A stretch of DNA of 64,000 nt from NCBI GenBank assembly GCA_964410185.1, contig CAYPFM010000003.1, forward strand, positions 150,119-214,118, read 5' to 3'. Positions within the stretch are counted from its first letter, which is position 1. The number at the start of each line of letters is the position of its first letter. The translations under genes were made by a program, and so were the position numbers. The notes below the pieces were generated by a model, which had not been told where the DNA came from, searched no databases, and saw only the letters and a list, made by a program, of their open reading frames with translations. Origin of the DNA: an uncultured Candidatus Saccharibacteria bacterium (GTDB lineage: Bacteria; Patescibacteriota; Saccharimonadia; Saccharimonadales; JAUPVS01). Positions 1 to 64,000 of this stretch are shown piece after piece.

Positions 1-263
1 CCCAGTTCGTATTCCAACCGGCGAGCGATTGCCGCTTCATCAGTCTCCTTAGGCGCGGGGTGTCCGCAGCAACTATTGGTCCAGACCGTCGGCCAGACTT
101 TTTTGCTTGCCGCGCGTTGGGTTACCAAAATCCTGCCCTTTCTATCAAAGACATAGCAGGAAAAGGCACGATGAAGTGGCGTATGGGCATTGTGGGCCGG
201 CAACTTTTCGGCCGTACCGGTTGGGCGGCCCGACTCATCACATAGAACAATCAACTCGGTCAT
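1..263 (-). CDS. idi: isopentenyl-diphosphate delta-isomerase type 1 (N-terminal part; gene runs off the left edge)
   Basis: Not in ORF track (no stop inside window). Manual translation from ATG at 263-261: MTELIVLCDESGRPTGTAEKLPAHNAHTPLHRAFSCYVFDRKGRILVTQRAASKKVWPTVWTNSCCGHP..., which carries the LHRAFS and WTNSCCGHP signatures of Nudix-type IDI. Confidence 0.75.
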   Translation of the reverse strand, partial: MTELIVLCDESGRPTGTAEKLPAHNAHTPLHRAFSCYVFDRKGRILVTQRAASKKVWPTVWTNSCCGHPAPKETDEAAIARRLEYEL

Positions 264-267
264 ACTG

Positions 268-663
268 TTATTCGGCTTCTTGCAACACTGACAGGATGTT
301 GCCCGCTGGGTCTTTAAACCAGGCAATGTCGGGCCCTTGCTTGGCAGCCAAGCCACGCATCACGCCCTTTTCGTCAGTCTTGGCACCATTCCCAAAATCG
401 TATTGCTCAAAGCTCACCCCAGCAGCCGTCAAGTCATCAACAACGCTGTTAATATCCTTGACCGGAAAATTAAGGATGGTAAAGCCGGCAGCCTGATGAT
501 CGTCTTTGGCATAGATAAAAATACCCGTACCATTGCCCAGTTGCAAGCGAAGACCCATGGGGCTGTCTTCAACCTTTAAGCCAAGTGTTTGGCCATAAAA
601 ATCCTTCGCCGCAGCCAGGTCGGATACCGAAAAGCCGCTAAACGCATCTGAGTCCTGCAACAC
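268..663 (-). CDS. VOC/glyoxalase-family protein
   Basis: 131 aa; FSVSDLAAAKDFYGQTLGLKV and a C-terminal WFKDPAGNIL pattern typical of glyoxalase/bleomycin-resistance fold. Confidence 0.7.
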   Translation of the reverse strand: MLQDSDAFSGFSVSDLAAAKDFYGQTLGLKVEDSPMGLRLQLGNGTGIFIYAKDDHQAAGFTILNFPVKDINSVVDDLTAAGVSFEQYDFGNGAKTDEKGVMRGLAAKQGPDIAWFKDPAGNILSVLQEAE

Positions 664-691
664 AACCCCTCCTTTATTGATTAGTTACCAA

Positions 692-913
692 CTAGGCGGC
701 TGGTGACGCTGGTGGTGTCTGTGAGCGAGTACGATCATCAACCACATAGGCCAAGATGATAGCCAGTGGGAAGAAGAATAGGCTCAAGATAAAGAACAAG
801 AAGAAACTGTGACCCTTACGTCCAGCCACGCGTGCTGGCCAAAAAGCGATCATTAACCAAATAATTCCGATGAAGACCCAGTACATTGTTGATAAGACGT
901 TCATAGCTGCCAC
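692..913 (-). CDS. small integral membrane protein
   Basis: 73 aa, two hydrophobic helices; no family recognised. Confidence 0.4.
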   Translation of the reverse strand: MAAMNVLSTMYWVFIGIIWLMIAFWPARVAGRKGHSFFLFFILSLFFFPLAIILAYVVDDRTRSQTPPASPAA

Positions 914-963
914 TCCCTGTATTAATAGTATGCTTTTACTATCTCACGAAGCTCCGTTATTTT

Positions 964-1587
964 CTAGGTTTTGTGGATAAACGGAGCGCTTTTGTTAAGG
1001 TTTTTGGCAGACAGCTGCTCAACCATCGCTTTTGCTACTGCCGGCCGACTAATCGACTCCCACGGCAACGGAACATTGCTGTTCAGTTTATAGCTGGTGT
1101 AGGTGCCATTAGTCATCACGGGTGAGCGAAGAACCGTCCAGTCCAGACCACTGTCTTGTAGGATCCGCAGGTGTTCTTCGCTATCGACAATAATTTTGTG
1201 GGCAATCAGACCAAAGCTAAAATGACCTAGCTTGTCGAGCAATTTTGGTTTGTCGCCTGCAGCGTAGGCACCCGAACCCGTCAGTGTCACAATCCGCTGG
1301 ATGCCGGCTTCCTGCATGGCAGGCACGACGACGCGCATTGCCGACGAGAGAATATCTTTCGTTTTGGTACCCCAGCTTCCGAGTGCACTGACCACCGCTT
1401 GGCTACCCGCCAGAGCCTTGGCAATCGCCTGGGCATCGTGAATATCGCCCTTAACAAAGCGGAGCTTTGGTTGAGCTGGTAGCTCGGTTCTATGCACAAA
1501 AGCCACTACGCTGTGACCCTCATCCAAAAGACGCTGAGTTACCAAACGCCCGATTTTACCGGATGCGCCAAATACAGTTACTTGCAT
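964..1587 (-). CDS. NAD(P)H-binding SDR-like oxidoreductase
   Basis: Start moved to MQVTVFGASGKIGRLV (GxxGxxG Rossmann motif at the N-terminus). Confidence 0.7.
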   Translation of the reverse strand: MQVTVFGASGKIGRLVTQRLLDEGHSVVAFVHRTELPAQPKLRFVKGDIHDAQAIAKALAGSQAVVSALGSWGTKTKDILSSAMRVVVPAMQEAGIQRIVTLTGSGAYAAGDKPKLLDKLGHFSFGLIAHKIIVDSEEHLRILQDSGLDWTVLRSPVMTNGTYTSYKLNSNVPLPWESISRPAVAKAMVEQLSAKNLNKSAPFIHKT

Positions 1588-1648
1588 AACCTTATTGTAC
1601 ACCTGGGGGACTGATCCGGTGGCTATAAGCTGGTCTTGTTCCTAGCCC

Positions 1649-2116
1649 CTAGTGGGGTCGTACAAAGGTGAACCAGTAGGCAAACACGTAGGCGCCGCTA
1701 GCAAAAAAGACGCCCGCCACCATCCAGCGTTTATACATTTGCTTATTAAGGTCCAGCAGATAAACAGTGACCGTCGCGATTAGAACGCCAGGAAAGATTG
1801 GACAGAAGAATGCAAAGAGTCGCAGGCCGTGTTTGTTGATGAGAATCCGTGCCTTCAGAACGTGTTTGTTTTTATCACCTTCGTCAAAAACGGTAACCAC
1901 TTTTCGGCCGACACGGTGTTTGCTAACCTTCTGCTTGAAGCGGCGACTGCTAATGTGGTCGCCAATGTAAATAACTACTAACGCCGAGATAAGCGAACCA
2001 AGGGCATTACCAAGCCAGACAATAATTGGCGAGCTATTAACCGTAAAACTAATCGGAATGGAGGCGCTACCAATAACGATACAAAGGATAGCGATGTGGA
2101 TGATGTCTTTTAGCAT
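1649..2116 (-). CDS. polytopic membrane protein
   Basis: Start moved to MLKDIIHIA to avoid overlap with the divergent glycosylase gene; several TM segments. Confidence 0.4.
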   Translation of the reverse strand: MLKDIIHIAILCIVIGSASIPISFTVNSSPIIVWLGNALGSLISALVVIYIGDHISSRRFKQKVSKHRVGRKVVTVFDEGDKNKHVLKARILINKHGLRLFAFFCPIFPGVLIATVTVYLLDLNKQMYKRWMVAGVFFASGAYVFAYWFTFVRPH

Positions 2117-2204
2117 GTGATTGATTTTAAGTGTAGCCAGCCGCCACGCGAAACACAAGTCAACCGCGTTGTACACCTGTGAACATGGCACTATACTACT
2201 AGCT

Positions 2205-3116
2205 ATGAGCAAAGCCATACTAACAAAAACCATTAAGCCGCAGGGACCGTTTGATCTGCTCCATCAAAATCAGTTTTTTAATGGCTGGCCAACGCTGGCT
2301 GCCGACCCCAAAACTATCGTCCTGTGTTTTCCAGTCGAAGACTGGTCTGGAGTAGCCGCCGTAACTTTTACCCAGCCAGCCTCTGATCAACTGACAGTTG
2401 CCGTCTATGGGACGGCTGACCCGGCAGTGGCGCTGTCTCAGGCCTTGGCCTGTCTGTCGCTTGACGAAGACGGTGACGGCTGGCAGTCCGTCGGTAACAA
2501 AGATCCCTTTTTGAAGGACTTGCAAGCAAAGTATCAACTGATGCGACCAAGTCTGTTTCACAGCGCCTACGAAGCGGCCGCGGCCTTCATTATCGGCCAC
2601 CGTATCACCATTGCTCAGGGTCGAAAAATCCGGCAAAGTATCGCTCAAGCCTACGGTCAGCCGGTACTCGTCGGGGATGAAACGTTCTACGCCTTCCCCA
2701 CCCCAAGTGCCCTCCTCGATATCACCGCCGTTCAAGGCTTGAACGACACCAAGATAGCCCGCTTACATGCCGTCGCTCAAGCCGCCCTTGCAGGCAAACT
2801 CAGTCGAGACCACCTGCGCAGCCTTCCCGAACCGCAAGCCTTAGCAGAACTCGAAACGCTTCCTGGAATCGGGCCATTCTTTTCTCAGGGCATCCTCTAC
2901 CGTGGCGTTGGCATTAAAGATGGGTTTACCCAGGATGACATGACCTTTCACGCCATCAAAACTGCCTATAACTTGCCTGAAGATGCCAGCATGGACACAG
3001 TTGTAGCTATTGCCGACCAATGGCGACCATACCGGATGTGGGCTATTGTCTTATTACACGTGTGGCTGCGCGAGACCAATAATTTTCCCAAGCGCACTTT
3101 TAGCGGCAAGCGCTAA
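2205..3116 (+). CDS. HhH-GPD DNA glycosylase (AlkA / 3-methyladenine glycosylase II-like)
   Basis: Start moved to MSKAILTK (ATG 2205). Helix-hairpin-helix LETLPGIGPFFSQGILYRG; C-terminal WRPYRMWA motif. Confidence 0.65.
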   Translation: MSKAILTKTIKPQGPFDLLHQNQFFNGWPTLAADPKTIVLCFPVEDWSGVAAVTFTQPASDQLTVAVYGTADPAVALSQALACLSLDEDGDGWQSVGNKDPFLKDLQAKYQLMRPSLFHSAYEAAAAFIIGHRITIAQGRKIRQSIAQAYGQPVLVGDETFYAFPTPSALLDITAVQGLNDTKIARLHAVAQAALAGKLSRDHLRSLPEPQALAELETLPGIGPFFSQGILYRGVGIKDGFTQDDMTFHAIKTAYNLPEDASMDTVVAIADQWRPYRMWAIVLLHVWLRETNNFPKRTFSGKR

Positions 3117-3225
3117 CATCTTTTCTTCCATCTAAATATGGGTTATATTAATGCTACGCTTTTACGAAAGCGGACATGGGGAAGATTAGGGCAACCTAGT
3201 CTTCTCCACCAGATCGAAGCTACAG

Positions 3226-3246
3226 CCCTCCAGTCGGAGGGTTTTT
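3226..3246 (+). terminator. rho-independent terminator
   Basis: CCCTCC-AGTC-GGAGGG followed by TTTTTG. Confidence 0.5.
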
Positions 3247-3255
3247 GATTTACTC

Positions 3256-3870
3256 CTAGTTCGATGAGTGGACAGAAACGGTTACGAGCGTTTTATCAGT
3301 GGCTTCATTAGCTTGCTTGCTAACCGTAACGCTCGTGGTAGTGTCGCCCTTTTCAAAGGTTAAGATTGTGCCGTCGCCGTAGGAGCTTTCGTGCGTGCTA
3401 GTCCACCCTTGATTTACCAGCTGTGTTCGGTAATAGTCGACAACGGATTGGGTTGAACTACTGGTTTTGGCAGCCAGGCTAAAGCCCTTGTTATCGCTCT
3501 TGGTGGCATAGATGATAGTCGACGGCTTGTAGACAGGTACATCGCTTGGCCAGCCCTGTGGCAAGGTCGCACCCGTGCCATAGGTAGCCGACGTTTGACC
3601 ATCGCTGCTCTTAACTGTTACAGTGCTGCCATTTTTGCCAACCTTCACGTTCTCGGTTGCCTTGTGAAAAACCGCCGCAAAGAAGACCGTCATCAAAATT
3701 GCTCCGAGCACTCCCAAACCAAAAAGAACCCCAAGCACAATCAAAACAATCTTGAGCGTATTGTCCTTCTTGGGTGCCGCGGCGGCAGCTGCCGTAGCGG
3801 TTTTGGTGGTTTCTTTTGCGTCTTCCTTCTTATCTTCAGCCATAACGTCCTCCTTGCTTATACTTTCCAT
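3256..3870 (-). CDS. membrane-anchored extracytoplasmic protein, unknown function
   Basis: Lys/Ala-rich N-terminus, single TM (IVLIVLGVLFGLGVLGAILMTVFF), Ser/Thr-rich ectodomain. Confidence 0.45.
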   Translation of the reverse strand: MESISKEDVMAEDKKEDAKETTKTATAAAAAAPKKDNTLKIVLIVLGVLFGLGVLGAILMTVFFAAVFHKATENVKVGKNGSTVTVKSSDGQTSATYGTGATLPQGWPSDVPVYKPSTIIYATKSDNKGFSLAAKTSSSTQSVVDYYRTQLVNQGWTSTHESSYGDGTILTFEKGDTTTSVTVSKQANEATDKTLVTVSVHSSN

Positions 3871-3907
3871 TATCTACCGCTTACAGCCATTTGCAAGCGC
3901 AGGCTCA

Positions 3908-4339
3908 TTAGTCTCCCAGTTTTTGGTAGATAAGCTCCGTCAGCTTTTGGGCAAGCATCAAGCAGGCCACGATGAGCAGCAGCCCAAAAAAGCCACTAAT
4001 TTCTACTTCGTCGCCAAAGACAAGGCTAATTACTCCTAAAAAGATGAACTTGGAGAAGAACATGATCAGCCAGATGCTAAAGCCCAGACCAATTGTATGC
4101 TTGGTCTGACGTTCTTTTGGGAACAGGGATTTTACCCAATCCTTAAAGACAAGTGTGAGATAGGTTAGCAGCTGCATAACGACCGCCACCGCGAAGGTCA
4201 CCGAATAGGTGCCGGTATGTAGAATGGTGGTGTAGTCATTAAAAAAGCCAAGCACTACCGTGTAGAGCAGTATGCCAACAAACATATCCCGAAACAGCTG
4301 CTGTTTTTTGTTGATAGCGGGTACTTTTTTGGACGTCAT
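3908..4339 (-). CDS. integral membrane protein
   Basis: 143 aa, four predicted TM helices. Confidence 0.45.
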   Translation of the reverse strand: MTSKKVPAINKKQQLFRDMFVGILLYTVVLGFFNDYTTILHTGTYSVTFAVAVVMQLLTYLTLVFKDWVKSLFPKERQTKHTIGLGFSIWLIMFFSKFIFLGVISLVFGDEVEISGFFGLLLIVACLMLAQKLTELIYQKLGD

Positions 4340-4352
4340 CTGATGGCAAATT

Positions 4353-5567
4353 CTAGTCAGCTTGGGAGTCGGCTGCTTGTAAGGTCTGCAGTACTTGATC
4401 GATTATCACTTGCGCCTCGTAGGTCTTAATAACGTGCACACCAACGCGACTCGTTGGTGAAGAGATGCATTCGGCGTGTTCCTGGTTTTTGACCTCATCG
4501 ATTTCAACGCCTAAAAAGCCTAAGCCCTCGCAAATACGTGAACGAATCGGCACGGCATTTTCTCCAATGCCGCCAGAGAACACGATTGAATCGATGCCAC
4601 CCAGCGTGACTGACAACGAGCCAATTGCCTTCTTAACCTGATAGACAAAGAGTTGGATGGTTTGCGCCACGGCTTCGTTGTTGGCTTCGTTCTGGAGCAA
4701 AACCTCCATGTCGGCAGATAGTTCCGACATCCCGAGCAGTCCAGACTGGAAATTAACGATATTGTTATACTCTTCAATCCCCAGGCCATAGACAACCTGC
4801 ATATAGCGAGCAATGCCCGGATCAAGGTCACCCGAACGTGTGCTCATCATCAGGCCCGATGCTGGTGTAAAGCTCATTGTCGTATCGACTGGCTTGCCAT
4901 TGTGGAGCGCGGCCAGACTGGCACCAGTACCAAGATGTGCAAAGAGAACCCGCCCATTGGCGGCTGTCTCACCCGCAACACGGCGGAACTCACCAAGCAG
5001 ATACTCATATGACAAACCATGAAAACCATAGCGTCGCAGCCCTTCGGCCTGATACTTGTGCGGCACTGGCAATAATTGGGCGACTTTAGGCAGGTCATGG
5101 AAGAAGTTACTATCGTAGCAAGCGACCTGTGGCAATTCGGGCAGTTGTTCGCGCATCACCTGAATGAGTTCCAGAGCAATTAATAGGTGTTCGGGGTCAA
5201 AGTTGATGTAGCGACGGAAGTCTTCAACCAACTCATCGGTGATAAGTTCCGGCTGGGTGTGGTTGGGTCCACCCTGTACTATCCGATGACCAATACCAAT
5301 AATGCTGTGATGATCGGCTTTTTCGCGCATCCAGTTGGTCAAGGTACTAATTGCCGAAGAGCGGTCTGACTTCTCGAGGTTAAGGACCTCCTCGCCACCG
5401 TCACCGTGACGAGTGATAAATTGAGCGGCGTTTTGGCCAATGCCCGTAACGGTGGCATTTTGGTGATGTCGATCATCTTGGTTTTCGGCTCCCACCTTTA
5501 ATAGATCAAGCTTGATGCTTGATGATCCGGCGTTAACCGTTAGTACATAATCGCCCGCCCATTTCAT
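4353..5567 (-). CDS. ackA: acetate kinase
   Basis: 404 aa; VLTVNAGSSSIKLDL N-terminal motif, GIGHRIVQGG, FHGLSYEY. Confidence 0.9.
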   Translation of the reverse strand: MKWAGDYVLTVNAGSSSIKLDLLKVGAENQDDRHHQNATVTGIGQNAAQFITRHGDGGEEVLNLEKSDRSSAISTLTNWMREKADHHSIIGIGHRIVQGGPNHTQPELITDELVEDFRRYINFDPEHLLIALELIQVMREQLPELPQVACYDSNFFHDLPKVAQLLPVPHKYQAEGLRRYGFHGLSYEYLLGEFRRVAGETAANGRVLFAHLGTGASLAALHNGKPVDTTMSFTPASGLMMSTRSGDLDPGIARYMQVVYGLGIEEYNNIVNFQSGLLGMSELSADMEVLLQNEANNEAVAQTIQLFVYQVKKAIGSLSVTLGGIDSIVFSGGIGENAVPIRSRICEGLGFLGVEIDEVKNQEHAECISSPTSRVGVHVIKTYEAQVIIDQVLQTLQAADSQAD

Positions 5568-5653
5568 TACTTACATAGTAGCAGATTTAAGCGCAAGCGT
5601 TTAGCTAACTTTTAGCGTTTTTTAACGGTCTGTGGAATAGTGCAAGTATACTG

Positions 5654-6205
5654 ATGCGTATGAACCCGTACATAGTTCTTCTTCGCGGCATCAATGTTGG
5701 CGGCAAAAACCGTGTCCCCATGGCCGAGCTAAAGACTTGTTTGGAGGCAGCGGGCTTTTCAGATGTCTCCACCTATATTGCCAGCGGCAACGTTCTGCTC
5801 AGGTCTAACAAAACCGCAACAGAAATTAAGGCCCGGGTTGAAGCGATCCTTCCCAAGACTTTTTTGCTAGAGGGTGACAGCATCAAGGTCCTAGTCTTAT
5901 CGCGTAAAGAACTCCAGGCTGTCATTGCGAACAAGCCCCCGGGCTTTGGCGAGCAGCCGGACACCTATCACAGTGATGTCATCTTTTTAATAGACATTGA
6001 TCCGTCCCAAGCCATGACCGTCTTTGCTCCCCGCGAGGGAGTAGACGCCGTTTGGCCAGGACAAGGAGTCATCTACTCGCAACGGCTCAGCGCCCTGCGC
6101 ACCAAGAGCCGACTGAATAGAATGATGGGCACCCCCGCCTATAAGTCCATGACAATTCGAACCTGGGGCACCACTACAAAATTGTTGGATTTGCTGCAGG
6201 CTTAA
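5654..6205 (+). CDS. DUF1697 family protein
   Basis: YIVLLRGINVGGKNRVPMAELK N-terminus is characteristic of DUF1697. Confidence 0.7.
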   Translation: MRMNPYIVLLRGINVGGKNRVPMAELKTCLEAAGFSDVSTYIASGNVLLRSNKTATEIKARVEAILPKTFLLEGDSIKVLVLSRKELQAVIANKPPGFGEQPDTYHSDVIFLIDIDPSQAMTVFAPREGVDAVWPGQGVIYSQRLSALRTKSRLNRMMGTPAYKSMTIRTWGTTTKLLDLLQA

Positions 6206-6245
6206 TTGCGGCCCCTTGCGGGCATCTTTTCAGCTTTAGGAAGTT

Positions 6246-6632
6246 TTACTTAGTTTTTGACAGAGAAACAAAATACGCTGCAAAAGCAACCACAAATCCG
6301 ACTGCCATGGCCAGTGTGGCCCAGGCGTTGCCGCTGCGCATGGCAATGCTGCCGGTACCAAAGGCAACGATGATGGCGACGAGTCCGAGCCACGATTCGG
6401 GCACTAAGCGCTTTAGCCGTTGAGCTCGTGCTACGCGAAGGCTAGCGATAACAAGAATATAAACACCTAGGAAGATATGGGCACCAAGCACCGCCTTTTG
6501 CGTCATGGAAGTCGATTGGGGCTCGTATTCAATTACCGTGGTTAATGCGACGCCGAGCAAAAATTGCAAGCCCAGGGTGGCAATCAGTTCAGTTAGTTGT
6601 TTTTTGGTTTTGTCTACAGTGGTTGTTTTCAT
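6246..6632 (-). CDS. integral membrane protein (last gene of the operon)
   Basis: Start moved to MKTTTVDKTKK; four TM helices. Confidence 0.45.
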   Translation of the reverse strand: MKTTTVDKTKKQLTELIATLGLQFLLGVALTTVIEYEPQSTSMTQKAVLGAHIFLGVYILVIASLRVARAQRLKRLVPESWLGLVAIIVAFGTGSIAMRSGNAWATLAMAVGFVVAFAAYFVSLSKTK

Positions 6633-6654
6633 CTTACAAATATAACATAGCTGG

Positions 6655-8094
6655 CTAGATGCTTCCGAGATGACGCACAAAACTACGCAGCGCAATCGTT
6701 AGTGTTGTGCCCGGCACTTGGGATAGGATTCCTGGGATAACCGCAGCATTTGGGTTACGTCGGGTTGCCGCCACCGCGCCAACCGCAAAGGCGTTCGAGT
6801 TATAGCCGTGTGTTTTGGTGGCGATAGCACCATCGCAGGCGCGAATCTTTGGCTCGCGACCTTTCCGGTTAACCGACTGAATTGCATCAAATAGAGCTGG
6901 GTCACGTTCGTTGCCAATTAACACAAAAATACGCGCGTTGTTAATAACAGCTCTTCCCCGCTGGGTTCGTATTTGCAGACTATCATCATAGGTGATTTCT
7001 TTCACGTCGGTAATAACCCGATCGTTGTGTATCATTCGCATATAATTTATGCGATCTTTTAGTAGATCGCCGCTATAACCGGTTAAATAGTTGCTGCTTG
7101 GATCTCTAAAAACTGGTTTGATAGGCTTGCCGTAACGCGTATCCATGTTAGGCAACAATATCTCTTCCTCCGAACGGTCGGTTAGCACAAAGTATGGCAC
7201 CGTTGTTCCATGATCGTCTTCGTAACGATGAATCTGCTTTATCATCGCCGCCGTGCTGTTACCAAGCCCAACCAAAACAATTGGGCGCTTCGATCGGAGC
7301 TCCTTGTTAGTTAGTTTGCGTTGCTGACGCTCAACCCTCGGTCTCCAGCCATGATCATGTTCATCAAGATTGCTTGCAATGCGGCGGCCATCAAGTTTAC
7401 GCGGAATTGGGGTACCATTGGCCAAGACGACGTAGTCAGCCTCGTGCTGCTTGGTGCCAGCCGTAGCCAGCCAGGCGCCGTCGCCATCGCGCACCAAACC
7501 CGTAACTTCAGAACCGACAAACTTGGCCTTACGTAAGTAGTCATGCGCGATACCGGTCAGAAAATCACGCATGTTATTGCCTTGGCGGTCATTGATGCTC
7601 AGTTTGTGTGTAGCTGTAAATGCTAGAGGCGCCGGGTTATTAAAGCCACCCATACGGACGTTTTTGTCGCGCCAGATCCCACCGAATCGTTTGCTGGGAT
7701 CAAAGAATGTAATGTTTTCGGGGTCGGCTCCACGCAGCGTCAAATAGCTGGCTAAAATAATTGAACCGGCACCGGCACCAACCAAAGCGAATCGGTCGTC
7801 ACTAATATCTGGGTACTGCATGTAGCCCTCTTGGCTTCGTCGCACTGGCCATAGGGCGTCAATCTCAGGCACTGGTGAGCGGGGTTCATCTTCGAGTGGT
7901 AGCCCGGTACCAACGTCACGCATATCTTGCATCACAAAACGCCGGTCATCCATACGCGAGCCATAACCAACGATCGTACTCAGATCAACGTCAACCGCCG
8001 CTTCGTGCTCGGGGGTTAGGTACAAGGCGACCTTTGGGTCAGGCGCTACTTCATTTAGACGCCAGGCAACTGGGTGATTGGTCCTAGAACTCAT
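6655..8094 (-). CDS. two-dinucleotide-binding-domain flavoprotein (FAD/NAD(P)H oxidoreductase or monooxygenase)
   Basis: Two Rossmann motifs: LVGAGAGSIILASYL and IVLVGLGNSTAAMIKQI. Confidence 0.45.
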   Translation of the reverse strand: MSSRTNHPVAWRLNEVAPDPKVALYLTPEHEAAVDVDLSTIVGYGSRMDDRRFVMQDMRDVGTGLPLEDEPRSPVPEIDALWPVRRSQEGYMQYPDISDDRFALVGAGAGSIILASYLTLRGADPENITFFDPSKRFGGIWRDKNVRMGGFNNPAPLAFTATHKLSINDRQGNNMRDFLTGIAHDYLRKAKFVGSEVTGLVRDGDGAWLATAGTKQHEADYVVLANGTPIPRKLDGRRIASNLDEHDHGWRPRVERQQRKLTNKELRSKRPIVLVGLGNSTAAMIKQIHRYEDDHGTTVPYFVLTDRSEEEILLPNMDTRYGKPIKPVFRDPSSNYLTGYSGDLLKDRINYMRMIHNDRVITDVKEITYDDSLQIRTQRGRAVINNARIFVLIGNERDPALFDAIQSVNRKGREPKIRACDGAIATKTHGYNSNAFAVGAVAATRRNPNAAVIPGILSQVPGTTLTIALRSFVRHLGSI

Positions 8095-8147
8095 ACTAAT
8101 ACTATATAACGTTGTTGCTTTTTGAGCAATTTAGGTTGTTTTGCTAC

Positions 8148-8543
8148 TTATTGGGCGCGTTGATTTGTGCTTTGTTTAAAGGCATAGCGGATTCCTTTAC
8201 CCGCGAGAGGTTCGTTATCATAACGAGCTAAGATGTGCATGTGGGCATGTGCGACGTTCTGCCCTCCGGTCTCATAGATGTTCCAGCCAATATTGTAGCC
8301 CTGGGGTTTCTCTTTTGTATCTATCAATTCCTTAAACTTTGGGAGAAGCTGATGTAGTCGTAGCCACTCTTTTTCACTAATTTCAAATGGAGTTTCAATA
8401 TGCCGATTAGTAATAGCCATGCCCGCGTTATTAATGCTGCCTTCCTCCATTTCTGTAAAATACCAAAGGTCATCTTCATAAAGCACTTTTACTCGTAGTG
8501 CGTTATTGCTTCTGCAAAAAGGGCAAATTGTCTCTTTGGGCAT
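8148..8543 (-). CDS. HIT-family nucleotide hydrolase/transferase
   Basis: N-terminal CPFC and histidine triad HAHMHILAR. Confidence 0.7.
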   Translation of the reverse strand: MPKETICPFCRSNNALRVKVLYEDDLWYFTEMEEGSINNAGMAITNRHIETPFEISEKEWLRLHQLLPKFKELIDTKEKPQGYNIGWNIYETGGQNVAHAHMHILARYDNEPLAGKGIRYAFKQSTNQRAQ

Positions 8544-8584
8544 GTTCTTACTGTAACAAGTAAGTTTATGCTTAGCAAAATTGT

Positions 8585-9463
8585 TTAAAAGCGCCTTCCG
8601 GTCGACATCATTTTCCGATAAGTAGGTAGGGCCACTTCTTCGATGTGTTTTTGTAGAGCCTTAGGTAGGCGTTTAGTTTCTATCGCTACATCGTTAACTT
8701 TTTTGATACCACGGCTTGTCACAGCGTCTCCAGTCCATGCGTGACTGGCATCGTCAAGTGTTTCGCTGTAGCCGGTGTTTGCATTTACGAACGGCTCCCG
8801 CCACCCATTGGTCATCCTCGCTGTGTAATTAATTGCTAGTATCTTTGCTGCGTAGCGAAGCACTGCCTCAGGCATATTCGTTAGCTCCCATCCATCTACC
8901 ACCAAGCTTGGATTTGGTGCGGTGCCGCTATCAAAGTGTTCGCCAATACTTTGCCAGCTTGTTTTAGAAAAGTCTTTTGACTTGGGTCCATTTTGAAGGA
9001 AATCACTTGCCCTTCTTATCTGATCATCCGTCAAACCCCCTTGAGGGAGGACGTCCATGCCGGAGCCATAAGTTATGTCGTTTGCAATCCGTGTCAGAAG
9101 TGAGCCTATCTGATAGATAGGGTCTCTGATCGCCCAAACAACACGGTCAGAAACGTCGACCATTTTTTGGAAAATTGGCTGGGTCAGATTACGTGCCATA
9201 TTCTTAGTGATTACGGTAAGAGGTCCACCTACCTCCATATCGTTTAGTACTGGCAAAGCTGCATCTAATATCCTACCAGACGCCTCATCACTGTCATGAC
9301 GCATTCTATTAAAAGGTTCATTTACACATATACTCGGTGTATCAGATTCGTTTAGTGCCCTCGCAAGTGCTGTTGAAACGGAACGAGGAACAGCCTCTAT
9401 ATAAATGAGCCTCACCTGTTGATCCTCGACCAGTGCCGAAAGCTGTTCGTAGCTAGACATCAC
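8585..9463 (-). CDS. sulfotransferase-like P-loop protein
   Basis: RLIYIEAVPRSVSTALARAL resembles the 5'-PSB loop (PKSGTT/PRSGST) of sulfotransferases, with G to V. Confidence 0.35.
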   Translation of the reverse strand: MMSSYEQLSALVEDQQVRLIYIEAVPRSVSTALARALNESDTPSICVNEPFNRMRHDSDEASGRILDAALPVLNDMEVGGPLTVITKNMARNLTQPIFQKMVDVSDRVVWAIRDPIYQIGSLLTRIANDITYGSGMDVLPQGGLTDDQIRRASDFLQNGPKSKDFSKTSWQSIGEHFDSGTAPNPSLVVDGWELTNMPEAVLRYAAKILAINYTARMTNGWREPFVNANTGYSETLDDASHAWTGDAVTSRGIKKVNDVAIETKRLPKALQKHIEEVALPTYRKMMSTGRRF

Positions 9464-9968
9464 TTATATCGATCGGTTTTAGTTCAAGAGTCTCGATAAC
9501 CCGTTGCATATGTTTTTGCAGACGAGCTATACGCTGCTCGGTACTGATGTTTTCCTGAAGTAGCTTTGCTGAATCTTGTGCAGCAGTGGTTAGACCCCTA
9601 GCATTTAAGGCACATCCGAGATCGGCACAGCAAAGCCAACTATTGGCTCCACCCCCAGCGACTCTATTGAAAGTCACGAAAGCAATGCGTGATCCAGGTT
9701 GACGGGTAAAGCAAAAATCACAAATGACCGGCTTTATTCTACCCGAGGGGTCAGGCTTTAGCTTCGCCAACAAAAAGGGTCGCGCAAAGAGCCTACCCCC
9801 TATAGAGCAGAGAAGTATGCCGCGGCGCTGAAGTCTATCAAAAACAGGGCTCACTTCAAGGATTGTATTTTCCTCGTTAAAAGCCAAGATAAGCTCTTCC
9901 CTCGTTTGTTTAGTTTTAACCAGGCGCTTCGCTATATTATGAAACGAGTTAGTGCTTAGCTTTACCAT
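9453..9968 (-). CDS. FusB/FBP-family protein (EF-G-binding, C-terminal treble-clef zinc finger)
   Basis: CDFCFTRQPG...SWLCCADLGCALNAR cysteine pattern as in the FBP_C domain. Confidence 0.5.
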   Translation of the reverse strand: MVKLSTNSFHNIAKRLVKTKQTREELILAFNEENTILEVSPVFDRLQRRGILLCSIGGRLFARPFLLAKLKPDPSGRIKPVICDFCFTRQPGSRIAFVTFNRVAGGGANSWLCCADLGCALNARGLTTAAQDSAKLLQENISTEQRIARLQKHMQRVIETLELKPIDISDV

Positions 9969-11439
9969 TTTTCCCTAAGGTTATTGTGCCATCGGTAGCA
10001 TTTAGCGTAACAAAATCACCGTCCTTAAACTCCTTTGTGGCGTTCGAAACTCCAATTAGACATGGCTTATTTAGTTCACGACTTACCACTGATGCGTGAG
10101 ACAGTAAGCCTCCCTCCTCCGTGATTATGCCACCTGACATATTCATAATTTCAATGAGATCGAAGTCAGTACCAATTGCAACCATGATGTCCCCTGGCCT
10201 CATCTTTTCGGCATCATATTTAGAATGAATTACCTTAACGACTCCACTCGCCTTACCGGGAGATGCACAAACACCGCGAATATAATGATCACTACTCACT
10301 GCTTTGGCGGTCCGCTTAATCGTACTCTGTCCTATATTCATGTCTTCTGAACGCACGAAGCACACGCCGTCGTGCTGACGTGCTTGAATAACTTCCTTCT
10401 CGACCTTCTGTCCCGTGTCGATGAGCGTGCTGAGCTCGGCAACCAGGTAAAAGTCGATTGCAGTTCGAGACTCTTTTGTCCGTCGTGCAATTTCATCTAA
10501 GACCCGAAGCCGGCGAGTTACTGTTTCGCCAAGCTTGGCCTTATTCTGGTCTCTAAAGACGCCGATAGCTGCCATAAGCTGACACAATTCGGTCAGGGCA
10601 GGATCATTAAGATGTTTTAGAATTTTTTGACTCGATTCTCGTAGCTGTGCGATATTCTTTCGCGCTTCGGCTGCCGATAGCAAGGCCATAGATGGTTTGT
10701 ACATAGACTCGTATTTTTTAACGTAATCTTCCTCTGTGGGCGGCAGCTCACCATATGCACAATGTTTTGGTGCCCACTTGCGAATATGAGAGAGAAACTG
10801 CTCTTTTACGGCCTTATCCTTAAGTGGTGACTTTGCGCCGGCCTTACGGCCTTTCTTAACAACTTTTGCAAACGCAATTTCTTCTTCTTGAGCGACCGTC
10901 AGCTCTCCAGGAGCAATAATTTGAGCTAGCAAAAGATTACGATCATGCGCACTTGGTTCGTATTTTTTTAGTAGAGTATTCAGAGCGTAGTTCAGGCTAT
11001 ACTCGATTTGTACCACGTTTAATTTATAGATATCCCCCATCGGATAATCAAGAATGTCGATGAGTAGTAGTGCTAGCTCTTTGTCGGTAAGCTTAGGGAG
11101 ATCCGCGTTATCAACCTTGGCAATAATCTCATCAATAAGGTCGTACGTGGGATTTAGAATTGCAAATATTTCACGTACTAGAATAGGGTCGACTGCCAGA
11201 AACTTCTGCGACAGCCAATGTTGCAAATAGATCCACTCTTCAACTGGTGCGAACGACTCCACAATACCGTCTTTGAAATTCGTAATAGTGTGCCTAAACC
11301 GCAAAGAGTTAATGCGCGGCCAGTGACGATTATAGAGGTTATGCAAGCTTTCGGCTGCCACCAAGTGAGTAACCTTACGCATATTAATGCGTTGCCAGTG
11401 CTTGTCGTCTAGACGTGGCGCCTTTTGTGCAAACAACAT
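9949..11439 (-). CDS. PEP-utilising-enzyme mobile (swivel phosphohistidine) domain protein with a large helical N-terminal domain
   Basis: Start moved to MLFAQKAP (AAGGAG RBS). The C-terminus GVCASPGKASG...GGIITEEGGLLSHASVVSRELNKPCLIG is the PEP_mobile signature with the catalytic His. Confidence 0.7.
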   Translation of the reverse strand: MLFAQKAPRLDDKHWQRINMRKVTHLVAAESLHNLYNRHWPRINSLRFRHTITNFKDGIVESFAPVEEWIYLQHWLSQKFLAVDPILVREIFAILNPTYDLIDEIIAKVDNADLPKLTDKELALLLIDILDYPMGDIYKLNVVQIEYSLNYALNTLLKKYEPSAHDRNLLLAQIIAPGELTVAQEEEIAFAKVVKKGRKAGAKSPLKDKAVKEQFLSHIRKWAPKHCAYGELPPTEEDYVKKYESMYKPSMALLSAAEARKNIAQLRESSQKILKHLNDPALTELCQLMAAIGVFRDQNKAKLGETVTRRLRVLDEIARRTKESRTAIDFYLVAELSTLIDTGQKVEKEVIQARQHDGVCFVRSEDMNIGQSTIKRTAKAVSSDHYIRGVCASPGKASGVVKVIHSKYDAEKMRPGDIMVAIGTDFDLIEIMNMSGGIITEEGGLLSHASVVSRELNKPCLIGVSNATKEFKDGDFVTLNATDGTITLGKNGKAKH

Positions 11440-11440
11440 T

Positions 11441-12172
11441 TTACATTGCTCCTTTTTTAGCAGAATGCTCAACCATTGCCCGGTAAATCTCGGCATTATT
11501 GACATTAAAGGCCGGCTCATCAAGGGCATATGCCGCCAGTAGGCCGCCCTCTATCATCGTGTCATTAAACGGATCTTCTTTATGGGTATCGAGCGCGCGA
11601 ATACGCCTGAGCGCAATCTCATCAGGATCAACGATATAGGCACCGATATTGATGAGGTCCGTTGCACTTGTGCGTTCGACTCGCTCCCACGAGTCAACGT
11701 AACCATTATCGTCAACATTAAACCGTGCTCCGCCAAAAGTTGGCACACTTGGAGCAACCAATACTGACACCGGTCTGTCATGACCATCGTGAAAAGCGAG
11801 GAATTCGGACCATTTAAAATCTGCCCAAAAATCTCCTGCGGCCATCAGGGACTGGTCGCGGCTACGAAAGATATCTAGATATAGCGGCCCTAACGGCCCC
11901 GTTATATTACGATTTACCAGAAGCTGTATGTCTTGAGGAGTATCAGGGTGCTCACCAATTGGTCGAATCGTATCATAGTTAGCGTATAGCTCGACGTTTG
12001 CGATCTCCATAGCCTGACGAACGATTCTGCCAATCAGTGTCTCTCCAGCTCCCGTAGGAAGTAGTTGCTTTGGTGTGTCCTCGGGGAATCCAAGTTGCTC
12101 GATACTCGCGCGCATTCGCTCGCCTTTACCAGCAGCAGATACTGTAATTACTTTGGGGTTGCGTCTCGCCAT
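11441..12172 (-). CDS. nucleotidyltransferase (sugar-phosphate NTP-transferase fold)
   Basis: VITVSAAGKGERMR N-terminal GxGxR motif. Confidence 0.55.
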   Translation of the reverse strand: MARRNPKVITVSAAGKGERMRASIEQLGFPEDTPKQLLPTGAGETLIGRIVRQAMEIANVELYANYDTIRPIGEHPDTPQDIQLLVNRNITGPLGPLYLDIFRSRDQSLMAAGDFWADFKWSEFLAFHDGHDRPVSVLVAPSVPTFGGARFNVDDNGYVDSWERVERTSATDLINIGAYIVDPDEIALRRIRALDTHKEDPFNDTMIEGGLLAAYALDEPAFNVNNAEIYRAMVEHSAKKGAM

Positions 12173-12174
12173 TG

Positions 12175-12771
12175 TTATTGCACTCCCCCAGCCAAATTCA
12201 CTTGTGGAGTTTGAATGCGCGCTATCTGTTCTCGCAGCAGGACAACATTATCTTCAAATAGTTCGTTCACGTTCTGAAGAACAACTAAATCGCACTCGAT
12301 TTCGCTGGCTAGTTGTCCCATGAGGGAAAGTTTGGCAGCCTGTTCGTCCTCAATCTGCTTCGCGCTAAGCACTATGCTTTTCCGTTCGCCACTCTCATTT
12401 CTGCGAGCTACCCTCTCTTCGATTAGTTCTGGCGGGGCTGATACGAATACGTATGCCGTTGGGTTGAAAATATCTTCCATTTCTCGGTCATAAGCATAAC
12501 CAGTGCCTTGAACCGCATCACGAACTGCATGACACGTTACGATGACAGGCTGAACCTTCACGACATGCCTATAGGCACTAATCTGGGCGTGTCTTATGCG
12601 TTCCGGGGAAGCGGTCGTCATCATCGCATCGCGATCCATCGCCAGCGCCTCTCCGACAAGTGTTCCAAGGTTAAGTGTATTGACTGTTTTGTTAGGGTTT
12701 GCAGCGTTGACAAGGTAGTCTTTCCCGACACCAGTCAAGCCTGTTATGCCTAAAATATTGTTCTTGCTCAT
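12175..12771 (-). CDS. P-loop kinase (adenylate-kinase-like fold)
   Basis: ILGITGLTGVGKDYL Walker A; 198 aa. Confidence 0.45.
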   Translation of the reverse strand: MSKNNILGITGLTGVGKDYLVNAANPNKTVNTLNLGTLVGEALAMDRDAMMTTASPERIRHAQISAYRHVVKVQPVIVTCHAVRDAVQGTGYAYDREMEDIFNPTAYVFVSAPPELIEERVARRNESGERKSIVLSAKQIEDEQAAKLSLMGQLASEIECDLVVLQNVNELFEDNVVLLREQIARIQTPQVNLAGGVQ

Positions 12772-13538
12772 TTCTGCTCCTCTTTAAGTGTAGTGATGGG
12801 ACGGGCTTGTAAGAGATAGACATTTTTACCCTTAACCGCCCATTCTATGTCGATTGGTATTCCGTAATAATCTTCAATAGCTATCAGATGGGGTGCCAAC
12901 AAAGTCGCAACTTCATTCAGTACACTCTCTTCAATAGTCTGCTTGCCACGGCGCAACGTTCGAACCATACCGGTCAGCTTGTTTAGCCGTACCGCTGAAG
13001 GCGTCATCTTTCCCGATACCAGGCTTTCGCCATTGCCAGCCACTATTTCGATTAAAGCTATGCGCTCGTCCTTCTCAACTGGATCAACAGAAAAAGCTAC
13101 GCCTGCATAGTCGGGAGAAATCATTTCCTGCACGATCACAGCCATACTATCGACTGACGTAGAACGCTCATGATTATACATATCGCTACGGCTTGAATCT
13201 CTTGACTCGTATACCTTACCGATAGCCGCAGGGATACCGGCATAGGTCACATCAAGATACGTTTCAAAAATTCCTGCATACGAATTGTCGGTACCGTCTT
13301 CGCCAACACCGGATGACCGTACAGCGTATAGCCTGCCCGGCTTCACGAAGCTAAGCTTCTTTAGCTCGTCTGAAATTTCGCTCCTCGTGGCATTTTCAGC
13401 CCTTTTTGAGTTTTTCGCAGGAATAACCGCAACAGCAGGAACGGGCAAACCAGCTTTAATTAACTTCTGCAGGTTATACGCTTTTCCACCACCCTGATTG
13501 GCTAAAACTCTGCTGCTTTTTGTAAGCTCTACAAACAT
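12768..13538 (-). CDS. PEP/pyruvate-binding ATP-grasp domain protein (PPDK_N)
   Basis: Start moved to MFVELTKSS (the track start is a TTG). GGGKAYNLQKLIKAGLPVP and IDIEWAVKGKNVYLLQARPIT. Confidence 0.7.
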   Translation of the reverse strand: MFVELTKSSRVLANQGGGKAYNLQKLIKAGLPVPAVAVIPAKNSKRAENATRSEISDELKKLSFVKPGRLYAVRSSGVGEDGTDNSYAGIFETYLDVTYAGIPAAIGKVYESRDSSRSDMYNHERSTSVDSMAVIVQEMISPDYAGVAFSVDPVEKDERIALIEIVAGNGESLVSGKMTPSAVRLNKLTGMVRTLRRGKQTIEESVLNEVATLLAPHLIAIEDYYGIPIDIEWAVKGKNVYLLQARPITTLKEEQK

Positions 13539-14395
13539 TGCAACTCTCTTTCTAGGGGTAATGCCATGCAAGCAAGGCCGCCGCCCATTTTATGTATCTC
13601 TTCTATTTCTACAGTGTGGCATTTGACACCAGCGGCTTCAAGCCTTGCCTGTGTGTTTGGCCTATTTGCGGGCATCAAAACTTCTCGCGGGCCGAGCGTG
13701 ATGATATTAAGAGCAAAGCCGTTGGTAATTTCTGAGCCTTCGTCAAAATCCACCACTCTAAAGCCTCCTATACTGTCTTTGCAGTAAGTATAACGACGTA
13801 ATATCAAACCCTCATCAACAATATGCAATGCCCCTAAGAGGTGTTGGGGAATTCGAGTGATACTTGCCTTTATTGCTTTGATTGTAGTCTTGGGAAAGCT
13901 TTCTGCAAGGACCGTTTGCGTACCTTTGCTAGTTCTCAGCCCTGAGTATAGACATAATTGGCTTGTGCTTAGGACAAAGAGGTCAGCTCCCTCCATTGTG
14001 TTTTCTCGCAAATCGTCTCTTATGTGCTTAGCATAGCTACTGTCGTTGTTGCAAAGGAGTTTCGCTAATTTCTGTGGCTCAGCTTTTCGAATTTGATGCT
14101 TCATATTTGCAAGCATGATCGTCTGATTAAATACGAATGCTGTATCCCTAAGGAAAATCATATTTGATGTTTTTTCTGTCTCTGCACCCCTGTCTTCCAG
14201 TACAACAACCTCAACGCCAAGTGATTTAAGTTTTGAAACAATACCCGAAAACTCCTTTAGGACTTTAGTTGGATCAGGACTTAACTCATACATGTGGCTT
14301 TGAATATCTTTCACTGTAATTTCCGCCAGCCTAGGTCTGTACAGCGCAACCCGTTTTAGGCGGAGGTATTCGTTATCGTATTGAACTAATGCCAT
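13529..14395 (-). CDS. guanidino-group-modifying enzyme (amidinotransferase/DDAH fold)
   Basis: The C-terminal HKMGGGLACMALPL places the catalytic Cys as in the amidinotransferase/DDAH/ADI superfamily; 288 aa. Confidence 0.55.
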   Translation of the reverse strand: MALVQYDNEYLRLKRVALYRPRLAEITVKDIQSHMYELSPDPTKVLKEFSGIVSKLKSLGVEVVVLEDRGAETEKTSNMIFLRDTAFVFNQTIMLANMKHQIRKAEPQKLAKLLCNNDSSYAKHIRDDLRENTMEGADLFVLSTSQLCLYSGLRTSKGTQTVLAESFPKTTIKAIKASITRIPQHLLGALHIVDEGLILRRYTYCKDSIGGFRVVDFDEGSEITNGFALNIITLGPREVLMPANRPNTQARLEAAGVKCHTVEIEEIHKMGGGLACMALPLERELQCL

Positions 14396-15666
14396 GTTTC
14401 CTCCTCCATTGAATAACCAAGCTCTGACTGTAATTCGACCACTTCCTTGAGGAGTGCCCCGGGCAAGTTTTGTCCAAGATTCTTAAAAATTGTTCCACGT
14501 TTGAGCCAACGATAGGCGCTCGGCGTCTCGGTACTCATAACAGATCGCGACCAGTCATACTTTGTCGTGTCGACACCAGTTAGTTCTGTCAGTTCTTTAT
14601 AAAAACCATCTGGATCGGAGTAAAAGTGCTCGAATGTTAACTGCTGGGTTGGCGTAAATCGTTCAATTGCACTACGGTGAGCAGCAAGCCACTGTTGCGT
14701 GCAAACCTCAAGCAATGGACGATTAGTGAAGTCTTCCCAGTCCTTGAAGAGATCAAAGCACCAGTATGTTCGCGTCATGTCAGTGATAGAATAGTCTTCA
14801 ATCTGCAGAGGTTTTGTTATACCGACAGGATTAGAAATAAAATCAATCTCATTTTGTTGCCAGCCATCCATTAGTCCGTTTGTGGTTTGAACAAATCCAC
14901 GAGTAAGATGCACGTACGCAATTGATGCGTTCGGGAAAAGCTCTTCGTAAAAACCCGGCCTATACACATCGGAAGGCGATTTAAAAAGAAGCGTCTTTTC
15001 ACCAAGCTCCTGATCTGTCGCCAGTCTTGCCACAGGTATGGTAATGAGCGGAGGGTTTTCCAGAGGAATGCCAAAACTCCGATCTGGGAAGTCTTCAATT
15101 CGTGTTGGTTGCGGTTTTGGCACAACTTGGCTAATTTCGCTATTTACCTGAGCCCATTTAGCTGCGTCAAACTCGCCGGCCTTGGGTAGCAACGAGAGGG
15201 TTCTGTGGAAACCAGGATCGTCGTCCTGCCGCCTAATAACAAGTCTGTTCCATAACTGTTGACGTAATGCCTCACCGTTTGCTGCTGCATCACGTACAAG
15301 TAAATCGTTCCTAATCAGCCGCAGGAGTTGCTCTTTCTGATGGACAAACCCATTTGTGTCATCAGAGTCAATAAAAGGATACTTATTTTCTGTTAGCGAT
15401 AGCCATGCTTCATGCTCGCCTGCTGGTGCAGCTACCTCACCAGTGCTACTCAGAGCTTTGAAAATAAGACTAGAGCCTGAGCGTGAAGCGCAAAGTACTA
15501 CAATGACGTTTTCGACTGCCTCATTCCAACCCTCCGGCCCTTCGACTAGATCTAACCGGGAAAGTATGTCTGCATTAGCTTCTCTGTAGGCATCAACAAA
15601 AGTAGGGTCTTGGTGGACTTTGGGTTGCTCGGGTAATACGGGTTGTTCGCCTGGCATGGTAGTCAA
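14386..15666 (-). CDS. sulfotransferase-family protein (first gene of the operon)
   Basis: VIVVLCASRSGSSLIFKAL matches the 5'-phosphosulfate-binding loop. Confidence 0.45.
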   Translation of the reverse strand: MTTMPGEQPVLPEQPKVHQDPTFVDAYREANADILSRLDLVEGPEGWNEAVENVIVVLCASRSGSSLIFKALSSTGEVAAPAGEHEAWLSLTENKYPFIDSDDTNGFVHQKEQLLRLIRNDLLVRDAAANGEALRQQLWNRLVIRRQDDDPGFHRTLSLLPKAGEFDAAKWAQVNSEISQVVPKPQPTRIEDFPDRSFGIPLENPPLITIPVARLATDQELGEKTLLFKSPSDVYRPGFYEELFPNASIAYVHLTRGFVQTTNGLMDGWQQNEIDFISNPVGITKPLQIEDYSITDMTRTYWCFDLFKDWEDFTNRPLLEVCTQQWLAAHRSAIERFTPTQQLTFEHFYSDPDGFYKELTELTGVDTTKYDWSRSVMSTETPSAYRWLKRGTIFKNLGQNLPGALLKEVVELQSELGYSMEEETWH

Positions 15667-15685
15667 ACTCCTGAGAGTTGAGTAA

Positions 15686-15714
15686 TTTATACCATTAAAT
15701 TATAAATACTGCAA
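15686..15714 (-). promoter_or_regulatory. sigma70-like promoter of the 11-gene operon
   Basis: Minus strand TTGCAG-N17-TGGTATAAA, then CAGGAG RBS and ATG at 15666. Confidence 0.45.
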
Positions 15715-15788
15715 TGGTAATTATTGGGGTGGTGCATCTTTGTTATAGCTTCCGACTCGAAGCAGGCCACTGCATAAACTTTTACTAC

Positions 15789-16652
15789 CTAGCAGCGACT
15801 TATAAAATTACTAAAGCCGGATGACACGACCAGCCCGTTGTCGATGGCTTTGGGATAGGCCGAAGCGAGCCAGTCAGTATAGGCACTAAGCTCTTCTGCG
15901 CTCATAGACTCCGTGGCGCACTGAAAAGGCAGAACGAGGTCGGTGTAGGTGCGATCTAGCTCCAAGAGCAATCGCATGGCTTCAACCGTTTCGTCGTTCA
16001 TGCCAAGGCTTACAAGCTCATCGTGACTCAGCGTACTATCGGTACCAAAAAATTGGGCCATCTTTCGGTTCAGAGACTTTGGCAATTCCAAGGCTCGTTG
16101 AAAAGCCGAAAGTACCTTGTCGGTTTCGGCGTATTGGCTGGGCGCCTTGGCAAAACCAGCGTGTTTATAAGTTGTGTAGTTTAGAACAACGCCGCGCAAA
16201 ATGCCCTTCTCGTAGGAGGATTCGGCAACTTGCTGGATGGTCGGGTCAGTTTCGCCTACCGCCCAATCGGGATTGGCTATGCTAGCTGCCAGGTGTCGGC
16301 TAAACAAAAGGTCGTACATCCGCTCTTTGCGGGCGGCGACATGCTCGTCGGCTGGCCATACATTGGCCTCGATTTTGACGTGCGTCTCAGTGCCAATATC
16401 GTCGAGTACCGCATTAATCTTCCGAACTACCACCGGCTCTTCGGCCGGCATTTCGAGCGTATAGGTCACCAAGACGTCCAGGTCACTGCGGACATTAAAC
16501 CTGCCGTCCGGGACCGAGCCATGAACGACCGTCAGCCGCGTTTCGTCGAGTTCACCAACCAGGCTCATAACCGCTTCGGCCGCCCTTAGATGCCCATCTG
16601 TGTCTGGTAGGTGGCCGTGTGCCAGTTCGGCACCTGAATATACAACTCCCAT
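15789..16652 (-). CDS. pol-beta-superfamily nucleotidyltransferase with a helical C-terminal domain (antibiotic-NTase-like architecture)
   Basis: VVHGSVPDGRFNVRSDLDVLVTY = GS-X10-DxD minimal NTase motif. Confidence 0.55.
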   Translation of the reverse strand: MGVVYSGAELAHGHLPDTDGHLRAAEAVMSLVGELDETRLTVVHGSVPDGRFNVRSDLDVLVTYTLEMPAEEPVVVRKINAVLDDIGTETHVKIEANVWPADEHVAARKERMYDLLFSRHLAASIANPDWAVGETDPTIQQVAESSYEKGILRGVVLNYTTYKHAGFAKAPSQYAETDKVLSAFQRALELPKSLNRKMAQFFGTDSTLSHDELVSLGMNDETVEAMRLLLELDRTYTDLVLPFQCATESMSAEELSAYTDWLASAYPKAIDNGLVVSSGFSNFISRC

Positions 16653-16685
16653 AAGTAATATTGACTATACAATGATTGTCAGCAA

Positions 16686-17390
16686 TTACAAACTGCTTAT
16701 CAATAAAACCAGTGCTAATGGGATAATAAACGGCAGTCCTACAATTGCTACGTAGACGTATTGGCCAGCGCTGTCATCTGCTTTCGCAAAGTCTGGACCA
16801 AGTAATCGGGCGGTAAAATCGTGCGAGCGACTCAGGTAATTTGTTTGGGTCACTACATAACTCATTATGTACTGGAGCTGCACGGCCACTACCAAGAGTA
16901 CGCCACCAAACCGGGTGGTACTGCCATAGTAACCAAGAATGGCAACGAACAGCATGACGATTGAATAGAAAGATAGAACAACACCGCTTATCTGCTGTTT
17001 AAGATCCAGTTGTTTACCGCGAAAAAATAGACGAGTCAGCAAGAATGGCACCGTCCCAAGTAGCACCAGTGGCCAATTCATCGGTGGCGGTGTGACCGAT
17101 GGGCCGTGCAACGAGCTCGACAGCATTGACATCACCGTCATGGCCGCCAGGCACCAGAGCGCTGCCAAGGGAACGAGGCCTAGGATCTTTACAATCAACC
17201 ATGTTTTGGAACCAAACAGGTACTTCGCTAATCCAAATAGCTGCCACGTAATGAGTACTCCCAAGGCAATCGCAAGCGTCATAAAAGCTTCGTAGCCACT
17301 ATGCCCAAACAGATAGGCCGTCGTGGTACTAAACGCTGCTGCGCATACAAGATAGATGAGTGGTGTTGTTCGCTTGTTTATCACGCTCAA
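16686..17390 (-). CDS. polytopic membrane protein
   Basis: 234 aa, about 7 TM helices. Confidence 0.45.
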   Translation of the reverse strand: MSVINKRTTPLIYLVCAAAFSTTTAYLFGHSGYEAFMTLAIALGVLITWQLFGLAKYLFGSKTWLIVKILGLVPLAALWCLAAMTVMSMLSSSLHGPSVTPPPMNWPLVLLGTVPFLLTRLFFRGKQLDLKQQISGVVLSFYSIVMLFVAILGYYGSTTRFGGVLLVVAVQLQYIMSYVVTQTNYLSRSHDFTARLLGPDFAKADDSAGQYVYVAIVGLPFIIPLALVLLISSL

Positions 17391-17440
17391 AGTATAGCAA
17401 ACATCGAAGTTAAGTCATTTAGGCATTAAGCAGGCGCGAA

Positions 17441-17647
17441 TCACCCGAGGGTAAAAACTTCTTCTACAGGCACGCCGAACACATCAGCAATAGCCAACGC
17501 CAACGCCACTGAGGGAGCATAATCACCACCCTCGATAACGTTAATCGTTTTGCGCGCAACACCTACTTTTTTGGCAAGCTCATCTTGGGTGAGCGACTGT
17601 GCTGCCCGTAATAGCTTTAGATTATTGCGCAATTCCCGATTAGGCAT
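17441..17647 (-). CDS. XRE-family HTH transcriptional regulator
   Basis: 68 aa; SLTQDELAKKVGVARKTINVIEGG. Confidence 0.8.
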   Translation of the reverse strand: MPNRELRNNLKLLRAAQSLTQDELAKKVGVARKTINVIEGGDYAPSVALALAIADVFGVPVEEVFTLG

Positions 17648-18083
17648 CGAGCTGACCGCCCTTGCGGACCATGATAATCCACGAGATACCTAGTGTCATT
17701 GCCAGAAAGCCAAGTACACCCTGGTAGTTGTTGCTTCCTAAAAATACCGCCAACAAAACCCCGGTACTTAAAAAGTCGAAGGCTCGAGCCTTAGCACGAT
17801 CAGCGATAAGCTCTTGGTATTCATCTTTGGAGTTACGAATCAGCCTCATGATGACCGGTCGCGTGTACAGTGCCACAAACACCAACACCCACACGCAGGT
17901 GCCGATCCAGTTAAACCAGCTGGGAATCTGACTTATATGTTTGGTTGACTGCAAAATAGCCAACACAATATTTATAACACCAATCAGTATAAATAAAACG
18001 CCGGCAGTGAGCAGCTTAACGCTCTGGCGTTGCATAAGTTTTTCTACGTCTTGGTGCTTTTTTGCAGTACTATGGGCGCTCAT
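17640..18083 (-). CDS. membrane protein co-transcribed with the XRE regulator
   Basis: 147 aa, four TM helices; 8-nt overlap with the downstream XRE gene. Confidence 0.5.
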   Translation of the reverse strand: MSAHSTAKKHQDVEKLMQRQSVKLLTAGVLFILIGVINIVLAILQSTKHISQIPSWFNWIGTCVWVLVFVALYTRPVIMRLIRNSKDEYQELIADRAKARAFDFLSTGVLLAVFLGSNNYQGVLGFLAMTLGISWIIMVRKGGQLDA

Positions 18084-18094
18084 GTGAATCCTTT

Positions 18095-18150
18095 TGTTAC
18101 GTTTACGTTACATAAAGTAACAAATAGGTTACTTTCTTGTCAATAGCTTC
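18095..18150 (-). promoter_or_regulatory. promoter with GTAAC repeat operator candidates
   Basis: Minus strand TTGACA followed by AGTAAC-N6-GTTACT dyad and GTAACGTAAACGTAAC direct repeat just upstream of ATG 18083. Confidence 0.35.
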
Positions 18151-18161
18151 TTTTGAGTCAT

Positions 18162-18276
18162 GAACCCCGCTGCCGGTGGTTGGTTAATTTGCTTTGGCAG
18201 GTTGAGGCATGAACGCTGCGCTTCCGCTTGCTGCACGTGCTCGGTGCCAACACCTGCGTGAGCTCCTTGACGTCGA
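18162..18276. repeat. repeat copy A (GC-rich hairpin module plus 73-nt core)
   Basis: Core 18204-18276 aligns without gaps to 19698-19770 at 57/73 identity. Confidence 0.6.
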
Positions 18277-18295
18277 CGAGGATAGAACTTTGTAT

Positions 18296-18661
18296 CTACA
18301 AAATACTGTGCACTAAAAGCGCTGCTAAAGGAAAATATATAGCTTCGGATATAATGCCAGCTATGGCTTCTTTTTTAGAGTAATCTGTTAGGTATACTTG
18401 GCCAATTTCAGTAATTGCGAACATTGCGAACCAGATAAAACCGTATAATAGCCACTTGTCGTCAAATGTTCCATTTGCTAATAAAAACAGCGTAATAAAC
18501 CCAAAAACGGTTGCCAACTTTTGAATAGTTATGCCAACAAAAAACACGAGCTTCTTTTCGGGCTCTTTTAGACCAAAAAACTTTGTGAATATACCGTAAA
18601 CCAATATGGGGACGATAAAAATAACTAGAAAAGCCAGAATCGATACAACGGTAGTTTTCAT
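18296..18661 (-). CDS. integral membrane protein
   Basis: 121 aa, four TM helices; downstream of czcD. Confidence 0.5.
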   Translation of the reverse strand: MKTTVVSILAFLVIFIVPILVYGIFTKFFGLKEPEKKLVFFVGITIQKLATVFGFITLFLLANGTFDDKWLLYGFIWFAMFAITEIGQVYLTDYSKKEAIAGIISEAIYFPLAALLVHSIL

Positions 18662-18704
18662 AACTTAATTATAGCCCCGAAACTGAGCTCAACCGCAGGA
18701 AAGG

Positions 18705-19550
18705 TCAGGTTACCTCAATAATTACTTTAGCAAAGCCCTTTTCTTGAAGCTCTTGCTTTAGAGTATCGGTGGTCGTCTGTAATTGTTTATAGTCTGTTAC
18801 TTTAAGTACAACCGTAAAGCATAGTACATATTCATTACTAGAAATAGCCCATACATATAGGTCTTTTACTAACTTTACATTCTTATTGAGTAATATATGT
18901 TTGGTAATTTCATCCAGATCTACACCATTAGGTACACCTTCCAAAAAAATATTTGTGGCTTGGCGCAAAATCCCAAATGCGGCATAGAGCAGCCCTATCA
19001 CAACACCAATACTAATTGCGGGGTCTATCCATGTGTAACCGGTCAGTAGGATAAGCAAGCCTGCAATCAATGATGCAACTGAAAAAAGGGCGTCAAAGGC
19101 CATATTGGTGTAGGCAGCTTTGACATTTATATCCTCTCTATTTTTTCGGAAAAGAGCCGCCACACTTCCATTAGCGACGATACCTATTGCTGCAACCACA
19201 GCAATTACCCCACCCTCCAACGGTACGGGGTGATGAAAGCGTTGGTAAGCTTCGATTAAGATAAACCCAGCAATCCCAACGAGTATGGAGCTATTAATAA
19301 AAGCAGTCAGAACACTGACACGACCATGCCCAAGCGTGTGGCTTTTATCGGCCGGTTTCTTCGCAACACGATCCCCCAACCAGGAAACAGCCAAAGTGAC
19401 GGAGTCTGTAAGATTATGCGTCGCATCAGCGACAAGAATTAAGCTGCCGGTGGTTAACCCAGCAACAAACTCAAAAATCATGAAGGTTGTGTTGATTGCA
19501 AACCCAAGCTTGAAGCGATTACTTAAACTCAACGCCATACGTCTAAGCAT
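18705..19550 (-). CDS. czcD: cation diffusion facilitator transporter
   Basis: 281 aa; ADATHNLTDSV and HTLGHGR motifs, six TM helices plus a cytoplasmic C-terminal domain. Confidence 0.85.
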   Translation of the reverse strand: MLRRMALSLSNRFKLGFAINTTFMIFEFVAGLTTGSLILVADATHNLTDSVTLAVSWLGDRVAKKPADKSHTLGHGRVSVLTAFINSSILVGIAGFILIEAYQRFHHPVPLEGGVIAVVAAIGIVANGSVAALFRKNREDINVKAAYTNMAFDALFSVASLIAGLLILLTGYTWIDPAISIGVVIGLLYAAFGILRQATNIFLEGVPNGVDLDEITKHILLNKNVKLVKDLYVWAISSNEYVLCFTVVLKVTDYKQLQTTTDTLKQELQEKGFAKVIIEVT

Positions 19551-19697
19551 ATCAAACAGCTCTATAAAAGTAACCGAGGTTCTAGTCTACTTTTTTGATT
19601 TGTGCATGACCATTGACCCAACACCCACGCAAAGGCCTACTATGAATCCAATAATCCACTGTTCCTAGCGTTAAGTGCACATAAGTCTGACGGGGAT

Positions 19698-19794
19698 GAG
19701 GTATGAACGCTGCGCTACCGCCCGCGTCGCTTACTCGAAGCAAGCTTCTGCGTGAGCTCCTTGTCGTCGAACCCCGGCTGCGCCGTATGGGTTC
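19698..19794. repeat. repeat copy B (73-nt core plus GC-rich hairpin module)
   Basis: Core 19698-19770; hairpin GAACCC-CGGCTGCGCCGTAT-GGGTTC at 19769-19794. Confidence 0.6.
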
Positions 19795-19820
19795 ACTCCC
19801 CTTCTTCCCGAAACAAAGAA

Positions 19821-19847
19821 AAAAGACCATACTGTGCATGGTCTTTT
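19821..19847. terminator. bidirectional rho-independent terminator
   Basis: AAAAGACCAT-ACTGTGC-ATGGTCTTTT with an A-run before and a T-run after. Confidence 0.6.
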
Positions 19848-19981
19848 TTCTTTGGCTGGGCGAAAGGTTGATATTCCAAACTTTTGAGGAATTAGATTCA
19901 ATCCCCGATAAGGAAACTGAACTCAAGGAAATTCGCGACCTATTAGATGATAACACCACTCCTCATAAGGAGGAGATGTAA

Positions 19982-20530
19982 ATGCGTAGGCGCGGTAAAT
20001 CTAGTTCAAATGGTGGCATGATGGCCACTATACTCTTCGCAATATCTTGCTATGGCCTCCTAAGTAACCCTGTCTTTGTAGCTAAAGTAGAAGAAATCGC
20101 CAGATATGCCGTGGCAGTTGTTGCTTCGATCATTGTAGCCACATTCACGGTACGATTAGCAAGGAAAATTAACAGTCGAGGAATAAAAGCAGTAGATACC
20201 ATGTCAGGAGTAGAATTTGAACATTATGTGGCCAAACTCTTAGCAAAACAGGGCTACAGCCATATTTCATTCACCGAGCGATATGACTACGGTATAGATA
20301 TTGTCGCTGACAAGGATGGTATCAAGTGGGGTATCCAAGTAAAGCGCCATAAAGGTCCAGTAAAAGCCCTTGCTGTACGCCAAGCCGTTACTGCCTTGAA
20401 GAAGTACTGCTGCGACAGAGCCATGGTGGTGTCTAATAGCCAGTTTAGCCGAGTTGCTGTGGAGCTTGCCAGAACCAATGACTGCACTTTAATAGATAGG
20501 AATAAGTTAGTGAGTTGGATAACGGCTTAA
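19982..20530 (+). CDS. membrane-anchored restriction-endonuclease-fold (Mrr_cat-like) protein
   Basis: Two N-terminal TM helices, then GVEFEHYVAKLLAKQGY...DYGIDIVADKDGIKWGIQVKRH (D...QxK core). Confidence 0.7.
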   Translation: MRRRGKSSSNGGMMATILFAISCYGLLSNPVFVAKVEEIARYAVAVVASIIVATFTVRLARKINSRGIKAVDTMSGVEFEHYVAKLLAKQGYSHISFTERYDYGIDIVADKDGIKWGIQVKRHKGPVKALAVRQAVTALKKYCCDRAMVVSNSQFSRVAVELARTNDCTLIDRNKLVSWITA

Positions 20531-20739
20531 AATGGGAAGATGTCTGAGGACTTCACCCCAAGAGCTTTGATTATCTTTTCAAGTATTTCTACTGATGGAT
20601 TAATCTCGCTACGTTCAATCTTTGCATAGTAATTGGAGTTAATGCCTGCTTTTTCGGCTAAGCCAGCCTGACTCAAACCTTTTTGGAGTCGAACTTGCTT
20701 CAATTTCTGAGCAATTTTCTTGCTTGTCTTATCTGTCAT
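20527..20739 (-). CDS. XRE-family HTH transcriptional regulator
   Basis: 70 aa; GLSQAGLAEKAGINSNYYAKIERSE. Confidence 0.8.
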   Translation of the reverse strand: MTDKTSKKIAQKLKQVRLQKGLSQAGLAEKAGINSNYYAKIERSEINPSVEILEKIIKALGVKSSDIFPF

Positions 20740-20780
20740 TTCAGCTCTACAGTACTGTATTACAGAATGGGAGTAAAGGC

Positions 20781-20978
20781 TTATTCACCTTTGAGAACAT
20801 CTAACAGGCGATGCAGCCATTCTTCTGCGCCGATCTCCTGAATTAGTTTGGCGTTAGCCTTTACCCAGTCTTCTTCGGCTATGAGTGGTTCGTGATCTTC
20901 GCTCAGGTTCTTTGCAATTACAATAGCATAGTAGGGGTTGGCGAGCATCTTCTTCAGGTTGTTCTCATCATTGGTCAT
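20781..20978 (-). CDS. small acidic hypothetical protein downstream of the RT
   Basis: 65 aa ORF 44 nt after the RT stop, same strand; no family recognised. Confidence 0.4.
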   Translation of the reverse strand: MTNDENNLKKMLANPYYAIVIAKNLSEDHEPLIAEEDWVKANAKLIQEIGAEEWLHRLLDVLKGE

Positions 20979-21021
20979 CTATGCAAGATTATACCACGCA
21001 CAAAGATGTCCTCTCGATGCA

Positions 21022-22335
21022 TCACAGCTTACTCTTGGCAGTTCTGCGTATTTTATTAAGTTGGCGGCCAACTCTAGCAGAATTCGTTTTCTTGTACGCG
21101 CCCCGCAGGTAGTCTGCTTTTCGGTTCCCACGTAGATGTTTGCTTAGGGTTGATGATCGGAAGCCAATTTTCTCACCATTGAAATGAAAGCCCAAGTATT
21201 GAGTTTCTTCTCGTTTGTTATTGCCAGCCGGTTCTAGCTCTTGCGTGACATTCTTCAGTAGCTTAGAATCCGGCTCCATTCTAAACGCCTCTGTCTTGTG
21301 TAAGCCTAATACAAGTTTATCATTGCTCAGCGCTTGCTTAAGTTGATCATAGATTTCAATCGCCTTTCCGAGCGGGCAGATTATAAATATATCGTCGCTG
21401 TAGCGCTGGTATACACCCCCGTACTTTTCAACTACGACATCTCTCATAGTTTGGTCAAAATCTAGAAGGTACAAGTTAGCAAGCACGCCGCTAATAGGGC
21501 TGCCTTGAGGAATTCCTTTGCCGCTTCGGTTCGTCCTGACTGACTGTTTTAGATAGTGGTTGTAATCACTCTGCCTACACAGCTTCAGGCAACCTTGTTC
21601 TTTGATCAGATATGACCGTCTTTTCGTACGCAGGGTCTGGATTGCTTCACTAAAAATTATGTAGCGATACTTCGTTATTCGGTTATAAATTATTTCATGA
21701 TCCTGGCTGGCTGCAAAGCCTCCGCGGATTAGATCAGACCATCTTTTCTTAAGCAGAATGTGGTCAATTGTATCAAAAAAGCTTTTTACATCCACCATCA
21801 TGCAATCATATTCATCACGAGACTGCATTTCGGTGAATGCTTCTTTGGCAAAGTCTACATTGTTTTTACCAGAAATTGAACGGTAAGCAATGACATTGTT
21901 GCCAAGGTTACTTTCTGCCAATCGATTCTCGTAAAGCAGCTGCAATGTATAGGAATAGTACGAAAAGATACAGGCATCGCGATGTGATGCGTACATGATA
22001 GGCCGGGATTTAATGTGGCTAAATTTCTTCTGATCACGTTCTCCGCGAAGCGACGAGTAGCTGTAGTCGTATGGTGGCTGCCTGAATTTTCGTTGACGTT
22101 GGTCTTTACGAATGAATGGCAAAAAACCGTGTTGAGCAAGTTTAGACTCCTGTTCAACTACCTCCTTTAACCAGGCTGCTTGTTCGGCGGGACGACCAAG
22201 TTTTGGAAAGTGAAGTTTACCGTCTAGATGAGGATAGCCACGTTCTCCAATAAAGTTCTTTTTGAAGGCTCTTTGGCCTTTTGTTTTGCTTTCTTGGGCT
22301 TCTAGCCATTCTTCGTAAAGGGGTTTTTGGTTCAT
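21022..22335 (-). CDS. reverse transcriptase (stand-alone; Abi/UG-like rather than retron or group II by motifs)
   Basis: RT motifs RPIMYASHRDACIF (1), AYRSISGKN (2), VDVKSFFDTIDH (3), GIPQGSPISGVLANLYL (4), YQRYSDDIFII (5, YSDD), YLGFHF (7). Confidence 0.9.
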   Translation of the reverse strand: MNQKPLYEEWLEAQESKTKGQRAFKKNFIGERGYPHLDGKLHFPKLGRPAEQAAWLKEVVEQESKLAQHGFLPFIRKDQRQRKFRQPPYDYSYSSLRGERDQKKFSHIKSRPIMYASHRDACIFSYYSYTLQLLYENRLAESNLGNNVIAYRSISGKNNVDFAKEAFTEMQSRDEYDCMMVDVKSFFDTIDHILLKKRWSDLIRGGFAASQDHEIIYNRITKYRYIIFSEAIQTLRTKRRSYLIKEQGCLKLCRQSDYNHYLKQSVRTNRSGKGIPQGSPISGVLANLYLLDFDQTMRDVVVEKYGGVYQRYSDDIFIICPLGKAIEIYDQLKQALSNDKLVLGLHKTEAFRMEPDSKLLKNVTQELEPAGNNKREETQYLGFHFNGEKIGFRSSTLSKHLRGNRKADYLRGAYKKTNSARVGRQLNKIRRTAKSKL

Positions 22336-22736
22336 AGTAAATCCTGAAACTTGGCTCCCCGGTGCGGCGTAGCACTGTTACCCTAGGGTGAGGAGCCAAG
22401 GCAGTCGGCAGAGCGTTTGCGAAACGAGTACAGACTAGAACGGGGATAATGAGAGGTACTTTTCTCGAGTAGTTACGCCAAAGTCAATTCATTTGCGAAG
22501 AACTACAATGGTATCATGGCTATTGCTATCACAACACTATTTGTAACTCAGCAAGCGAGTAAGGGTATGCTACTATTGAAATTCAAGAGTAGTTTGGCCT
22601 TACGGCTAACCGCCTCCGTCAGCATTATCTGCCAGCTCGGGCTTGACCTCTGTCCTGTCTCACCTGCCGATGGTGCAGATCCCGTTCTCGTCCACACTAT
22701 TGTTGGCCACGGCAGTGGGTTGTTACCCTAAACAGT
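22336..22736 (-). ncRNA. structured ~400-nt leader/ncRNA of the RT gene
   Basis: No sense ORF of 60 aa or more; starts about 7 nt after an extended -10; multiple hairpins including a 9-bp stem at 22350-22400. Confidence 0.5.
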
Positions 22737-22742
22737 GGCTAT

Positions 22743-22751
22743 ATTATACCA
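22743..22751 (-). promoter_or_regulatory. extended -10 promoter (TGGTATAAT) for the RT leader
   Basis: Minus strand AAATTTGGTATAATAT. Confidence 0.5.
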
Positions 22752-22825
22752 AATTTGTATATATTACGCTACTGCTTTGCGACAAAATAGCACTAATGTC
22801 AAAGCGTTTATGCTATAAAAAGTAT

Positions 22826-22854
22826 TTGCATTATTAGCAAATGTCGTGTTATAA
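22826..22854 (+). promoter_or_regulatory. promoter of the T4SS operon
   Basis: TTGCAT-N17-TTATAA, then AAGGAG RBS and ATG 22876. Confidence 0.45.
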
Positions 22855-22875
22855 AGGTGGCCATAAGGAGTTGGT

Positions 22876-23217
22876 ATGAAAAATCGCAACAAACTTACAC
22901 TGCTAGTCACTTACGTGTCTATCGGGTTGCCATTCATCCTCACCCAACCAGTCTTTGCCGCTACGGGGGATGTAGGGAGTGTTGAAAGCTTTCTTCGAAG
23001 TATTATTCAGGTAGTCGCAGGACTAGCCGGTCTCATAGCGACCGGCTTTTTTGTAATCGGTGGCTTTAGTTATATCACCAGCTCAGGTAACCCAGAGCAT
23101 CTGGATAAGGCCAAGCGTACGCTGATGTATTCAGCGATAGGATTGGCTATCACGATCGGAGCGTTCGTCCTCAGTAATATTGTGGGCGATCTCGCCCACC
23201 GGGCGTTCGGAGGATAA
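22876..23217 (+). CDS. VirB2/TrbC-like T4SS pilin
   Basis: Signal peptide ending VFAATG; two TM helices flanking GGFSYITSSGNPEHLDKAKR. Confidence 0.6.
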   Translation: MKNRNKLTLLVTYVSIGLPFILTQPVFAATGDVGSVESFLRSIIQVVAGLAGLIATGFFVIGGFSYITSSGNPEHLDKAKRTLMYSAIGLAITIGAFVLSNIVGDLAHRAFGG

Positions 23218-23221
23218 CCGA

Positions 23222-24466
23222 ATGCTTGGACGATCAGCCATCATCCTTAACAGAATGGCTGACGCGTCCGCGGCCAGCCAGTCTATTAAGAGTTATCTGG
23301 CACCAGTTCTTTTAACTCTGGGTGGACTAGCTGTTATTGTTTGTACCTTCTTCCTCGTGGTTGGCGGTATCGGCTACATGACCAGTGCTGGTAAGCCAGA
23401 TAAGTTAGAGCATGCCAAGAAAGTGATTCGCAATGCCCTCATAGGGTTAGTGATCGTGATTGCCGCCGGTACTCTGACGTCAATACTGGTTCACGCCTAT
23501 GCTGGCTCCACCGGTACGGCGGTACAGCAGTTGCCGGATCTTGGTTCAGTCAATCCGGCTAGTAACTCACCAGGTCTTATTGACGTGCTCATCAAAGCAA
23601 TCACAGGTTTGTTCCAGTACATTGTGGAATCAGCAGCCAAACCGTTTATTGCTGGCCTAGATTTCTTTACGAAAGGTACACCACTAATGGCCGCCAACGC
23701 AGCCGTCTTTAACTTGTGGCTTGCCACTGTGGCCATTGCTGACGCCCTGTTTGTACTAGTCGTGGCACTACTCGGTTTCCATATTATGAGCTTTGCTGCA
23801 TTAGGGTTAGACGAAATTGAGTTTAAGCATCTATTGCCACAATTAGCAGCTGCTTTCTTACTAATTAACACCTCGATCTTCTGGATAGATATGGTGATTG
23901 GATTATCTAATGCCCTGATTGATGCTATCAACGCGGCGTTTCCGGGTGATTCTGTCTGGAAGGCTCTGTCTGGTGTAGTCGAGCATTCCACTGGTCTTGG
24001 GCTCGTGGCACTACTGGTCATGGTGGCTTTCATGATTCTGGCGGTAATTCTGATGATCTACTATATTACCCGTATCGTAACCCTCTATCTTGGTGCGGTG
24101 CTCGCCCCATTAGTGGTGCTGCTGTGGTTACTTCCAGGCTTTAAAGATTTTGCTGTGACCGCTATTAAAACCTACGTCGTTACTATTTTTGTATTGTTCG
24201 TGCACGTAATTATTCTATTGTTGGCAGCGTCATTACTTGCCAGTGTAGTGGCGACAGGGGGTAGTACACTAAACTCCTTTATGGCCATGTTGGTCGGTTG
24301 CGCAACGCTGATTGCGCTCTTAAAAACCCAGGGTCTCATGAATCAACTCGCCTACGTCAGTATGGGGCCAAAAGCACTCCGAAAACTTGGCTCTCAGTTT
24401 ATGACGGGCGTAAGTTACATGACCACTAAGGGTAAAGCAGTTGCCAAGGCAGGAGCTGCAGAATGA
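23222..24466 (+). CDS. VirB6/TrbL-like polytopic T4SS protein with an N-terminal pilin-like module
   Basis: Start moved to MLGRSA (GGAGGA RBS). The N-terminal GGIGYMTSAGKPDKLEHAKK is paralogous to the preceding pilin; at least 6 further TM helices. Confidence 0.6.
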   Translation: MLGRSAIILNRMADASAASQSIKSYLAPVLLTLGGLAVIVCTFFLVVGGIGYMTSAGKPDKLEHAKKVIRNALIGLVIVIAAGTLTSILVHAYAGSTGTAVQQLPDLGSVNPASNSPGLIDVLIKAITGLFQYIVESAAKPFIAGLDFFTKGTPLMAANAAVFNLWLATVAIADALFVLVVALLGFHIMSFAALGLDEIEFKHLLPQLAAAFLLINTSIFWIDMVIGLSNALIDAINAAFPGDSVWKALSGVVEHSTGLGLVALLVMVAFMILAVILMIYYITRIVTLYLGAVLAPLVVLLWLLPGFKDFAVTAIKTYVVTIFVLFVHVIILLLAASLLASVVATGGSTLNSFMAMLVGCATLIALLKTQGLMNQLAYVSMGPKALRKLGSQFMTGVSYMTTKGKAVAKAGAAE

Positions 24467-24981
24467 AATCAACGACCGTACCCGCTCAAGTTACCACCGT
24501 TGAGGATAAAATTGCTGGTAACTTAAACCTCGCGCAGTTGTTGCTACTGGCTGCATCTGTGTTCGGTGGTTTTGCCTTGTATATCGTCGTACCGCCAATG
24601 ATGCACTTCTCGCTCATAAAGGTGATGCTGTGTCTGGTAATCATGCTGGTCTTTGCCTCATTAGCAATTCGGGTGCGGGGTCGAATCTTAGCGCTTTGGG
24701 TTGGCACGATTCTCCGTTATAACTTGCGACCACGCTACTACCTGTACGACAAGAACGATACCTACTTACGGGTGAGTGAGCAAGAAGCACCCAAGGAAGT
24801 AGCCGAAACCAATACAATCGAGGTTACAGATACGGATAAGCATTCAGCCTTAGATATTCCGATGAACAAACGTATCCAACTTGAAACAGTCATGGCTGAT
24901 CCAACTGCTCAGCTCGCCTTTGAAACCAATAAGAAAGGAGGTCTCCATGTTCGTATTACAGAAGTCAAACAAGAAAGTTAG
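24463..24981 (+). CDS. PrgI/VirB3-like small T4SS membrane protein
   Basis: VPAQVTTVEDKIAGNLNLAQLLLL N-terminus and two TM helices; ATGA overlap with the upstream gene. Confidence 0.45.
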   Translation: MKSTTVPAQVTTVEDKIAGNLNLAQLLLLAASVFGGFALYIVVPPMMHFSLIKVMLCLVIMLVFASLAIRVRGRILALWVGTILRYNLRPRYYLYDKNDTYLRVSEQEAPKEVAETNTIEVTDTDKHSALDIPMNKRIQLETVMADPTAQLAFETNKKGGLHVRITEVKQES

Positions 24982-25555
24982 CACCAGAAGACAAATTAAT
25001 ATTAAAGGTGTCCGTGACAATGTCCTATTGCTACCTAACCACCAGTACCGTTTAGTGTTAGATATTTCCTCGGTGAACTTTGAGCTCAAGAGTGAAGCTG
25101 AACAAGACGCATTGATTGATACCTATCAAAGTTTCTTAAATTCTCTCGGCTGTGATGTACAGATCATGGTACGTATTCGTGAGCTGGATATGGATAAATA
25201 CATTGCTGAGTTCACGTCCCGCATGAGAAATGAGGAAGAAACCATTTACAAAGAGCAACTCAAAAACTACACCTCTTTCGTCCGCGGCTTAATCCAGACA
25301 AACAAGATCTTAGCACGTCAGTTCTATATTGTGATTCCCACTTCTGGGAAGGATGAGTTTGACTTGATAAAAGAGCAGCTTCACCTGAATGCCGACATTA
25401 TCGCTAAAGGTTTGGCTCGCATGGGTATGCATAGTCGCCAACTAACCAGCCTCGAGCTTCTTGACCTGTTCTACAGCTTCTATAACCCCGGACAAGCTAA
25501 GCGCCAACCAATTACGAATCAAACCCTTGAGCTACTTAACAGGAGTTACCTATGA
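24947..25555 (+). CDS. VirB4-family ATPase, N-terminal domain encoded as a separate ORF
   Basis: Start moved to MFVLQKS (AAAGGAGG RBS). INIKGVRDNVLLLPNHQYRLVLDISSVNFELKSEAEQDALI is typical of Gram-positive VirB4/TraE N-termini. Confidence 0.6.
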   Translation: MFVLQKSNKKVSTRRQINIKGVRDNVLLLPNHQYRLVLDISSVNFELKSEAEQDALIDTYQSFLNSLGCDVQIMVRIRELDMDKYIAEFTSRMRNEEETIYKEQLKNYTSFVRGLIQTNKILARQFYIVIPTSGKDEFDLIKEQLHLNADIIAKGLARMGMHSRQLTSLELLDLFYSFYNPGQAKRQPITNQTLELLNRSYL

Positions 25556-27312
25556 AAATGCCAGATGTGACCAAGTTTGTAGACAAGAATAGTGCGATTG
25601 CGCAGTGGCAAAAGAAACGATCAGAGAAGCCCAAAGAACTTCGACTATTACTCGGTGAGCAAGATGCCATGGATGTACTTTCCTACGCAGGGCTGGAAGA
25701 GCAAGCTGATCACTTTGTAATTGATGGCCGGTATATGCGTGTTCTGTTTGTTTCGGGCTACCCATTCGTTGCTAGCTCCGGTTGGTTGAATAGCCTCGTG
25801 AACTTCAATCACAATGCGGATATTTCCTACCACATTGCCAGCGTTGATGCTACGCAAGCACTACCAAAATTACATCGCAAGATCACTGAACTGGAATCCA
25901 CTAAGCGTGCCTACATGCGTGTCGGTAAAATTATCGGGCCCGAAATCACTGATCCACTGGAATCAGCCACGCATTTACGAGATAAGATTCAGCGTGGTCA
26001 GGAAAAACTGTTTCAGGTCTCAATTTACGTGACATTGTCTGCCGATTCGATAACGGAACTCGATAAGACAACTAAATTACTGGAAACGGTTTTGTCAGCT
26101 CGCTTGTTCTATATTAAAACCGCACGCTACCAACAACTTGAGGCGTTGCAGTCTATTCTGCCCCGGGCTCAAGACATCCTGAATCAGAAACGTAACTTGG
26201 ATAGCTCATCTGCGGCGCTAACGTTTCCGTTTATGAGCTCCGAACTTGTGCAAGAATCGGGCATTTTGTATGGGGTAAACAAATCCAATAACTCATTGGT
26301 CATCTTAGATCGTTTCAGCCTCAATAACGCGAATAGCATCGTCTTTGCGCAGTCTGGGAGTGGAAAAAGCTACGCTACCAAAGTAGAAATCCTGAGACAG
26401 CTGATGCAAGGCACTAAGGTTATCGTGATTGACCCCGAACGAGAGTACAAAAGGTTAAGTGAATCAGTTAACGGAACGTATATTAAGTTATCGGCCAAAT
26501 CAAAGGAAAAGATTAATCCGTTTGACCTCTCTGCCACCTTCCACACTCGCAAAGATCTGTCTGAACATACTCAAGATTTAATTGAAGTGGTCTCGCTGAT
26601 GGCTGAAGGCTTAAGTCCTCGTGAAAAGGCGGCTGTCGATAAAGCCATTCTTAGGATCTATAGGACTGCGAAGAAGAAAACTCCATTACTGGAAGACCTG
26701 TACAAAGAACTCCATGTACTTGGACAAATTAAGCTCTGTGATCGCTTGGAGAAGTATATTAGCGGCTCATTGGCGGATGTCTTTAACGCACAGACAAATA
26801 TTAAGTTAGAAAACCGACTAGTAATCTTCGATATCAAGGACTTGCCGGAGTCTTTGCGGCAAATTATGATGATGATCATTTCCAACTTTGTAGCCAATCA
26901 GGTCAAAGCCAAGCCCGAAAAGCGCCTGTTGGTTATTGATGAAGGCTGGCTACTACTGGAGCACGAGGAATCGGCACGGTTTGTATCGGGCTTAGTCCGG
27001 CGTGCGCGCAAGTACTACCTCGGAGTCTCGATTATCTCCCAGCAAGCTAACGACTTTCTTAAGAACGACTACGGTCGCGCCATTGCCTCACAAAGTTCTT
27101 TACGTATTCTCATGCGCCAGGACACCACAACTATTAAGAATGTGGTCTCAGAGTTTCACTTGAGTGAATACGAGGAAAACTTTCTGCTGACGTGTGATAA
27201 GGGTGAAGCCTTAATTATTGCCGACCAGCACCATGTGGCCGTTAAAGTGGTCGCTTCAGGTAAAGAGCATCCTCTGATTACCACTAACCCCGCGGAGCTG
27301 TACCACCTATGA
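25552..27312 (+). CDS. virB4: VirB4-family T4SS ATPase (central and ATPase domains)
   Basis: Walker A FAQSGSGKSYATK, Walker B LLVIDEGW; ATGA overlap with the N-terminal-domain ORF. Confidence 0.85.
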   Translation: MKMPDVTKFVDKNSAIAQWQKKRSEKPKELRLLLGEQDAMDVLSYAGLEEQADHFVIDGRYMRVLFVSGYPFVASSGWLNSLVNFNHNADISYHIASVDATQALPKLHRKITELESTKRAYMRVGKIIGPEITDPLESATHLRDKIQRGQEKLFQVSIYVTLSADSITELDKTTKLLETVLSARLFYIKTARYQQLEALQSILPRAQDILNQKRNLDSSSAALTFPFMSSELVQESGILYGVNKSNNSLVILDRFSLNNANSIVFAQSGSGKSYATKVEILRQLMQGTKVIVIDPEREYKRLSESVNGTYIKLSAKSKEKINPFDLSATFHTRKDLSEHTQDLIEVVSLMAEGLSPREKAAVDKAILRIYRTAKKKTPLLEDLYKELHVLGQIKLCDRLEKYISGSLADVFNAQTNIKLENRLVIFDIKDLPESLRQIMMMIISNFVANQVKAKPEKRLLVIDEGWLLLEHEESARFVSGLVRRARKYYLGVSIISQQANDFLKNDYGRAIASQSSLRILMRQDTTTIKNVVSEFHLSEYEENFLLTCDKGEALIIADQHHVAVKVVASGKEHPLITTNPAELYHL

Positions 27313-27794
27313 ACTTAGTCGGCTACGTCTTTAAGAAATCGAAGTACGAACTGATGATTGTTTTAGCAGTCATCATTGTGTTGTTTTCAATGCCGGTCAT
27401 AGTACTGGCGGCTGTTTCTGATCTTGGGGCAATCGACACACATCCGCTCTATACCGAACCAGCTGACGGTCGTGATTTATATGACTACGGTAACTGTACC
27501 TATTGGGCAGCCTTGCGACGTATCCAGATTGGGCACCAAATACCCAACACCTGGGGCAATGCTAATACCTGGGCGGAGCGGGCAGCCCTTGACGGCTACC
27601 AGGTCGACCATAACCCCGCCGTAAACTCGATCATGCAAACCAGTGCCGGTTTCTACGGGCACGTTGCGTTCGTCGAAGCAGTAGATGAGCAGGGCAACTG
27701 GACAATCTCTGAGATGAACGTTATTGGCTATGATCAACTTGATACCAAGACGCTATCGCCAGCCATGGCCAAGTGGTTCTACTTTATTCACTAA
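27309..27794 (+). CDS. CHAP-domain peptidoglycan hydrolase (VirB1 analogue)
   Basis: TM anchor, catalytic Cys in GNCTYWAA and His in GHVAFVEAV. Confidence 0.75.
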   Translation: MNLVGYVFKKSKYELMIVLAVIIVLFSMPVIVLAAVSDLGAIDTHPLYTEPADGRDLYDYGNCTYWAALRRIQIGHQIPNTWGNANTWAERAALDGYQVDHNPAVNSIMQTSAGFYGHVAFVEAVDEQGNWTISEMNVIGYDQLDTKTLSPAMAKWFYFIH

Positions 27795-27804
27795 AGGAGG
27801 AGCT

Positions 27805-30411
27805 ATGCATATAATCGATCCGGTCTTCAATTTTTTGCACTCGGTAGCCTCGCTACTACCGATAATTGGTGTTTGTTTATTCTTGGCGGTTTTGGCGGCA
27901 ACAATTATATGGCTTTTGAGACGAGTGATTGCAGTTATTCATAACTTAAAAGTTGAAACAATCTATCTGGAGGTTACGCCACCTTCACAGACAGATAGGG
28001 CACCAATAGCCACCAACCAGCTATTCTCGGCTCTGCATGGGCTTGGCTTATCGCAAATCGGGTATAAACGGCTACTTGGTATAAAAAGTAGTTTTGCATT
28101 GGAGATTGTATCTAGCCGTAAAGATGGCATTCGATTTGTGTTTTGCGTGCCAGCCAACAAAGCCAAGACGGTGGAGCGCTCAATTATCTCCTATGTCCCG
28201 GATGTAAAAGTTAAAGCCATATCAGACTATTTGCCAGTGTTTTCACGGGCAAAAGTAGTCTCCTTTGTTCAGGCTAAACACTTCGCCTTCCCGCTTGCCG
28301 AGCATGAGACCCTAGACAGCCACGATCCAGTTGGTTATCTCACGAATGCCATGACAAAGCTCAGCGACAAGGAGCTCATGTCCTTCCAGCTTGTTTTAAC
28401 CCCGATGCGTAACCGCCAAGCCGAACGACTGCGTAACAAAATTCTGCATAACGAAGATTTGCTCTCAGCACTCGATAAAAAGCCGACACCATTGTCACCG
28501 CTTACTACGGCTCTAAATACCGTTCTTTTCAGCATGCTCGATACGGCATCCAGTGCATACCACGGGCCTTCAAGAACCGCACAAATGTCCGCCAGTCGTG
28601 ACCTTGAGTATAAGAAGCAGGTTGCTAAGAATATTAAACCGGTCCGTACCCTTAGTTACTTTGAGCACGAACTGGTGGAGTCAATTCACCGCAAACTCAG
28701 TCAGCCACTGTTCCATGCTGAAATACGTGTTGTGATTGCTTCAGACAGTAAAGAGGAAGTACGCCAACGCCGCAGCAATATTGTCTCTGCCCTCAATCTA
28801 CTCAATGTGCCCAAGTACCAAGCTCTGAAAGCTCGGCGTAATCACTTTGGCGTTATCCAGCGACTCAAACAGTATGTGTTTGTCAAAAGGTTGCCAGGGG
28901 TGTTTCGTTCTACTAATGTATTGTCCGCCTCCGAACTTTCAAGTCTATACCACTTCCCAAATAGCAAGTCAGCTAAGACGGAAAATGTTGTAAAGTCCCT
29001 AAGTAAAACATTACCCGCACCGATATCAATGAAGAATGGCAGCAAACTCGATATTATACTCGGAAGCAATGAACATCACGGCTCAGAGACACCAATTGGC
29101 CTTACTGAAGCGGAACGGCAAAGGCATCTTTATGTTATTGGTGGCACGGGCAATGGAAAAACTACTATGCTGCAGTATGCTATTGTTCAAGATATAAAGA
29201 ACGGCAAAGGCATAGCCGTGATAGATCCACATGGTGACCTCGTAGAAACAGTCCTACGTCACATCCCCAAAGAACGTATCAATGATGTCATCTACCTAAA
29301 CCCCGATGACCTAGACCGCCCGATCGGTATTAATCTATTGGAACTCGACCGAGATCTAGCTGGCGAGGAACTGCTGCGCGAAAAAGATCTTATCACTGAG
29401 TCCACGATTTCAGTTCTGCGAAAAATATTCTCTGAAGACGATAGCGGTGGCCACCGGATTGAATATATCCTACGCAACACCATCCAAACGGCTTTATCGT
29501 TGGAAGGAGCGACACTGTTTACTATTTTCCGTCTATTAAATGATGCCAAGTACCGACGTGGCGTTGTTAAAGGGCTCGACAATCAAGATCTCAAAGACTT
29601 CTGGAATAATGAGCTTGGTAAGGCTGGAGAGTTCCAACGTGTCAAGATGATCAGTGGTATTACCGCCAAAGTCGGACGATTCTTATTCTCTGCAAGTGCA
29701 AAGCGCATACTAGAACAAGAGAAGTCCAGTATAGATTTCAACGATATACTTGATTCAAAGAAAATACTGATTTGTAATTTCTCGAAGGGGTTGCTCGGAG
29801 AGGATACCTCGACACTATTCGGGACGACTGTACTTGCAAAACTTCAAGTTGCGTCGCTCCGTAGGGCTCGCCTACAACAAGCCAACCGTACGCCTTTTTA
29901 CCTTTACGTTGATGAGTTCCAGAACTTTGCCACAATGAGTTTTGTACAAATGCTGTCTGAAGCTCGAAAGTATAAATTGTTTCTAACGATGGCAGAGCAG
30001 TCTACTAGTCAGCAGGAACAACAACGCTTAGTAGACATCATCTTAGCTAATGTCGGTACGGTAGTCTGCTTCCGCTCCGGGAGCCCAGCAGATGAACGAC
30101 TGATATTGCCTCTCTTTTCTCCTTTTATTGAGCAGGGAGAAATTGCCAACCTCCCAGCCTACACCTTTTATGCTCGGGTTGCTGCCGTGCAAGCGCAGGA
30201 GCCAATGTCTGGTACCACTTTGCTACTCCAAGATGCTGATAATGAGGAGCTGGCTCAAAGAGCAATCAATTACTCTAGAAAAAACTACGGCAAGAAGGCA
30301 GCGGACGGTAAACCAAAGGCTGAAGAATCTTCTAGCTCGAAGGTGCAAATAAAAGAATCGGGAAAGTCAGCTACAATATCGCAGCCCGGTACCGCAGATG
30401 ATTTCATATAG
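27805..30411 (+). CDS. virD4: type IV coupling protein (VirD4/TraG/TraD family)
   Basis: Start moved to MHIIDPVF (AAAGGAGG RBS). N-terminal TM helices, Walker A VIGGTGNGKTT, Walker B FYLYVDEFQNF. Confidence 0.8.
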   Translation: MHIIDPVFNFLHSVASLLPIIGVCLFLAVLAATIIWLLRRVIAVIHNLKVETIYLEVTPPSQTDRAPIATNQLFSALHGLGLSQIGYKRLLGIKSSFALEIVSSRKDGIRFVFCVPANKAKTVERSIISYVPDVKVKAISDYLPVFSRAKVVSFVQAKHFAFPLAEHETLDSHDPVGYLTNAMTKLSDKELMSFQLVLTPMRNRQAERLRNKILHNEDLLSALDKKPTPLSPLTTALNTVLFSMLDTASSAYHGPSRTAQMSASRDLEYKKQVAKNIKPVRTLSYFEHELVESIHRKLSQPLFHAEIRVVIASDSKEEVRQRRSNIVSALNLLNVPKYQALKARRNHFGVIQRLKQYVFVKRLPGVFRSTNVLSASELSSLYHFPNSKSAKTENVVKSLSKTLPAPISMKNGSKLDIILGSNEHHGSETPIGLTEAERQRHLYVIGGTGNGKTTMLQYAIVQDIKNGKGIAVIDPHGDLVETVLRHIPKERINDVIYLNPDDLDRPIGINLLELDRDLAGEELLREKDLITESTISVLRKIFSEDDSGGHRIEYILRNTIQTALSLEGATLFTIFRLLNDAKYRRGVVKGLDNQDLKDFWNNELGKAGEFQRVKMISGITAKVGRFLFSASAKRILEQEKSSIDFNDILDSKKILICNFSKGLLGEDTSTLFGTTVLAKLQVASLRRARLQQANRTPFYLYVDEFQNFATMSFVQMLSEARKYKLFLTMAEQSTSQQEQQRLVDIILANVGTVVCFRSGSPADERLILPLFSPFIEQGEIANLPAYTFYARVAAVQAQEPMSGTTLLLQDADNEELAQRAINYSRKNYGKKAADGKPKAEESSSSKVQIKESGKSATISQPGTADDFI

Positions 30412-30757
30412 ATGGTTCTATCAAAGCAATCGCACCCAGCCCAGAATTTGGGGGTTGTACCCTTGGCTCGCGCACGAAGCTCGGCCCACCATCCTCTCCG
30501 TCCTCATCCTCAATCATAATCTCGATCAGATCCAAAGAATCAGGGCTTAAGTCAGCTAGGGAAACGACAAGATCATTTAGAGTCGTATCATCAAGGTCGT
30601 CAAAACTACCAATAATGTTTCGTTCCTCACGAAATGCATTTATTCGATTTTTCAATTCCTGAAAGCATTCTTCTTCGTCAAAGCTTCGTTGTTCGTCGGG
30701 TGTTTCATGAGAGCCTGCATCAAATTGCTCTTTTGCCATGCTTAAAGTATACGACAT
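30404..30757 (-). CDS. highly acidic small protein
   Basis: 117 aa, roughly 29% Asp+Glu (DDLDDTT..., IEIMIEDEDGEDGG); 8-nt convergent overlap with virD4. Confidence 0.45.
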   Translation of the reverse strand: MSYTLSMAKEQFDAGSHETPDEQRSFDEEECFQELKNRINAFREERNIIGSFDDLDDTTLNDLVVSLADLSPDSLDLIEIMIEDEDGEDGGPSFVREPRVQPPNSGLGAIALIEPSI

Positions 30758-30805
30758 TTGAATCTGCCTAGAAATGGCTAGAGATATCCGTTAACACTGT
30801 GAAAA

Positions 30806-30814
30806 TGGTATAAT
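30806..30814 (+). promoter_or_regulatory. extended -10 promoter, leaderless geometry
   Basis: TGGTATAAT-ATAGCT-ATG(30821). Confidence 0.45.
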
Positions 30815-30820
30815 ATAGCT

Positions 30821-31330
30821 ATGAGCGGCGAAATACGCAACAATGATGCATCTGAATACAAAAATCTTCGAGAGGAACCTCCCGAGAAGGTTGCGGAATT
30901 AGATAGTGTTCTGGGAGGGTTACTCAATAGCATACCTTATGAAATCCGCGTCAATCGAGAGACCTTCAATAACCCAAACAAGGTGAAGGTCTACGGTGCT
31001 CGTGTCGTTCGTCGTGAGGAAACACCGCCCGGAAGCCAGACAACCACCGGTATTATTCTACAAGAGAACGTTGACGCGGTTAAGATACGCTCGCATATGT
31101 TCCGACGGTTTCCACCCATCGAATGGTCTCGGCCAAGATATGTACTCGAATACTTTGAAGATAGGTCGGAACAAATGTCGATCGCTCGTGATAGCGTTAC
31201 GTTCTACTATGATCCTGGCTTTAGTATCATCGCTGGGGGTGACCCGCTCATTTACGAGCAGCTTGGCCTTGATCAAAAGGATCCGCTGGACGCCATGATT
31301 GAACTAGCACGAACTCTAGGCCCGCAATAG
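30821..31330 (+). CDS. hypothetical protein
   Basis: 169-aa ORF directly behind an extended -10 promoter. Confidence 0.5.
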   Translation: MSGEIRNNDASEYKNLREEPPEKVAELDSVLGGLLNSIPYEIRVNRETFNNPNKVKVYGARVVRREETPPGSQTTTGIILQENVDAVKIRSHMFRRFPPIEWSRPRYVLEYFEDRSEQMSIARDSVTFYYDPGFSIIAGGDPLIYEQLGLDQKDPLDAMIELARTLGPQ

Positions 31331-31356
31331 GTTTTATATTTGCAAGCTTGAGCAAC

Positions 31357-31953
31357 TTAGTCAGTTTGAGGTGTTTTGAGATAGGAAGAAATTGACCAAC
31401 TTTTCAGCGATGTGAGTTGTGCTGCACTCGCTGTACTAAACCGAAGTATTTTTTCTACATCTTCACGCTCTTCCTTACTATTGAAGATCAATAGTTCAGA
31501 CTTATGCGTGGTACGGTGGACTCTCCTCGTTGGCAGCACCTCAACAATTGTACTTAACACACCACCCCATTTACCGGTCATGTTTTGGAAGGCCTCATTC
31601 AGCGCAGCGTCTGACTCCGAAACATCGTTGCTGGCGGATGATTCAGATCGGACCTGTTCGGTAGCTAACATGCCAACAAGTGCAGCTTTTTTACGAAAGG
31701 CGTCTCCCAAGTGCCACGGTTATTCGATGCTAGCTCGGAGTGTATGGTTATCTCCATCAAGTGGCACGACAAATGGATTTTCAAGTCCTGTTACGTCCGG
31801 AACGGATATCCCGGGCATAGCGACGTAATCTAAGGTCAGGTGCGACCCGGCTAATCTATCACTTGGATGTTGGTCTTGTGCGGCGGCCTGTTCACCGAAC
31901 ACCAACACCTGCTGACGGGCTGCTTCATTCAGTTCAACGCGGTAGCTTAACAT
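31357..31953 (-). pseudogene. paralogue of 32000-32602 interrupted by one in-frame TAA
   Basis: ORFs 31720-31953 and 31357-31710 are in the same frame, separated by TAA at 31722-31720. Both halves align to the N- and C-terminal halves of the neighbouring 200-aa protein. Confidence 0.5.
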
Positions 31954-31999
31954 AGCTAAAGTCTCTCACTCCGCAATAGTATGCGCAAGCATATGCAAC

Positions 32000-32602
32000 T
32001 TAGTCTGTTTGAGACGATAAGCGGATTCCAAGATCTGGTAGGCGTACACTTGCAACAATTTCGGCAGGAGTCGCAACACCGCTTTCAAGTAACTGACTTA
32101 TTTGTTCGTACTCAGCTTCGCCTTCAAAAAGATAGAATTCCGCTATTCCCTCAGTATTCATATAATCACCGACAGGAACCAATCGAGCAACCGCCCTCAG
32201 AAAACCACCAGTGTCCAAAAATTCGTTAATAACTTCATTTAGTTCGACGGGTTGTCCCTCAAATAGTTCTTCGTCCTCGGTGGGTGCGTTATACCAGAAT
32301 GATTCGGCCGGTATTGTTCCGACAAATGATATCTGCTTCCAGTACGGCGCGTCACGCTTCTGCGGACAATCTACATGAACTACACTAACGCCAAACGACT
32401 CATCGTCCCCAATAAGTGGTACCCAAAAAGGTTTTTCAAGTCCTGACACATCAGGAACAGAAATGCCGGGTATATACATTTGATCAAGCGGCATGTAAAA
32501 GCTTCCCAGGACTGGGTCGCTGCCAAGTTCTCCAGCTTGCTCTCCAAGCAGCACTAAGCGCTCAAGACCAGTTTGATCAATTTCTGCAGGATGGTGAATC
32601 AT
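32000..32602 (-). CDS. hypothetical protein (intact paralogue)
   Basis: 200 aa; shares PGISVPDV(S/T)GLE.PF.VPL and the C-terminal ...QTD with the interrupted copy. Confidence 0.55.
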   Translation of the reverse strand: MIHHPAEIDQTGLERLVLLGEQAGELGSDPVLGSFYMPLDQMYIPGISVPDVSGLEKPFWVPLIGDDESFGVSVVHVDCPQKRDAPYWKQISFVGTIPAESFWYNAPTEDEELFEGQPVELNEVINEFLDTGGFLRAVARLVPVGDYMNTEGIAEFYLFEGEAEYEQISQLLESGVATPAEIVASVRLPDLGIRLSSQTD

Positions 32603-32690
32603 GTGTGTAGCCTCTCACTCTATTCTTTCGCAAGCAAACATGAGTTGTTTGTTGAGTACTGATAAAAGTACACATCGCTAAACTTTCGAA

Positions 32691-33065
32691 CTATTCCGTT
32701 TCAAAAACAGGATGCAATTCGTACCTTTTAAATTCTGAAAAGGCAACAGCCACACCTCTATCGTCACAGTCGGCTAGGTTGCAAACGGCTTTTACTTGGC
32801 CATCATACAAAGTATTTTGTTCAACTAAGCTAACACCCGAGCACTTGAGTCCACATTTGCCAGCCCCGCTACAGGCATTACGACCAATCCACTCAGCAGT
32901 GAGTGTAATATTTTTGACCGCATGAGGAGCCTCAGCTTCATAACTGTCTGCTGCGGTGTATCTTTGCTCAACATTTTTCTCGACTGCTGCAACCATTTCG
33001 TCATGCGTATATACTAATCCGGCGCTTGATGTGCGCACTATGTTCGGCTCGATTTCGTGACCCAT
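32691..33065 (-). CDS. hypothetical Cys-rich small protein
   Basis: 124 aa; TTGCAA-N17-GAATAT promoter and AAGGAG RBS upstream. Confidence 0.5.
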   Translation of the reverse strand: MGHEIEPNIVRTSSAGLVYTHDEMVAAVEKNVEQRYTAADSYEAEAPHAVKNITLTAEWIGRNACSGAGKCGLKCSGVSLVEQNTLYDGQVKAVCNLADCDDRGVAVAFSEFKRYELHPVFETE

Positions 33066-33180
33066 AATGTCTCCTTCTAATGCCTATATTCGCCTAATTC
33101 GCAAAAATTTGCAAGCATGAGCAATTTGTTGAACAGTATGCAAAGTACAAACCACTAAGTCTGGTTTTAAAACTTCGAAA

Positions 33181-33534
33181 CTACCCTATTTCAACAAGAG
33201 GACTTAGTACGTATATTCCAACCCGCATCCCCATGTCCGAGGCCTCAGCATCAGTGCTTATTTGTCCGTTTTCTTTCATAGCATTGCCGATGATTACATC
33301 TGCCGCGGGGATAACTCCAGTTGGCAACACGACACTTCCGTCTTCCGCAATCATTTCTTCCAATGATGCAACGAGTTTTCGGGTTCGAGCATCCGGTATA
33401 GCATGGCGGGCTATATCAATATGGTAATATGCTCCGTAAACACCGCTTGAGTTTACAAGATGCTCCCAGCCGTATTTCTGGGCTTCACCAGAGGCCCAAG
33501 TTTCAGGGGTTGGTCGTACGTCATGAAAAACCAT
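33181..33534 (-). CDS. hypothetical protein
   Basis: 117 aa; own promoter (next feature). Confidence 0.5.
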   Translation of the reverse strand: MVFHDVRPTPETWASGEAQKYGWEHLVNSSGVYGAYYHIDIARHAIPDARTRKLVASLEEMIAEDGSVVLPTGVIPAADVIIGNAMKENGQISTDAEASDMGMRVGIYVLSPLVEIG

Positions 33535-33541
33535 AGATACA

Positions 33542-33570
33542 ATTATCTAGCAGTCGAACTTTCGAAGCAA
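33542..33570 (-). promoter_or_regulatory. promoter, leaderless geometry
   Basis: Minus strand TTGCTT-N17-GATAAT-N7-ATG(33534). Confidence 0.45.
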
Positions 33571-33599
33571 GCATAAGCAGCAGCTAAACTGCTAAAGAG

Positions 33600-33968
33600 T
33601 TAGTCTATGCTTGGTTGAGTAGGTGGTGTGTCAATTGCTCGATGCAATGCAGCCAAATCGTTAAGATGACTGTACTCCTCGTTTTCATTCTCTGCAGACG
33701 CATCTGCAAGTTGCGCACGGGAACCGAGTGCACGTGCCATCGAATCTTTTGCGGCATCGGTTGCGATGAGACCGTCAGTTAAAACGTCCTTGAGCAGTCC
33801 TTTGGGTGTCAGTACCGATTTAAGGAAGTCTGCATCAAAAGATATTTCTATTCTGACAGTTGCATCAACAACACTTCTGGCAAGTGCAGTATAGACGTCT
33901 ACAGGCGTCATTTTTTGACCCTCTTCTTGTCCAAATAATTCAATGGCGATATCACGCTCTCTCGACAT
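33600..33968 (-). CDS. hypothetical acidic protein
   Basis: 122 aa ORF; TACTAT -10-like hexamer 6 nt upstream of the ATG. Confidence 0.5.
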   Translation of the reverse strand: MSRERDIAIELFGQEEGQKMTPVDVYTALARSVVDATVRIEISFDADFLKSVLTPKGLLKDVLTDGLIATDAAKDSMARALGSRAQLADASAENENEEYSHLNDLAALHRAIDTPPTQPSID

Positions 33969-34094
33969 GAACCTATAGTAACAAATAAGCCGCGTTTCAA
34001 AAGTGCTTATGGATAACCTCTATTAATGCTCGATTCAATTTCGTGAAGTATGCGATGCATGAATGCGCCAAGACGGCTAGGTTTTTGCTTAAGC

Positions 34095-34122
34095 TTGCAA
34101 ATTATGTTGAATAGTTTAAAAT
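34095..34122 (+). promoter_or_regulatory. promoter
   Basis: AAGCTTGCAA-N16-TAAAAT, then an AGGAG RBS before ATG 34143. Confidence 0.45.
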
Positions 34123-34142
34123 CCAGTGAAATAGGAGATTCT

Positions 34143-34784
34143 ATGGCTAGTGAATTTGAAACCCGGATACACGAACGAAAAAACACACTCATTGTAGCCA
34201 AGGCAACTGCGGGTATTTTGAAGCTGTCAGGTTGTGAGCCACAGATCTTTAGTAATTCTGGTACCCGACCAATATTTGAAGCAAGAGCCAGAGGAATTCT
34301 TCGTATTCGTGAAGCAGTTGAGGTGGGTCAAGAATCGTTCGAAGACGTTGTTTCGAGCGGTTGGATGCTTACCAAACACATAACGAGCAACAACGAACAT
34401 GCTTCGACAGAAGAAATGGTTGTCTTAGAACACGACGGTGATTTAGCGGTAGTTGGACGTACTTCCTCATTTGTCGTTGGAAATGGGTACTTCCGAACTG
34501 GTGCTATTGGTATGCCAGGCGAAGAGGTAGATTACCCCGATTACGAGATTTCGAGAGATGGCCGCCGTCGTACGCGCGTATTGATTACAGAGTCCGAGAT
34601 ACAACAGAAATTAGCTCGATTAGTGGTGCAAGATGACTTACATATAGGTACGCCTTTTGAGCAGGCTCTTGCTGAATTAGATCAAGGCTATAGCGTCGTT
34701 GAACCGGTTGTCGGGGGTGACGACCCGCTAGAGGTTGTAAGGACTATCCCTATGCCCCTACCACCACTCTCTCCGCGCTCCTGA
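34143..34784 (+). CDS. hypothetical protein
   Basis: Start moved to MASEFETR behind the RBS; 213 aa. The 3' end carries repeat R1. Confidence 0.5.
   Translation: MASEFETRIHERKNTLIVAKATAGILKLSGCEPQIFSNSGTRPIFEARARGILRIREAVEVGQESFEDVVSSGWMLTKHITSNNEHASTEEMVVLEHDGDLAVVGRTSSFVVGNGYFRTGAIGMPGEEVDYPDYEISRDGRRRTRVLITESEIQQKLARLVVQDDLHIGTPFEQALAELDQGYSVVEPVVGGDDPLEVVRTIPMPLPPLSPRS
34671..34768 (+). repeat. 98-nt direct repeat R1 (inside the 3' end of the CDS)
   Basis: About 90% identical to 35243-35340. Confidence 0.8.
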
Positions 34785-34867
34785 TTTAGCCAACCTCGAT
34801 ATAAGTAAGACACTTCGAGCATAGTCGTTATGAAATACCCGTCCATGGATTTGTATTTTGCTTGTGC

Positions 34868-34896
34868 TTGCAAATAGTAAACTCGAGCTAGATAAT
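34868..34896 (+). promoter_or_regulatory. promoter, leaderless geometry
   Basis: GTGCTTGCAA-N17-GATAAT-N7-ATG(34904). Confidence 0.45.
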
Positions 34897-34903
34897 GCGC
34901 CTT

Positions 34904-35188
34904 ATGAACGAGGATATATTGTCCAGCTACGAGCAAGAATATAAAGCAACTCAAGAAGAGATCCATCATACCATAATTACTAAAAAACTTGGGTATCTTG
35001 GGATAGTATTTGGTGTAATAGGAGAGATCGGCGGGTTCCTGCTTGATAATCCCGGAATGATGTACATTAATGGCATAGCGTTAACTGTAGCCGCAGGTGC
35101 AGTACACCTATCAAACAAACGGATTAATACTCACGAACAAATCATCGACGATATGCGTGTTCTCTCTCAGCTTGAACAGGAATTTTGA
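34904..35188 (+). CDS. small two-TM membrane protein
   Basis: The ORF-track start 34895 overlaps the -10, so ATG 34904 is preferred. LGYLGIVFGVIGEIGGFLL and INGIALTVAAGAVHL helices. Confidence 0.45.
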   Translation: MNEDILSSYEQEYKATQEEIHHTIITKKLGYLGIVFGVIGEIGGFLLDNPGMMYINGIALTVAAGAVHLSNKRINTHEQIIDDMRVLSQLEQEF

Positions 35189-35242
35189 AGCATTTCTTTC
35201 GTGTTTGTAAATACCTCAATTTGTAAAAGAACAGGTCTTAAT

Positions 35243-35340
35243 GCTGGATTAGATCAAGGCTATAGCGTCGTTGAACCAGTTGTCAGGGGTGACGACCCCC
35301 TAAAAGTTATACGGACTATCCCTACGCCCCTACCACCACT
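35243..35340 (+). repeat. 98-nt direct repeat R2 (non-coding 3' gene remnant)
   Basis: Would translate to AGLDQGYSVVEPVVRGDDPLKVIRTIPTPLPPL but has no start codon upstream. Confidence 0.8.
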
Positions 35341-35366
35341 TCAGCACGGCTAACCAAGACGTCAAC

Positions 35367-35395
35367 TTGTAATAATATCATATTCGTGATATTAT
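35367..35395 (+). promoter_or_regulatory. promoter, leaderless geometry
   Basis: TTGTAA-N17-TATTAT-N7-ATG(35403). Confidence 0.45.
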
Positions 35396-35402
35396 ATATT
35401 TT

Positions 35403-35906
35403 ATGTCAGATATACTTTCGCGAGTAATTGAAACGAAGGAAGCCCGATATCGCTTTTTAGATAAAGAAGCAGCCGAACTTTTTCAAGCTGAAAAAAATAG
35501 AGCTCTCGGGCTATTCAAAAGTATCATTCGTGGCCGAGAGTACACGGAAGCAACAGTTATCAGTGGCACAGGAGGGTTGTCGCGACAGTACCAGTCAATA
35601 GCTTTTGGCACTCAAACCGTTCGGGGTAAAGAACAAAATGTTTTTATAGAGCCGTCTATACTGCAGAGGGATCTTGCGGCAGAGTTTCCTACTCATATTT
35701 CTCTCACAGCTCTCGTAGCAGAGTCTGCGGGAGTACTCTATCCTCGTAGTCAACACGGATATCATATGCCCGCTACCGGTTATGAAGTCGCGAACTTTGT
35801 ACTCACAGATAAAATGGGTCAATTCGGGCTTACACAAGCTGAGATGGACGCTGTAAACGACTTCAATGGCACTGCCCAAGCAATTGCTGAAATCATACAA
35901 GTATAA
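35403..35906 (+). CDS. hypothetical protein
   Basis: 167-aa ORF. Confidence 0.5.
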   Translation: MSDILSRVIETKEARYRFLDKEAAELFQAEKNRALGLFKSIIRGREYTEATVISGTGGLSRQYQSIAFGTQTVRGKEQNVFIEPSILQRDLAAEFPTHISLTALVAESAGVLYPRSQHGYHMPATGYEVANFVLTDKMGQFGLTQAEMDAVNDFNGTAQAIAEIIQV

Positions 35907-36015
35907 CGAGTGGATGGATTCGTACTGCCTATAAAGCATTACGTGTCGGCCTCAATCACACCACACCTTAGCGTAGGACTAGCAAAAAAGTTAGGTACCT
36001 TCGAGATGCTTTTGC

Positions 36016-36044
36016 TTGCAACCAAATACGGATAGTATCATAAT
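36016..36044 (+). promoter_or_regulatory. promoter
   Basis: TTGCTTGCAA-N17-CATAAT; about 50-nt leader with a GAAGGAG RBS. Confidence 0.45.
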
Positions 36045-36096
36045 TTGTTTTATAAAACCGAGATCCGTAAAGGTTATTATAGAAGGAGTTTTTGTT

Positions 36097-36381
36097 ATGT
36101 CCGAACAAAATAGAGCTGGTGAAGGCTTTATGTCACGCGATGATATAAGTGATGATGCCAAAGCACATTTATTTGGCACAATTGAGGTAGATTACGACAA
36201 TAAGTGCGGCGTATTTGAGGTAGATGCGAACAAAGACCCAGATGCCGTTATAGTAACAGTCGGTCCTAATACAGATCTTTCAGACCCAGACAAATTGGTT
36301 ACAGAAATCGATGGGCGCCCTGTCATGTATGATCGTGCAGAAGACATGCCAGAACTGCTCGTATTTCCTGAGGGAGAATAG
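36097..36381 (+). CDS. small acidic hypothetical protein
   Basis: Start moved to MSEQNRAGEG behind the RBS; 94 aa. Confidence 0.5.
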   Translation: MSEQNRAGEGFMSRDDISDDAKAHLFGTIEVDYDNKCGVFEVDANKDPDAVIVTVGPNTDLSDPDKLVTEIDGRPVMYDRAEDMPELLVFPEGE

Positions 36382-36388
36382 TGCTTCT

Positions 36389-36736
36389 ATGCCCGGTGCC
36401 ATAACTATAGACCCACAGGCAAGTGAATTGCTCGCTAGTATAGCATCATCAGTTCCGTTACCTTTTGGCGAACACGACATAAGCGCACGAACCCTGGAAT
36501 ATGAGTCCATTGCCAAAGCTATTGGCGAACGCCTTGCTTCAGGTGTAGTTTTTGATGGTCAAGATCAAGCTGCAACACCAAATGATCTACTGGAAGCGAT
36601 TACTGTTACCGCAGGTTCCATGCTGACGATAGATAACCCAAATTTATCTCGCTTTATAAACGATGAAGCGGCCGTAGCTTATGCCGGAATGGTGTATCAA
36701 ACTTGCGTTGGTGCGTTTGCTTTGGGGCAAGCATAA
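36389..36736 (+). CDS. hypothetical protein
   Basis: Start moved to MPGAITIDPQ; 115 aa, 7 nt after the upstream stop. Confidence 0.45.
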   Translation: MPGAITIDPQASELLASIASSVPLPFGEHDISARTLEYESIAKAIGERLASGVVFDGQDQAATPNDLLEAITVTAGSMLTIDNPNLSRFINDEAAVAYAGMVYQTCVGAFALGQA

Positions 36737-36755
36737 ACACAAACGAACATTTCTA

Positions 36756-37613
36756 TTAACTTCGTTCTGTAGCGGCTTCGATTTCTAGAGCTACTGGGTC
36801 TTTTTCGTCAATCAGCTGATCGTAGGGGTCTGTCGGTAGCTTACTTTCGTAGGACTCTAATAATTTAGCGAATAGGTCGGTCACACCAAATATGGTTGTC
36901 AGACGGTTAAGGTGATGTGCCACATCAAATCGGGCAAATTCAGCATTGGAAATACCATCTACATAAGGCATCGCAAAATCGCTTTTGATTGACGAAACGC
37001 CACTATACATACGTGACAGCACGTTGCCGCCCAAAAAACCGACACTTGTGCTTGTGCTATTCTTGGAGTCGACGATCAAAGAACCAGATTTTTTATCAAA
37101 CAACTCTGTAATTTCGTCATCAGTGTATGAACTGTGTAAGCGTTCAGCTAAACGTTGATCAATGCTTGGCAGATCTTTAGTCTTGACGGTTACACTTTGT
37201 ACACGATTATCAAGGCCGGTTGCCGTTGGTGGCTGCAGAAGTAGATCGGTCTTGCTTTCGGATTGTTGGGCACGTCCAACGATGAAGAACGGACGAGCAC
37301 GTCCGTAATGGGTTAGATTATACCAAAGTACTGATGATTGAAGCGCCTGGGCAGTGTAAACATCTTCTACGGAAAATACTTGTGTATACCCACTGCCAAC
37401 TTCATCCGTATGTGGAAGCAAATCAATGGTGTCGCGCACAAGAGCCGCATTGGCATAGGCATGTTCGGCTTCATACTTTAGGGCCTCCAATGTCCGGGCG
37501 GGCTTAGACAGCTCACCAGCTAAAAGCTCACGAACTTGTTCGTAGTGAGGTGACATCTCCCCTGCATATACATCGAGGCCTTGGCGCGCTAATTCAATAC
37601 TTGGTTGATTCAT
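36756..37613 (-). CDS. hypothetical protein
   Basis: Start moved to MNQPSIELAR, consistent with the promoter geometry; 285 aa. Confidence 0.5.
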   Translation of the reverse strand: MNQPSIELARQGLDVYAGEMSPHYEQVRELLAGELSKPARTLEALKYEAEHAYANAALVRDTIDLLPHTDEVGSGYTQVFSVEDVYTAQALQSSVLWYNLTHYGRARPFFIVGRAQQSESKTDLLLQPPTATGLDNRVQSVTVKTKDLPSIDQRLAERLHSSYTDDEITELFDKKSGSLIVDSKNSTSTSVGFLGGNVLSRMYSGVSSIKSDFAMPYVDGISNAEFARFDVAHHLNRLTTIFGVTDLFAKLLESYESKLPTDPYDQLIDEKDPVALEIEAATERS

Positions 37614-37617
37614 CACT

Positions 37618-37646
37618 ATAATAGCATAAGCGTGTACTATTGTCAA
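37618..37646 (-). promoter_or_regulatory. consensus promoter, leaderless geometry
   Basis: Minus strand TTGACA-N17-TATTAT-AGTG-ATG(37613). Confidence 0.5.
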
Positions 37647-37700
37647 TATCTGTCGTTCTGTTCTCTATGTTTAAATCAAGAACGAGCTGACAGGTTGATT

Positions 37701-37970
37701 TTAGCTGCGATCGGGTGGAATTATCTCATCAAAGGAGTCGAGTGCAGCCTGAAACCTTTGAATATAGTCATCAGTCGGCTCACTGTCTAAACTCTGACTA
37801 GACGCATCATCAATTGAAACAAGTGCGGCTTGGAATCGTTTCTCCTCATCTTCAGACGATTTGCCGTCCAGGCTAGGCCAGCCTCCTCTTGGACCATCAA
37901 GTATCCAAGCACCAATTTGGTATCTTGGCTCCGAGGTATGGAATTCTGGTTGGAGTCTTTTCTCACTCAT
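37701..37970 (-). CDS. small acidic protein with an internal repeat
   Basis: 89 aa; KRFQAALVSIDD and QRFQAALDSFDE repeat. Confidence 0.45.
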   Translation of the reverse strand: MSEKRLQPEFHTSEPRYQIGAWILDGPRGGWPSLDGKSSEDEEKRFQAALVSIDDASSQSLDSEPTDDYIQRFQAALDSFDEIIPPDRS

Positions 37971-37972
37971 AA

Positions 37973-38446
37973 TTAGGCATCCTTATCAATTTTGGAAATT
38001 GCTTGGTCGATATCGGTCTCCTCCCGAGCTAAATTTCCATCTCTATATATTGTTTTACGCTTATATGACTCTCTTAGCAATTCTACACCATTTGCTTTGA
38101 TTATCTTTCGCAGTCCGGGTGAGCACATAAAGCCCGAGGCGTCACTTGTATTTTTAGGATAGCCGTAAGCTGGCATAATTTGTCGAACCTCTGGGTCAGT
38201 TAGTGTGTAACCTCGCCTCATGATCTCTGCTATAACACGTCCTAATCGTAACCGTCCTGGGTTTGCCGAATGATGGTCAGGGCCACTTTGGGTCAAAGGC
38301 TCTTCGCTTTGTATCCCACCTAAGTGATGTACCGTGGTTGTATCCACCTCAGTATGAGGAATGTCTGCATTGCCGGGGTTAGCCAATGCTAAATTATCAT
38401 CTACATTACGCATTGACAAAGGCTGGTCTGATTCAGCTGAGATCAT
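37973..38446 (-). CDS. hypothetical protein
   Basis: ATG 38446 (MISAESDQ) preferred over the TTG at 38455; the stop lies 2 nt from the next start. Confidence 0.45.
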   Translation of the reverse strand: MISAESDQPLSMRNVDDNLALANPGNADIPHTEVDTTTVHHLGGIQSEEPLTQSGPDHHSANPGRLRLGRVIAEIMRRGYTLTDPEVRQIMPAYGYPKNTSDASGFMCSPGLRKIIKANGVELLRESYKRKTIYRDGNLAREETDIDQAISKIDKDA

Positions 38447-38555
38447 AGAATACAAAGTATCACACCCCTGGTGTTTAATAAATCAGTTATGGTTGAAGCA
38501 AGTAAAACTGCACTTTAGTACTTAGATGAAGACATTTGGGTGCCATTAGGGCAGT

Positions 38556-39047
38556 CTAATTATTTGAACCGTGTCGGGCGGCAAAACATTCGGTAAGATT
38601 ATCGAGCATCCACGCAGCCACATAGTTCATTCCACCAAACTCATCAATCCCTGCCAGATCGTCTTTCTTAGCTAGACTTAACCAAGTAATCTCGTCACTC
38701 GGACCCTTCGTGTTACCAACGTTTTCAGTGATACGGCCACTCTGAAAAATATTCATTTTTACAGCACCCCAACCGCCTTCGGCGTGATATGCGGATACTA
38801 TCTCTATAACCGGTTCGTCTGGCGATCGTTCGTTATACAGATCGATGGAACGACGCATAGTAGGATCTTCCGGGACAGGCACTTCAATACCTCGCTGGAT
38901 GACCCTACCATGGCGATCGGTCACAATATCAACATCCTCATGGGTTAGTACTTCTTGAGATATTAGAGAAATTAAAGCAGTCGCTAAGACTTTTTGTCTT
39001 TCGAGCCCGAACAGGCCTTCTATTGGATTTGGTTCACCAAGAGACAT
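38556..39047 (-). CDS. hypothetical protein
   Basis: Start moved to MSLGEPNPIE because the track start falls inside the -35 hexamer; 163 aa. Confidence 0.5.
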   Translation of the reverse strand: MSLGEPNPIEGLFGLERQKVLATALISLISQEVLTHEDVDIVTDRHGRVIQRGIEVPVPEDPTMRRSIDLYNERSPDEPVIEIVSAYHAEGGWGAVKMNIFQSGRITENVGNTKGPSDEITWLSLAKKDDLAGIDEFGGMNYVAAWMLDNLTECFAARHGSNN

Positions 39048-39054
39048 TAACAAT

Positions 39055-39083
39055 ATAGTAAAACCATTCCAAGTAACTGTCAA
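39055..39083 (-). promoter_or_regulatory. consensus promoter, leaderless geometry
   Basis: Minus strand TTGACA-N17-TACTAT-N7-ATG(39047). Confidence 0.5.
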
Positions 39084-39361
39084 TTATACAGTACGGTAAT
39101 TATCCCTTCGAACCATAATACTTAAATTGTGGCCACTTTTCGGTATACCGGTATGTATGAAACCAAAAAAGCCTTCTAAATCGACCAACGAAGATAATGC
39201 CTGGCAAGAAAAGATAGAGAAACAAGTTAACGCCGAAAAGGTACAAATAGATCACCCACGGGGTAAAGAGCGATTCGATCGAGTTATCGGTAACTCTCTA
39301 AAGAAAAAACTAAAAGAAGACTAGAGCGAAGATCCAAGTGGGGTGCAGGAGGCGTAGGTAG

Positions 39362-39391
39362 AAAAAACCGGAGACCATTTCTGGTCTCCGG
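39362..39391 (-). terminator. rho-independent terminator
   Basis: Perfect 10-bp stem CCGGAGACCA-TTTC-TGGTCTCCGG followed on the minus strand by TTTTTT. Confidence 0.7.
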
Positions 39392-39423
39392 CACCTCTTA
39401 GTGCTACTTCACATCACGTATCT

Positions 39424-39672
39424 TTACTGATTATCAGGTACTTCGGGAGCACCCGTTGTATCATGTTGATCTCCTTCCTGGACATTGTCGTTATCCGCTT
39501 TACCTTTATCGTTTGCTTCGCTTTGACTAGATTCGTTCTTAACCGTGGGCTGTGGTTGCGATTGAACTGGGTTTGACGGCGGAGTCTGTGCATGTACCTG
39601 TGACATAGCGACCGCTCCGCTTCCACCTAAAATTGCTAGTGTTGCAGCGAATGCAAGTAATCGTTTCTTCAT
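39424..39672 (-). CDS. small secreted Pro/Gln-rich protein
   Basis: Signal peptide MKKRLLAFAATLAILGGSGAVAMSQVHAQ. Confidence 0.55.
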   Translation of the reverse strand: MKKRLLAFAATLAILGGSGAVAMSQVHAQTPPSNPVQSQPQPTVKNESSQSEANDKGKADNDNVQEGDQHDTTGAPEVPDNQ

Positions 39673-39820
39673 GATTGCATCCTTTGTGTTAAATACTAAT
39701 GATGTTTTTACTTATATTGCTACTCCTTTCTGGTATCAATGAGGTCGATACCTATAACTAGCCTAACTGAGTAACATGGGACTGCCATGAGAAAGAGTCG
39801 TACCATAGATAAATCATGTT

Positions 39821-41488
39821 CTACATTTCATGATTCATGACCTTATTTAAAGCGTACATAATGCGGCTAAAGCCCCGAACTCCTCCTTTATACGCAATGT
39901 AACGACTACGCCAAGTTGGCTCGTACTTCGACTTAAATCGGCGCAGACCATTAAAAGAATAGAAGCGATCACCATTTGAATAGACGAATGCCATCACAGA
40001 ATTTATAACTGACTTTTCGTCTGACTGCTTGACTAATCCTGATAAAGGACACAGGCCTAGGTTTACGGCTCGAAAACCTTGTTGCTGTGCAGTTTGAAAA
40101 AATGCCATAAGAAGATAGTCATTAACGTTACCGAGAGATTTACTTGTGTGGCGTAGTAAGTCATAGTTAGACTCCTTGGATTGGTATGTAGGAACTTGGT
40201 TAATAAACGCCTGAATCATTCCCGCCGAATCTCTGGCTACCAACAGGTTACATTGTTGCAAGTAGTCCTCACTAAAATATCCCATAACAAATCCTCGTTC
40301 CTGACGACCCGGCAAAGTGAGCCAATCACTAGAGACTTCACGAAGACGCCCGATAGTCGTAATTTGGTGTGGTGGAGTTAGCAGTTCCCAGCTATATCCT
40401 TGTCTATCAAACTTATTTTTAATCTGTCTGAAGTACTTGTTACGCGACGTAGTCTTGCAAAATTCAGTAACGTCAACAACTGCTTCTTCGCCTATTTTTT
40501 GTGTGGCGAAATTCTGTTGACGATATAATTCTAACGAACTTTTAGGTAGATGTATGAAGGCTGGCAGCCAGTCGTTCAGACGGCTGAAGTCGACAAAATC
40601 TATGACAAGCTGTTCACGATAATTTTTTTTACCAATCGGATCACCGACAACCAAAGCAACTCCTCGCTGAACACGATATGCTATGGTTGCCTGGTGGTTT
40701 TCACGCTCCCCGCTAAAGTAGCTTTTATCGGTAGGCCATATTTTAAAGAAGTCCTCACTGTCGTTAGAGCCTTGCCCGAGTAGCTTCAGGGCACTATCTC
40801 TATTATGAGTTAAGCTCGAAAACTTGAAGCGGACAGGCTGAAACAAAGAAATAATTACGTATACGAGCGCTGTAGCACTTAAAATATTGAGGCTATCTAC
40901 AAACGTAGCTGCACGACGAGTATACGGCACAAGCTCTTCGTGAGTCGTAATGCCGAATTGGTCTACGGTATGATGTAAACTGCTAGCAAGACTGATCTCT
41001 TGATGAAAATCATGAGTATCGAGTAATCCATACCCAACGCACCCGTACGTTAGAATAATAACTAACAGAATACCTATTACTTTAAGTGAGACGTCGAAGC
41101 TCTGAATAGCACTTTTGACCCTATAGAAACGGTGAAAACAAATCAATAATACAACCATTGTCAATGGTAACAGCATCTTTTGAGTGAATACCAAGGGATG
41201 ATGGAGTGGATTGTGACCATAGTAATATACGCTGTTAATGACAAGCAAGAAGATGTAGAGAAGCACTGCCGCGATCCAAGCAGTTCGTTTTTGCCTGTGC
41301 AAGAGTGCACCTAGATAGACTAAGCTTAGGCCACTAACTAAGCGGAGGGTGATAATATCATCTGTAATGCTTCGCAAACGTAGCTGAGCTATCAATGTGC
41401 TCGAGATGATAACTAATCCGTTACCGATAACACCGATCGCAATAATCTTCAGGATAAACTTTTGATTCGAATAATACTTTCGTATCAT
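39821..41488 (-). CDS. MprF-like phosphatidylglycerol aminoacyl-transferase (TM domain plus DUF2156/LPG-synthase C-domain)
   Basis: Start moved to MIRKYYS (ATGA overlap with the upstream stop). ATIAYRVQRGVALVVGDPIG, NLGLCPLSGL, LRRFKSKYEPTW. Confidence 0.7.
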   Translation of the reverse strand: MIRKYYSNQKFILKIIAIGVIGNGLVIISSTLIAQLRLRSITDDIITLRLVSGLSLVYLGALLHRQKRTAWIAAVLLYIFLLVINSVYYYGHNPLHHPLVFTQKMLLPLTMVVLLICFHRFYRVKSAIQSFDVSLKVIGILLVIILTYGCVGYGLLDTHDFHQEISLASSLHHTVDQFGITTHEELVPYTRRAATFVDSLNILSATALVYVIISLFQPVRFKFSSLTHNRDSALKLLGQGSNDSEDFFKIWPTDKSYFSGERENHQATIAYRVQRGVALVVGDPIGKKNYREQLVIDFVDFSRLNDWLPAFIHLPKSSLELYRQQNFATQKIGEEAVVDVTEFCKTTSRNKYFRQIKNKFDRQGYSWELLTPPHQITTIGRLREVSSDWLTLPGRQERGFVMGYFSEDYLQQCNLLVARDSAGMIQAFINQVPTYQSKESNYDLLRHTSKSLGNVNDYLLMAFFQTAQQQGFRAVNLGLCPLSGLVKQSDEKSVINSVMAFVYSNGDRFYSFNGLRRFKSKYEPTWRSRYIAYKGGVRGFSRIMYALNKVMNHEM

Positions 41489-42774
41489 AGCTGTGATGTT
41501 AGGCCGAGATTCTGGGATAACCACGGTAAAGAGTCATGATAAACTTGTGACCAAACATAGAAGGAGTGCGTACCTTTTATAGCCTCAATACTAACGTCCA
41601 TGCCACTTGCTTTGCTTAAGTCATAGAGATCTTTTGCGTCCTTCTGAATTGCTTTCGTATCATCTCGACCGTATCCGTACCAACCGTGTATCCCACTAAA
41701 TTTATGTGTTCGGAGAATTGTAGCAGGATCGTGCTTAAGATAGTTTTCTTCTGAACCGCCAAATAGTGTCGTAATAGTTGCGGCCCGCGAGCCAACTTGG
41801 AGTCGAGCTTCACCGCTAAAATCAACGAAATTCGTGTATACATTCGGATGTCGTAGAGCTAACATAACGCCACAAGTGCCACCATTGCTGAGACCTCCGA
41901 TTGCCCACGACTCAGGTTGTTCAATCACATTGTAGTGAGTCTTGAGGTATGAAGGCACATCGATTGTAAGATACGTCTCAACTTTACCGCGCGAGCTGTC
42001 AACGCATTCCGTGTCACCTGTCTGGCTGCCGTTTTGATCCACCAACACCACCAATGGGGCTAATCCTTTGTGCTTTGCAGCAAAGTCATTAGTGGTCTTT
42101 TCTAGATTTCCACCATTCAACCAATCAATAGGGCCACCAGGGGTGCCTGCCATAAGTATAACAACTGGCAACTTTAGCTCTGATACCGTGAGTCCCGCCG
42201 GGGGCATATATATAAATGCATTACGAGCTTTAAATCCAGACTTATCACCCGGGATTGTAACGTCAAACACCTTACCCTGGCTCGGCATACTAGATAAGGC
42301 TGTAAATGATTTTTCGATACTATGGTCTAGCTTGTTTTTCCCAGTGACGCTATTTGAACGTAGTATGGTTACTTGATCCTGATCCTTGCTCGATTGAGAG
42401 TGCGACACCAGGCTTGCTAAGGTTGGGTAATAGCCATACGACTTATTTGCTAGCACCGCGATAAATAAAACTGACAAAATAAAGCAGAGGGACGAAAGCC
42501 CTACGTATTTTGTATCTTTTCGGATATTAAATAGCGTCAGACATAGGCACACAACTAACGGTAGCGGAGCGAGCCAGAGATCGTCCGGGAATAAGTCACC
42601 TCGAAATAATGTATGAATAGCTGTGATATCTATCAGGACAACGCCAATAAACGCTCCAAAAATACCTAAAAAGAAGGAGCGTTTTGACAGCTTTGATTGC
42701 GCCAGTAAATACACCTCAGTCCCAACAATAAGAGACGTTACAATGATTAAGATATTTAAACTAAGTAAATTCAA
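41485..42774 (-). CDS. membrane-anchored alpha/beta-hydrolase esterase
   Basis: N-terminal TM helices; nucleophile elbow WAIGGLSNGG. Confidence 0.65.
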   Translation of the reverse strand: MNLLSLNILIIVTSLIVGTEVYLLAQSKLSKRSFFLGIFGAFIGVVLIDITAIHTLFRGDLFPDDLWLAPLPLVVCLCLTLFNIRKDTKYVGLSSLCFILSVLFIAVLANKSYGYYPTLASLVSHSQSSKDQDQVTILRSNSVTGKNKLDHSIEKSFTALSSMPSQGKVFDVTIPGDKSGFKARNAFIYMPPAGLTVSELKLPVVILMAGTPGGPIDWLNGGNLEKTTNDFAAKHKGLAPLVVLVDQNGSQTGDTECVDSSRGKVETYLTIDVPSYLKTHYNVIEQPESWAIGGLSNGGTCGVMLALRHPNVYTNFVDFSGEARLQVGSRAATITTLFGGSEENYLKHDPATILRTHKFSGIHGWYGYGRDDTKAIQKDAKDLYDLSKASGMDVSIEAIKGTHSFYVWSQVYHDSLPWLSQNLGLTSQL

Positions 42775-42798
42775 GAATAATAAATACCCATCTTAAGA

Positions 42799-43362
42799 CT
42801 AACCGGCCGTTTCACCCGTTCCGACAGATTTCTTAGCAGCACCAGTTGCTGGCTTAAAACCAGGGGCACTGACTTGGATCGTGAAGTCTACTTCGTTCTT
42901 AGAACTACGATATAAGCTGTATTTGTTCTCTGGATAGTGACCAGCACCACTTTCATTATCAAAGTAGATGGTCTTAGACTCATTTGGGGATAGTTGTAGA
43001 CCCGTTAGTACCTGATGGTATGCCTCAGTCTGGCCAGTTGTTGCATCCTTCATCTGGTAGTAGATCTCCATGTTTGACATGGCCTGTGTGCTCGTATTGT
43101 GCAAGGTAATTTGTAGTCGGTCAGAGATTGCCTGCTTGGTTACAGGATCTGCATTGTCTTCAACGGCCGCGGCAGTAATTGCAAGCCCGGCCTGAGTACT
43201 GGCATTTTGAATAGGGTTGGCACTGACGGGCAGAACCTGTGAACTCCCACTATTCTTAGATGGTGTTACTTTCTTGGCTTTGGTAAGTTGCCAGGCGCTT
43301 ACTCCGCTGACTACAACAATCACAACAACTATAATTGGTATTATTTTCCTCATGTTAAACAT
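42799..43362 (-). CDS. membrane-anchored extracytoplasmic protein
   Basis: Single N-terminal TM helix; 187 aa. Confidence 0.45.
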   Translation of the reverse strand: MFNMRKIIPIIVVVIVVVSGVSAWQLTKAKKVTPSKNSGSSQVLPVSANPIQNASTQAGLAITAAAVEDNADPVTKQAISDRLQITLHNTSTQAMSNMEIYYQMKDATTGQTEAYHQVLTGLQLSPNESKTIYFDNESGAGHYPENKYSLYRSSKNEVDFTIQVSAPGFKPATGAAKKSVGTGETAG

Positions 43363-44332
43363 CCTTCCTTAATAACTTTTGCTTAGTACTAACCCATACT
43401 GCAAAACAAACCGATAGGCTCGTTCCAATAAATAGCCAGAGTGCGTTTGGCCATAGCCCTATGGTGACAAATCCGACCGATTTCTGGTTGTAGGTGTCAT
43501 TTACCCCAAGGTAGCCGAAGACTGGTCTTTCGTACTGCTTGGTGATAGACGTAACCTCAACGTAGTTACGAGTTGTTTCGTAGCCAGTAAAGTGAGCGAT
43601 CACTGCCTGCTCATGAGCTTTATCTACCTGTAAACTCTTGAATAGCCCACCCGGGACCTGGTTATCTGGATCCATGGTGTCACCAATCTGGGGCATAATA
43701 AGGACAATTACCAGCCATATAACTAGGGCAATGACGAGCGCCGTACTGAGCTTTCTTGAGATTGATGCAATTCCCATTGCCAGGCAACTCCAAAAAAGCA
43801 GGTATACCCAGGACAAACATGTGACAAGTAGCAGTCGTAGAAAATCGACACCATGCAGTGGAGCGTTGCCAATAATAATTAGTGAGCCTACTATAACGAT
43901 AAAGATACCGGCTACTGCCACTAACCACATAATAGCAAGCGCTAATACTTTCCCAGTTGCCATTGAATATTTACCGAGCGGACGACTGAACAACAACTGC
44001 AGTGTACCTCGCTGTTTTTCCTTGGCAATCATGCCGTAGCCAATAATGATGGCGAATAGTGCGCCAATAAGCTCTAGATACTCAATACTGCCCCGAAGAA
44101 GTTGCAAGGCAAACAGTTGGGGCTGTGGTAACACGGCATCTCCAGCGGCTTTGAGCGTCGCAATGTACAAGTTATAGTCGGCTATCTTAGATCGGAAGTC
44201 TGCAGCCGAGACAGCTACCGATAAGACCATGATAACCGCAAGGAACAAGAATAGAACGACAAACAATCGGGTACGCCTAAAGTCGTTCAGCTCCTTCTTG
44301 CATATTACTACTATGCTACTCATACAACTCAT
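43355..44332 (-). CDS. ABC-2-type transporter permease
   Basis: Start moved to MSCMSS; polytopic; follows the ATPase and first permease. Confidence 0.55.
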   Translation of the reverse strand: MSCMSSIVVICKKELNDFRRTRLFVVLFLFLAVIMVLSVAVSAADFRSKIADYNLYIATLKAAGDAVLPQPQLFALQLLRGSIEYLELIGALFAIIIGYGMIAKEKQRGTLQLLFSRPLGKYSMATGKVLALAIMWLVAVAGIFIVIVGSLIIIGNAPLHGVDFLRLLLVTCLSWVYLLFWSCLAMGIASISRKLSTALVIALVIWLVIVLIMPQIGDTMDPDNQVPGGLFKSLQVDKAHEQAVIAHFTGYETTRNYVEVTSITKQYERPVFGYLGVNDTYNQKSVGFVTIGLWPNALWLFIGTSLSVCFAVWVSTKQKLLRKDV

Positions 44333-45218
44333 TTCTGATTCGTGATCGTTTGGTCGCGAGAAGTGCGGTAACGCTAACGACAGCAAAACTAGCAACAACT
44401 ACTTGGCTCTTGGCGGAGTTTCCACTGGCCTGATCATCTTTTAGTATGGCTCCGCTGACCTGTTTGAAGTGCTCTGTGAGTGATAATGGCCCGAAAAGTG
44501 TTCGGTTGATATCAAAGAAGAAACCCTTTGAAACAATTTGTGCTGGCACTGGATTGAGCAGCGATACGGGATGTTCGGCTGTTCCGAGTTGGGGCAGAAC
44601 GAACGTCAACAAACTCCAGATAACAATCGGAATAAGTAGCGCACTGGTTTCGCGCCGCGCATATAAGCCACTGATGAGCCCTAAACAGATGAACGGTATT
44701 AAGAAAAGCCAGGCAACACCGTAGAACGCTACGAGCCGAATACTGTCGGAGGCCGACAGTATGTGACCAATAACTAAACTAATGCTGAGCCAGTTTATGA
44801 CTGCTGATGCTACCAGAACACCAATGAGCCATATACCGAGACCAGCTAGCTTTGCAGCTAAGTACAACGACGTACTAACGGGACGACTTAGCAAGAGATC
44901 AGTTACACGAGCCTTACGGTCACGGAGCGTGGATTGCACGCCCAGTACAATTGCCAACAATGCCCCAATCAGCACAATATATATAACAGTATTGCGAGCA
45001 TAATAGAGTGGTGATACGCCAGCAAATGGATTAGGGGCACTTGTAATACCTTGTTTCAGGGCTTCGTTGTATACGTTGGTTACTGTGTGATTAGTTGCCC
45101 AACCAATAAAGCAAGACACACCTACCATCGCCAAGAACACCACCAGCAAGATTTGGGGCAGTCGTTCACGCTTGGCACACAACAGCTCTTGTCTTACTGT
45201 CGCCATAAACTGTTTCAT
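44316..45218 (-). CDS. ABC-2-type transporter permease
   Basis: 300 aa polytopic protein; 1-nt TAATG overlap with the ATPase gene. Confidence 0.55.
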   Translation of the reverse strand: MKQFMATVRQELLCAKRERLPQILLVVFLAMVGVSCFIGWATNHTVTNVYNEALKQGITSAPNPFAGVSPLYYARNTVIYIVLIGALLAIVLGVQSTLRDRKARVTDLLLSRPVSTSLYLAAKLAGLGIWLIGVLVASAVINWLSISLVIGHILSASDSIRLVAFYGVAWLFLIPFICLGLISGLYARRETSALLIPIVIWSLLTFVLPQLGTAEHPVSLLNPVPAQIVSKGFFFDINRTLFGPLSLTEHFKQVSGAILKDDQASGNSAKSQVVVASFAVVSVTALLATKRSRIRNELYE

Positions 45219-45952
45219 TAGGCTGTCTTTGCTTCAATTTGCAGGTATATGTCTTCGAGAGACGCTTGATCTGGGAATGACTTGAGTGTATGAGCCAAGG
45301 AATCTTGGTATATCAGTTCACCATTTCTGAGAACGCCTATACTGGTGCAAGTTTTAGTCACTTCAGACAGTAAGTGTGTATTCATGAATATTGTCATTCC
45401 TAGTTCATGATTAAGCTTTACGATGATATCGCGCAGATTCTTAACACCCTGTGGATCTAGTCCGGAGGTTGGTTCATCCAGAAATAACACTTTTGGTTCA
45501 TGGAGAATGGCTTGAGCAATGCCAACGCGTTGTCGCATGCCCTTACTAAACGTGGCTAAGCGCTCACCTTCATGGCCAGTAAAGTCCAAAAACTTGAGTA
45601 CTTTATGAATACGCTTATCTGGCCTCGCAATTCCAGACAAACGGGCAAAAAACTGTAAATTTTCAAGCAGCGTAAGGTTATCGTAGAACTGAACGTTTTC
45701 GGGCAGATAGCCAATGGCTTGGCGCACTTCATTAGCATTCTCCGTAATGTCATAACCTGCTACTCGGGCGCTGCCACTGGTAGGTTCCAGTAAGGTCGTG
45801 AGAATCGTGACGATTGTTGTCTTACCGGCACCGTTGTGCCCAAGCAAACCAAATATCTCACCGCTCCTAACAATCATGTCCAACTGCTTCACGGCTCGTT
45901 TTGCGCCATAGGCTTTTGTAATACTTTTGGTTTGGATGGCTATATCTGTCAT
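45218..45952 (-). CDS. ABC transporter ATP-binding protein
   Basis: Walker A GHNGAGKTT, signature FSKGMRQR, Walker B LFLDEPTSGLD. Confidence 0.9.
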   Translation of the reverse strand: MTDIAIQTKSITKAYGAKRAVKQLDMIVRSGEIFGLLGHNGAGKTTIVTILTTLLEPTSGSARVAGYDITENANEVRQAIGYLPENVQFYDNLTLLENLQFFARLSGIARPDKRIHKVLKFLDFTGHEGERLATFSKGMRQRVGIAQAILHEPKVLFLDEPTSGLDPQGVKNLRDIIVKLNHELGMTIFMNTHLLSEVTKTCTSIGVLRNGELIYQDSLAHTLKSFPDQASLEDIYLQIEAKTA

Positions 45953-45998
45953 TACTTAAGAGTGTAGCGATTGTTTATGGGAATATCATGGGAGGCGT

Positions 45999-46634
45999 TT
46001 ACGACTTTCGCTCACGGTATGTGCCATATAGGTGCAGGGCAAGTACGATCGTAATGATACCGCCAATGATTACTACCGTAAGGACCGTTGAATGCCGTAA
46101 CAACTGTTGTAAGTTTGCGCCATAGTGTTTACCAATCAATAAGTAGAACCATATCCACGCCAACATAGAGACTAACGTACTCAAGACAAACGTCCGATAA
46201 CGGACACCAGAAACTGCTGCGAACACGGTTATCGGTATGCGCATACCGGGGATGTGGCGACCAATAATTATTGTCCATATGCCGTACTTGTTAAATAACC
46301 GTTCGGCTCTTTGTATGTGCCGTTCTTTCAAGAATATAAACTTTCCGAGTCTGGCAATGAATTGTTGGCCGTAACGCCGGGAAATAAAAAACAGAATACT
46401 TGAACCGGCAACGACTGCGAGTACGGCCGCAGCAAATGCTATCCATATTGAGGAGTGTTGGCTGACCTGAACACTGTAGCCAGTGTAGGCCAGTATACCG
46501 TCTCCCGGGACTAGGATAGGTACCCCAGCCTCCTCAACAAACAGCAATAACAGTGGCGCCAGAACGCTTTGGTGTTGAATGAAGTTTTCTATCAGTTCCG
46601 TATAGCTATCGAGCAACCGTACAAGTGCCTCCAA
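45999..46634 (-). CDS. DedA-family membrane protein
   Basis: LLLLFVEEAGVPILVPGD and the downstream TM pattern. Confidence 0.75.
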   Translation of the reverse strand: MEALVRLLDSYTELIENFIQHQSVLAPLLLLFVEEAGVPILVPGDGILAYTGYSVQVSQHSSIWIAFAAAVLAVVAGSSILFFISRRYGQQFIARLGKFIFLKERHIQRAERLFNKYGIWTIIIGRHIPGMRIPITVFAAVSGVRYRTFVLSTLVSMLAWIWFYLLIGKHYGANLQQLLRHSTVLTVVIIGGIITIVLALHLYGTYRERKS

Positions 46635-46637
46635 CTA

Positions 46638-47648
46638 TTATCCTTTCGGAAGAGTTACGGTAACAGTCGTACCCTTATGGGGTTCAGACTTTAGGCCAAT
46701 TGCCCCGTGATGCTGGTCTGTAATAGCCTTGCTGATGGCGAGGCCTAGGCCGAAACCTTTTGTTGTTCGAGATGTTTCTGCTCGATAAAAACGTCCGAAT
46801 ACTTTGCCGGTCTGGGCTTTCGTCATACCCATGCCGCTATCTTCGACAGATATCATAATATTCTTGCCAGCCAGTTTAGCTGACACACTGACATGACCAT
46901 GTTCCGGCGTAAACTTAATAGCATTATCGACGAGATTCGTGAAGAGCTGATCAATAGTTGCTGGGAAGCCCTTAGTAGTAAGCCGCTGATTTGGTGGGTC
47001 GAACGTAAGCAAGATGTGCTTAGCTTCTGCTGGTCTAGAAAAACGACTGACAACTTCTGTTAGTACATCAACAATATCAACAGAGTGGTTCATAGAAATT
47101 GAACGCTCTTGATCGCCACGGGCTACCAACAGTAATCCTTCAGTAAGTTGATGTAGCCTATCGAGCTCTTCACGCGTGCTTTTAATGGTTGACTGATACT
47201 CTCTCGGGGTTCGTGACTGCTTGAGGGCAACATCGAGCTCGCCCTGCATGATGGTGAGTGGTGTCCTGAGTTCGTGAGAGGCATCGGAAACAAACTGTTT
47301 CTGTTTATCATATGTCTCTTCGATCGGCCGGAGAGTTCGTCCGGTGAGGATCCATGCCAGACCTGGTACCACGAGGAGCATAGTGCCGTTTAGTATGATG
47401 AGTACTCTTTTCAACTGTCCGAGAGCGACATCCCCGGCCACTGTTACGGTTTCAACCGTTTTATCATCAAACGCAACATCGCCAGTTTGCTCAACTTGCT
47501 GATTCTTGACCTTGCTTATGTAGCCCTCGCCAAACGACCGATCCATCCATACGTATAGCCCAGCGCTAAACAGCCAAAACACACTAAAGAATATCAGACA
47601 GTACACAAATGTGAGCTTTAACCGCGCGGACTTAAACATGCTTCTCAA
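46638..47648 (-). CDS. sensor histidine kinase
   Basis: H-box SHELRTPLT, N-box LVDNAIKFT, G-boxes DSGMGM and GFGLGLAI. Confidence 0.85.
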   Translation of the reverse strand: MRSMFKSARLKLTFVYCLIFFSVFWLFSAGLYVWMDRSFGEGYISKVKNQQVEQTGDVAFDDKTVETVTVAGDVALGQLKRVLIILNGTMLLVVPGLAWILTGRTLRPIEETYDKQKQFVSDASHELRTPLTIMQGELDVALKQSRTPREYQSTIKSTREELDRLHQLTEGLLLVARGDQERSISMNHSVDIVDVLTEVVSRFSRPAEAKHILLTFDPPNQRLTTKGFPATIDQLFTNLVDNAIKFTPEHGHVSVSAKLAGKNIMISVEDSGMGMTKAQTGKVFGRFYRAETSRTTKGFGLGLAISKAITDQHHGAIGLKSEPHKGTTVTVTLPKG

Positions 47649-48315
47649 CCTTCATAACATAACCAAAGCCCCGAACTGTATGTATAAGCGGCACGCTACC
47701 GGCTGATATTTGCAGTTTCTTACGAAGGTACTTGATGTACGTCTCAACAATATTCGATAAACCGTCATAGTTATAGTCCCACACATGTTCCAGAATCTGG
47801 GGTTTGGAGAGTGACATGCCTTGGTTACGTAGTAAGTACTCGAGCAACGCGTACTCACGTGCCGTACAAGTAATATCAGTGTCGCCGCGTTTTACTTCTC
47901 TCGTAGCAGGATTAAGCGTCAGGTTGTCGATAGCAAGGATACTCGGATCGGCATTACCGCCGCGCCTGAGTAAAGCACGAATGCGGGCTGTTAGCTCACC
48001 AAATGCAAAGGGCTTAGTGAGGTAGTCATCGGCTCCACTATCGAGACCAGCAATCTTATCCTCAAGCTCACCCTTAGCAGTTAACATGATAATTGGTACG
48101 TTTGTGTCTTGTGCACGAATAGCCCGGCAAACTTCCAGACCATCTTGCTTAGGAAGCAGACGATCGAGGATAATTAGATCGTACGAATTAATCTCAAACT
48201 TATAGACGGCTGCCTCGCCGTCTGTGGCAATGTCTACCGCGTAGTGTTCTTCAAGAAGGCCACGTCGCAACACATTGGCAATTTTAGGCTCATCTTCAAC
48301 AACCAAAATCTGCAT
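47632..48315 (-). CDS. OmpR-family response regulator
   Basis: Receiver domain (DLIILDRLLP, MLTAK) plus a winged-helix C-terminus. Confidence 0.9.
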   Translation of the reverse strand: MQILVVEDEPKIANVLRRGLLEEHYAVDIATDGEAAVYKFEINSYDLIILDRLLPKQDGLEVCRAIRAQDTNVPIIMLTAKGELEDKIAGLDSGADDYLTKPFAFGELTARIRALLRRGGNADPSILAIDNLTLNPATREVKRGDTDITCTAREYALLEYLLRNQGMSLSKPQILEHVWDYNYDGLSNIVETYIKYLRKKLQISAGSVPLIHTVRGFGYVMKVEKHV

Positions 48316-48355
48316 GCTCTAATCATACCGCGCAATTATGAGAAAAGGATGGGAA

Positions 48356-48841
48356 TCAGCTTGGCTCGGGGTCGTGCTTGGCCAATCGCTCTAAAACCAC
48401 GTACACGATCAGTGTCGATACTACGGCAATGACGATTGCTCCAATAATGTCGATAAGGTGATGTACGCCAACATACACCCGCGAAAGTCCAACCAATAGT
48501 GTCAGGCCGAAGAGAACCGAACCGACCACACGATTATAACGCCAGACAATTGCTGAAACTACGGCACTCAAAAGGGTATGATCAGACGGAAAGCCATTAT
48601 CAAAACCATGAGCTACTAAGGGCGTGAAATGACCAACCACAAAGGGTCGAGGGTTCATATAAAGTTTGGCAGCTATGAGCGACAGCAAAAATGTTAAAAG
48701 GACGCTCGGAACAGCAAAGATGAAAACTTCTTTGCGCTTTGCCCTGGGTACTTGCAGCAGAAACCAGATTGCAGCAAGAGTCAGAAGAAAGAAGATGACA
48801 TATTTGGCACCAAATATCGCAAGCTTTTGTGTTAGGGTCAT
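48356..48841 (-). CDS. PAP2-family phosphatase (BcrC/undecaprenyl-diphosphatase-like)
   Basis: PSDHT and SRVYVGVHHLIDI motifs. Confidence 0.7.
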   Translation of the reverse strand: MTLTQKLAIFGAKYVIFFLLTLAAIWFLLQVPRAKRKEVFIFAVPSVLLTFLLSLIAAKLYMNPRPFVVGHFTPLVAHGFDNGFPSDHTLLSAVVSAIVWRYNRVVGSVLFGLTLLVGLSRVYVGVHHLIDIIGAIVIAVVSTLIVYVVLERLAKHDPEPS

Positions 48842-48941
48842 GAAACGTTAGTATACATGGGGATTATGAGAAACTCATGAGAAGTCTTTGGGTGTGTATA
48901 GTTTGTTGGGCTATCTAATTGGCTATGCCAACTAGAGCTGG

Positions 48942-49442
48942 CTACAGCTCAATAGTCACGATCTCACCGAACCCAGGTAGTTTCTGGCCAGTAAGTTCGT
49001 AGTATGGAGTGCCTGCTTCATGGCATGCACCAATAATGGTCAGAGCATGGGAGACGCAAGCGCGGTTAGCCGGTGGATTGTCAAGTAGCGCTGCTCCTGC
49101 TCGTCGAGACTCAATCGGTACTTTGCCGCGAACAACCTCGCGCATAATGGCGGTCTTGCCTCGTTGCACACTGACTTCATTCAGCAAAGCATTGACGACC
49201 ATATCCTCTGCTTGCCATCCAGCACCCAGTGCGGTCTGATGGGAACGAAGTAACTTAGAAACCTCGACTCTCTCCGAGATAGGGTTAATACCAACCTCAC
49301 GGTAGCGTTGACCCAGCAACACAGCCTGATTCCAGCCTTTTTCAGTTAGTGGCGATTCCCACTCGTCAATTGCAGCGTCATTATGCCCCTTGTTGACTTC
49401 GGCTTGACCATGGCGTGCAAGGTATAGTTTCACAAAGGTCAT
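48942..49442 (-). CDS. histidine phosphatase family protein
   Basis: LYLARHGQ catalytic RHG motif at the N-terminus. Confidence 0.6.
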   Translation of the reverse strand: MTFVKLYLARHGQAEVNKGHNDAAIDEWESPLTEKGWNQAVLLGQRYREVGINPISERVEVSKLLRSHQTALGAGWQAEDMVVNALLNEVSVQRGKTAIMREVVRGKVPIESRRAGAALLDNPPANRACVSHALTIIGACHEAGTPYYELTGQKLPGFGEIVTIEL

Positions 49443-49501
49443 TATTGGTAACTATCCTGACAATTGCAAGGATCAGCGTATTGAAAAACCGAGGGTAACC
49501 T

Positions 49502-49549
49502 AAATAAAAAGAAGGGCTTTCGCCCTCTCGCAAGGAACACAAGCCCTTC
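49502..49549 (-). terminator. rho-independent terminator
   Basis: Minus strand GAAGGGCUU-21 nt-AAGCCCUUC followed by UUUUUAUUU. Confidence 0.55.
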
Positions 49550-49644
49550 TCAATTACATAATAGCAAATAAACATTAGCTGCAAACTTACTTTTCCTCAA
49601 GAAAAGCAAGGAGCCTCTAAAGCTTGCGCTTTAGCGCCTACAAA

Positions 49645-50430
49645 CTAACTCAGGGCTATAAGTTTTTCAGGCTCTAGTACATCTGTCCATATAGCAGGAT
49701 TAGCTCCTTGTGATGCCTTAATACTCGTCGTAACTATCGTTACTTCATCCTCCATACCCGAACTGTCTAGTACTTGCTTGGCATAGCCTTGAAAGTTCTG
49801 TTCAGCCCTACCGTCAGCTAATACAAAGCAAACAGTCGGGTACTTCTCTTCCTGCCAGTCCTCATCGTAGTTTTGTAAAAGACTCTCTAATCGTTTCCGG
49901 GCAAGAAACGGGGCTACATCATGGGATAGTTCAATAAAGTACTGGATTGAGCTTTGAGCCGCTTCTGTAGGCTTAAGCCATAGGTCGGAACGTGGGCTTG
50001 GGAAGGAGTCGAAGCGAGCCTGTTCGTTACGAGTGTGGACGTAGAACTGGTCAGGATAGTTTTGCTTAAGATGCAGGAAGGCCTGCTCTGTGTCTATATG
50101 GTGGTCAATGAAGTGTTCGGTGACTGATTTGTTCTTGTACATGGCATGCAGAACGGCTTCATTCAAGCTGAAGTTATCTTTGAGGTACTTAATACCTTTG
50201 GCCGTCAGGTAGTAACGGGCAGCTTTGCCGAGTAGTTTGTAGTTCTTACTATAATGCCGATCTACTAATTCTCGTTTTACTAGTATTGCCATTGTTTGAT
50301 TGCATGCTGAACGACTAATACCTTTATATTGAGCGAGAAAGGAAGCAGTAATGAACCGGAATTTATAGAGCAATCTGAGCACATAGATTTGTTGCGCATT
50401 GAGAACGTATTCTTTACGTTGATTAACCAT
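49645..50430 (-). CDS. replication-relaxation family protein
   Basis: The N-terminal LNAQQIYVLRLLYKFRFITASFLAQY winged-helix pattern resembles plasmid replication-relaxation proteins. Confidence 0.45.
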   Translation of the reverse strand: MVNQRKEYVLNAQQIYVLRLLYKFRFITASFLAQYKGISRSACNQTMAILVKRELVDRHYSKNYKLLGKAARYYLTAKGIKYLKDNFSLNEAVLHAMYKNKSVTEHFIDHHIDTEQAFLHLKQNYPDQFYVHTRNEQARFDSFPSPRSDLWLKPTEAAQSSIQYFIELSHDVAPFLARKRLESLLQNYDEDWQEEKYPTVCFVLADGRAEQNFQGYAKQVLDSSGMEDEVTIVTTSIKASQGANPAIWTDVLEPEKLIALS

Positions 50431-50647
50431 AGACTATTCTTGAACCACCGCTACTCTTATCTTTTTGTCTCTCTATAGTATATAGAAATAGAAGGAGAGT
50501 AAATAGAGTTCTTTTAAACTGTTAATTAAGTTAATACGACTTGCAACCGATGACAAGCATTATTGTGGATAACTCTATGTAGAAAAGACTTGTAACTAAC
50601 CAGATAAGGATAGTACAATATAACCATATAAGGTTAGGAAAACAACT

Positions 50648-50818
50648 ATGGCCGAGGGTAAAAATCAGACAGCTACTTCCAAAGCAATTGAGTCGCTTCA
50701 ATGTATCCTCAAGCAACAACTCTCGCGGGATGTGGCTTACGATGAAGCCCAGGAAGTGGGTGAATCTCTAATCAACTTCTACGAATTACTTGCCTTAGAG
50801 GATGAGTGCGATGAGTAA
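50648..50818 (+). CDS. small acidic ORF overlapping the recombinase start
   Basis: 56 aa (below the track cutoff): MAEGKNQTATSKAIESLQ...LALEDECDE. AGGAAA RBS; TACAAT -10 upstream. Confidence 0.3.
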   Translation: MAEGKNQTATSKAIESLQCILKQQLSRDVAYDEAQEVGESLINFYELLALEDECDE

Positions 50819-52298
50819 ACAAAACGCTGTCATCATGGCGCGTGTCTCCAGCAAGCGCCAAGGAGATGAAGGTTATTCGCTTCCCGCTCAGAAACGGTTA
50901 CTTAAGAGCTATGCCGTTGGGCAGGGCTTATTTCCGCTACAAACTTATGAGATTGCCGAGTCAGCCTCAAAAGCTGTACAGCGCAAAATCTTTAAGGAGG
51001 CCATGAAGTTCATTGAGCAAAACAACATTAAACACCTTATTGTCGAAAAAGTTGATCGCCACGTTAGGAATCTACAAGATGCAGTTGATACGCATGACTG
51101 GCTGCTGGCCGATGAAGAAAAACGAGTTCACTTTGTAAAAGACTCGCTTATTATGCATAAGAATTCACGCTCCCAAGAGTGGTTGAATTGGGGCATCCGT
51201 GTCGTTATGGCCAAGAACTACATTGATAATCTTCGTGAAGAAGCTATGAAAGGCTGGGCTGAAAAACTTGCCCAAGGCTGGCTACCCGCGCCACCGCCCC
51301 TTGGCTACATGAATGCTGTGCAAAATGGTAAAAAGATCCACGTACCCGATCCTGAGACAAAAAAACTTGTAGTAGATGTTTTCAAGAAATACATAGAGCC
51401 GGATGAAAATTTAGACACCACGACTGCATATATGGCTAAACTCGGTTTGCGTACTCGTACCGGGCACCCATATGTTAGAGGTAGAGTGCAGAAACTGCTC
51501 ACGAACACCTATTACATCGGCATCAACCATTTCGATGGCAAAGATTACCCCGGATCTCAAGAGTTGTTCTTACCGAAACAGTTATTTGAGCAAGTACAGT
51601 TAAAGCTTCACAGGCGAAGGCCGCATCGTTATAGCAAACACAATTCGCCACTCAAAGGTCTTATCCGTTGTGAGGACTGTGGGTCAATTGTGACGTGGCA
51701 ACAGCAGAAGGGTAAATACTACGGAGTCTGTCGGCGACTAACGGAGGCTTGTAAACAAAACAAAATGCTTCGAGAAGATAAGATCGAAGAGATCATTATA
51801 GCTGAGCTTAAGAGATTGGTCTGTCCGTCACCCGAGATCATTGACTGGGTTGTTGATGAAATGCAGAATCGGCAGCACGAACGGGTTGAGGAGTATGAGC
51901 AACAGCTCGAGACACTCCAAGCCCAGTTGAAGCGGCTAAGAAGGATGGAGGAAACCCTATACGACGACAAACTATCAGGAGAGATAACTAAAGAAAGGTA
52001 TGAGGTAAAGCATGCAGAAATTCTAAAGAATCAGGAAGATGCTGAGGATCAGATCAACAAGCTAGATAGCACGCTTGGCGAGCGCCTAGAGCTTCGCTTG
52101 GCAATTCTTGAACTGTCTCAAAAAGCAGCCAGCATCTACACGAACAAGTCACCAGAACAGAAACGCCTGCTCATTTCCAAACTATTCGCCAAGCTAAGTT
52201 TGCAGGGAGGTTCTCTATCTGTTAAATACTCAAAATTCGTAGAATTGATCGCAGAAAAAGTTCAAAAAACAACTAATTTAGCGGAGGGACAAATATGA
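50802..52298 (+). CDS. large serine recombinase
   Basis: Resolvase domain with AVIMARVSSKRQ (catalytic Ser), recombinase domain, zinc ribbon CEDCGS...YYGVC, C-terminal coiled coil. Confidence 0.85.
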   Translation: MSAMSKQNAVIMARVSSKRQGDEGYSLPAQKRLLKSYAVGQGLFPLQTYEIAESASKAVQRKIFKEAMKFIEQNNIKHLIVEKVDRHVRNLQDAVDTHDWLLADEEKRVHFVKDSLIMHKNSRSQEWLNWGIRVVMAKNYIDNLREEAMKGWAEKLAQGWLPAPPPLGYMNAVQNGKKIHVPDPETKKLVVDVFKKYIEPDENLDTTTAYMAKLGLRTRTGHPYVRGRVQKLLTNTYYIGINHFDGKDYPGSQELFLPKQLFEQVQLKLHRRRPHRYSKHNSPLKGLIRCEDCGSIVTWQQQKGKYYGVCRRLTEACKQNKMLREDKIEEIIIAELKRLVCPSPEIIDWVVDEMQNRQHERVEEYEQQLETLQAQLKRLRRMEETLYDDKLSGEITKERYEVKHAEILKNQEDAEDQINKLDSTLGERLELRLAILELSQKAASIYTNKSPEQKRLLISKLFAKLSLQGGSLSVKYSKFVELIAEKVQKTTNLAEGQI

Positions 52299-52341
52299 CA
52301 TTCCAAACTTTTAAAAAAGACGATGATAACAGAGACGAAAA

Positions 52342-52357
52342 TAGCCCCGAAGGGCTA
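52342..52357 (-). terminator. terminator hairpin downstream of tRNA-Gln
   Basis: Minus strand UAGCCC-UUCG-GGGCUA followed by UUUUCG. Confidence 0.45.
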
Positions 52358-52378
52358 AAATACAAAGTTTGTCTCTTA

Positions 52379-52452
52379 TGGCTGGGGATGAGGGATTCGA
52401 ACCCCCGATCGCGGAACCAGAATCCGCTGCCTTACCACTTGGCCAATCCCCA
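52379..52452 (-). tRNA. tRNA-Gln (anticodon CUG), CCA encoded
   Basis: Manual fold of 74 nt: acceptor UGGGGAU/AUCCCCA, anticodon stem GCGGA/UCCGC with loop UUCUGGU, T-arm GGGGG-UUCGAAU-CCCUC, discriminator G plus CCA. Confidence 0.9.
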
Positions 52453-52511
52453 TTATTGCCGGTTTAACAGGCTATATTGTACCTGATTTTGATAATTTTT
52501 CCAGGGGTACT

Positions 52512-54440
52512 CTACTTAATGGTGACCGGCAGATACTCAACACTCAGGCGGGCGTCGTCGCCAAGGCCAAAATATTCGTATGATGGCGTGGTGTTGCGGA
52601 AGATAAAGGCGTATAGCCACACGCGCATTCGATGGATATTACTAGCGCCTTCGGTATCTTGCAGGATACGTTCGCGGCCGGCGTAGATCAGCCAATCTTT
52701 CATGTCGTCATTCGGCGTTAGCTCATCGTTGTGGGCAATATCTTTAATTACCTGCTCAACATTTGGTTCTTCCATAAAGCCAAACTGGGCATGAATACTG
52801 ATGACGGAGCTGTCGGTTTTGCTGTCGTTTTCGAAGATAGAAAAGGTGTAGCGGTCGGTTTCGTCAACATACGGGTGGCGGCCCTGCGCAACTGTCAAAA
52901 CAATAAAGTGTTTGGGCACAGCGTTGAAGCGCTGCACAAACAGTTTGGCCAAGGGCGGTAACGGCGACGAGAGTTCGGTTGGATTATGAATCGTCATCAC
53001 CAGGACACTCCGCTCCAGCCGTGGTTTACTGTGGGCTACCTGGAGCAAGTCACGCATACTCATGGTAGAGTGGCCCAAAAAGGCGGTGTGGACGTGCTTT
53101 TTACCCCATTGCCAGGTGCGCATAATGACAAATAGGACGATACCGATGGCCACGGGAACAAAGCCACCCTTGAAGAACTTCAACATATTGGCAGTTAGGA
53201 ACATGGCATCAACCAGAGCGAAAGCCCCAAACACACCGTAGGCTGCTAACTTGGACCATTTCCAGACATAGATTGCCACTTGTGTCGCCGACACGGCCGT
53301 CACCAGCATTACGGCCGAAACAGCTAAGCCATAGGCGGCAGCCAGGTTGCTACTATTCTGAAAGGCCAGCACTAAGCTGACGCAGCCAGCAAACAATACC
53401 CAGTTAATCGTACCGAGATAAATTTGGCCGGAGTGCCCTTCGTGCGTTTGTTTAATCTTGAGCCGCGGTAGCAAACCCAAAGCCATACCCTGCGCGGTCA
53501 GCGAGAAACAGCCCGAAATCAGTGCCTGACTGGCGATCACTGTAGCCGCAGTCGCTAACAACACCATCGGCAACAACACCACGCGTGGCACCAAGCTAAA
53601 GAATAGGTTGTCGCCAACAATTTCTTGGCCGCTTAACAAGAAGGCTCCCTGCCCTAAGTAGCTCAACAACAAACAGGGCATAACCACGCTAAACCAACTC
53701 AAGCGAATTGGGCTGCGACCAAAATGCCCCATATCGGCGTACAAGGCTTCGCCACCGGTGACCACCAGCATAACGGAGCCGAGCGCCAAGAGGAGTGTGT
53801 ACGGCTTGGTCTGAACAATAAACCGAATTGCATGCACCGGGTTGAGAGCCTGCAGAATTGCTGGTGTCAGAATAATCTGTCGTAACCCAAGGGCAGCAAT
53901 GGCCACAAACCAAATCAGGATTATCGGCCCAAACACCTTACCGATCTTGGCAGTACCGTTTTTTTGGATGTAGAACAGGGTGGCCAGAATCGTGATAGTC
54001 AACGGGGTCACAAATTCCGTCAGCGACGGCGTGACAACCTTCAAGCCTTCTACGGCCGACAGCACACTAATAGCCGGCGTGATAACTCCGTCACCAAACA
54101 ACAGCCCGGCCGCAAAGGTCAGCAAAACGACCAGCCCGAGCGTGGTTTTGGTGCGATGTTCTTTGAGCAGTGATAGGAGCGCAAAAACACCTCCCTCACC
54201 CTCGTTATCAGCTCGCAAAATTAAAATCACGTACTTGAGCGCCACAATTAAAATTAGTGCCCAGACGACCACCGAGATGAGCCCAATGATGGCACTGGGT
54301 GAGATGTTTAGGTGGGCTTTGCCAAAAAAGACCTCGTTAATGGCGTACAGCGGTGAAGTTCCGATATCGCCATAAACAATCCCTAAAGCAGCCAGGGACA
54401 AACCAGCAAGCGCACCTCTTCTTCTGTGTGTTGTTTTCAT
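52512..54440 (-). CDS. kup: KUP-family potassium transporter
   Basis: GIVYGDIGTSPLYA N-terminal signature; 642 aa polytopic. Confidence 0.9.
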   Translation of the reverse strand: MKTTHRRRGALAGLSLAALGIVYGDIGTSPLYAINEVFFGKAHLNISPSAIIGLISVVVWALILIVALKYVILILRADNEGEGGVFALLSLLKEHRTKTTLGLVVLLTFAAGLLFGDGVITPAISVLSAVEGLKVVTPSLTEFVTPLTITILATLFYIQKNGTAKIGKVFGPIILIWFVAIAALGLRQIILTPAILQALNPVHAIRFIVQTKPYTLLLALGSVMLVVTGGEALYADMGHFGRSPIRLSWFSVVMPCLLLSYLGQGAFLLSGQEIVGDNLFFSLVPRVVLLPMVLLATAATVIASQALISGCFSLTAQGMALGLLPRLKIKQTHEGHSGQIYLGTINWVLFAGCVSLVLAFQNSSNLAAAYGLAVSAVMLVTAVSATQVAIYVWKWSKLAAYGVFGAFALVDAMFLTANMLKFFKGGFVPVAIGIVLFVIMRTWQWGKKHVHTAFLGHSTMSMRDLLQVAHSKPRLERSVLVMTIHNPTELSSPLPPLAKLFVQRFNAVPKHFIVLTVAQGRHPYVDETDRYTFSIFENDSKTDSSVISIHAQFGFMEEPNVEQVIKDIAHNDELTPNDDMKDWLIYAGRERILQDTEGASNIHRMRVWLYAFIFRNTTPSYEYFGLGDDARLSVEYLPVTIK

Positions 54441-54529
54441 TCTTTGTAGTTTTTTGAACTGATTACTCCCAAAGATACCATGTCCGCGCCCCTGGGGTCA
54501 ACAGAGACAAATACGAATTATGTAGTACC

Positions 54530-55435
54530 ATGGTAGGAGTGAAAAATAATCTTTGGAGAATTATTGGACTCATCGGCACCATCGGGTGCGTACTCCTGTT
54601 TGTGCGTCAGCCCAGTTGGCCGACACCAGATAAAATCATCGTCTTTTTGACCTTTGTTTTTATGATGTTCGCCCAAGCCAAAGAGATGCTCAAGCACCTG
54701 CTGCCGTTTGTGGCGCTCCTCTTGGTTTATGAATCATTCCGCGGTCTCGTCCCTCACTTAAATACCCACGTTAACTATATGTGGATGGTTGGCGCCGATA
54801 AGTTCCTGTTTGGTGGTACTTTGCCGACCGTAACGCTACAGCAATGGTGGTGGCACGGCACTGTCGTCTGGTTTGATTTTGTGTTTTACCTCGCCTACAT
54901 GCTGCATTTTATTTTGCCGATCGGCCTCGCGCTATTGATCTGGAAGTACCGTGAAAAGGCCTACTGGCAATACATCAGCACCTATTTACTGGTTTCGTTT
55001 ATGGGTTTTGTGACGTTCTTGCTCTTCCCGGCCGCCCCACCTTGGTTGGCTTCGGATAAACAACTGCTCCCCCACATTAGTCGTGTCTCAACCAGTATTT
55101 TCCAAGCCCTGGGCGTTCAGGACTTCCCGTCGGTCTACAACAAAATATCCCCCAACCCAGTGGCGGCTGTTCCATCGTTGCATGCCGCCTACGCCACACT
55201 GTTAGTGCTCTTTACCTATAAGTTATTTGGCAAGAAGTGGGCACTGGTCGCCTGTATCTATCCATTCCTCATCTTTGTCGGCACCGTCTACATGGGCGAG
55301 CACTATGCCATTGACGAGATTCTCGGTTTTGCCTACGCGGTTGTTGCCTTCTTTCTGGTGGCCACCATATTCCACAACACCAGATTGCACAATTTGGTCC
55401 GTGGCTACTGGCAAGCTCAACGTCAACTCTGGTAA
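54530..55435 (+). CDS. PAP2_C-type membrane phosphatase/phosphotransferase
   Basis: VPSLHAAYA and GEHYAIDEILG motifs. Confidence 0.6.
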   Translation: MVGVKNNLWRIIGLIGTIGCVLLFVRQPSWPTPDKIIVFLTFVFMMFAQAKEMLKHLLPFVALLLVYESFRGLVPHLNTHVNYMWMVGADKFLFGGTLPTVTLQQWWWHGTVVWFDFVFYLAYMLHFILPIGLALLIWKYREKAYWQYISTYLLVSFMGFVTFLLFPAAPPWLASDKQLLPHISRVSTSIFQALGVQDFPSVYNKISPNPVAAVPSLHAAYATLLVLFTYKLFGKKWALVACIYPFLIFVGTVYMGEHYAIDEILGFAYAVVAFFLVATIFHNTRLHNLVRGYWQAQRQLW

Positions 55436-55447
55436 ACTATCTGTATT

Positions 55448-56350
55448 ATGCCAGTGCCAGCCGTTAGTTTTGACCACGTCAGTAAAAAGTATGGTTCAAG
55501 CCGTGGGGTACAAGAACTAAACTTTGATGTGGCTCAGGGTCAAATCTTTGGCTTCTTGGGACCCAATGGTGCCGGCAAAACCACGACCATCCGCATGATG
55601 CTGGACTTCATCCATGTGAGTAGCGGAAGCATTAAGGTGCTGGGGCTCGATAGCAAAAAGGATGCGGTCTCGATTCACAAGCGCGTCGGTTACCTGAGTG
55701 GTGACATGGAAATGGACCGCCGTCTGACTGGGCGCCAATACCTCGAATACGTCGCGCACTTGCGTGGCAATGTACCCTGGAGCACCATCCAAAAATTGAT
55801 TGAACGGTTAGACTGCCAGACCGACAAAAAGATTGCCTATCTATCACGTGGCAATAAGCAAAAGATTGGCCTGGTAGCTGCGCTGATGCATAATCCCGAC
55901 TTACTGATCCTTGATGAACCAACGAGCGGCCTCGATCCGTTAATCCAAGCTGAATTCCAGAATATTATCAAAGAGCATCGGGCCCAGGGTAAAACCGCCT
56001 TTATCTCTTCTCACGTACTCAGCGAGATTGAGCAAATCTGTGATCACATCGGCTTTATTCGTGAAGGCTTACTCGTTGATGTCCAGCCATTAAAAGTGTT
56101 GCAACAAAAGGCCTTACGCAAAGTTCGCGTAGCGTTGACGAAAGCACAGCCGTCGGCTCTTAAGGATGTTAAGGGATTGCACAACCTACGCGTCAGCGGC
56201 AAACACGTCAGTTGTGATGTTACCGAAAACTTCACCGGCCTTCTGAAGGCGCTGGCCAAACTACCGGTCAAAGACATTGTTATCGAAGAGGCAAGCCTCG
56301 ATGACATGTTCATGCACTATTATCAGAGTACGGAGCAAACCGATGCTTAG
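55448..56350 (+). CDS. ABC transporter ATP-binding protein
   Basis: Walker A GPNGAGKTT, signature LSRGNKQK, Walker B LILDEPTSGLD. Confidence 0.9.
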   Translation: MPVPAVSFDHVSKKYGSSRGVQELNFDVAQGQIFGFLGPNGAGKTTTIRMMLDFIHVSSGSIKVLGLDSKKDAVSIHKRVGYLSGDMEMDRRLTGRQYLEYVAHLRGNVPWSTIQKLIERLDCQTDKKIAYLSRGNKQKIGLVAALMHNPDLLILDEPTSGLDPLIQAEFQNIIKEHRAQGKTAFISSHVLSEIEQICDHIGFIREGLLVDVQPLKVLQQKALRKVRVALTKAQPSALKDVKGLHNLRVSGKHVSCDVTENFTGLLKALAKLPVKDIVIEEASLDDMFMHYYQSTEQTDA

Positions 56351-57140
56351 TAGCATTTTTGGTAAAACCTTCTACGAAAAGCGCTGGACCATCGCCGCCT
56401 GGGCCTTGGGCTTATTTGCGATGACCTTCTTTACGATGATTTTCTACCCCTATCTAAAGAACAGTGGTTTTGAAGAAGTCGTTGCCAACGCGCCAAAATC
56501 GCTACAAAACCTGCTTGGCAATGCGGCTAACTACAAGACCGTGGTTGGCTATGTTGACCAGCAGATTTTCGCCCTACGGCTGCCGATGATGGGTATGATT
56601 ATGGCTATCACGATTTTTGTGGGTATTGGCGTTGGTGACGAAGATCGGGGTACCTTGGAAACATTACTTGCCCTGCCAGTTTCGCGCACCAAGGCCTTTT
56701 GGCAGAAGTTTGCGGCTGGTGCCGCACTAACCGCTGCGGCTTCGGTTGGTATTTTTATCGGCGTGGCGGCCAGCTTTCCGGTCATTCACGGCTCCATGAA
56801 CTACTGGAATCTCGCCCAGGCGACGTTTGGTTGTTGGTTGATTAGTTTGGCGTTTGGCACGCTGGCTTATGCACTTGGCGCCGCCACCGGCAAACGTGGT
56901 CTGACCATCGGCATCACCAGTGGCGTGGCTTTCATTAGCTACATGGTCAGCTCATTAGCACCGGCCGTCGACAAACTCAGTGTCGCCCAAAAGTTCACAC
57001 CGTTCTACTACTACAATATTCCCGCCATTGCCCAGCACGGACTCAAGGCCACCAACTTACTGGTACTGGGCGGTAGCATCGCGCTCATGTTGCTACTAAG
57101 CCTACTCTTCTTCCGCAACCGCGACCTCGTCCGCGACTAG
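56343..57140 (+). CDS. ABC-2-type permease
   Basis: Start moved to MLSSIFGKTF (8-nt overlap with the ATPase gene); six TM helices. Confidence 0.6.
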   Translation: MLSSIFGKTFYEKRWTIAAWALGLFAMTFFTMIFYPYLKNSGFEEVVANAPKSLQNLLGNAANYKTVVGYVDQQIFALRLPMMGMIMAITIFVGIGVGDEDRGTLETLLALPVSRTKAFWQKFAAGAALTAAASVGIFIGVAASFPVIHGSMNYWNLAQATFGCWLISLAFGTLAYALGAATGKRGLTIGITSGVAFISYMVSSLAPAVDKLSVAQKFTPFYYYNIPAIAQHGLKATNLLVLGGSIALMLLLSLLFFRNRDLVRD

Positions 57141-57784
57141 TTCTGCGTGTTACGAGCCTGCCACTTGGCAATTTCGCCATGATGGCCACTCAACAAAACA
57201 TCAGGCACTTTTTTACCCCGAAACTCTTCGGGTCGCGTGTACTGCGGATGTTCAATCGATTGGTCATCGGCCTGGAATGATTCTTTCTCGGCCGACAGCT
57301 CACCGCCCAAAACGCCCGGCAGCAGCCGGACAACACTGTCGGCAATAATCATAGCGGGCAGCTCACCACCTGTTAAGACGTAGTTGCCGACGCAAAACTG
57401 TTGGTCGATGTAGTCGACAATACGCTCGTCATAGCCCTCATAGCGCGAGCAGACAAAGATCAAATCCTGGTTTTTAGCTGCCAGTGCCTTGGCGTGAGAC
57501 TGCTTATAGATCTCCCCCCGTGGGGTTGGCAAAATTACCAGCGCCTCTGGACAAACCGATTTGGCGTGCTCGATAGCAGCCACCAGTGGCTCTGGCTTCA
57601 GGACCATACCATCGCCGCCGCCGTACGGCGTATCATCAACCTGTTTACGGGGGCCAAGACCAAAATCACGTAGGTTGATGTAACTAAATTCAACCGCGCC
57701 AATATCCTGGGCTTTGTGCAACATGCTGGCGTTCAGTGCCCCAGGAAACATCTCTGGAAACAGGCTAATAATTTGGATTTTCAT
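57137..57784 (-). CDS. trmD: tRNA (guanine37-N1)-methyltransferase
   Basis: MKIQIISLFPEMFPG; YGGGDGMVL; GNYVLTGGELPA. Confidence 0.9.
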   Translation of the reverse strand: MKIQIISLFPEMFPGALNASMLHKAQDIGAVEFSYINLRDFGLGPRKQVDDTPYGGGDGMVLKPEPLVAAIEHAKSVCPEALVILPTPRGEIYKQSHAKALAAKNQDLIFVCSRYEGYDERIVDYIDQQFCVGNYVLTGGELPAMIIADSVVRLLPGVLGGELSAEKESFQADDQSIEHPQYTRPEEFRGKKVPDVLLSGHHGEIAKWQARNTQN

Positions 57785-57793
57785 AACGAGGGG

Positions 57794-58228
57794 CTAGAGG
57801 TCTAGGTCGTCAAGGTCAGCCAACTCTTTACGAGTCTTGCTCAAATTGCTGCTTTCTTCTGGTTCATCCGCTTCAACAGCTGGCTCTTCTTCGGTAGCAA
57901 CTTCGGTCTTGCGACGATCTTCGCGGTCTTGACGAGGTTTCTCATCAGCATCTGATTCACTGCGCTCTGGCTTGCCAACACCGTTATCGACAATCTTTAG
58001 GTTATAGCGCGCGTCATTCTTGGTGCCAAGAGCACGCAACAGCGTGCGCAGACTCTGCGCGGTAGCGCCACGCTTACCAATAACACGGCCGAGGTCTTCT
58101 GGATCAACGGTAAGCTCCAAGAGCACGCCCTTCTCGTCAACACTACGGTCGACTTTAACGGCGTCTGGGTTGCTGACCAGCGACTTTACGATGTAATCAA
58201 TGAATTGTTCGTCGATGCTGCTACTCAT
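57794..58228 (-). CDS. KH-domain RNA-binding protein with an acidic C-terminal tail
   Basis: DLGRVIGKRGATAQSLRTLL (KH GxxG); about 65-aa Asp/Glu-rich extension. Confidence 0.8.
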   Translation of the reverse strand: MSSSIDEQFIDYIVKSLVSNPDAVKVDRSVDEKGVLLELTVDPEDLGRVIGKRGATAQSLRTLLRALGTKNDARYNLKIVDNGVGKPERSESDADEKPRQDREDRRKTEVATEEEPAVEADEPEESSNLSKTRKELADLDDLDL

Positions 58229-58296
58229 GTATAGAAAGCCTCCATTACGTGACCTATATAGTATACCGCACTAAGCAAGCCGAGTATCGCGAGATA

Positions 58297-58704
58297 TTAC
58301 GCTTCTTCAGCAACCGGTTCAGCAGCTGCTTCTTCGGCAGGAGCCTCAGCTGGTTCTTCAGCCCTAGGCTCTTCAACAGGAGTTTCTTCTTTTGGTTGGT
58401 TCTTGCGTAGCTTTTCGGCGTTACGCAAAGCACCCTTTTTGTTTGATTCCAAAACTACCCAGCTTGGTAGTTTGACGCCTTCGTTCTTGAGAAGACGAGC
58501 CACGCGGTCCGATGGACGAGCGCCATTTTTTAAGTATAGCTCAGCTTTTTCCTTATCAACGGTAAGGGTTTTGCTGTGCGGGTCATAGCTACCGAGTTGG
58601 GCGACAAAGCGTCCACTGGTAGGGGTCCGCCGCGAGTCCTGGACAACCATCCGGAACATCGCATGGCCTTTGCGGCCAGTTCGTTGCAAACGAATTGCTA
58701 ACAT
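58297..58704 (-). CDS. rpsP: 30S ribosomal protein S16 with an Ala/Glu/Pro-rich C-terminal extension
   Basis: MLAIRLQRTGRKGHAMFRMVVQDSRR...GSYDP. Confidence 0.9.
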   Translation of the reverse strand: MLAIRLQRTGRKGHAMFRMVVQDSRRTPTSGRFVAQLGSYDPHSKTLTVDKEKAELYLKNGARPSDRVARLLKNEGVKLPSWVVLESNKKGALRNAEKLRKNQPKEETPVEEPRAEEPAEAPAEEAAAEPVAEEA

Positions 58705-58815
58705 AAATGTTATCTCTTTCTACTTAATTACTATCAACTGCCTATTTTACAGATAACGACCTCTGTTGTCAAATATAGTTTTTACCGTTCGGCTCGTCAC
58801 CTACATGTCGTTGGC

Positions 58816-58947
58816 CCTGCTATGGTTTTTGGAGCATGACTTAACGAGTTTTTAAGAATTCAGATTAACTAAGTTAAGAACATTCTGAAGTTATTTAATC
58901 TGAATTCTTACCTTTTGGTTAAGTGGTGCTCCAAAAACCATAGCAGG
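58816..58947. repeat. 132-nt near-perfect long inverted repeat (43 bp paired)
   Basis: Arms CCTGCTATGGTTTTTGGAGCA (21 bp), ACTTAAC (7 bp), AAGAATTCAGATTAA (15 bp) and their exact complements. Confidence 0.85.
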
Positions 58948-58982
58948 CAAAAACAAACGAGTAGAGGCCGATAGCCACCAGC

Positions 58983-59681
58983 CTACTGCTGGTAGGCTTC
59001 GAGAGCCTTGGTGGCGGCCGCTTGCTGGCCAGCTTGCTTCGATGGGCCAGTACCTGTTCCACGTAGTGTGCCGCCGATGTAGACACCAACCGTAAAGACC
59101 TTGTCGTGGTCGGGGCCTTCTTCGCTAATAACCTTGTAAACGGGTGTTTTGCTTTCGCGGCTTTGAGCCTGCTCTTGTAGGCTCGATTTGGGATCCATCC
59201 AGGAGCCGGTCTTCAGAATCTCTTCGAAGGTAATTAATAGGCTGTTCTCGATGAATTTCTTAGCCACGTCGTAGCCTTGGTCAAGATAGATGGCGCCTAA
59301 CACCGCTTCGTAGCTGTTGGCCAAAATCTGGTCACGGGCGCGTTCGGTGCCACGTTTTTCACCACGGCTCAGACGCAGCATTGGCTCAAAGCCAGAGCGC
59401 TTGGCAGCAGCACCGATGCTTTCGGTGCGAACCAGGGCGCTACGCCAGTTGGTCAAGATGCCTTCCGGCTCACTGAAGTGACTGTACAAGAATTGAGTTA
59501 CCACCAGTTCAAGGACGGCGTCGCCAAGAAATTCCATGCGTTCGTTGTGCGCTTGGGCGGTTTTTTTGTGCTCGTTCACATAGGAACGGTGCGTGAAAGC
59601 GGTCATCAACAACTCGATGTCGTTAAAGGTCACACCGAGCGTCTCTTGAGCAAATTTTTGGTATGAGTTAGAGTCCTGCAT
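58983..59681 (-). CDS. rnc: ribonuclease III
   Basis: NERMEFLGDAVLELVV signature plus a C-terminal dsRBD. Confidence 0.9.
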   Translation of the reverse strand: MQDSNSYQKFAQETLGVTFNDIELLMTAFTHRSYVNEHKKTAQAHNERMEFLGDAVLELVVTQFLYSHFSEPEGILTNWRSALVRTESIGAAAKRSGFEPMLRLSRGEKRGTERARDQILANSYEAVLGAIYLDQGYDVAKKFIENSLLITFEEILKTGSWMDPKSSLQEQAQSRESKTPVYKVISEEGPDHDKVFTVGVYIGGTLRGTGTGPSKQAGQQAAATKALEAYQQ

Positions 59682-60168
59682 CTCGTATCTTCTTTAGGGC
59701 GATTAGTATGATTTTACCGATGTCTTCGTACTCGATTTTATCAAGGGCTTCGTTGGTTGAGAACCACTTAATGCCATTCATCCAGTCTTCGGGCACGATT
59801 TTATTTGTGTCGCCAAGGGCCTGGACGAGGAAGATTTCGGTGGTCATCAGCACCAGGCTCTGCTGGCGACGATAGCGGAAGTTGATCTTGCCGAGCCAGT
59901 TCAGAACTTTGACGTCCATCAGGCCGGTTTCTTCGCCAATTTCGCGCTGGGCGCAGTCTTTGGCGGTCTCACCTTCTTCGATGTGACCCTTGGGGATGGT
60001 CCAGCGATCTTTGGCGTCTTGAATCAGCAGGATTTCGAGCTGCTTTTGGGGATTGCGGCGAAAGACAATGCCACCAGCGGTTGGTTCGCGGACGACTTCT
60101 TTGATTGTCGGCCGATGCTGGCTGACAAATTGCTTAAAGCCTTTAATTGGTTTTGGTCGATTGGCCAT
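59668..60168 (-). CDS. NUDIX hydrolase
   Basis: Nudix box GHIEEGETAKDCAQREIGEETGL. Confidence 0.8.
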   Translation of the reverse strand: MANRPKPIKGFKQFVSQHRPTIKEVVREPTAGGIVFRRNPQKQLEILLIQDAKDRWTIPKGHIEEGETAKDCAQREIGEETGLMDVKVLNWLGKINFRYRRQQSLVLMTTEIFLVQALGDTNKIVPEDWMNGIKWFSTNEALDKIEYEDIGKIILIALKKIRDAGL

Positions 60169-60170
60169 AA

Positions 60171-60608
60171 TTATTGTGCCTTTTCTTCTTGGTTGCGCAG
60201 CACTGTGCCGAGGACGCCATTCACAAATTTCGAGGAGTTCTCGCCACCAAAGGCTTTCGCCAGCTCAACGGCTTCGTTGATAACAACCTTGGGGGGTACG
60301 GACGGTTCGTGGAGGAGTTCGTAGAGACCAAGTCGTAGAACAAGGCGGTCCATGCGGGCAATCTGGTCGATTGGCCATTCAGGAGCGACTGGTTGGAGAG
60401 CGGCATCAAGATCGGATTGCTCCTGGATAACACCTTTGACCAGCTTGGTAATAAAGTCCTGGTCATCAATATTATCCTTGTAACGGTGGATGTTCCGTTC
60501 CAGAATCTCATCAACATCTAGGTTGGTGTCGTTGCAAGACAAACGGAACTCATACTCGTAGAGCGTTTGCAGTGCGACGATTCGACCTAGGTGACGATTT
60601 GATGCCAT
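60171..60608 (-). CDS. nusB: transcription antitermination factor NusB
   Basis: 145 aa; RIVALQTLYEYEF and VVINEAVELAKAFGG patterns. Confidence 0.85.
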   Translation of the reverse strand: MASNRHLGRIVALQTLYEYEFRLSCNDTNLDVDEILERNIHRYKDNIDDQDFITKLVKGVIQEQSDLDAALQPVAPEWPIDQIARMDRLVLRLGLYELLHEPSVPPKVVINEAVELAKAFGGENSSKFVNGVLGTVLRNQEEKAQ

Positions 60609-60681
60609 ATTGTTAAGTTCCTCTTAGTCGGATATTGCCAGGAAACTGGCTTTATTATAACCGATTATTGCGCTGATGCGC

Positions 60682-60825
60682 TTACGCTTTTTTGCCGAAC
60701 TCTTTGCGAGTTGTGAACGCCTTGACTGGCGATTTGGCATTTACCTTACGAGCGAGCTTAACCACCAAGTGGCTGCGGCGGGTGCCGGTTCGGCGGGGGC
60801 TGGTTCGTTTTTTGGGCTTACCCAT
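60682..60825 (-). CDS. rpmF: 50S ribosomal protein L32
   Basis: Start moved to MGKPKKRTSPRRTGTRRSH behind an AAAGGAG RBS; 47 aa. Confidence 0.75.
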   Translation of the reverse strand: MGKPKKRTSPRRTGTRRSHLVVKLARKVNAKSPVKAFTTRKEFGKKA

Positions 60826-60950
60826 AAGAAAGACTACTCCTTTTAACTGAATGTTATCTGATAAACTTGAGGCTATTATAGCGCAAAAACACCTTGAACA
60901 CAACCGTACTTATTGACAATTTGCTATTTTAGTTATATAATGTCGCTACT

Positions 60951-61358
60951 ATGGCCTTCGAGCACTCCCCACTGGTGACGTATGCCCTCGAAAACGGAAT
61001 GAACCCCGGGGCTACTGCAATGACCGAAGAAATCAACGCCCAAGCCGACCGCGTTAACCAAGTCATGAGTCAACTAGAGGATGGCAGCTACCAGTATCCC
61101 GAAACGTTTAGCCCAAACTTTAAGCGTGTAGCTGTTGCCGTTGCCGCAGGGATGATAACGGTTGGCAGCTTTACTGGGGTCTACAAGCTGGCTACCTACG
61201 ATGCCGTTCGCCCAGCGACCGGTCCGTACTGCCCGGCTGAAGCCTACGGTCAAACGCCGCCGGTTACCCAGGCAATGGACAAGTCCCAGGCCTACCAGGC
61301 ATACATTAGTGGCATGACGTCACGCAACGCCGCAGCCAACATCATTATTACCTGCTAG
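60951..61358 (+). CDS. hypothetical protein with one TM segment
   Basis: 135-aa ORF; VAVAVAAGMITVGSFTGVY helix. Confidence 0.4.
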   Translation: MAFEHSPLVTYALENGMNPGATAMTEEINAQADRVNQVMSQLEDGSYQYPETFSPNFKRVAVAVAAGMITVGSFTGVYKLATYDAVRPATGPYCPAEAYGQTPPVTQAMDKSQAYQAYISGMTSRNAAANIIITC

Positions 61359-64000
61359 ATAACGAAGCTAACCAGTTTACCTGGTACGAAGATAGTCTTA
61401 CGGATGGATTTGCCATCCAGGTAGGCTGCGACCTTGCTGTCAGCCTTGGCCGCGCCGACTATGTCCGCTTCGCTGCTGTCGGTCGAGACACTGATTTGCG
61501 AGCGTACTTTGCCATTAATTTGCACCACGATTGTAACCGAATCGGCTACCAAATATTGTTCGTCCCATTCTGGCCATTGGCTGGTGTGGATGCTATCCTG
61601 GTGGCCAAGTTCTTGCCATAACTCTTCGGTCATGTGTGGCGCGTACGGGGCCAGTAGTTGCAATAGAGTTTCGATGCTCACCTTCCAGCTAGCACCAGCC
61701 ACAAAACCATCGGCCGCTTTAATTTTATAGAGTTCGTTCACAAACTCCATTAACGCCGCGATTGAGGTGTTAAAGCCGAAGTCGTGCATATCTTGACTGA
61801 CCTTCTTGATGGCTTTGTGTGTCGCACTGGTCAGTGCCTTGTTTTCGCCAGTGTCGGTGTTTGCCTCCAGATACTCCTGCACCAAAGTCCAAACTCGCTG
61901 CAAGAAGCGGAAGCAGCCGCCCATGCCCTCAACGCTCCAGGCCGCCGACTGGTTCCAGGGACCAATAAATAGTTCCATCAAACGGATGGCATCGGCGCCA
62001 TAGCCTTGCTCAATAATTTCATCGGGCGCGATAACGTTGCCCCAACTTTTGCTCATCTTACGGCCATCGGGGGCAAGAATCATGCCATGGTTACGCAGGG
62101 TCTTAAATGGCTCGTTGAAGTCGATCAGGCCGTCGTCGAACATAACTTTGGTCCACATCCGCGCGTACAGCAGGTGCATAACAGCGTGTTCGGCGCCACC
62201 GATATAGTCATCAACCGGCAGCCAGAACTTTACCTTCTCGGCGTCAAAGGCGGCTTGTTTGTTGTCAGGATCGGCGAAACGCAAGAAGTACCAGCTGGAA
62301 CAGGCGAAGCCGTCCATCGTGTCGGTCTCGCGCCAACCTTCAACCCAGCCATCCTGTGGCTGACCATCCTTGAATGGCTTGGTCTCGCCGGTTTCGGTGT
62401 TGAGCCAGACGTGCACCCAGTCTTCGGCCCGAGCCAACGGGCCCTTGCCGGTGCCATCAGGTTTGAAAGAATCAACTTCGGGTAGCACCACTGGTAACTG
62501 GGCAGCGACAACAGGTACAGCGACTAGTTCTTTGTCATTTTCGACTTTGGTTTGGTCTTGCTTCAGTGCATCGGTAATAAAGTCTGCTTTGGCACCAGCC
62601 ACGGCAGCTTTTTCAACCCAAATAATCGGAATCGGCGCGCCCCAATAGCGCTGACGACTAATCAGCCAGTCACGAATCTTGTAGTTAATCTTTTCCTGGC
62701 CATGTTTTTGCTTCGCCAACTCGGCCACGATTTTTTCGCGGGCTTCACTTGATGGTATGCCATCGTATTTACCAGAATTGGTCATGATTCCTTCGCCAGC
62801 ATAGGCGGTTGACCCGGTCAAAGCTTCTTCAAATTTAAGCTTGGTACCAATGCCGTGAACCTTTTCGACAACCTCGGCCTTGGTGAACCAAACTGGTTTA
62901 TTAATCTTCGCCTCTTCGGGTGCGACTTCGATGGTCTCCAGGTCAGTCAGTTCGGTGTAGGCCGTGTAAAACTTAACACGACGATTAAGCTTTTTATACT
63001 CGTGATAGAACTCGGTGTAATATGGATCACCAACCAGTCGAACGGGGCCGTGGTTGATGTAGCCTGCTTCTTCTTTCAGTTCACGATCAGCCGCTTCTTC
63101 TGGTGTTTCACCTGCCTCTATCCCGCCGGTGACATAGCTATAGGACTTGGTCTCCCAGGCAATCCGATCCAGCAACAAGTACTTGTCTTCGCTAGGGTGC
63201 TTAACAATACAGCCAACGGCATTCCGTTCAACGGTTTTAACACCTGGTCGAGGCGGAATCACCGTATCCTCATATTCAGGCAAAATCACTGACTTAATCG
63301 GCAGCTCGAACTTCTGGGCGAACTCGTAATCGCGCTCGTCGTGGGCCGGGACAGCCATGATGGCGCCAGTGCCGTAGCCGGTGAGCACGTAATCGGCAAT
63401 CCAAACTGGAATCTTTTCGTCGTTAACTGGGTTTACGACGTAGGCACCGGTAAAGACGCCAGTTTTCTCGCGGTCGGTTTCTTGGCGTTCGATGTCGGTC
63501 TTGGCGTGCGTCTGCTCAATATAAGCCTGGACGACGGCTTTTTGCTCAGGCGCAGTAATACTGTCGACCAGTGGGTGTTCGGGAGCCAAAACGACAAAGG
63601 TGGCGCCAAAAAGCGTGTCGGGGCGTGTTGTGTAGACACGCACTTTTTGTTTGGAATCAACGACTGCAAAATCAACTTCGGCACCCTTACTTTTGCCAAT
63701 CCAGTTACGCTGCATCGACTTGATTGAGTCAGACCAATCTAGATCTTCCAGGTCTTCCACCAAACGGTCGGCGTAATCAGTAATCTTAAAGAACCATTGA
63801 GCTAGCGGGATTTTTTCAACTTTGGCGCCGCTGCGGTCGGCGATGCCATTGACCACCTGCTCGTTTGCCAACACGGTTTTATCGACTGGGTCCCAGTTAA
63901 CAATTGATTCCTTGCGATAAGCCAGACCCCTCTTAAATAGAAGCGTAAAGAACCATTGGGTCCAGCGGTAGTAGTCGGGGTCGGACGAATCGATTTCGCG
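61355..64000 (-). CDS. leuS: leucyl-tRNA synthetase (N-terminus beyond the right edge) carrying an inserted Nudix domain
   Basis: The frame stays open to 64000 (..YYRWTQWFF..VNWDPVDKTVLANEQV). TTRPDTLFGATF editing domain, GTGAIMAVPAHD, KMSKS; insertion at about 62825-63262. Confidence 0.9.
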   Translation of the reverse strand, partial: REIDSSDPDYYRWTQWFFTLLFKRGLAYRKESIVNWDPVDKTVLANEQVVNGIADRSGAKVEKIPLAQWFFKITDYADRLVEDLEDLDWSDSIKSMQRNWIGKSKGAEVDFAVVDSKQKVRVYTTRPDTLFGATFVVLAPEHPLVDSITAPEQKAVVQAYIEQTHAKTDIERQETDREKTGVFTGAYVVNPVNDEKIPVWIADYVLTGYGTGAIMAVPAHDERDYEFAQKFELPIKSVILPEYEDTVIPPRPGVKTVERNAVGCIVKHPSEDKYLLLDRIAWETKSYSYVTGGIEAGETPEEAADRELKEEAGYINHGPVRLVGDPYYTEFYHEYKKLNRRVKFYTAYTELTDLETIEVAPEEAKINKPVWFTKAEVVEKVHGIGTKLKFEEALTGSTAYAGEGIMTNSGKYDGIPSSEAREKIVAELAKQKHGQEKINYKIRDWLISRQRYWGAPIPIIWVEKAAVAGAKADFITDALKQDQTKVENDKELVAVPVVAAQLPVVLPEVDSFKPDGTGKGPLARAEDWVHVWLNTETGETKPFKDGQPQDGWVEGWRETDTMDGFACSSWYFLRFADPDNKQAAFDAEKVKFWLPVDDYIGGAEHAVMHLLYARMWTKVMFDDGLIDFNEPFKTLRNHGMILAPDGRKMSKSWGNVIAPDEIIEQGYGADAIRLMELFIGPWNQSAAWSVEGMGGCFRFLQRVWTLVQEYLEANTDTGENKALTSATHKAIKKVSQDMHDFGFNTSIAALMEFVNELYKIKAADGFVAGASWKVSIETLLQLLAPYAPHMTEELWQELGHQDSIHTSQWPEWDEQYLVADSVTIVVQINGKVRSQISVSTDSSEADIVGAAKADSKVAAYLDGKSIRKTIFVPGKLVSFVI

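Follow-up and report, generated by a model that had tools for sequence, protein, structure and literature searches.

A 32.5-kb block with an ICE-type gene set, probably inserted by a large serine recombinase at the 3' end of tRNA-Gln(CTG) in a Saccharibacteria genome

Results

Positions 19853-52386 (32.5 kb) of the 64,000-nucleotide stretch analysed here, referred to as the window, probably form an integrated element whose genes are those of an integrative conjugative element (ICE) and which its own large serine recombinase inserted at the 3' end of tRNA-Gln(CTG). The borders and the ICE-like architecture are supported by the anatomy of the sequence, by its recurrence elsewhere, by strain-level polymorphism of serine-recombinase elements at this tRNA end and by a recombinase module whose phylogeny disagrees with that of the host flank. 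In addition to the recombinase and a small conserved ORF, the block contains defence genes, a type IV secretion system (T4SS) with a coupling protein, cargo and a Replic_Relax protein.

Anatomy of the two borders

The recombinase (50802..52298, plus strand, 498 aa) matches Pfam Resolvase, Recombinase and Zn_ribbon_recom and has an ARVSSKRQ serine motif and a four-Cys ribbon. Over 1,000 relatives, each about 496 aa long, were found, and the enzyme is intact and under strong constraint. Its start is overlapped by orf56, a 56-aa acidic ORF (50648..50818, plus strand) conserved in six loci at 38-61% identity and a candidate regulator or directionality factor. Its stop is overlapped (ATGA) by a small ORF of 31 codons (52295..52387, plus strand; MTFQTF...CLLWLG) with GGAGG 7 nt upstream. 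Beyond this lies the intact tRNA-Gln(CTG) gene (52379..52452, minus strand; ARAGORN, Rfam tRNA 61 bits), the proposed integration target, whose last 8 nt, TGGCTGGG (52379..52386, plus strand), would form the attR core. The location of the recombinase at the extreme end beside tRNA-Gln, proposed in the sequence-only reading, is thus supported. An element-borne hairpin found by a terminator scan (52342..52357, minus strand) would terminate tRNA-Gln while the element is integrated. The right border also shows a sharp compositional step, with a GC3 of 0.44 inside and 0.59 outside.

At the left border, a second copy of TGGCTGGG (19853..19860, plus strand) would be the attL core. It is preceded by a chromosomal (B-arm) hairpin terminator (19822..19851, minus strand; fold -25.2 kcal/mol, z = -8.3, 0/200 shuffles as stable). 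As this hairpin on the minus strand directly follows a CCCAGCCA fragment, it would terminate tRNA-Gln in an empty site. In frame with the core is an open stretch (19853..19981, plus strand) encoding WLGERLIFQTFEELDSIPDKETELKEIRDLLDDNTTPHKEEM and a stop that overlaps the start of an Mrr-like gene (TAAATG); this is interpreted as the C-terminal half of a split small ORF, the 31 codons beside the recombinase being the N-terminal half. No compositional step was observed at the left border because the region from 8.1 to 19.85 kb is equally low in GC.

The 13-bp direct repeat which the sequence-only reading took as the borders was confirmed. ATTCCAAACTTTT occurs exactly twice in the window, at 19873-19885 and 52300-52312, both on the plus strand, and the match extends further, to 16 of 17 nt (TGAYATTCCAAACTTTT). 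By itself the repeat means nothing, since the window contains 83 repeated 13-mers, or about 45 independent pairs of 13 nt or more; the caveat about chance attached to it at the time was correct. The positions of the copies, unlike the bare repeat, are not chance. The right 13-mer begins one base past the TGA stop of the recombinase, ends 66 nt from the tRNA-Gln 3' end and is included in a 17-mer (52296-52312) lying in the N-terminal half-ORF. The left 13-mer, with the terminator hairpin just to its left and the Mrr-like gene (19982) just to its right, is part of the 17-mer TGATATTCCAAACTTTT (19869..19885, plus strand), which would belong to the element-side (P') arm, 8 nt inward of the attL core. 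The left site is a composite of terminator, TGGCTGGG and a 16/17 match to the recombinase-tRNA spacer within 65 nt. In one JGI metagenome assembly, separate short contigs also carry the two junctions at 100% identity, making it unlikely that they are joins created by MAG binning or scaffolding.

Integration may be pictured as follows. The recombinase would have recombined attP on the element with attB, the tRNA-Gln(CTG) 3' end. Since attP would lie within a small ORF translationally coupled to the recombinase, this ORF would be split on integration, its first 31 codons remaining beside the recombinase and now running into the tRNA (attR), and its last 40 or so codons ending up at attL, at a distance of 32.5 kb, where they would be coupled to the Mrr-like gene. 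The two sites would have the last 8 nt of the tRNA, TGGCTGGG, in common. On excision, tRNA-Gln would again be directly followed by the chromosomal terminator, and the circle would carry a restored ORF of 71 codons in an operon of orf56, recombinase and small ORF reading across attP into the Mrr-like gene. No significant dyad symmetry was found in the reconstructed attP. Neither an empty attB nor a circular attP junction was found; the only other assembly of the same organism, from JGI, has both integrated junctions.

Gene content of the block

The first genes inside attL are a Mrr-type nuclease with N-terminal hydrophobic segments (19982..20530, plus strand; Pfam Mrr_cat 1.4e-26, PADLOC matches to the ZorD nuclease domain and PDC-S02), an XRE-type HTH regulator (20527..20739, minus strand; Pfam HTH_31/HTH_3 on the identical gene in locus L200) and a defence-associated reverse transcriptase (RT) of DRT2 type (21022..22335, minus strand; PADLOC Drt2 7.7e-104, Pfam RVT_1). 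The T4SS genes follow, all on the plus strand: a VirB2-like pilin and a pilin/VirB6-like membrane protein (22876..24466; Pfam T4SS_pilin, TrbC, TrbL), then PrgI/VirB3-like and TraC-like N-terminal proteins and the VirB4 ATPase (24463..27312; Pfam, NCBIfam conju_CD1110 3e-112), a CHAP cell-wall hydrolase with a VirB1-type role (27309..27794; Pfam CHAP 6e-18) and a VirD4/TraD-like type IV coupling protein (27724..30411; Pfam T4SS-DNA_transf, TrwB_AAD_bind and TraG-D_C, NCBIfam TraD/VirD4-like). The order PrgI/VirB3, TraC-like, VirB4 was identical in 80 loci, in which VirB4 is 78-94% identical. The system is of the full Gram-positive type, complete with coupling protein.

Two stretches of cargo lie beyond. 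About 17 orphan ORFs (30404..39700) gave no Pfam or PADLOC matches; the corresponding interval in relatives is 1.5-4 kb and holds different genes. Envelope and stress genes identified with Pfam (39821..49442, minus strand) comprise a MprF-C-like protein, an esterase, an ABC-2 transporter, a DedA/VTT protein, a histidine kinase, a response regulator, PAP2 and His_Phos_1.

The sequence-only reading had recognised no canonical MOB relaxase, a statement which needs qualification. The Replic_Relax protein (49645..50430, minus strand) matches Pfam PF13814, the signature of the MOB_C (MobC) relaxase superfamily (PMC5357655), with 38.7 bits against a cutoff of 25.3, but only in its N-terminal winged-helix half. 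In the predicted model a winged helix is accompanied by an alpha/beta domain, in which E136, D149 and K179/R180 are conserved. NCBIfam MobC gave only 16 bits against a cutoff of 200, and a fold search returned MarR folds only. The protein resembles the MOB_C relaxases TraX of pAD1 and MobC of CloDF13 (PMC12857230) in the N-terminal winged helix, in the alpha/beta domain that follows, where acidic residues are conserved and a P-D motif occurs, and in the proximity of its gene to the coupling protein and T4SS. It differs from them in that profiles match the winged-helix half only and no (D/E)xK triad can be confidently assigned; no oriT or oriT repeats were identified. It is described here as a MOB_C-like candidate relaxase that would perform the nicking. 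The proposal of an ICE-type gene set made in the sequence-only reading is supported, the block having a complete T4SS with coupling protein, a MOB_C-like protein and an intact recombinase. Transfer, if it occurs, would use the element's own T4SS, coupling protein and Replic_Relax protein.

Related loci and the mobility of the block

The arrangement of recombinase stop, 31-codon ORF and tRNA 3' end recurs at tRNA-Gln (CTG) in loci L081, L082, L164 and L194, at tRNA-Gln (TTG) in L193 and at tRNA-Trp in L096, and the ORF has 31 codons at 8 of 9 related recombinase junctions. The wider order of T4SS, coupling protein, variable cargo, RepRelax, recombinase and tRNA was found in L082, L164, L096 and L193. 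The left junction has a counterpart in L109, where a second attL consists of a terminator, TGGCTGGGG and an in-frame peptide ending in IERIKELLESEE, whose stop overlaps a nuclease-like gene; XRE, a minus-strand RT 37% identical to that of the window and VirB2 onwards follow in the layout of the window. Among the loci with sequence upstream of VirB2 this attL signature was seen in two only, the window and L109, and in both the C-terminal half of the small ORF is found at the opposite end, ahead of the T4SS genes. A motif [ER]-I-[RKY]-[DE]-L-L-[DE] in this half is common to the window, L109 and L084 (NEIYDLLEKGD).

In a test confined to the recombinase module, its genes gave phylogenetic groupings that conflict with those of the flanking core genes. 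L082 groups with L194 by TrmD, KhpA, S16 and the tRNA body, and with the window by recombinase, orf56 and RepRelax; L194 and L084 carry one element type in different flanks. The coupling protein also follows element type: that of the window is 62% identical to the one in L082 and 33% to the one in L084.

Could the block nevertheless be fixed? Among Saccharibacteria the T4SS cluster is nearly universal and strongly conserved. It is regarded as chromosomal (PMC10633639, PMC12102498) and is essential for epibiotic growth in Southlakia, where it is reported to lack a coupling protein or relaxase. The same serine-recombinase entry at tRNA-Gln, with the same borders, may have given rise to what is now a fixed part of the chromosome, with a T4SS serving the epibiotic lifestyle and not DNA transfer. 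The recombinase would have been retained for a different task, such as picking up or swapping small elements and cargo at the end of the tRNA, and only the recombinase/RepRelax end module and small inserts would move. The position next to TrmD-KhpA-S16 is the same in three lineages, the demonstrated polymorphism concerns a small 4.85-kb element and not the T4SS block, the incongruence has been shown for recombinase, orf56 and RepRelax only, and the search for attP and attB was negative. Against this domestication stand the constrained, intact recombinase, the retention of the coupling protein and MOB_C-like gene in the window and the way in which the coupling protein tracks element type. Furthermore, both halves of the split ORF are open, with a C-terminal motif conserved in two genomes, a pattern not easily accounted for if the joined ORF were no longer made. 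We consider domestication a real possibility, though clearly the less probable one, and favour an element with an ICE gene set, for which present-day excision and conjugative transfer are predicted.

Position of the crossover

The sequence-only reading regarded the 13-mer as the att core, with an element of 19873-52312. These borders were essentially right, to within 20 nt at the left end and some 75 nt at the right, and the idea of an integrated element with this architecture stands; the 13-mer as crossover does not. The left copy lies in the element-side arm next to attL and the right copy is the start of the conserved small ORF. Homology breakpoints at the L084 P-O-P' junction, the L109 attL and the occupied/empty pair L194/L195 all fall in TGGCTGGG, which would contain the exact crossover dinucleotide. 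In L084 the ORF runs on beyond WLG, and homology to the right end of the window continues 66 nt past the 13-mer to TGGCTGGG before switching to the left end of the window. A second P-arm/tRNA junction 1.9 kb further on indicates tandem accretion. The L109 attL has no copy of the 13-mer. The contigs L194 and L195 share 11,580 nt with 0 mismatches and part immediately behind TGGCTG; there, exactly at the tRNA end, L195 has a 4,854-bp insert that is flanked by TGGCTG and encodes a serine recombinase of its own. At the tRNA-Trp of L096 the ORF finishes with ...SVWQG and the core is TGGCAGGGG, the 3' end of that tRNA; the core thus varies according to the tRNA targeted.

A crossover in the 13-mer (or 16/17-mer), with the adjoining left TGGCTGGG incidental or a relic, is thus improbable, although the repeat is the longest exact one common to both ends and direct repeats of serine-integrase ICEs reach 21 bp (PMC4701971). 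Excision there would leave a 92-nt scar between terminator and tRNA. A further point in favour of the 13-mer is the record of ATGACATTCCAAAC, which is unchanged in 5 junctions, becomes ATGACGTTCCAAAC by one synonymous change in L193 and is absent from L164 and L096; its conservation even at synonymous positions suggests a role at the DNA level. That there is no element, only a chance repeat in ordinary flexible chromosome beside a recombinase gene, is disfavoured and very improbable: the abundance of 13-nt pairs and the smooth left border would fit, but a composite site of TGGCTGGG and a match of at least 13 nt to the spacer arose in only 1 of 2,000 shuffles, both junctions are homologous to junctions in other genomes, and the same tRNA end offers an occupied/empty pair.

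Discussion

Firmicute ICEs with a single large serine integrase are known, with Tn1549/Tn5252-type conjugation modules in rumA (Ambroset et al. 2016, PMC4701971). The proposed element resembles these in having a Resolvase, Recombinase and Zn-ribbon enzyme at its extreme end, a Gram-positive (MPF-FATA-like) T4SS with VirB4, coupling protein and cell-wall hydrolase, short direct repeats (2-21 bp in those ICEs) and an att site within an ORF whose 3' end is changed on integration. It differs in that integration splits a distinct small gene, coupled to that of the integrase, in place of the integrase gene, in its MOB_C-like (not MOB_P or MOB_T) relaxase candidate, in the presence of VirB2-like pilins and in its host, a Saccharibacteria (CPR) genome. 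The target is not a protein-coding gene but a tRNA 3' end, a kind of site described as typical of tyrosine integrases (PMC4701971). Tyrosine-integrase tRNA islands and ICEs, such as those of actinomycetes (PMC2440964, PMC3218068), share with the block integration at a reconstituted tRNA 3' end, an integrase adjoining the tRNA, a short tRNA-end repeat at the far border and tandem accretion at the same tRNA (L084, L195); here the enzyme is a serine recombinase, arm-type sites are lacking and the repeat measures only 8 bp.

The published T4SS cluster of Patescibacteria and Saccharibacteria has the same genes in the same order, namely VirB2-like pilins, VirB6, PrgI/VirB3, TraC-like, VirB4 and hydrolase, and was described as chromosomal, mostly relaxase-less and co-opted (Quinonero-Coronel et al. 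2025, PMC12102498; Wang et al. 2023, PMC10633639). In the portions of these two papers that were searched neither 'recombinase' nor 'integrase' occurs. In the window, the attL and attR sites of a serine recombinase enclose the cluster, and a coupling protein and a MOB_C-like gene with it. A conjugative element here would be at odds with the current view of the Saccharibacteria T4SS as a fixed chromosomal system that does not transfer DNA.

The recombinase and the right-hand junction

The gene adjoining the end of tRNA-Gln(CTG) (52379-52452, minus strand) encodes a large serine recombinase of 498 amino acids (50802-52298, plus strand, TGA stop). Pfam models place a Resolvase catalytic domain at residues 9-159 (7.3e-16), in which the serine-nucleophile motif ARVSSKRQ is present, and also detect a Recombinase domain (PF07508) and a zinc ribbon (PF13408). 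A CxxC...C...C pattern at residues ∼290-318 is followed by a charged C-terminal region of 160 amino acids. More than 1,000 relatives from Saccharimonadales, 55-96% identical and uniformly of ∼496 amino acids, were found.

The same right-hand junction was present in each recombinase relative whose genomic context was fetched (loci from relatives are given L numbers). The start codon of a small ORF overlaps the recombinase stop codon (ATGA), with GGAGG 7 nt upstream, and after 31 codons (34 in L096) the ORF reaches ...[CR]-[STL]-x-W-[LQ]-G at the end of the tRNA gene on the opposite strand. In reverse complement, the codons TGG CTG GGG read as the 3' end of tRNA-Gln, CCCCAGCCA. The target is tRNA-Gln(CTG) in the window, L081, L082, L164 and L194, and tRNA-Gln(TTG) in L193. 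In L096, where the recombinase is 51% identical, the target is tRNA-Trp, the ORF ends ...SVWQG and the junction, TGGCAGGGG, is the tRNA-Trp 3' end. The junction sequence thus varies with the target tRNA, in line with a core that has to be common to attP and attB.

The left end and the attachment core

The last 8 nt of the tRNA, TGGCTGGG, lie at 52379, 80 nt from the recombinase stop, and recur at 19853-19860, giving an 8-bp core common to attL and attR. A hairpin (19822-19851) is located 3 nt before the left copy. On the minus strand, a very stable stem-loop and a U-tract (folding energy -25.2 kcal/mol, z = -8.3) come immediately after CCCAGCCA. A hairpin after a tRNA-end fragment is how a tRNA gene and its terminator would be expected to look with the intervening 32.5 kb removed. 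From the left TGGCTGGG an open frame runs as WLG-ERLIFQTFEELDSIPDKETELKEIRDLLDDNTTPHKEEM*, its stop overlapping the start of the Mrr-like nuclease gene (TAAATG); a search of all loci found this C-terminal half-peptide in the window and L109 only. The combination of the 8-mer with a match of at least 13 nt to the recombinase-tRNA spacer at one site was obtained in 1 of 2,000 shuffles.

The left end in L109 is built in the same order. A terminator comes first and TGGCTGGGG next; the in-frame peptide that follows, WLGIRYGERELFNKTPNEASIERIKELLESEE*, has a stop codon overlapping a nuclease-like gene, and beyond this gene lie XRE, a minus-strand RT homologous to that of the window, VirB2 and the rest of the T4SS. 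In L084 the ORF following the recombinase is uninterrupted and runs past WLG as ITCLVKTFNRDVGEKINVNEIYDLLEKGD..., and a motif [ER]-I-[RKY]-[DE]-L-L-[DE] is common to this ORF and to the left ends of the window and L109. L084 has a P-O-P' junction (P arm, O and P' arm being the parts of attP). Its homology to the right end of the window extends up to TGGCTGGG and then switches to the left end of the window, so that the breakpoint is the 8-mer and not the 13-mer direct repeat. A second P-arm/tRNA-Gln junction occurs 1.9 kb further on in L084, and tandem accretion at a single att site leaves such a double junction.

According to these junctions, the small ORF that is coupled to the recombinase contains the predicted attP. 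The predicted attB is ...AAAAAAGACCATACTGTGCATGGTCTTTTTTCTT-TGGCTGGG-GATGAGGGATTCGAACC... and the predicted attP ...ACAAAGTTTGTCTCTTA-TGGCTGGG-CGAAAGGTTGATATTCCAAACTTTTGAGG..., where the middle part is the core. Integration would split the small ORF and provide the tRNA with an element-borne terminator, detected by a terminator scan at 52342-52357. Excision would return tRNA-Gln to its place beside the chromosomal terminator and rebuild an ORF of 71 codons. The operon of orf56 (a 56-aa ORF, 50648-50818, plus strand), recombinase and small ORF would then read across attP into the Mrr-like gene, and the coupled overlaps, ATGA at attR and TAAATG at attL, do suggest such a read-through operon. A dyad-symmetry scan of the reconstructed attP gave a best dyad of 12-13/26, no better than in shuffles, and for attB a signal from the terminator hairpin only; a short AAAGTTTG/CAAACTTT pair centred near the core was seen by inspection. 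Both orf56 and the split small ORF, neither of which has a family match, are candidates for a directionality factor.

The 13-mer direct repeat

The sequence-only reading had taken a 13-mer, ATTCCAAACTTTT, as the borders of an integrative conjugative element (ICE). It does occur exactly twice, at 19873-19885 and 52300-52312, both on the plus strand. As described there, the right copy begins one base after the recombinase TGA stop and ends 66 nt before the 3' end of tRNA-Gln(CTG), and the left copy, which starts downstream of the left core with 8 nt in between, lies between the hairpin and the Mrr-type nuclease gene. The caution about chance was also well founded: the window holds 83 repeated 13-mers, or ∼45 independent pairs, and the repeat alone therefore carries no weight. 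As crossover site or att core the 13-mer has to be given up in favour of the tRNA-end 8-mer, where the homology breakpoints in L084 fall. In five junctions ATGACATTCCAAAC, which holds most of the right-hand 13-mer, shows no change at all, synonymous positions included. L193 departs from it by a single synonymous change (ACG for ACA), and in L164 and L096 the small ORF has a different start. The right-hand 13-mer is therefore part of a conserved functional feature, the start of the small ORF, and not the point of exchange.

The repeat extends to 16/17 nt, TGAYATTCCAAACTTTT (52296-52312 and 19869-19885). Given its position this is unlikely to be chance, though it is not the exchange point; an exact 13-mer common to two 100-nt regions is expected with a probability of ∼1.5e-4. 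No copy of the 16/17-nt repeat is conserved in L084 or L109. One idea is that it is a duplicated translation-initiation region, in which TTG ATA TTC CAA ACT TTT at attL would mirror ATG ACA TTC CAA ACT TTT at attR. Other ideas are a putative accessory binding site or gene conversion.

Contents of the block

The block between the two cores (19853-52386, 32.5 kb) starts with a defence module of Mrr-like nuclease, XRE and a DRT2-type defence reverse transcriptase in the region 21022-22875 (PADLOC, 7.7e-104). It also contains a complete T4SS of the Gram-positive type (VirB2-like pilin, pilin/VirB6, PrgI/VirB3, TraC-like protein, VirB4 and CHAP hydrolase). After the CHAP gene comes a coupling protein of 895 amino acids matching T4SS-DNA_transf, TrwB_AAD_bind and TraG-D_C as well as TraD/VirD4-like models. 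Orphan ORFs occupy ∼9 kb and envelope or stress genes ∼10 kb (MprF-C-like, esterase, ABC-2 transporter, DedA, two-component system, PAP2 and His_Phos). At the recombinase end are a 261-aa Replic_Relax protein (RepRelax, 49645-50430, minus strand), the conserved orf56 and the recombinase. The succession from T4SS through coupling protein, variable cargo, RepRelax, small ORF and recombinase to tRNA is also found in L082, L164, L096 and L193, with a cargo interval of 1.5-4 kb as against 19 kb in the window.

A non-coding stretch of 540 nt upstream of the RT (22336-22875) might hold its template ncRNA; Rfam gave no match there or elsewhere in the left flank and RT region of the window. The homologous module of L109 has a LOOT RNA (RF03000, 79 bits, L109:1680-1790) between XRE and RT. 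A near-identical direct repeat of 92 nt (34676-34768 and 35248-35340, 8 mismatches) has copy A at the 3' end of an ORF (34050-34784) and copy B in an intergenic position, and five of the eight differences are G in copy A and A in copy B. The pair recalls a diversity-generating retroelement with its variable and template repeats; no RT of the DGR type is nearby.

A candidate relaxase

The statement that no canonical MOB relaxase could be recognised has to be qualified, as there is a MOB_C-like candidate. In Pfam, the MOB_C relaxase superfamily has Replic_Relax (PF13814) as its signature (PMC5357655). Relaxases of this superfamily, TraX of pAD1 among them, have a winged helix at the N-terminus together with a nuclease domain of the PD-(D/E)xK type and are carried by ICEs (PMC12857230). 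With the NCBIfam MobC model, RepRelax scores far below the cutoff. RepRelax passes the Pfam cutoff (38.7 vs 25.3 bits) over the winged-helix half only, residues 18-124. Its AlphaFold model (pLDDT 90) has a winged helix and then an alpha-beta-beta-beta-alpha-beta domain, and E136, (P)D149, an acidic residue at 167 and K179/R180 are conserved. A Foldseek search with the model returned MarR folds only; the N-terminal fold dominates the search, which is uninformative for the nuclease-like domain. RepRelax is a candidate MOB_C-like protein. An excised circle would be nicked by this protein and exported via the coupling protein and the T4SS. In the 217-bp region between RepRelax and orf56, a search for oriT gave only two weak inverted repeats (72-76% complementary), neither of them convincing.

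Does the element move?

The proposal of an ICE stands in its main parts, namely borders, att sites, integrase, VirB4-type T4SS and coupling protein, while the crossover has to be moved from the 13-mer to the tRNA-end 8-mer. The sequence-only interpretation is thus partly supported: the borders and the ICE-like nature of the block hold, and there is a relaxase candidate.

A natural occupied/empty pair for a serine-recombinase element at exactly this tRNA end is provided by L194 and L195. The recombinase protein is identical in L194 and L195/L196, and L194 and L195 have 0 mismatches over 11,580 nt before diverging directly after ...AAATGGCTG. L194 then runs into tRNA-Gln; L195 first has an insert of 4,854 bp (11581-16434) with TGGCTG on either side. 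Encoded in the insert are DUF4276, AAA_21, a rolling-circle Rep (REP_ORF2-G2P) and its own serine recombinase of 483 amino acids, the ORF of which ends ...WLGR* inside the tRNA-Gln 3' end and which is only 26% identical to the window recombinase. It is IME-like, and DUF4276 with AAA_21 is defence-like. The pair, which concerns this small element and not the 32.5-kb block, and the tandem junction of L084 together show that this tRNA end gains and loses serine-recombinase elements.

Congruence was examined in the three genomes with a TrmD-KhpA-S16 flank (window, L082 and L194). For the core proteins, identities for L082-L194, window-L082 and window-L194 were, respectively, 70, 59 and 61% (TrmD), 62, 46 and 51% (KhpA) and 71, 52 and 46% (S16), and for the host side of the tRNA, the tRNA body, 93, 76 and 72%. 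The corresponding values were 67, 76 and 67% for the recombinase, 46, 63 and 50% for orf56 and 24, 36 and 22% for RepRelax. Host-side markers thus group L082 with L194, whereas the three element genes group L082 with the window. The coupling protein of the window follows the same split, with 62% identity to L082 and 33% to L084, and one and the same element type is found in L194 and L084 (recombinase 82%, RepRelax 61%), whose chromosomal flanks differ. This incongruence, which was tested for recombinase, orf56 and RepRelax, indicates that at least the recombinase-proximal module has been replaced horizontally. In addition, both halves of the split ORF are open with a conserved motif in two genomes. 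The simplest explanation would be that the joined ORF continues to be produced, i.e. that excision goes on.

Direct traces of movement were sought as the sequence-only reading had proposed. No empty site was found in related genomes and no circular junction was found, nor are there attP or attB contigs on record. The sole other assembly of this organism has both integrated junctions at 100% identity, and exact-protein look-ups of the window recombinase and Mrr gene returned integrated junctions only. Viral contigs gave phage integrases only, at no more than 36% identity. The left-flank CDF transporter has relatives (64-68% identity) whose neighbourhoods are not syntenic and gave no readable empty site.

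The T4SS itself counts against mobility. It is near-universal in these bacteria and highly conserved (VirB4 identities in 80 loci are 78-94%). In Southlakia it is essential (for epibiotic growth, in the one species tested; PMC10633639), and it is regarded as chromosomal and co-opted (PMC12102498). Recent transfer, considered on the basis of a VirB4 identity of 87%, was rejected because every VirB4 in the 80 loci falls within that same range.

A joint reading is offered tentatively and we consider it rather doubtful: that the Saccharibacteria T4SS, at least in soil Saccharimonadales, would be the mating apparatus of a still-active ICE family, which would insert into tRNA 3' ends by serine recombinase and carry MOB_C-type relaxases. 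The state of the element would be read via the ORF split across attP, excision restoring the ORF and placing the left-end genes under the recombinase operon, and the relaxase-less T4SS of host-associated lineages would be a domesticated descendant.

Comparison with known systems

The closest described systems are the firmicute ICEs with a single serine integrase, which have direct repeats of 2-21 bp and, in rumA-type elements, an att site within an ORF that receives a different 3' end upon integration (PMC4701971). The window element differs from these in targeting a tRNA 3' end, which PMC4701971 assigns to tyrosine integrases, and in having its predicted attP in a separate small ORF coupled to the recombinase. 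Its relaxase candidate is MOB_C-like, its host belongs to the CPR and it encloses a T4SS treated as chromosomal. Full-text searches found no paper linking an ICE, att sites or a serine recombinase to the Saccharibacteria T4SS. Current papers, in which neither a relaxase nor a mobile-element context has been recognised, argue from this that DNA transfer by the CPR T4SS has been lost. The locus gives such a T4SS a defined context of serine recombinase, attL and attR at a tRNA 3' end, coupling protein and MOB_C-like gene. With related junctions in several lineages, the question of transfer by the T4SS is directly testable, and a possible evolutionary origin for the 'chromosomal' T4SS is suggested. 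A family of serine recombinases targeting tRNA 3' ends is added, which is of practical interest as CPR genetic tools are scarce.

Composition and flanking regions

Segmentation by composition bears out one of the two borders: the right is sharp, but the left is compositionally invisible. GC3 is 0.44 in the block, 0.59 in the right flank, 0.55 in 1-8.1 kb and 0.45 in 8.1-19.85 kb, and the tetranucleotide profile of the last segment is the same as that of the element. The segment 8100-19852, whose left edge showed no att remnant, could be flexible genome or an island of greater age. Its genes include HIT, FBP_C, separate PEP-utilizer and PPDK_N ORFs with an NTP-transferase and a kinase between them, an amidinotransferase/ADI-like protein, a sulfotransferase-like protein and the CDF transporter.

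A GC-rich repeat of ∼75 nt (18195-18270 and 19690-19765) lies upstream of each of two minus-strand genes (17640-18083 and CDF, 18705-19550). It has no Rfam match, and CDF homologues in other genomes lack it upstream. The GC-rich region 19551-19821 was considered as a conserved CDF leader and rejected, being a repeat within this genome. The repeat could be a lineage-specific leader or sRNA.

Beside tRNA-Gln on the right is Kup (52512-54440, minus strand), whose best relatives in reference genomes are only 50% identical and occur in Polyangiales, Gammaproteobacteria and Bdellovibrio, with none in Saccharibacteria. Tried as a synteny anchor for the right flank in reference genomes, it led to unrelated phyla at 50% identity and gave no synteny information. 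In L082 a beta-lactamase gene is found at the Kup position. On its far side, too, the tRNA may border a variable spot with acquired genes. Further to the right, the leucyl-tRNA synthetase ORF (61355-63874, minus strand) has an editing domain starting unusually near the N-terminus (residue 56) and, directly after it, a NUDIX domain at residues 217-335.

What the first reader, a model, noticed from the sequence alone, without database searches (positions are those of the whole stretch)
19982..22751. Orphan reverse transcriptase with a ~400-nt non-coding leader, small ORF, XRE regulator and membrane-anchored Mrr-fold nuclease: candidate RT-based defence module
A 437-aa protein with a complete RT palm (motifs 1-7, active site YSDD) heads a minus-strand string: RT, then a 65-aa acidic ORF, then a 70-aa XRE HTH. 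That string converges, with a 4-nt 3' overlap and no terminator, on a two-TM protein carrying a restriction-endonuclease (D...QxK, Mrr_cat-like) domain.

The RT has no recognisable maturase or endonuclease extension, and I see no group II intron domain V/VI RNA. Its motif 2 reads AYRSISGKN rather than the retron NAxxH, and there is no VTG motif. By eye it therefore resembles the Abi/UG (DRT-type) stand-alone RTs more than retrons or introns. It also has an unusually long (~90 aa) spacer between motifs 3 and 4.

Upstream of the RT lie ~400 nt with no sense ORF of 60 aa or more, fired from an extended -10 (TGGTATAAT). This layout is what is seen for RT systems that use a dedicated ncRNA template. 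The module sits at the edge of a T4SS-bearing accessory segment, a typical location for defence genes. I cannot assign it to any described DRT, retron or Abi type. The combination with XRE plus a TM-Mrr nuclease is not one I recognise.
Basis: partly seen in the sequence, partly recalled or inferred. Interest (0 to 1): 0.85.

Follow-up and report, generated by a model that had tools for sequence, protein, structure and literature searches.

The report
DRT2 reverse transcriptase with neo template RNA
This is a DRT2-type anti-phage reverse transcriptase with its upstream template RNA, a known kind of system that copies the RNA into tandem DNA repeats encoding a toxic 'never-ending' protein; here it sits in a Saccharibacteria-type genome as a self-contained 1.8-kb cassette, and the neighbouring XRE, nuclease and small ORF are not part of it.

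Summary
However, the RT can be assigned: it is Drt2/UG2 (PADLOC E 7.7e-104; solved Klebsiella Drt2 9c0i E 1e-47), though it falls below NCBIfam's equivalog cutoff.

The leader is a conserved, structured ncRNA (11 loci; 37 of 80 pairs with compensatory changes). Antisense to it lie the hallmarks of a DRT2 neo proto-gene:
- an invariant TTGACC (−35) placed downstream of a TAnnnT hexamer (−10);
- an invariant ATG exactly 6 nt after the hexamer;
- a head-to-tail junction with a 17-bp spacer that gives repeats of 162, 159 or 156 nt, all multiples of 3;
- 0 stops in that circular frame in 11/11 loci, against 17–69 stops in each other frame.

The 65-aa ORF, XRE and TM-Mrr do not travel with the RT (0 of 93 RT loci). 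They form a separate conserved trio found elsewhere without an RT. Synteny shows that the 1.8-kb DRT2 cassette (20997–22807) is replaced in a related contig by a PDC-S06 defence gene.

Verdict: a new member of a known kind. Its clade-specific features are a leaderless neo start, a 54-codon unit and a CPR host. The mechanism is inferred from sequence and homology, not demonstrated. Interest is moderate.

The parts
20997..22807 (.). Self-contained DRT2 cassette (RT + ncRNA + promoter region), bounded by synteny breakpoints
   Evidence: Window 19853-20996 and 22808-24494 align to L094 at ~72% nt identity. The interval between them is replaced in L094 by a PDC-S06/AAA_13 gene.
21022..22335 (-). 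Drt2 (UG2) reverse transcriptase, 437 aa, active site YSDD
   Evidence: PADLOC Drt2 E 7.7e-104. NCBIfam NF041746 Drt2 scores 301.6 bits, below its cutoff of 390. PDB 9c0i Drt2 E 1.2e-47 over residues 50-407. Y312 S313 D314 D315 are invariant in 20 homologues.
22336..22737 (-). About 400-nt ncRNA (5' hairpin, template, 3' scaffold). The 5' end is predicted from the promoter, not measured.
   Evidence: Conserved in 11 loci. RNAalifold gives 80 pairs. 93% of cells pair against 35-40% in slid controls, 37 pairs have compensatory changes against 8-15, and 0/500 shuffles reach the observed values.
22743..22751 (-). Extended -10 (TGGTATAAT) of the ncRNA/RT transcript
   Evidence: Read directly. T.TA.A.T columns are invariant in alignment A2, followed by a variable 4-6 nt and then the conserved RNA 5' end CACTGTTGAGGG.
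22768..22802 (-). Conserved upstream elements: TTGACA (22802-22797) and box TTGTCGCAAAGCAGTAGC (22785-22768). Role unexplained.
   Evidence: The box is conserved in 9 of 11 leaders and TTGACA in 5-6. The spacing to the -10 is too long for a single sigma70 promoter. Both lie inside the cassette boundary.
22664..22715 (-). 5' hairpin immediately upstream of the template (analogue of the DRT2 '5' handle')
   Evidence: Helices 3 and 4 of the consensus structure: 13 pairs, 7 with compensatory changes.
22497..22658 (-). Predicted 162-nt template (54 codons). Begins with ACA (22658-22656). Exact ends are inferred.
   Evidence: Boundaries follow from the ACA position plus a 17-bp promoter spacer. The equivalent unit is 162, 159 or 156 nt in 11 loci, and its circular antisense frame has 0 stops in 11/11.
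22494..22496 (-). 3' jump motif GCA (ACA-2 equivalent), immediately 3' of the template
   Evidence: RCA occupies this position in 9/11 loci (GCA in 8, ACA in L091; GCG in L006, GTG in L092). It lies exactly one repeat length from the 5' RCA (ACA in 9/11).
22643..22648 (+). neo -35 element TTGACC, on the cDNA-sense strand
   Evidence: GGTCAAG is invariant in all 11 leaders. It lies downstream of the -10 in the genome, so it can act only after head-to-tail concatenation.
22504..22509 (+). neo -10 element TACAAT, on the cDNA-sense strand
   Evidence: The TAnnnT pattern holds in 11/11 loci. T and A are invariant and lie in an unpaired part of the RNA.
22516..22518 (+). neo start codon ATG, exactly 6 nt after the -10 hexamer (predicted leaderless mRNA)
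   Evidence: CAT is invariant in the sense strand and the 6-nt gap is exact in 11/11 loci. The three pairs of helix 13 that contain it do not covary although the outer pairs do.
22516..22731 (+). Linear 71-aa antisense ORF: what an ORF finder sees of the neo proto-gene
   Evidence: Listed. The frame is open over 22453-22728. Gene callers annotated the equivalent 67-79-aa antisense ORFs in L088, L090, L091 and L093.
22336..22496 (-). 3' scaffold of the ncRNA, with hairpin CGTTT/AAACG and a long stem-loop (22399-22351) just before the RT RBS
   Evidence: Helices 14-18. Helix 15 has 6 of 10 pairs with compensatory changes. A covariance model of this part scores 167 bits on the window.

Best explanation
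Window 20997-22807 is a complete DRT2 anti-phage system: one gene (a Drt2/UG2 reverse transcriptase) plus its cognate ~400-nt ncRNA, transcribed together from the TGGTATAAT promoter.

The proposed mechanism is inferred by homology to the Klebsiella DRT2 experiments and from the sequence logic found here:
1. The RT binds the 3' scaffold and 5' hairpin of the ncRNA.
2. It copies the ~162-nt template (22658 to 22497 on the minus strand).
3. At the template's 5' ACA it jumps back to the RCA just 3' of the template, giving rolling-circle reverse transcription and a head-to-tail concatemeric cDNA.
4. Once the cDNA is double-stranded (triggered by phage in the model system), each junction assembles a sigma70 promoter: TTGACC, 17 bp, TACAAT.
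5. Transcripts start at or next to an ATG 6 nt downstream, so the mRNA is leaderless.
6. Translation runs through 54-codon repeats without a stop, producing a hydrophobic, basic 'Neo' polypeptide that arrests growth and aborts infection.

Shown here: family membership of the RT; conservation and structure of the ncRNA; the split promoter; the in-frame stop-free circular ORF; and independence from neighbouring genes.

Inferred, not shown: cDNA synthesis, the exact jump sites, the phage trigger, leaderless initiation, and Neo toxicity.
For: RT family:
- PADLOC Drt2 E 7.7e-104, with the next UG class at only 87 bits.
- NCBIfam best hit is Drt2.
- PDB Drt2 9c0i E 1.2e-47.

Known mechanism and defining features of DRT2 come from PMC11100668 and PMC12039810.

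ncRNA:
- The leader is conserved in 11 loci.
- Covariation is well above controls.

Neo logic:
- Invariant antisense TTGACC, TAnnnT and ATG.
- Repeat lengths of 162 (8 loci), 159 (2) and 156 (1), all multiples of 3.
- 0 stops in the neo frame in 11/11 loci, against totals of 42, 46, 21, 17 and 69 in the other five frames.
- Per-sequence chance of a stop-free frame is 0.03-0.18.
- Codon periodicity runs position 3 > 1 > 2, p = 0.02.

Generality: the same antisense signature occurs upstream of 22/78 distant DRT2 RTs, against 1/78 on the sense strand.

Autonomy:
- Downstream genes differ in every close homologous locus.
- tblastn finds no 65-aa ORF or Mrr in 93 RT loci.
- The cassette is swapped for PDC-S06 at identical breakpoints in L094.
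Against: - Nothing here is experimental.
- The RT scores below NCBIfam's Drt2 equivalog cutoff (301.6 against 390), so it belongs to a divergent clade. Tang et al. say Neo annotation in such clades was 'more challenging'.
- The 3' jump motif is GCA rather than ACA in most loci, so the exact junction is uncertain.
- Selection on the peptide sequence is weak: only 17% of codon differences are synonymous.
- Some invariant bases (GGTCAA, CAT) could also be constrained by RNA pairing.
- In a single sequence the loose signature is common: 10 hits in 128 kb, mostly inside real genes.
- The multiple-of-3 result depends on assuming a 17-bp spacer, which is a 1-in-3 coincidence for one family.
- No RBS precedes the ATG, so expression requires leaderless initiation, which has not been shown for this host.
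- A covariance model of the scaffold does not reach distant DRT2 loci, so homology to the Klebsiella ncRNA was not demonstrated.
Confidence: 0.8

Rival explanations
1. The RT and ncRNA make a repetitive or single-copy cDNA that acts without being translated (as DNA or RNA, like the tandem-repeat product of DRT10 or homopolymer-making DRTs). On this view the antisense open frame is either a conventional small gene or a by-product of RNA constraints.
For: - Amino-acid-level selection on the frame is weak.
- Several invariant 'promoter' bases lie in or next to predicted helices.
- Gene callers annotate a linear 67-79-aa antisense ORF in homologues.
- The literature notes that divergent DRT2 clades may use alternative mechanisms.
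Against: - A linear small gene has no -35 upstream of its -10. The only TTGACC lies downstream, at exactly the distance that gives an in-frame unit with a 17-bp spacer.
- Indels are all multiples of 3, and the frame is also stop-free upstream of the ATG across the predicted junction in 11/11 loci.
- The same signature is enriched antisense to distant DRT2 leaders, 22/78 against 1/78.
- The RT family is the one for which neo has been shown experimentally.
Confidence: 0.12
2. One reading: RT, 65-aa ORF, XRE and membrane-anchored Mrr nuclease form one multi-gene RT-based defence module, with the nuclease as effector.
For: - The genes are adjacent and compact: a 4-nt XRE/Mrr overlap, and 43 nt between the RT and the 65-aa ORF.
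- The XRE resembles restriction-modification control proteins, and the Mrr domain resembles domains in defence proteins.
Against: - None of 10 close RT loci has any of the three genes beside the RT, and tblastn against 93 RT loci finds no 65-aa ORF or Mrr.
- The trio occurs without any RT in L094 and L096, and as 65-aa + Mrr in L095.
- Synteny breakpoints fall between the RT and the 65-aa ORF, and the RT cassette is replaced by PDC-S06.
Confidence: 0.04
3. The cassette is a decaying or inactive remnant with no current function.
For: - The genome type is small and reduced, and the element is an accessory one.
- The RT scores below the curated equivalog cutoff.
Against: - The RT is full length with all family-invariant residues, including YSDD.
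- The ncRNA helices, promoter elements and stop-free frame are intact and match the clade consensus.
Confidence: 0.04

Closest known systems
Klebsiella pneumoniae DRT2 (KpnDRT2; Tang et al. 2024, PMC11100668; Wilkinson et al. 2024, PMC12039810; PDB 9c0i)
   Same: - A UG2-family RT with YxDD and the same long insertion between motifs 3 and 4.
- A single gene preceded by an ncRNA on the same transcript.
- A hairpin 5' of the template and a structured 3' scaffold.
- A template starting with ACA.
[quoted passage not shown]
- A repeat length that is a multiple of 3 with a stop-free circular ORF.
   Different: | Feature | This window | KpnDRT2 |
|---|---|---|
| Template | 162 nt, 54 codons | 120 nt, 40 codons |
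| ncRNA length | about 400 nt | 281 nt |
| 3' jump motif | mostly GCA | ACA |
| neo start | ATG 6 nt after the -10, so leaderless | has an RBS |
| Active site | YSDD | YCDD |
| Host | Saccharibacteria/CPR | Enterobacteria |

The RT is below the NCBIfam equivalog cutoff. ncRNA homology to KpnDRT2 was not demonstrated.
DRT10 and telomerase-like tandem-repeat synthesis (PMC12632851)
   Same: An RT plus ncRNA with a bounded template that is copied repeatedly into tandem DNA repeats.
   Different: DRT10 is protein-primed, makes short non-coding repeats and needs a SLATT effector. Here the RT matches Drt2 and not other UG classes, the unit is 162 nt and coding, and no partner gene is conserved.
Retrons
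   Same: A defence RT with an adjacent, dedicated ncRNA template.
   Different: The retron RT models score far lower (St85 48.9 bits against Drt2 301.6 bits). There is no conserved effector gene. The ncRNA architecture and the repeat-forming logic differ.
Group II intron RT/maturase
   Same: A shared RT palm fold (RVT_1).
   Different: TIGR04416 scores 67.6 bits against a cutoff of 300. No intron RNA domains are found by Rfam. There is no maturase or endonuclease extension.

Membership tests
DRT2 (UG2 defence-associated RT with neo ncRNA) | RT belongs to the UG2/Drt2 clade | tested here: met
   PADLOC Drt2 346 bits, E 7.7e-104, with the next class (UG17) at 87 bits. PDB Drt2 9c0i E 1.2e-47. 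Caveat: NCBIfam equivalog NF041746 scores 301.6 bits, below its cutoff of 390, so this is a divergent subclade. No tree was built.
DRT2 (UG2 defence-associated RT with neo ncRNA) | Intact polymerase active site (YxDD) | tested here: met
   YSDD at residues 312-315, invariant in 20 aligned homologues.
DRT2 (UG2 defence-associated RT with neo ncRNA) | Single-gene system: a structured ncRNA directly upstream on the same strand, with no conserved partner gene | tested here: met
   The leader is conserved and covaries in 11 loci. Neighbouring genes differ in every locus, and the window's neighbours are absent from 93 RT loci.
DRT2 (UG2 defence-associated RT with neo ncRNA) | Template flanked by matching ACA-1 and ACA-2 jump motifs | tested here: inconclusive
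   The 5' site is ACA in 9/11 loci. The 3' site, one repeat length away, is GCA in 8/11 and ACA in 1/11, so the motif is RCA/RCA rather than ACA/ACA. Exact jump sites cannot be read from sequence.
DRT2 (UG2 defence-associated RT with neo ncRNA) | Repeat length a multiple of 3, with a stop-free circular ORF antisense to the ncRNA | tested here: met
   Units of 162, 159 and 156 nt. 0 stops in 11/11 loci in the neo frame, against 17-69 in each other frame.
DRT2 (UG2 defence-associated RT with neo ncRNA) | Sigma70 promoter reconstituted only across the repeat junction | tested here: met
   Invariant TTGACC lies downstream of TAnnnT in the genome. A 17-bp spacer across the junction gives the in-frame lengths above. 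This is in silico only.
DRT2 (UG2 defence-associated RT with neo ncRNA) | RBS plus start codon for neo | tested here: not met
   The ATG is invariant but lies 6 nt after the -10 hexamer in 11/11 loci, leaving no room for an RBS. KpnDRT2 has a predicted RBS. This is read as a leaderless variant of the same logic.
DRT2 (UG2 defence-associated RT with neo ncRNA) | ncRNA matches the published DRT2 covariance models or the Klebsiella ncRNA fold (5' handle, tower, buttress, pseudoknot) | not testable with these tools
A model of this clade's scaffold finds only a marginal hit in one distant locus. The gross layout (5' hairpin, template, 3' scaffold) is analogous.
DRT2 (UG2 defence-associated RT with neo ncRNA) | RT-dependent concatemeric cDNA, phage-triggered neo expression, Neo toxicity, phage defence | not testable with these tools
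   These require experiments.
Retron | Retron-clade RT with an msr/msd ncRNA and an effector gene | tested here: not met
   Retron RT models score 49 bits or less, well below their cutoffs. No Rfam retron RNA is found. No conserved effector exists.
Group II intron | Intron-clade RT/maturase inside intron RNA domains I-VI | tested here: not met
   TIGR04416 scores 67.6 bits against a cutoff of 300. There is no group II intron Rfam match in 19000-24000.

The most novel reading that the evidence does not exclude
This Saccharibacteria/CPR clade is a distinct DRT2 variant. Its junction promoter fires a leaderless and stop-less neo mRNA: the ATG lies exactly 6 nt after the -10 in 11/11 loci, the repeats are 52-54 codons, and the jump motifs are RCA rather than ACA. 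It also rides as exchangeable cargo, swapped with PDC-S06, in a defence slot beside the patescibacterial T4SS. That slot is flanked by an uncharacterised, conserved 65-aa/XRE/membrane-Mrr trio that may itself be a new module.
Probability: 0.45. Interest if true: 0.55.

Novelty: new member of a known kind. Interest (0 to 1): 0.4.

Why it matters
[quoted passage not shown] The founding papers reported that Neo annotation was difficult in divergent clades.
- It gives concrete, testable predictions: a 162-bp repeat, a defined junction sequence, a leaderless start at 22516, and a 54-aa Neo unit.
- It corrects a tempting mis-annotation on two counts. The antisense 'hypothetical protein' that gene callers place upstream of these RTs is a neo proto-gene. 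The adjacent XRE and Mrr genes are not its effectors.
- If leaderless, stop-less neo mRNAs are confirmed, they would be an mRNA made only of sense codons.
- The DRT2/PDC-S06 swap marks a defence hotspot next to the T4SS in these genomes.

Tried and rejected
1. Rfam scan of 19000-24000: nothing on the leader, only weak chance hits on a palindrome at ~19800.
2. ACA-only template candidates of 114 nt (22545-22658) and 159 nt (22545-22703). I rejected them because the ACA at 22544-22542 is not conserved in homologues and neither unit brings the -35 and -10 to a workable spacing.
3. A long-range pairing of the 5' CACTGTT with the 3' AACAGTG. I rejected it because covariation supports a local GTG/CAC stem instead, and L091 and L093 break the long-range pairing.
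4. Metagenome scan with the RT: only one extra locus. The genome scan gave only one close relative.
5. Covariance model of the 3' scaffold against 83 sources: only the window itself and a marginal hit in L009, so ncRNA homology across DRT2 clades could not be shown.
6. The published Klebsiella ncRNA sequence was not found in the held supplements.
8. Single-sequence RNA folding: z = -1.45, not informative.
9. Viral contigs hold only distant DRT2 relatives. Four leader-motif hits there have no RT and are chance matches.
10. A loose neo-signature scan of the whole window gave 10 hits in 128 kb. The signature is therefore not diagnostic in one sequence and was used only together with conservation.
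11. PHROGs and PADLOC give no match for the 65-aa ORF.


Full report
**1. Observation**

- RT: 21022-22335 (-), 437 aa, with YSDD.
- 65-aa ORF: 20781-20978 (-).
- XRE: 20527-20739 (-).
- Two-TM Mrr_cat protein: 19982-20530 (+), overlapping the XRE 3' end by 4 nt.

Pfam confirms RVT_1, HTH_3 and Mrr_cat. The minus-strand leader carries TGGTATAAT at 22751-22743. Rfam finds no intron, retron or other family in the region. The consensus scan shows no terminator at the XRE/Mrr junction and no second promoter between the leader and the RT.

**2. What the RT is**

The RT can be assigned. PADLOC's Drt2 model matches at E 7.7e-104 (346 bits), and the next UG class reaches only 87 bits. NCBIfam's best hit is 'antiviral reverse transcriptase Drt2' at 301.6 bits. 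That is below the equivalog cutoff of 390, so this is a divergent member.

Against solved structures, the best hit is Klebsiella Drt2 (9c0i and related entries), E 1.2e-47 over residues 50-407.

Homologues in the 5.8-billion-protein collection come from Patescibacteria and Saccharibacteria. About 15 are close (45-65% identity), followed by a long tail at 31-42%. A genome scan adds distant DRT2 loci in other CPR, Bacteroidota, Clostridia and Moraxella.

**3. What DRT2 is known to do**

This summary comes from PMC11100668 and PMC12039810. The RT binds an upstream ncRNA of about 280 nt. It copies a 120-nt template flanked by ACA motifs and jumps back to the start, producing concatemeric cDNA. After phage-triggered second-strand synthesis, a promoter appears whose -35 and -10 sit at opposite ends of the template. 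That promoter drives a stop-less 'neo' ORF antisense to the ncRNA, and Neo arrests growth. Each of these features can be tested in sequence.

**4. The leader is a conserved, structured ncRNA**

I fetched ten close-clade loci and aligned the 400-465 nt upstream of each RT. The promoter -10, the RNA 5' end (CACTGTTGAGGGTAAC) and long blocks through to the RT RBS are conserved.

RNAalifold predicts 80 pairs. Counted against controls:
- 93% of cells pair, against 35-40% when partners are slid by 1-3 columns.
- 37 pairs show compensatory changes, against 8-15 in the slid controls.
- 0 of 500 shuffles reach the observed values.

The layout has three parts:
- a 5' hairpin (window 22715-22664) directly before a conserved GAGACAGGAC;
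- a central region with several covarying helices;
- a 3' scaffold with a small hairpin and a long stem-loop (22399-22351) ending just before the RT RBS.

The window's own folding energy is unremarkable (z = -1.45), so the structural evidence rests on covariation.

**5. The neo signature**

On the strand antisense to the ncRNA (the + strand of the window), one frame is open from 22453 to 22728. Across all 11 loci, three antisense elements are fixed:
- CTTGACC, invariant (window 22643-22648);
- a hexamer fitting TAnnnT (window TACAAT, 22504-22509);
- an ATG exactly 6 nt after that hexamer (window 22516).

In the genome the -35 lies about 140 nt downstream of the -10, so the two cannot form a promoter on the chromosome. 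Joining the template head to tail with a 17-bp spacer gives units of 162 nt (8 loci), 159 nt (2) and 156 nt (1). All are multiples of 3.

The circular frame from the ATG has no stop in any of the 11 loci. The other five frames carry 42, 46, 21, 17 and 69 stops in total. Shuffled units are stop-free in a given frame only 3-18% of the time.

Sequence diversity is periodic in the coding direction (position 3 > 1 > 2, permutation p = 0.02). Selection on the peptide itself is weak, with 17% of codon differences synonymous.

At the position fixed by the ACA in GAGACAGGAC (10 nt from the -35), the site one repeat length downstream reads RCA in 9/11 loci: GCA in 8 and ACA in one. The predicted window junction is TTGACC-TCTGTCCTGT|GAAGAAC-TACAAT-GGTATC-ATG. 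The predicted Neo unit is MAIAITTLFVTQQASKGMLLLKFKSSLALRLTASVSIICQLGLDLCPVKNYNGI, which is hydrophobic (GRAVY 0.82) and basic (pI 9.6).

**6. Controls**

- The loose signature alone is not diagnostic. It occurs 10 times in the 128 kb of both strands of the window, mostly inside real genes.
- It is strongly enriched where the model predicts. It appears antisense upstream of 22 of 78 distant DRT2 RTs, against 1 of 78 on the sense strand of the same regions. Units of 144-162 nt recur in Saccharibacteria, Clostridia and Moraxella loci.
- The invariant CAT of the start codon sits in a helix whose outer pairs covary while its own three pairs do not. The TA of the -10 is in an unpaired stretch. Both point to sequence-specific rather than structural constraint.

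**7. The neighbours are not part of the system**

Downstream and upstream genes differ in every close homologous locus. tblastn with the 65-aa ORF, XRE and Mrr against all 93 RT loci finds only one XRE hit, far from the RT in a distant locus.

Searched from their own side, the 65-aa ORF is a real small family (26 homologues, 62-100% identity) and the TM-Mrr is common in Patescibacteria. The two share contigs that have no RT. In L094 and L096 the order 65-aa, XRE, convergent Mrr is preserved. In L095 the 65-aa gene directly abuts the Mrr gene.

L094 is syntenic with the window on both sides. Window 19853-20996 and 22808-24494 align at about 72% identity. The 1,811 nt between them (RT + ncRNA + promoter) are replaced by a 746-aa gene that matches the PADLOC candidate defence system PDC-S06 over its full length, E 1.5e-253.

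DRT2 is therefore a self-contained cassette in a slot that exchanges defence cargo. The slot lies between the T4SS pilin genes (TrbC/T4SS_pilin, PrgI and a VirB4-like ATPase) and the trio.

**8. Comparison with the known system**

The system works like KpnDRT2 and passes the family's sequence-testable criteria, with three exceptions:
- The 3' jump motif is GCA rather than ACA in most loci.
- No RBS precedes the neo ATG, which is placed for leaderless initiation.
- The RT is below NCBIfam's equivalog cutoff.

Homology of the ncRNA to the Klebsiella RNA could not be tested. There is no Rfam family, no published model was at hand, and my scaffold model does not reach distant loci.

In the held literature I found no paper linking DRT2 with CPR or Saccharibacteria, and none mentioning a leaderless neo. 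Tang et al. note that Neo annotation in divergent clades was more challenging.

**9. Verdict**

This is a DRT2 system, so it is a new member of a known kind with clade-specific features. Its interpretation is partly correct: a defence RT with an ncRNA template. It is wrong on unassignability and on the multi-gene module.

- Confidence that this is a DRT2 RT with its cognate ncRNA: about 0.95.
- Confidence that it works through a concatemer-encoded Neo as described: about 0.8.
- Interest is moderate (0.4). The mechanism is already famous, but the CPR host, the leaderless design, the explicit predictions and the defence slot are worth a specialist's attention.

Noticed in passing
window 19982-20978 (also L094 4001-5037, L096 4001-5015, L095 4001-4668): The 65-aa acidic ORF, the XRE and the convergent membrane-anchored Mrr nuclease form their own conserved trio. 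It is found in Patescibacteria contigs with no RT nearby. Its function is unknown, and PADLOC and PHROGs give only generic HTH and Mrr hits, with nothing for the 65-aa protein.
   Followed up: partly
window 20997-22807 versus L094 1691-4005: The slot between the T4SS pilin gene and the trio holds DRT2 in the window. In an otherwise syntenic contig it holds a full-length PDC-S06 (AAA_13) candidate defence gene. This looks like a defence-cargo hotspot next to the patescibacterial T4SS.
   Followed up: partly
window 22768-22802 (minus strand): A conserved TTGACA (22802-22797) and an 18-nt box TTGTCGCAAAGCAGTAGC (22785-22768) lie upstream of the ncRNA's extended -10. The box is conserved in 9 of 11 clade members. 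Both are too far from the -10 to serve as its -35. They could be an operator or a second promoter; this is unexplained.
   Followed up: no
window 19814-19854: A perfect 17-bp inverted repeat (CAAAGAAAAAAGACCAT / ATGGTCTTTTTTCTTTG) flanked by A/T runs looks like a bidirectional terminator, yet it lies between two divergently oriented genes (CDF transporter and Mrr). A related ~90-nt stretch occurs at a different position in L094 (7193-7283).
   Followed up: partly
window 24881-25555 and 25552-27312: The VirB4/TraC-like T4SS ATPase appears split into two ORFs that overlap by 4 nt: a TraC_F_IV N-terminal part, then a P-loop part. This is either a genuine split gene or a frameshift.
   Followed up: no
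window 17441-18083: A second small XRE gene (17441-17647) overlaps by 8 nt the end of a gene for a DUF3784-like membrane protein (17640-18083). This is another compact regulator and membrane-protein pair near the finding.
   Followed up: no
L010-L014, L026, L030, L038, L039, L057, L061, L070, L079 (upstream of their RTs): Distant DRT2 loci in Saccharibacteria, Clostridia and Moraxella show the same antisense split-promoter plus circular stop-free ORF, with units of 144-162 nt. Units longer than the canonical 120 nt therefore seem common outside the Klebsiella clade. L010 also has the ATG 6 nt after the -10.
   Followed up: partly
L088 600-833, L090 87-326, L091 307-599, L093 704-943: Public gene calls annotate 67-79-aa 'hypothetical proteins' antisense to the DRT2 leader. 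These are most likely linear views of neo proto-genes, which would be a systematic mis-annotation.
   Followed up: yes

Follow-up and report, generated by a model that had tools for sequence, protein, structure and literature searches.

Where a reverse transcriptase (RT) gene is preceded by a long folded leader, the question arises what the enzyme makes of that RNA. Here we address this question for one locus of the window, that is, of the whole 64,000-nt stretch of DNA analysed, in which a leader of about 405 nt lies directly ahead of an RT gene. The initial annotation regarded the leader as a highly structured, RT-associated template RNA. In kind this description stood, but the unit, the start and stop sites and the closing helix that it specified did not.

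The RT is a divergent member of the DRT2/UG2 family

21022-22335, minus strand: reverse transcriptase gene, encoding a divergent DRT2/UG2 protein of 437 aa with the catalytic YSDD within YQRYSDDI

The RT was matched by the PADLOC Drt2 model at E = 7.7e-104, the next family being UG17 at 3.9e-25, and the PADLOC Drt9 match was far weaker (E = 2.7e-15). The solved structure of K. pneumoniae DRT2 (PDB 9c0i) matched RT residues 50-407 at E = 1.2e-47, the identity of the two proteins being about one third. The PADLOC and 9c0i matches place the RT in the UG2/DRT2 clade. The NCBIfam Drt2 model gave 301.6 bits, which falls short of its curated equivalog cut-off of 390, and the RT was therefore taken as a divergent DRT2; retron RT models reached at most 48.9 bits, against cut-offs of at least 235. 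Thus, judged by protein sequence comparison, we show the RT to be a divergent member of DRT2/UG2. A search of genome contigs with the single RT protein found nothing, a distant blastn comparison with a phage collection gave no match, and profile scans of metagenome and genome collections returned only relatives of at most 37% identity, because the patterns used were generic RT motifs. The close relatives for alignment were collected individually, and in the related loci inspected no SLATT or other effector gene consistently adjoined the RT.

The leader is a conserved and folded RNA

22336-22740, minus strand: whole leader, a DRT2-type non-coding RNA of about 405 nt, aligned over its full length with 11 other loci
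22743-22751, minus strand: predicted extended −10 promoter TGGTATAAT of the ncRNA-RT transcript, of the form TGnTATA(A/C)T in 8 of 10 aligned loci
22717-22728, minus strand: 5′ hairpin GGG-UAACAA-CCC, with a preserved GGG/CCC stem and a loop that varies among homologues, holding the 5′ copy (22721-22730) of a 10-nt repeat
22664-22715, minus strand: long 5′ hairpin with outer stem CUGCCG/CGGCAG and inner stem GUGGA/UCUGC (helices 2 and 3, both covarying)
22414-22426, minus strand: hairpin CGUUU-CGC-AAACG of the 3′ scaffold region (helix 13)
22350-22400, minus strand: clamp three-way element (helices 14-16)
22341-22350, minus strand: conserved 3′ tail GUUUCAGGA, overlapping the RT Shine-Dalgarno sequence in the window

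The leader was alignable from end to end in 11 other metagenomic loci, whose RTs are 55-65% identical; together with the window they form a comparative set of 12 sequences, which belong to a single sub-clade and are not independent. A search of 171 loci by nhmmer with the leader alignment recovered the close clade only, and an Rfam scan of positions 20000-24000 with E up to 1 gave no match, retron families included. The TGnTATA(A/C)T element stands immediately 5′ of CACUGUUGAGGG in 8 of the 10 aligned loci and predicts a transcription start at about 22736-22740, although a simple sigma-70 scan misses it. No conserved promoter-like element was seen ahead of the RT start in the aligned leaders, nor does the simple scan list one there, and this pattern suggests that RNA and RT share one transcript from the single extended −10 promoter.

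The consensus fold of the 12 sequences comprises 83 pairs, 37 of them with compensatory changes as against 18 in shuffles, and none of 500 shuffles was as good; 94.9% of the cells are paired, compared with 87.0% in shuffles. A long structured ncRNA hence lies directly upstream of the RT in all 12 loci. In folding energy the leader (−130 kcal/mol, z = −1.88) exceeded its shuffled control by a modest margin, 3 of 100 shuffles folding equally well. The real evidence for structure is comparative and lies in the covariation, folding energy being only modestly better than that of shuffles.

Covariation bore out the clamp beside the RT start, the CGUUU/AAACG hairpin and the ACUACU...AGUAG hairpin with its inner UUGAA/UUCAA pairing, all of which had been proposed from the single sequence, but neither the 5′/3′ pairing discussed below nor a GCC-GUAA-GGC GNRA hairpin, which the homologues do not preserve (72% of its cells pair, shuffles giving 75%, and compensatory changes are absent). 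The CGUUU-CGC-AAACG hairpin is 95% paired, with 2 compensatory pairs. In the clamp, first described as a 9-bp stem, helices 14-16 are all 100% paired with 8 compensatory pairs. Its outer stem has 10 bp (22390-22399 with 22351-22360) and 5 of these pairs; one inner hairpin, ACC...GGU (22380-22389), contains most of the 3′ copy of the 10-nt repeat, and the second, GUGC...GCAC, occupies 22362-22375. A comparable long hairpin stands at the place of the clamp in the distant relatives L082-L086. The clamp ends 4 nt from AGGA. Since the RT has its own Shine-Dalgarno sequence farther downstream of the conserved tail in four homologues, AGGA looks more like a piece of the conserved tail GUUUCAGGA than a ribosome-binding site in its own right. 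The GUUUCA of this tail is complementary to UGAGAC (22657-22662), and the predicted long-range pairing (helix 4) is neither backed nor refuted by covariation because the two hexamers hardly vary (each position is the same in 11 or all of the 12 loci).

At the other end, the loop of the GGG/CCC hairpin reads UAACAA, UAUAUG, UACGAA, UAAA or otherwise in different homologues. The long 5′ hairpin behind it shows compensatory changes in 7 of 12 pairs, for example CUGCCG/CGGCAG to CUACUA/UAGUAG, and differs in length between loci by indels that are mostly not multiples of three; it may correspond to the ‘5′ handle’ of DRT2. Taken together with the family of the RT, these results identify the leader as the conserved, folded ncRNA partner of a divergent DRT2 anti-phage system.

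The centre of the leader holds a stop-free antisense frame

22486-22659, minus strand: candidate template of model A, 174 nt, from GAC-1 (22657-22659) to the base before GAC-2 (22483-22485)
22497-22658, minus strand: candidate template of model B, 162 nt, from ACA-1 (22656-22658) to the base before GCA (22494-22496)
22516-22731, plus strand: antisense ORF as it stands in the genome, 71 aa, beginning at an invariant ATG (22516-22518)

Because the RT belongs to the DRT2 family, the leader is very probably the template for repeated, rolling-circle-like reverse transcription. DRT2 of K. pneumoniae is an RT-ncRNA system whose product is the neo gene in concatemeric form (Tang et al., bioRxiv 10.1101/2024.05.08.593200; Wilkinson et al., PMC12039810), and canonical DRT2 templates carry two conserved ACA trinucleotides 111-129 nt apart. 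Such an ACA...ACA pair is absent from the leader clade studied here, whereas the same script finds the 120-nt pair in canonical loci; as a positive control, the published 120-nt ACA...ACA unit and TTGACA-17-TATACT were recovered by the same scripts in the canonical loci L124, L111 and L159.

A search of single sequences for open circular units with 3-nt microhomology was abandoned, as it gave far too many chance matches. The search for microhomology pairs was therefore defined over the whole leader with conservation in all 12 loci required. GAC/GAC was the only pair of leader positions that, in 12 of 12 loci, shared at least 3 nt of microhomology, lay a multiple of three apart and enclosed no in-frame stop. 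A GGC...GGC pair 135 nt apart, likewise conserved and in frame in 12 of 12, was rejected because TAA interrupts its frame in L168 and L170 and because it leaves out the −35 element described below. Across the loci the model A unit measures 174, 171 or 168 nt and the model B unit 162, 159 or 156 nt; in model B the microhomology is just 2-3 nt long and is lost in L168 and L173.

When the model A unit was circularised, exactly one frame, on the antisense strand, was free of stops in 12 of 12 loci, the other antisense frames having 3-7 stops each; not one of 20000 column shuffles gave any frame open in all sequences. The model B unit is likewise stop-free in all 12 loci. A unit length divisible by three and one antisense frame that stays open across the junction are thus both found. 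Gap runs were multiples of three in 3 of 3 cases inside the unit, compared with 2 of 13 on its 5′ side (the 5′ handle) and 2 of 16 in the 3′ scaffold. Directly outside GAC-2 stands TAA in L168 and L170, and in L173 a stop lies 4 codons past GAC-1. Ahead of the ATG the frame likewise stays open through 11 codons, as far as GAC-2, in 12 of 12 loci. In the other direction the constraint on the antisense ORF reaches 22659 only, and the tails past ‘PVS’ differ between loci in frame, in length (4-40 codons) and in sequence, with indels that are not multiples of three. By alignment, then, we show the antisense frame constraint to be confined to the central unit.

The repeat peptide predicted from the unit contains ...KNYNGIMAIAITTLFV...GLDLCPV..., and peptides of the open frame are hydrophobic, with GRAVY values of 0.38-1.05 that agree with canonical Neo examples at 0.79-0.91. 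The coding signature is weak, variability at codon positions 1, 2 and 3 being 0.374, 0.303 and 0.363. Amino-acid identity is 46% against a nucleotide identity of 64%, and covarying base pairs of the RNA take up most of the unit as well. The leader probably carries a hidden stop-free neo-type gene on its opposite strand.

Promoter-like elements lie out of order and two junction models conflict

22643-22648, plus strand: −35-like TTGACC (GGUCAA in the sense RNA) near the 3′ end of the cDNA unit, read as Leu-Asp and invariant in the 12 loci and in L171
22504-22509, plus strand: −10-like TACAAT, read as Tyr-Asn, of the form TAnnnT in 12 of 12 loci and 6 nt before the invariant ATG

TTGACC has the position and the codon phase of TTGACA in canonical DRT2 templates, and TAnnnT the codon phase of the canonical ‘YN’. 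The two elements are invariant or nearly so and lie out of order in the chromosome, an order and a canonical codon phase that our alignment establishes at the level of sequence. No Shine-Dalgarno sequence precedes the ATG, which sits where a transcript from the −10 element would be expected to start, so that a leaderless message is possible.

Across the junction, the spacing between TTGACC and TAnnnT is 17 bp in 12 of 12 loci under model B (162 nt) and 29 bp under model A (174 nt). The two models conflict: model A has the conserved microhomology with a 29-bp spacer, and model B the 17-bp spacing with a homology missing from 2 of the 12 loci. The junction expected from model A is ...CCTGTC|AATTCATTTGCG, that from model B ...CCTGT|GAAGAACTACAAT. 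A promoter based on TTGACC was rejected for the 174-nt unit, in which the hexamer 17 bp downstream is TTTGCG and not −10-like. Also discarded was the junction-spanning CTGTC|A as −35 element; it was the top-scoring candidate in 11 of the 12 loci, but a nearly equal hexamer already exists in the chromosome, so nothing would be rebuilt. The distant relatives L082-L086, L171 and L091 gave no consistent answer as arbiters between the two models. In the patescibacterial L082-L086 the layout is the same as that of the window's RNA, and by manual count on the peptides the Tyr of the −10 element and the Asp of the −35 element are exactly 48 codons apart in L082 and L083.

A neo-type rolling-circle template is the preferred reading

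We consider it likely that the leader, as RNA partner of the DRT2 RT, is a neo-type rolling-circle template with a unit of 162 or 174 nt, its centre giving a repeat of 54-58 codons. The RNA would consist of a 5′ hairpin region (22664-22728), a structured centre (about 22486-22659) and a 3′ scaffold (22341-22485) that ends in the clamp. By analogy with K. pneumoniae DRT2, the RT would bind the flanking structured parts and copy the centre over and over. It would jump from the 5′ edge of the centre (GAG-ACA-GG, 22654-22661) to the 3′ edge, either GAC at 22483-22485 (174-nt unit) or GCA at 22494-22496 (162-nt unit), and the product would be a head-to-tail cDNA concatemer. Once double-stranded, this concatemer would hold, on the strand opposite to the RNA, a stop-free frame with 54-58 codons per repeat. 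Each repeat would present a −10-like element, then 6 nt and the invariant ATG, with the −35-like TTGACC at its far end; the 162-nt junction would reunite −35 and −10 elements that stand apart and in the wrong order in the chromosome, and so rebuild a promoter with 17 bp between them. Transcription and translation of the concatemer would then supply a hydrophobic repeat protein that may be toxic and arrest the infected cell.

A first alternative keeps the DRT2-family scaffold and template and assigns it a product that is not neo-type, such as non-coding repetitive or homopolymer-like DNA as in DRT9/DRT10, so that the open frame would be a by-product of constraints on the RNA. The weak third-codon-position signal, the amino-acid identity below the nucleotide identity and the covarying pairs throughout most of the unit would fit such a product, and in the divergent clades shown by the DRT2 authors themselves Neo annotation was called ‘more challenging’ and alternative mechanisms were suggested. 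We nevertheless consider it unlikely: by-product constraints would have to keep a single frame free of stops in 12 of 12 loci, unmatched in 20000 shuffles, restrict all indels of the unit to multiples of three, place an invariant ATG 6 nt after TAnnnT and reproduce the Tyr-Asn and Leu-Asp phases that canonical Neo shares. Weak amino-acid conservation, moreover, has been reported for canonical Neo as well (PMC12039810).

Alternatively, the antisense ORF (22516-22731, plus strand, 71 aa) could be an ordinary chromosomal gene for a small protein, a toxin or a membrane peptide, with no reverse transcription involved. We hold this to be very unlikely, even though ORFs of this kind, 67-79 aa long, were called as genes in L161, L169 and L170 and the invariant ATG, the −10-like element upstream and the hydrophobic peptide would suit it. 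An ordinary gene has no need of the 11 open codons upstream of its ATG, its matching −35 element would not be expected downstream of the −10 element, its C-terminal tail would not vary past ‘PVS’ in frame, length and sequence, and a Shine-Dalgarno sequence is absent. Separately, a 79-aa ORF called in L167 was seen to sit farther upstream, across the promoter region.

The 10-nt repeat has no demonstrable part in the mechanism

The initial annotation had placed the reverse-transcription unit elsewhere, in the approximately 345 nt between two copies of UAGGGUAACA, closed by an a1/a2-like or template-jump helix. The repeat exists: the 10-mer TGTTACCCTA occurs on the plus strand at 22376 and 22721 only, with an offset of 345 nt. 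It does not rise above chance: when the 405-nt leader was shuffled, 4.9% of the resulting sequences had a direct repeat of at least 10 nt, as did 29 of 318 genuine tiles of that length taken from the window, so that one is to be expected in 5-9% of comparable segments. In the 11 homologous leaders the two sites have 3-6 nt in common only, and the full 10-mer repeat is peculiar to the window among the 12 loci. Shared cores of 4-6 nt, identifiable in five homologues, are 327-340 nt apart, an offset not constant modulo 3, and most of the indels lying between the motifs have a length that three does not divide. As start, stop or jump sites the copies of UAGGGUAACA are not conserved; the 5′ copy is the variable loop of the GGG/CCC hairpin, which lacks ACA in at least L163, L170, L172 and L173, and AUA stands there instead in two more loci. 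The distant relatives with the same RNA layout lack both motifs. Circularised as a template, moreover, the 345-nt unit is interrupted by stops in every one of its six frames.

The complementarity of the 5′ AGCCACUGUU and the 3′ AACAGUGCU, 7-9 bp in length, is likewise present in the window, but its covariation equals that of shuffles (0.093 in both cases), and 83.9% of the cells are paired compared with 83.7% in shuffles of the 12 sequences. As an a1/a2-like closing helix it was not upheld, and a local hairpin that does covary makes use of its 3′ bases. In this hairpin GUGC changes in L169 and L170 are compensated in the local GCAC, and all cells are paired (100%), with a score that 0 of 500 shuffles reach. 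A unit bounded by these motifs could further appeal to UAACA, which is the published DRT2 repeat-junction motif TGTTA on the RNA strand (PMC12039810), and to CACUGUU/AACAGUG, which resembles the canonical short basal stem with UGU paired with ACA-2. Against the stops, the variable loop and the local covariation, we regard a 345-nt unit as still less credible than a chromosomal gene. The 10-nt repeat is most likely a coincidence, and neither it nor the 5′/3′ helix has a demonstrable part in the mechanism proposed above. This calls for caution, as the most eye-catching raw feature, a 10-nt repeat 345 = 3 x 115 nt apart, is not the functional one.

Least probable of all is an ordinary cis-regulatory 5′ UTR whose clamp gates RT translation without any template function: the clamp is strongly conserved and 4 nt from AGGA, but this RT family has been shown to require its upstream RNA as scaffold and template, 400 nt of covarying structure with an antisense frame constraint go far beyond the needs of a translational switch, and four homologues have a separate RT Shine-Dalgarno sequence past the conserved tail.

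Comparison with known DRT systems and retrons

To our knowledge, DRT2 is the sole system in which a gene that the genome lacks is written by circular reverse transcription of an ncRNA. Its mechanism is documented so far in one proteobacterial clade, with an ACA-flanked template of 111-129 nt. We see even chances that a DRT2 clade associated with Patescibacteria produces a neo-type gene through the same rolling-circle logic under different rules, namely a template about 50% longer (54-58 codons), a jump motif other than ACA...ACA and a leaderless start at the transcription start of the rebuilt promoter. If this is true, the mechanism extends to small-genome bacteria of the candidate-phyla type, and neither the flanking motif nor the repeat length is fixed. 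It would also separate the essential features of neo (frame, promoter order and phase) from the variable ones (motif, length and ribosome-binding site), and provide a concrete, testable repeat junction and repeat peptide for this clade.

In canonical DRT2 a pseudoknot, a ‘tower’ and a ‘buttress’ make up part of the 3′ scaffold, and synthesis on the template is primed by the 3′ end of the RNA; on infection the concatemeric cDNA is made double-stranded and transcribed, and the toxic Neo protein is produced. The locus studied here resembles K. pneumoniae DRT2 in the RT family, in a single RT gene that follows a long structured RNA on the same transcript, and in the arrangement of this RNA as 5′ hairpin, structured template and 3′ scaffold. 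One antisense frame runs without stops through a unit that is a multiple of three in length, the −10 element lies near the start of the cDNA unit (Tyr-Asn) and the −35 element near its end (Leu-Asp), and the hydrophobic repeat peptide is weakly conserved in sequence. It differs in the length of the RNA (about 405 nt against 280 nt) and of the unit (162-174 nt, or 54-58 codons, against 111-129 nt), in flanks of GAC...GAC or ACA...GCA instead of ACA...ACA, and in a −35 element TTGACC that is 10-11 nt from the junction instead of 6. In addition, a Shine-Dalgarno sequence is missing ahead of the ATG, and the hosts appear to be Patescibacteria or Saccharibacteria-like.

In figure S6 of Tang et al. 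(10.1101/2024.05.08.593200), divergent DRT2 clades are presented with predicted ncRNAs for which Neo annotation was unsuccessful. The present locus probably represents one of the clades depicted there, with which it has in common a DRT2-like RT and an upstream structured RNA outside the ACA-based Neo pipeline; unlike them as presented in that figure, it now has a candidate Neo unit, which, if true, would fill the annotation missing in 2024 for the ‘divergent clades’.

With retron msr-msd the locus shares a structured RNA beside an RT, here the predicted template for DNA synthesis, and the 5′/3′ pairing first proposed resembles a1/a2. A retron identity was rejected, as the RT, at 301.6 bits for DRT2, reaches at most 48.9 bits with retron models and so stays under their cut-offs (at least 235), the closing helix is without covariation and no Rfam retron family matches. 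DRT9 and DRT10, which synthesise homopolymer or telomerase-like tandem-repeat DNA, are likewise class 2 UG RTs with an adjacent ncRNA that acts as template and scaffold; unlike theirs, the template candidate described here is long and frame-constrained and not a short repeat.

Identification of the RT and its genomic context

The 437-aa ORF downstream of the leader is a reverse transcriptase (RT) of the DRT2/UG2 defence family. RVT_1 was detected in it with Pfam, the PADLOC Drt2 model matched it at E = 7.7e-104 (runner-up family UG17, 3.9e-25), and the solved structure of K. pneumoniae DRT2 (9c0i) matched its residues 50-407 at E = 1.2e-47. The NCBIfam Drt2 equivalog scored 301.6 bits, under the cut-off of 390, and the RT is therefore a divergent member of DRT2. 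The locus comprises the following features.

19982-20530, plus strand: protein with an Mrr-type restriction endonuclease domain, located downstream of the RT gene at a distance of ~500 bp
21022-22335, minus strand: RT ORF, 437 aa, DRT2/UG2 defence family
22336-22740, minus strand: leader of ~405 nt, between the promoter-like TGGTATAAT (22743-22751) and the RT ATG
22876-30411, plus strand: type IV secretion/conjugation-like cluster, starting divergently from the RT leader

The RT locus is flanked on one side by the secretion cluster, which encodes two T4SS pilin/TrbC-like proteins, PrgI, a VirB4/TraC-like ATPase and a coupling-protein-like ATPase, and on the other by the Mrr-type nuclease, suggesting that the nuclease and the RT together make up a small defence island next to that cluster. 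A protein search returned 16 relatives at 45-65% identity, all metagenomic, and further ones at 31-42% identity, some of them labelled Patescibacteria or Saccharibacteria. A 299-aa fragment (P0001) on a 2.9-kb JGI metagenome contig was 100% identical to the window RT, which implies at least one further sampling of this organism or element.

Conserved fold of the leader RNA

Nothing in Rfam matched across 20000-24000. Twelve loci of the close group were retrieved individually, and 11 of their leaders aligned with that of the window over the full length (alignment A4, mean column identity 68%), and the extended -10 promoter immediately 5' of CACUGUUGAGGG was likewise conserved. The results showed that the leader is a DRT2-type RNA whose structure is real and conserved. 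In the whole fold of 83 pairs, 94.9% of cells were paired versus 87.0% in shuffles, and 37 pairs showed compensatory changes versus 18, a level that 0 of 500 shuffles reached. The folding energy of the leader as a single sequence was only modestly better than that of shuffles (z = -1.88).

Among the individual helices, the clamp proposed next to the RT start was confirmed, with 10 pairs, 100% pairing and compensatory changes in 5 of them; it encloses two small covarying hairpins. The proposed local hairpins CGUUU/AAACG and ACUACU/AGUAG also covary, so that the predicted clamp and these two hairpins stand as comparatively supported elements. The GCC-GUAA-GGC hairpin does not covary, and its bases are taken up by two different helices: GGC/GCC, and GUAAG/CUUAC, in which one pair is C-G in six sequences and U-A in six.

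The complementarity between the 5' and 3' ends, which had been thought to close a ~350-nt domain, is present in the window and lacks comparative support: 83.9% of cells were paired versus 83.7% in shuffles, and the covariation score was identical to that of shuffles. In two related loci (L169 and L170) the altered 3' GUGC is compensated in the adjacent GCAC and not at the 5' end, and this local GUGC/GCAC hairpin (22362-22375) was 100% paired, a result that none of 500 shuffles equalled. As for the 10-mer shared by both ends, it does occur twice, 345 nt apart. Direct repeats of at least 10 nt were found in 4.9% of leader shuffles, and when the real window sequence was divided into 405-nt tiles, 29 of 318 contained one. 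The 5' copy forms the loop of a small GGG/CCC hairpin that varies freely in homologues (UAACAA, UAGCAACUAG, UAAUAA, UAAA, UAUAUG, UACGAA), conservation being confined to the 3' GGUAACAGUG. In other loci the two sites share 3-6 nt, and where a shared core was identifiable its offset was 327-340, not constant modulo 3. Moreover, the circularised 345-nt domain contains stops in all six frames. The chance frequency, the variable loop and offsets and the six-frame stops argue against a function of the repeat; neither the 10-nt repeat nor the 345-nt domain nor the 5'/3' closure is supported.

Two further pairings were observed in the fold. UGAGAC (22657-22662), which contains a candidate jump donor, is perfectly complementary to GUUUCA (22345-22350) in the 3' tail, and RNAalifold predicted that they could form a long-range stem from the template 5' edge to the 3' tail, enclosing template and scaffold; covariation is uninformative here because both segments hardly vary (at least 11 of 12 loci agree at each position). 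In L169, GCC became GUC and two GGC copies became GAC jointly (window 22640-22642, 22612-22614 and 22477-22479). Either GGC copy can pair with GCC, and their distance of 135 nt is divisible by three in 12/12 loci. These joint changes suggest two mutually exclusive helices, a possible conformational switch near the template 3' edge.

A candidate internal template with a stop-free antisense frame

In K. pneumoniae DRT2, the RNA upstream of the RT is 280 nt long and comprises a 5' handle hairpin, a template of 120 nt and a 3' scaffold; the template is copied repeatedly, with the RT jumping from an ACA at the template 5' edge to another ACA immediately past the 3' edge (10.1101/2024.05.08.593200; PMC12039810). 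The concatemer rebuilds a promoter, with TTGACA near the repeat end and TATAAT near the next start, 17 bp apart across the junction, and neo is its stop-free frame on the strand opposite to the RNA; canonical repeats are 111-129 nt, always divisible by three (10.1101/2024.05.08.593200; PMC12039810). As a positive control, three canonical loci obtained in the profile scan (L124 of Undibacterium, L111 of Thalassotalea and L159 of Ferrimonas) were passed through the same scripts. An ACA...ACA pair spaced 120 nt and a single open frame were recovered, and across the junction TTGACA stood 17 bp from TA(T/C)A(C/A)T; in the peptides the -10 reads Tyr-Asn (Tyr-Thr in L124 and L111) near the repeat start and the -35 Leu-Asp near the end.

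For the window locus, the functional core is most likely an internal template of 162 or 174 nt whose product would be a hydrophobic, neo-like repeat 54 or 58 residues long. Gene callers placed small ORFs antisense to several leaders, and antisense reading of the 12 leaders revealed a common open frame, in which the ATG (window 22516-22518) is invariant, and the shared pattern ...Y(N/H)..M......LKF(K/N)S...LRLTA....(W)Q.(G)LD..PV(S). The constraint on this frame is sharply bounded: within A4 columns 109-285 (window 22483-22659) the sole indels are of 3, 3 and 6 nt, and outside the unit multiples of three account for only 2 of the 13 gap runs in the 5' hairpin region and 2 of the 16 in the 3' region. 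Past the shared PVS, the tails shift frame relative to the conserved RNA motifs and extend for 4-40 codons before a stop. A TAA lies directly outside the 3' boundary in L168 and L170, and L173 has a stop four codons past the 5' boundary. The elements of the unit are listed below.

22483-22485 and 22657-22659: GAC in AUUGAC and GAC(A) in UGAGACAGGAC, spaced 174 nt, or 171 or 168 nt in three of the loci
22504-22509, plus strand: TACAAT, -10-like, reads Tyr-Asn
22643-22648, plus strand: TTGACC, -35-like, invariant, reads Leu-Asp near the far end of the unit

Across the whole leader, only two position pairs shared at least 3 nt and were spaced by a multiple of three in all 12 loci. The GGC/GGC pair (135 nt), whose unit is interrupted by an in-frame TAA in L168 and L170, was set aside as a unit. 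The GAC/GAC unit has in-frame stops in 0/12 loci; when it is circularised, a single frame is free of stops in 12/12, and the remaining two antisense frames carry 3-7 stops each; in 0 of 20000 column shuffles was any frame open in all sequences. Variability by codon position (0.374, 0.303 and 0.363) was weakly coding-like, and amino-acid identity (46%) was lower than nucleotide identity (64%), in agreement with the report that conserved residues of canonical Neo mostly represent nucleotide-level elements and that its composition is hydrophobic (PMC12039810). The open-frame peptides had a GRAVY of 0.38-1.05, versus 0.79-0.91 in the canonical examples. The unit is also a well-folded RNA, with many compensatory changes in helices 5-12, and the canonical template likewise contains stem-loops.

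Two candidate junctions and the predicted promoter

In the chromosome, the -10 and -35 are out of order and 139 bp apart, an arrangement that makes sense only with a junction joining them; within the unit their layout is that of the canonical repeats. Across the GAC/GAC junction their spacing would be 29 bp. A junction from the invariant ACA (22656-22658) to GCA (22494-22496) would give a unit 12 nt shorter, with a spacing of exactly 17 bp in 12/12 loci; this 162-nt unit is likewise stop-free in 12/12 loci and its cDNA would end in TGT, as in canonical DRT2. The homology at the GCA acceptor is only 2-3 nt and fails in L168 and L173. The two junctions differ by four codons, the protein being otherwise the same.

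The -10-like hexamer precedes the invariant ATG at a distance of exactly 6 nt in each of the 12 close loci as well as in L082, L091 and L171, and no Shine-Dalgarno is present before this ATG (22504-22518, plus strand), whereas canonical neo has a ribosome-binding site. Transcription from this -10 would start on the A of that ATG and give a leaderless message. Beyond RNA folding, cDNA synthesis, the jump, transcription, translation and toxicity are presumed by analogy with the characterised relative.

Distant relatives and the region upstream of the promoter

The patescibacterial loci L082-L086 encode RTs 34-37% identical to that of the window, and their leaders were not alignable with the window leader by nhmmer. 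The order of parts in L082-L086 is that of the window, namely a TGnTATAAT promoter, a 5' hairpin, ...UGAG.....(G/U)GUCAA..., an antisense ORF, and a long clamp hairpin adjoining the RT start; neither of the UAACA motifs of the initial annotation is present. In the antisense ORF within the 470 nt upstream of the RT in L082, L083, L084 and L086, TA(T/C)AAT reads Tyr-Asn and TTGAC(A/C) reads Ile/Leu-Asp, and in L082 and L083 a hand count on the peptides gave 48 codons from the -10 Tyr to the -35 Asp, equal to the window.

A conserved block, AGCAUAA(A/G)CG(C/U)UUUGACA ... UUGUCGCAAAGCAGUAGC, was observed upstream of the ncRNA promoter (22768-22813, minus strand), 20-70 nt away from the -10; it is shared by 8-9 homologous loci with differing neighbour genes. 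It is possibly an operator, an UP-like element or a piece of a longer transcript. The motif TCGCAAAG is repeated in the block and recurs within the leader close to the candidate acceptor (around 22490-22497), and in the hairpin CGUUUCGCAAACG.
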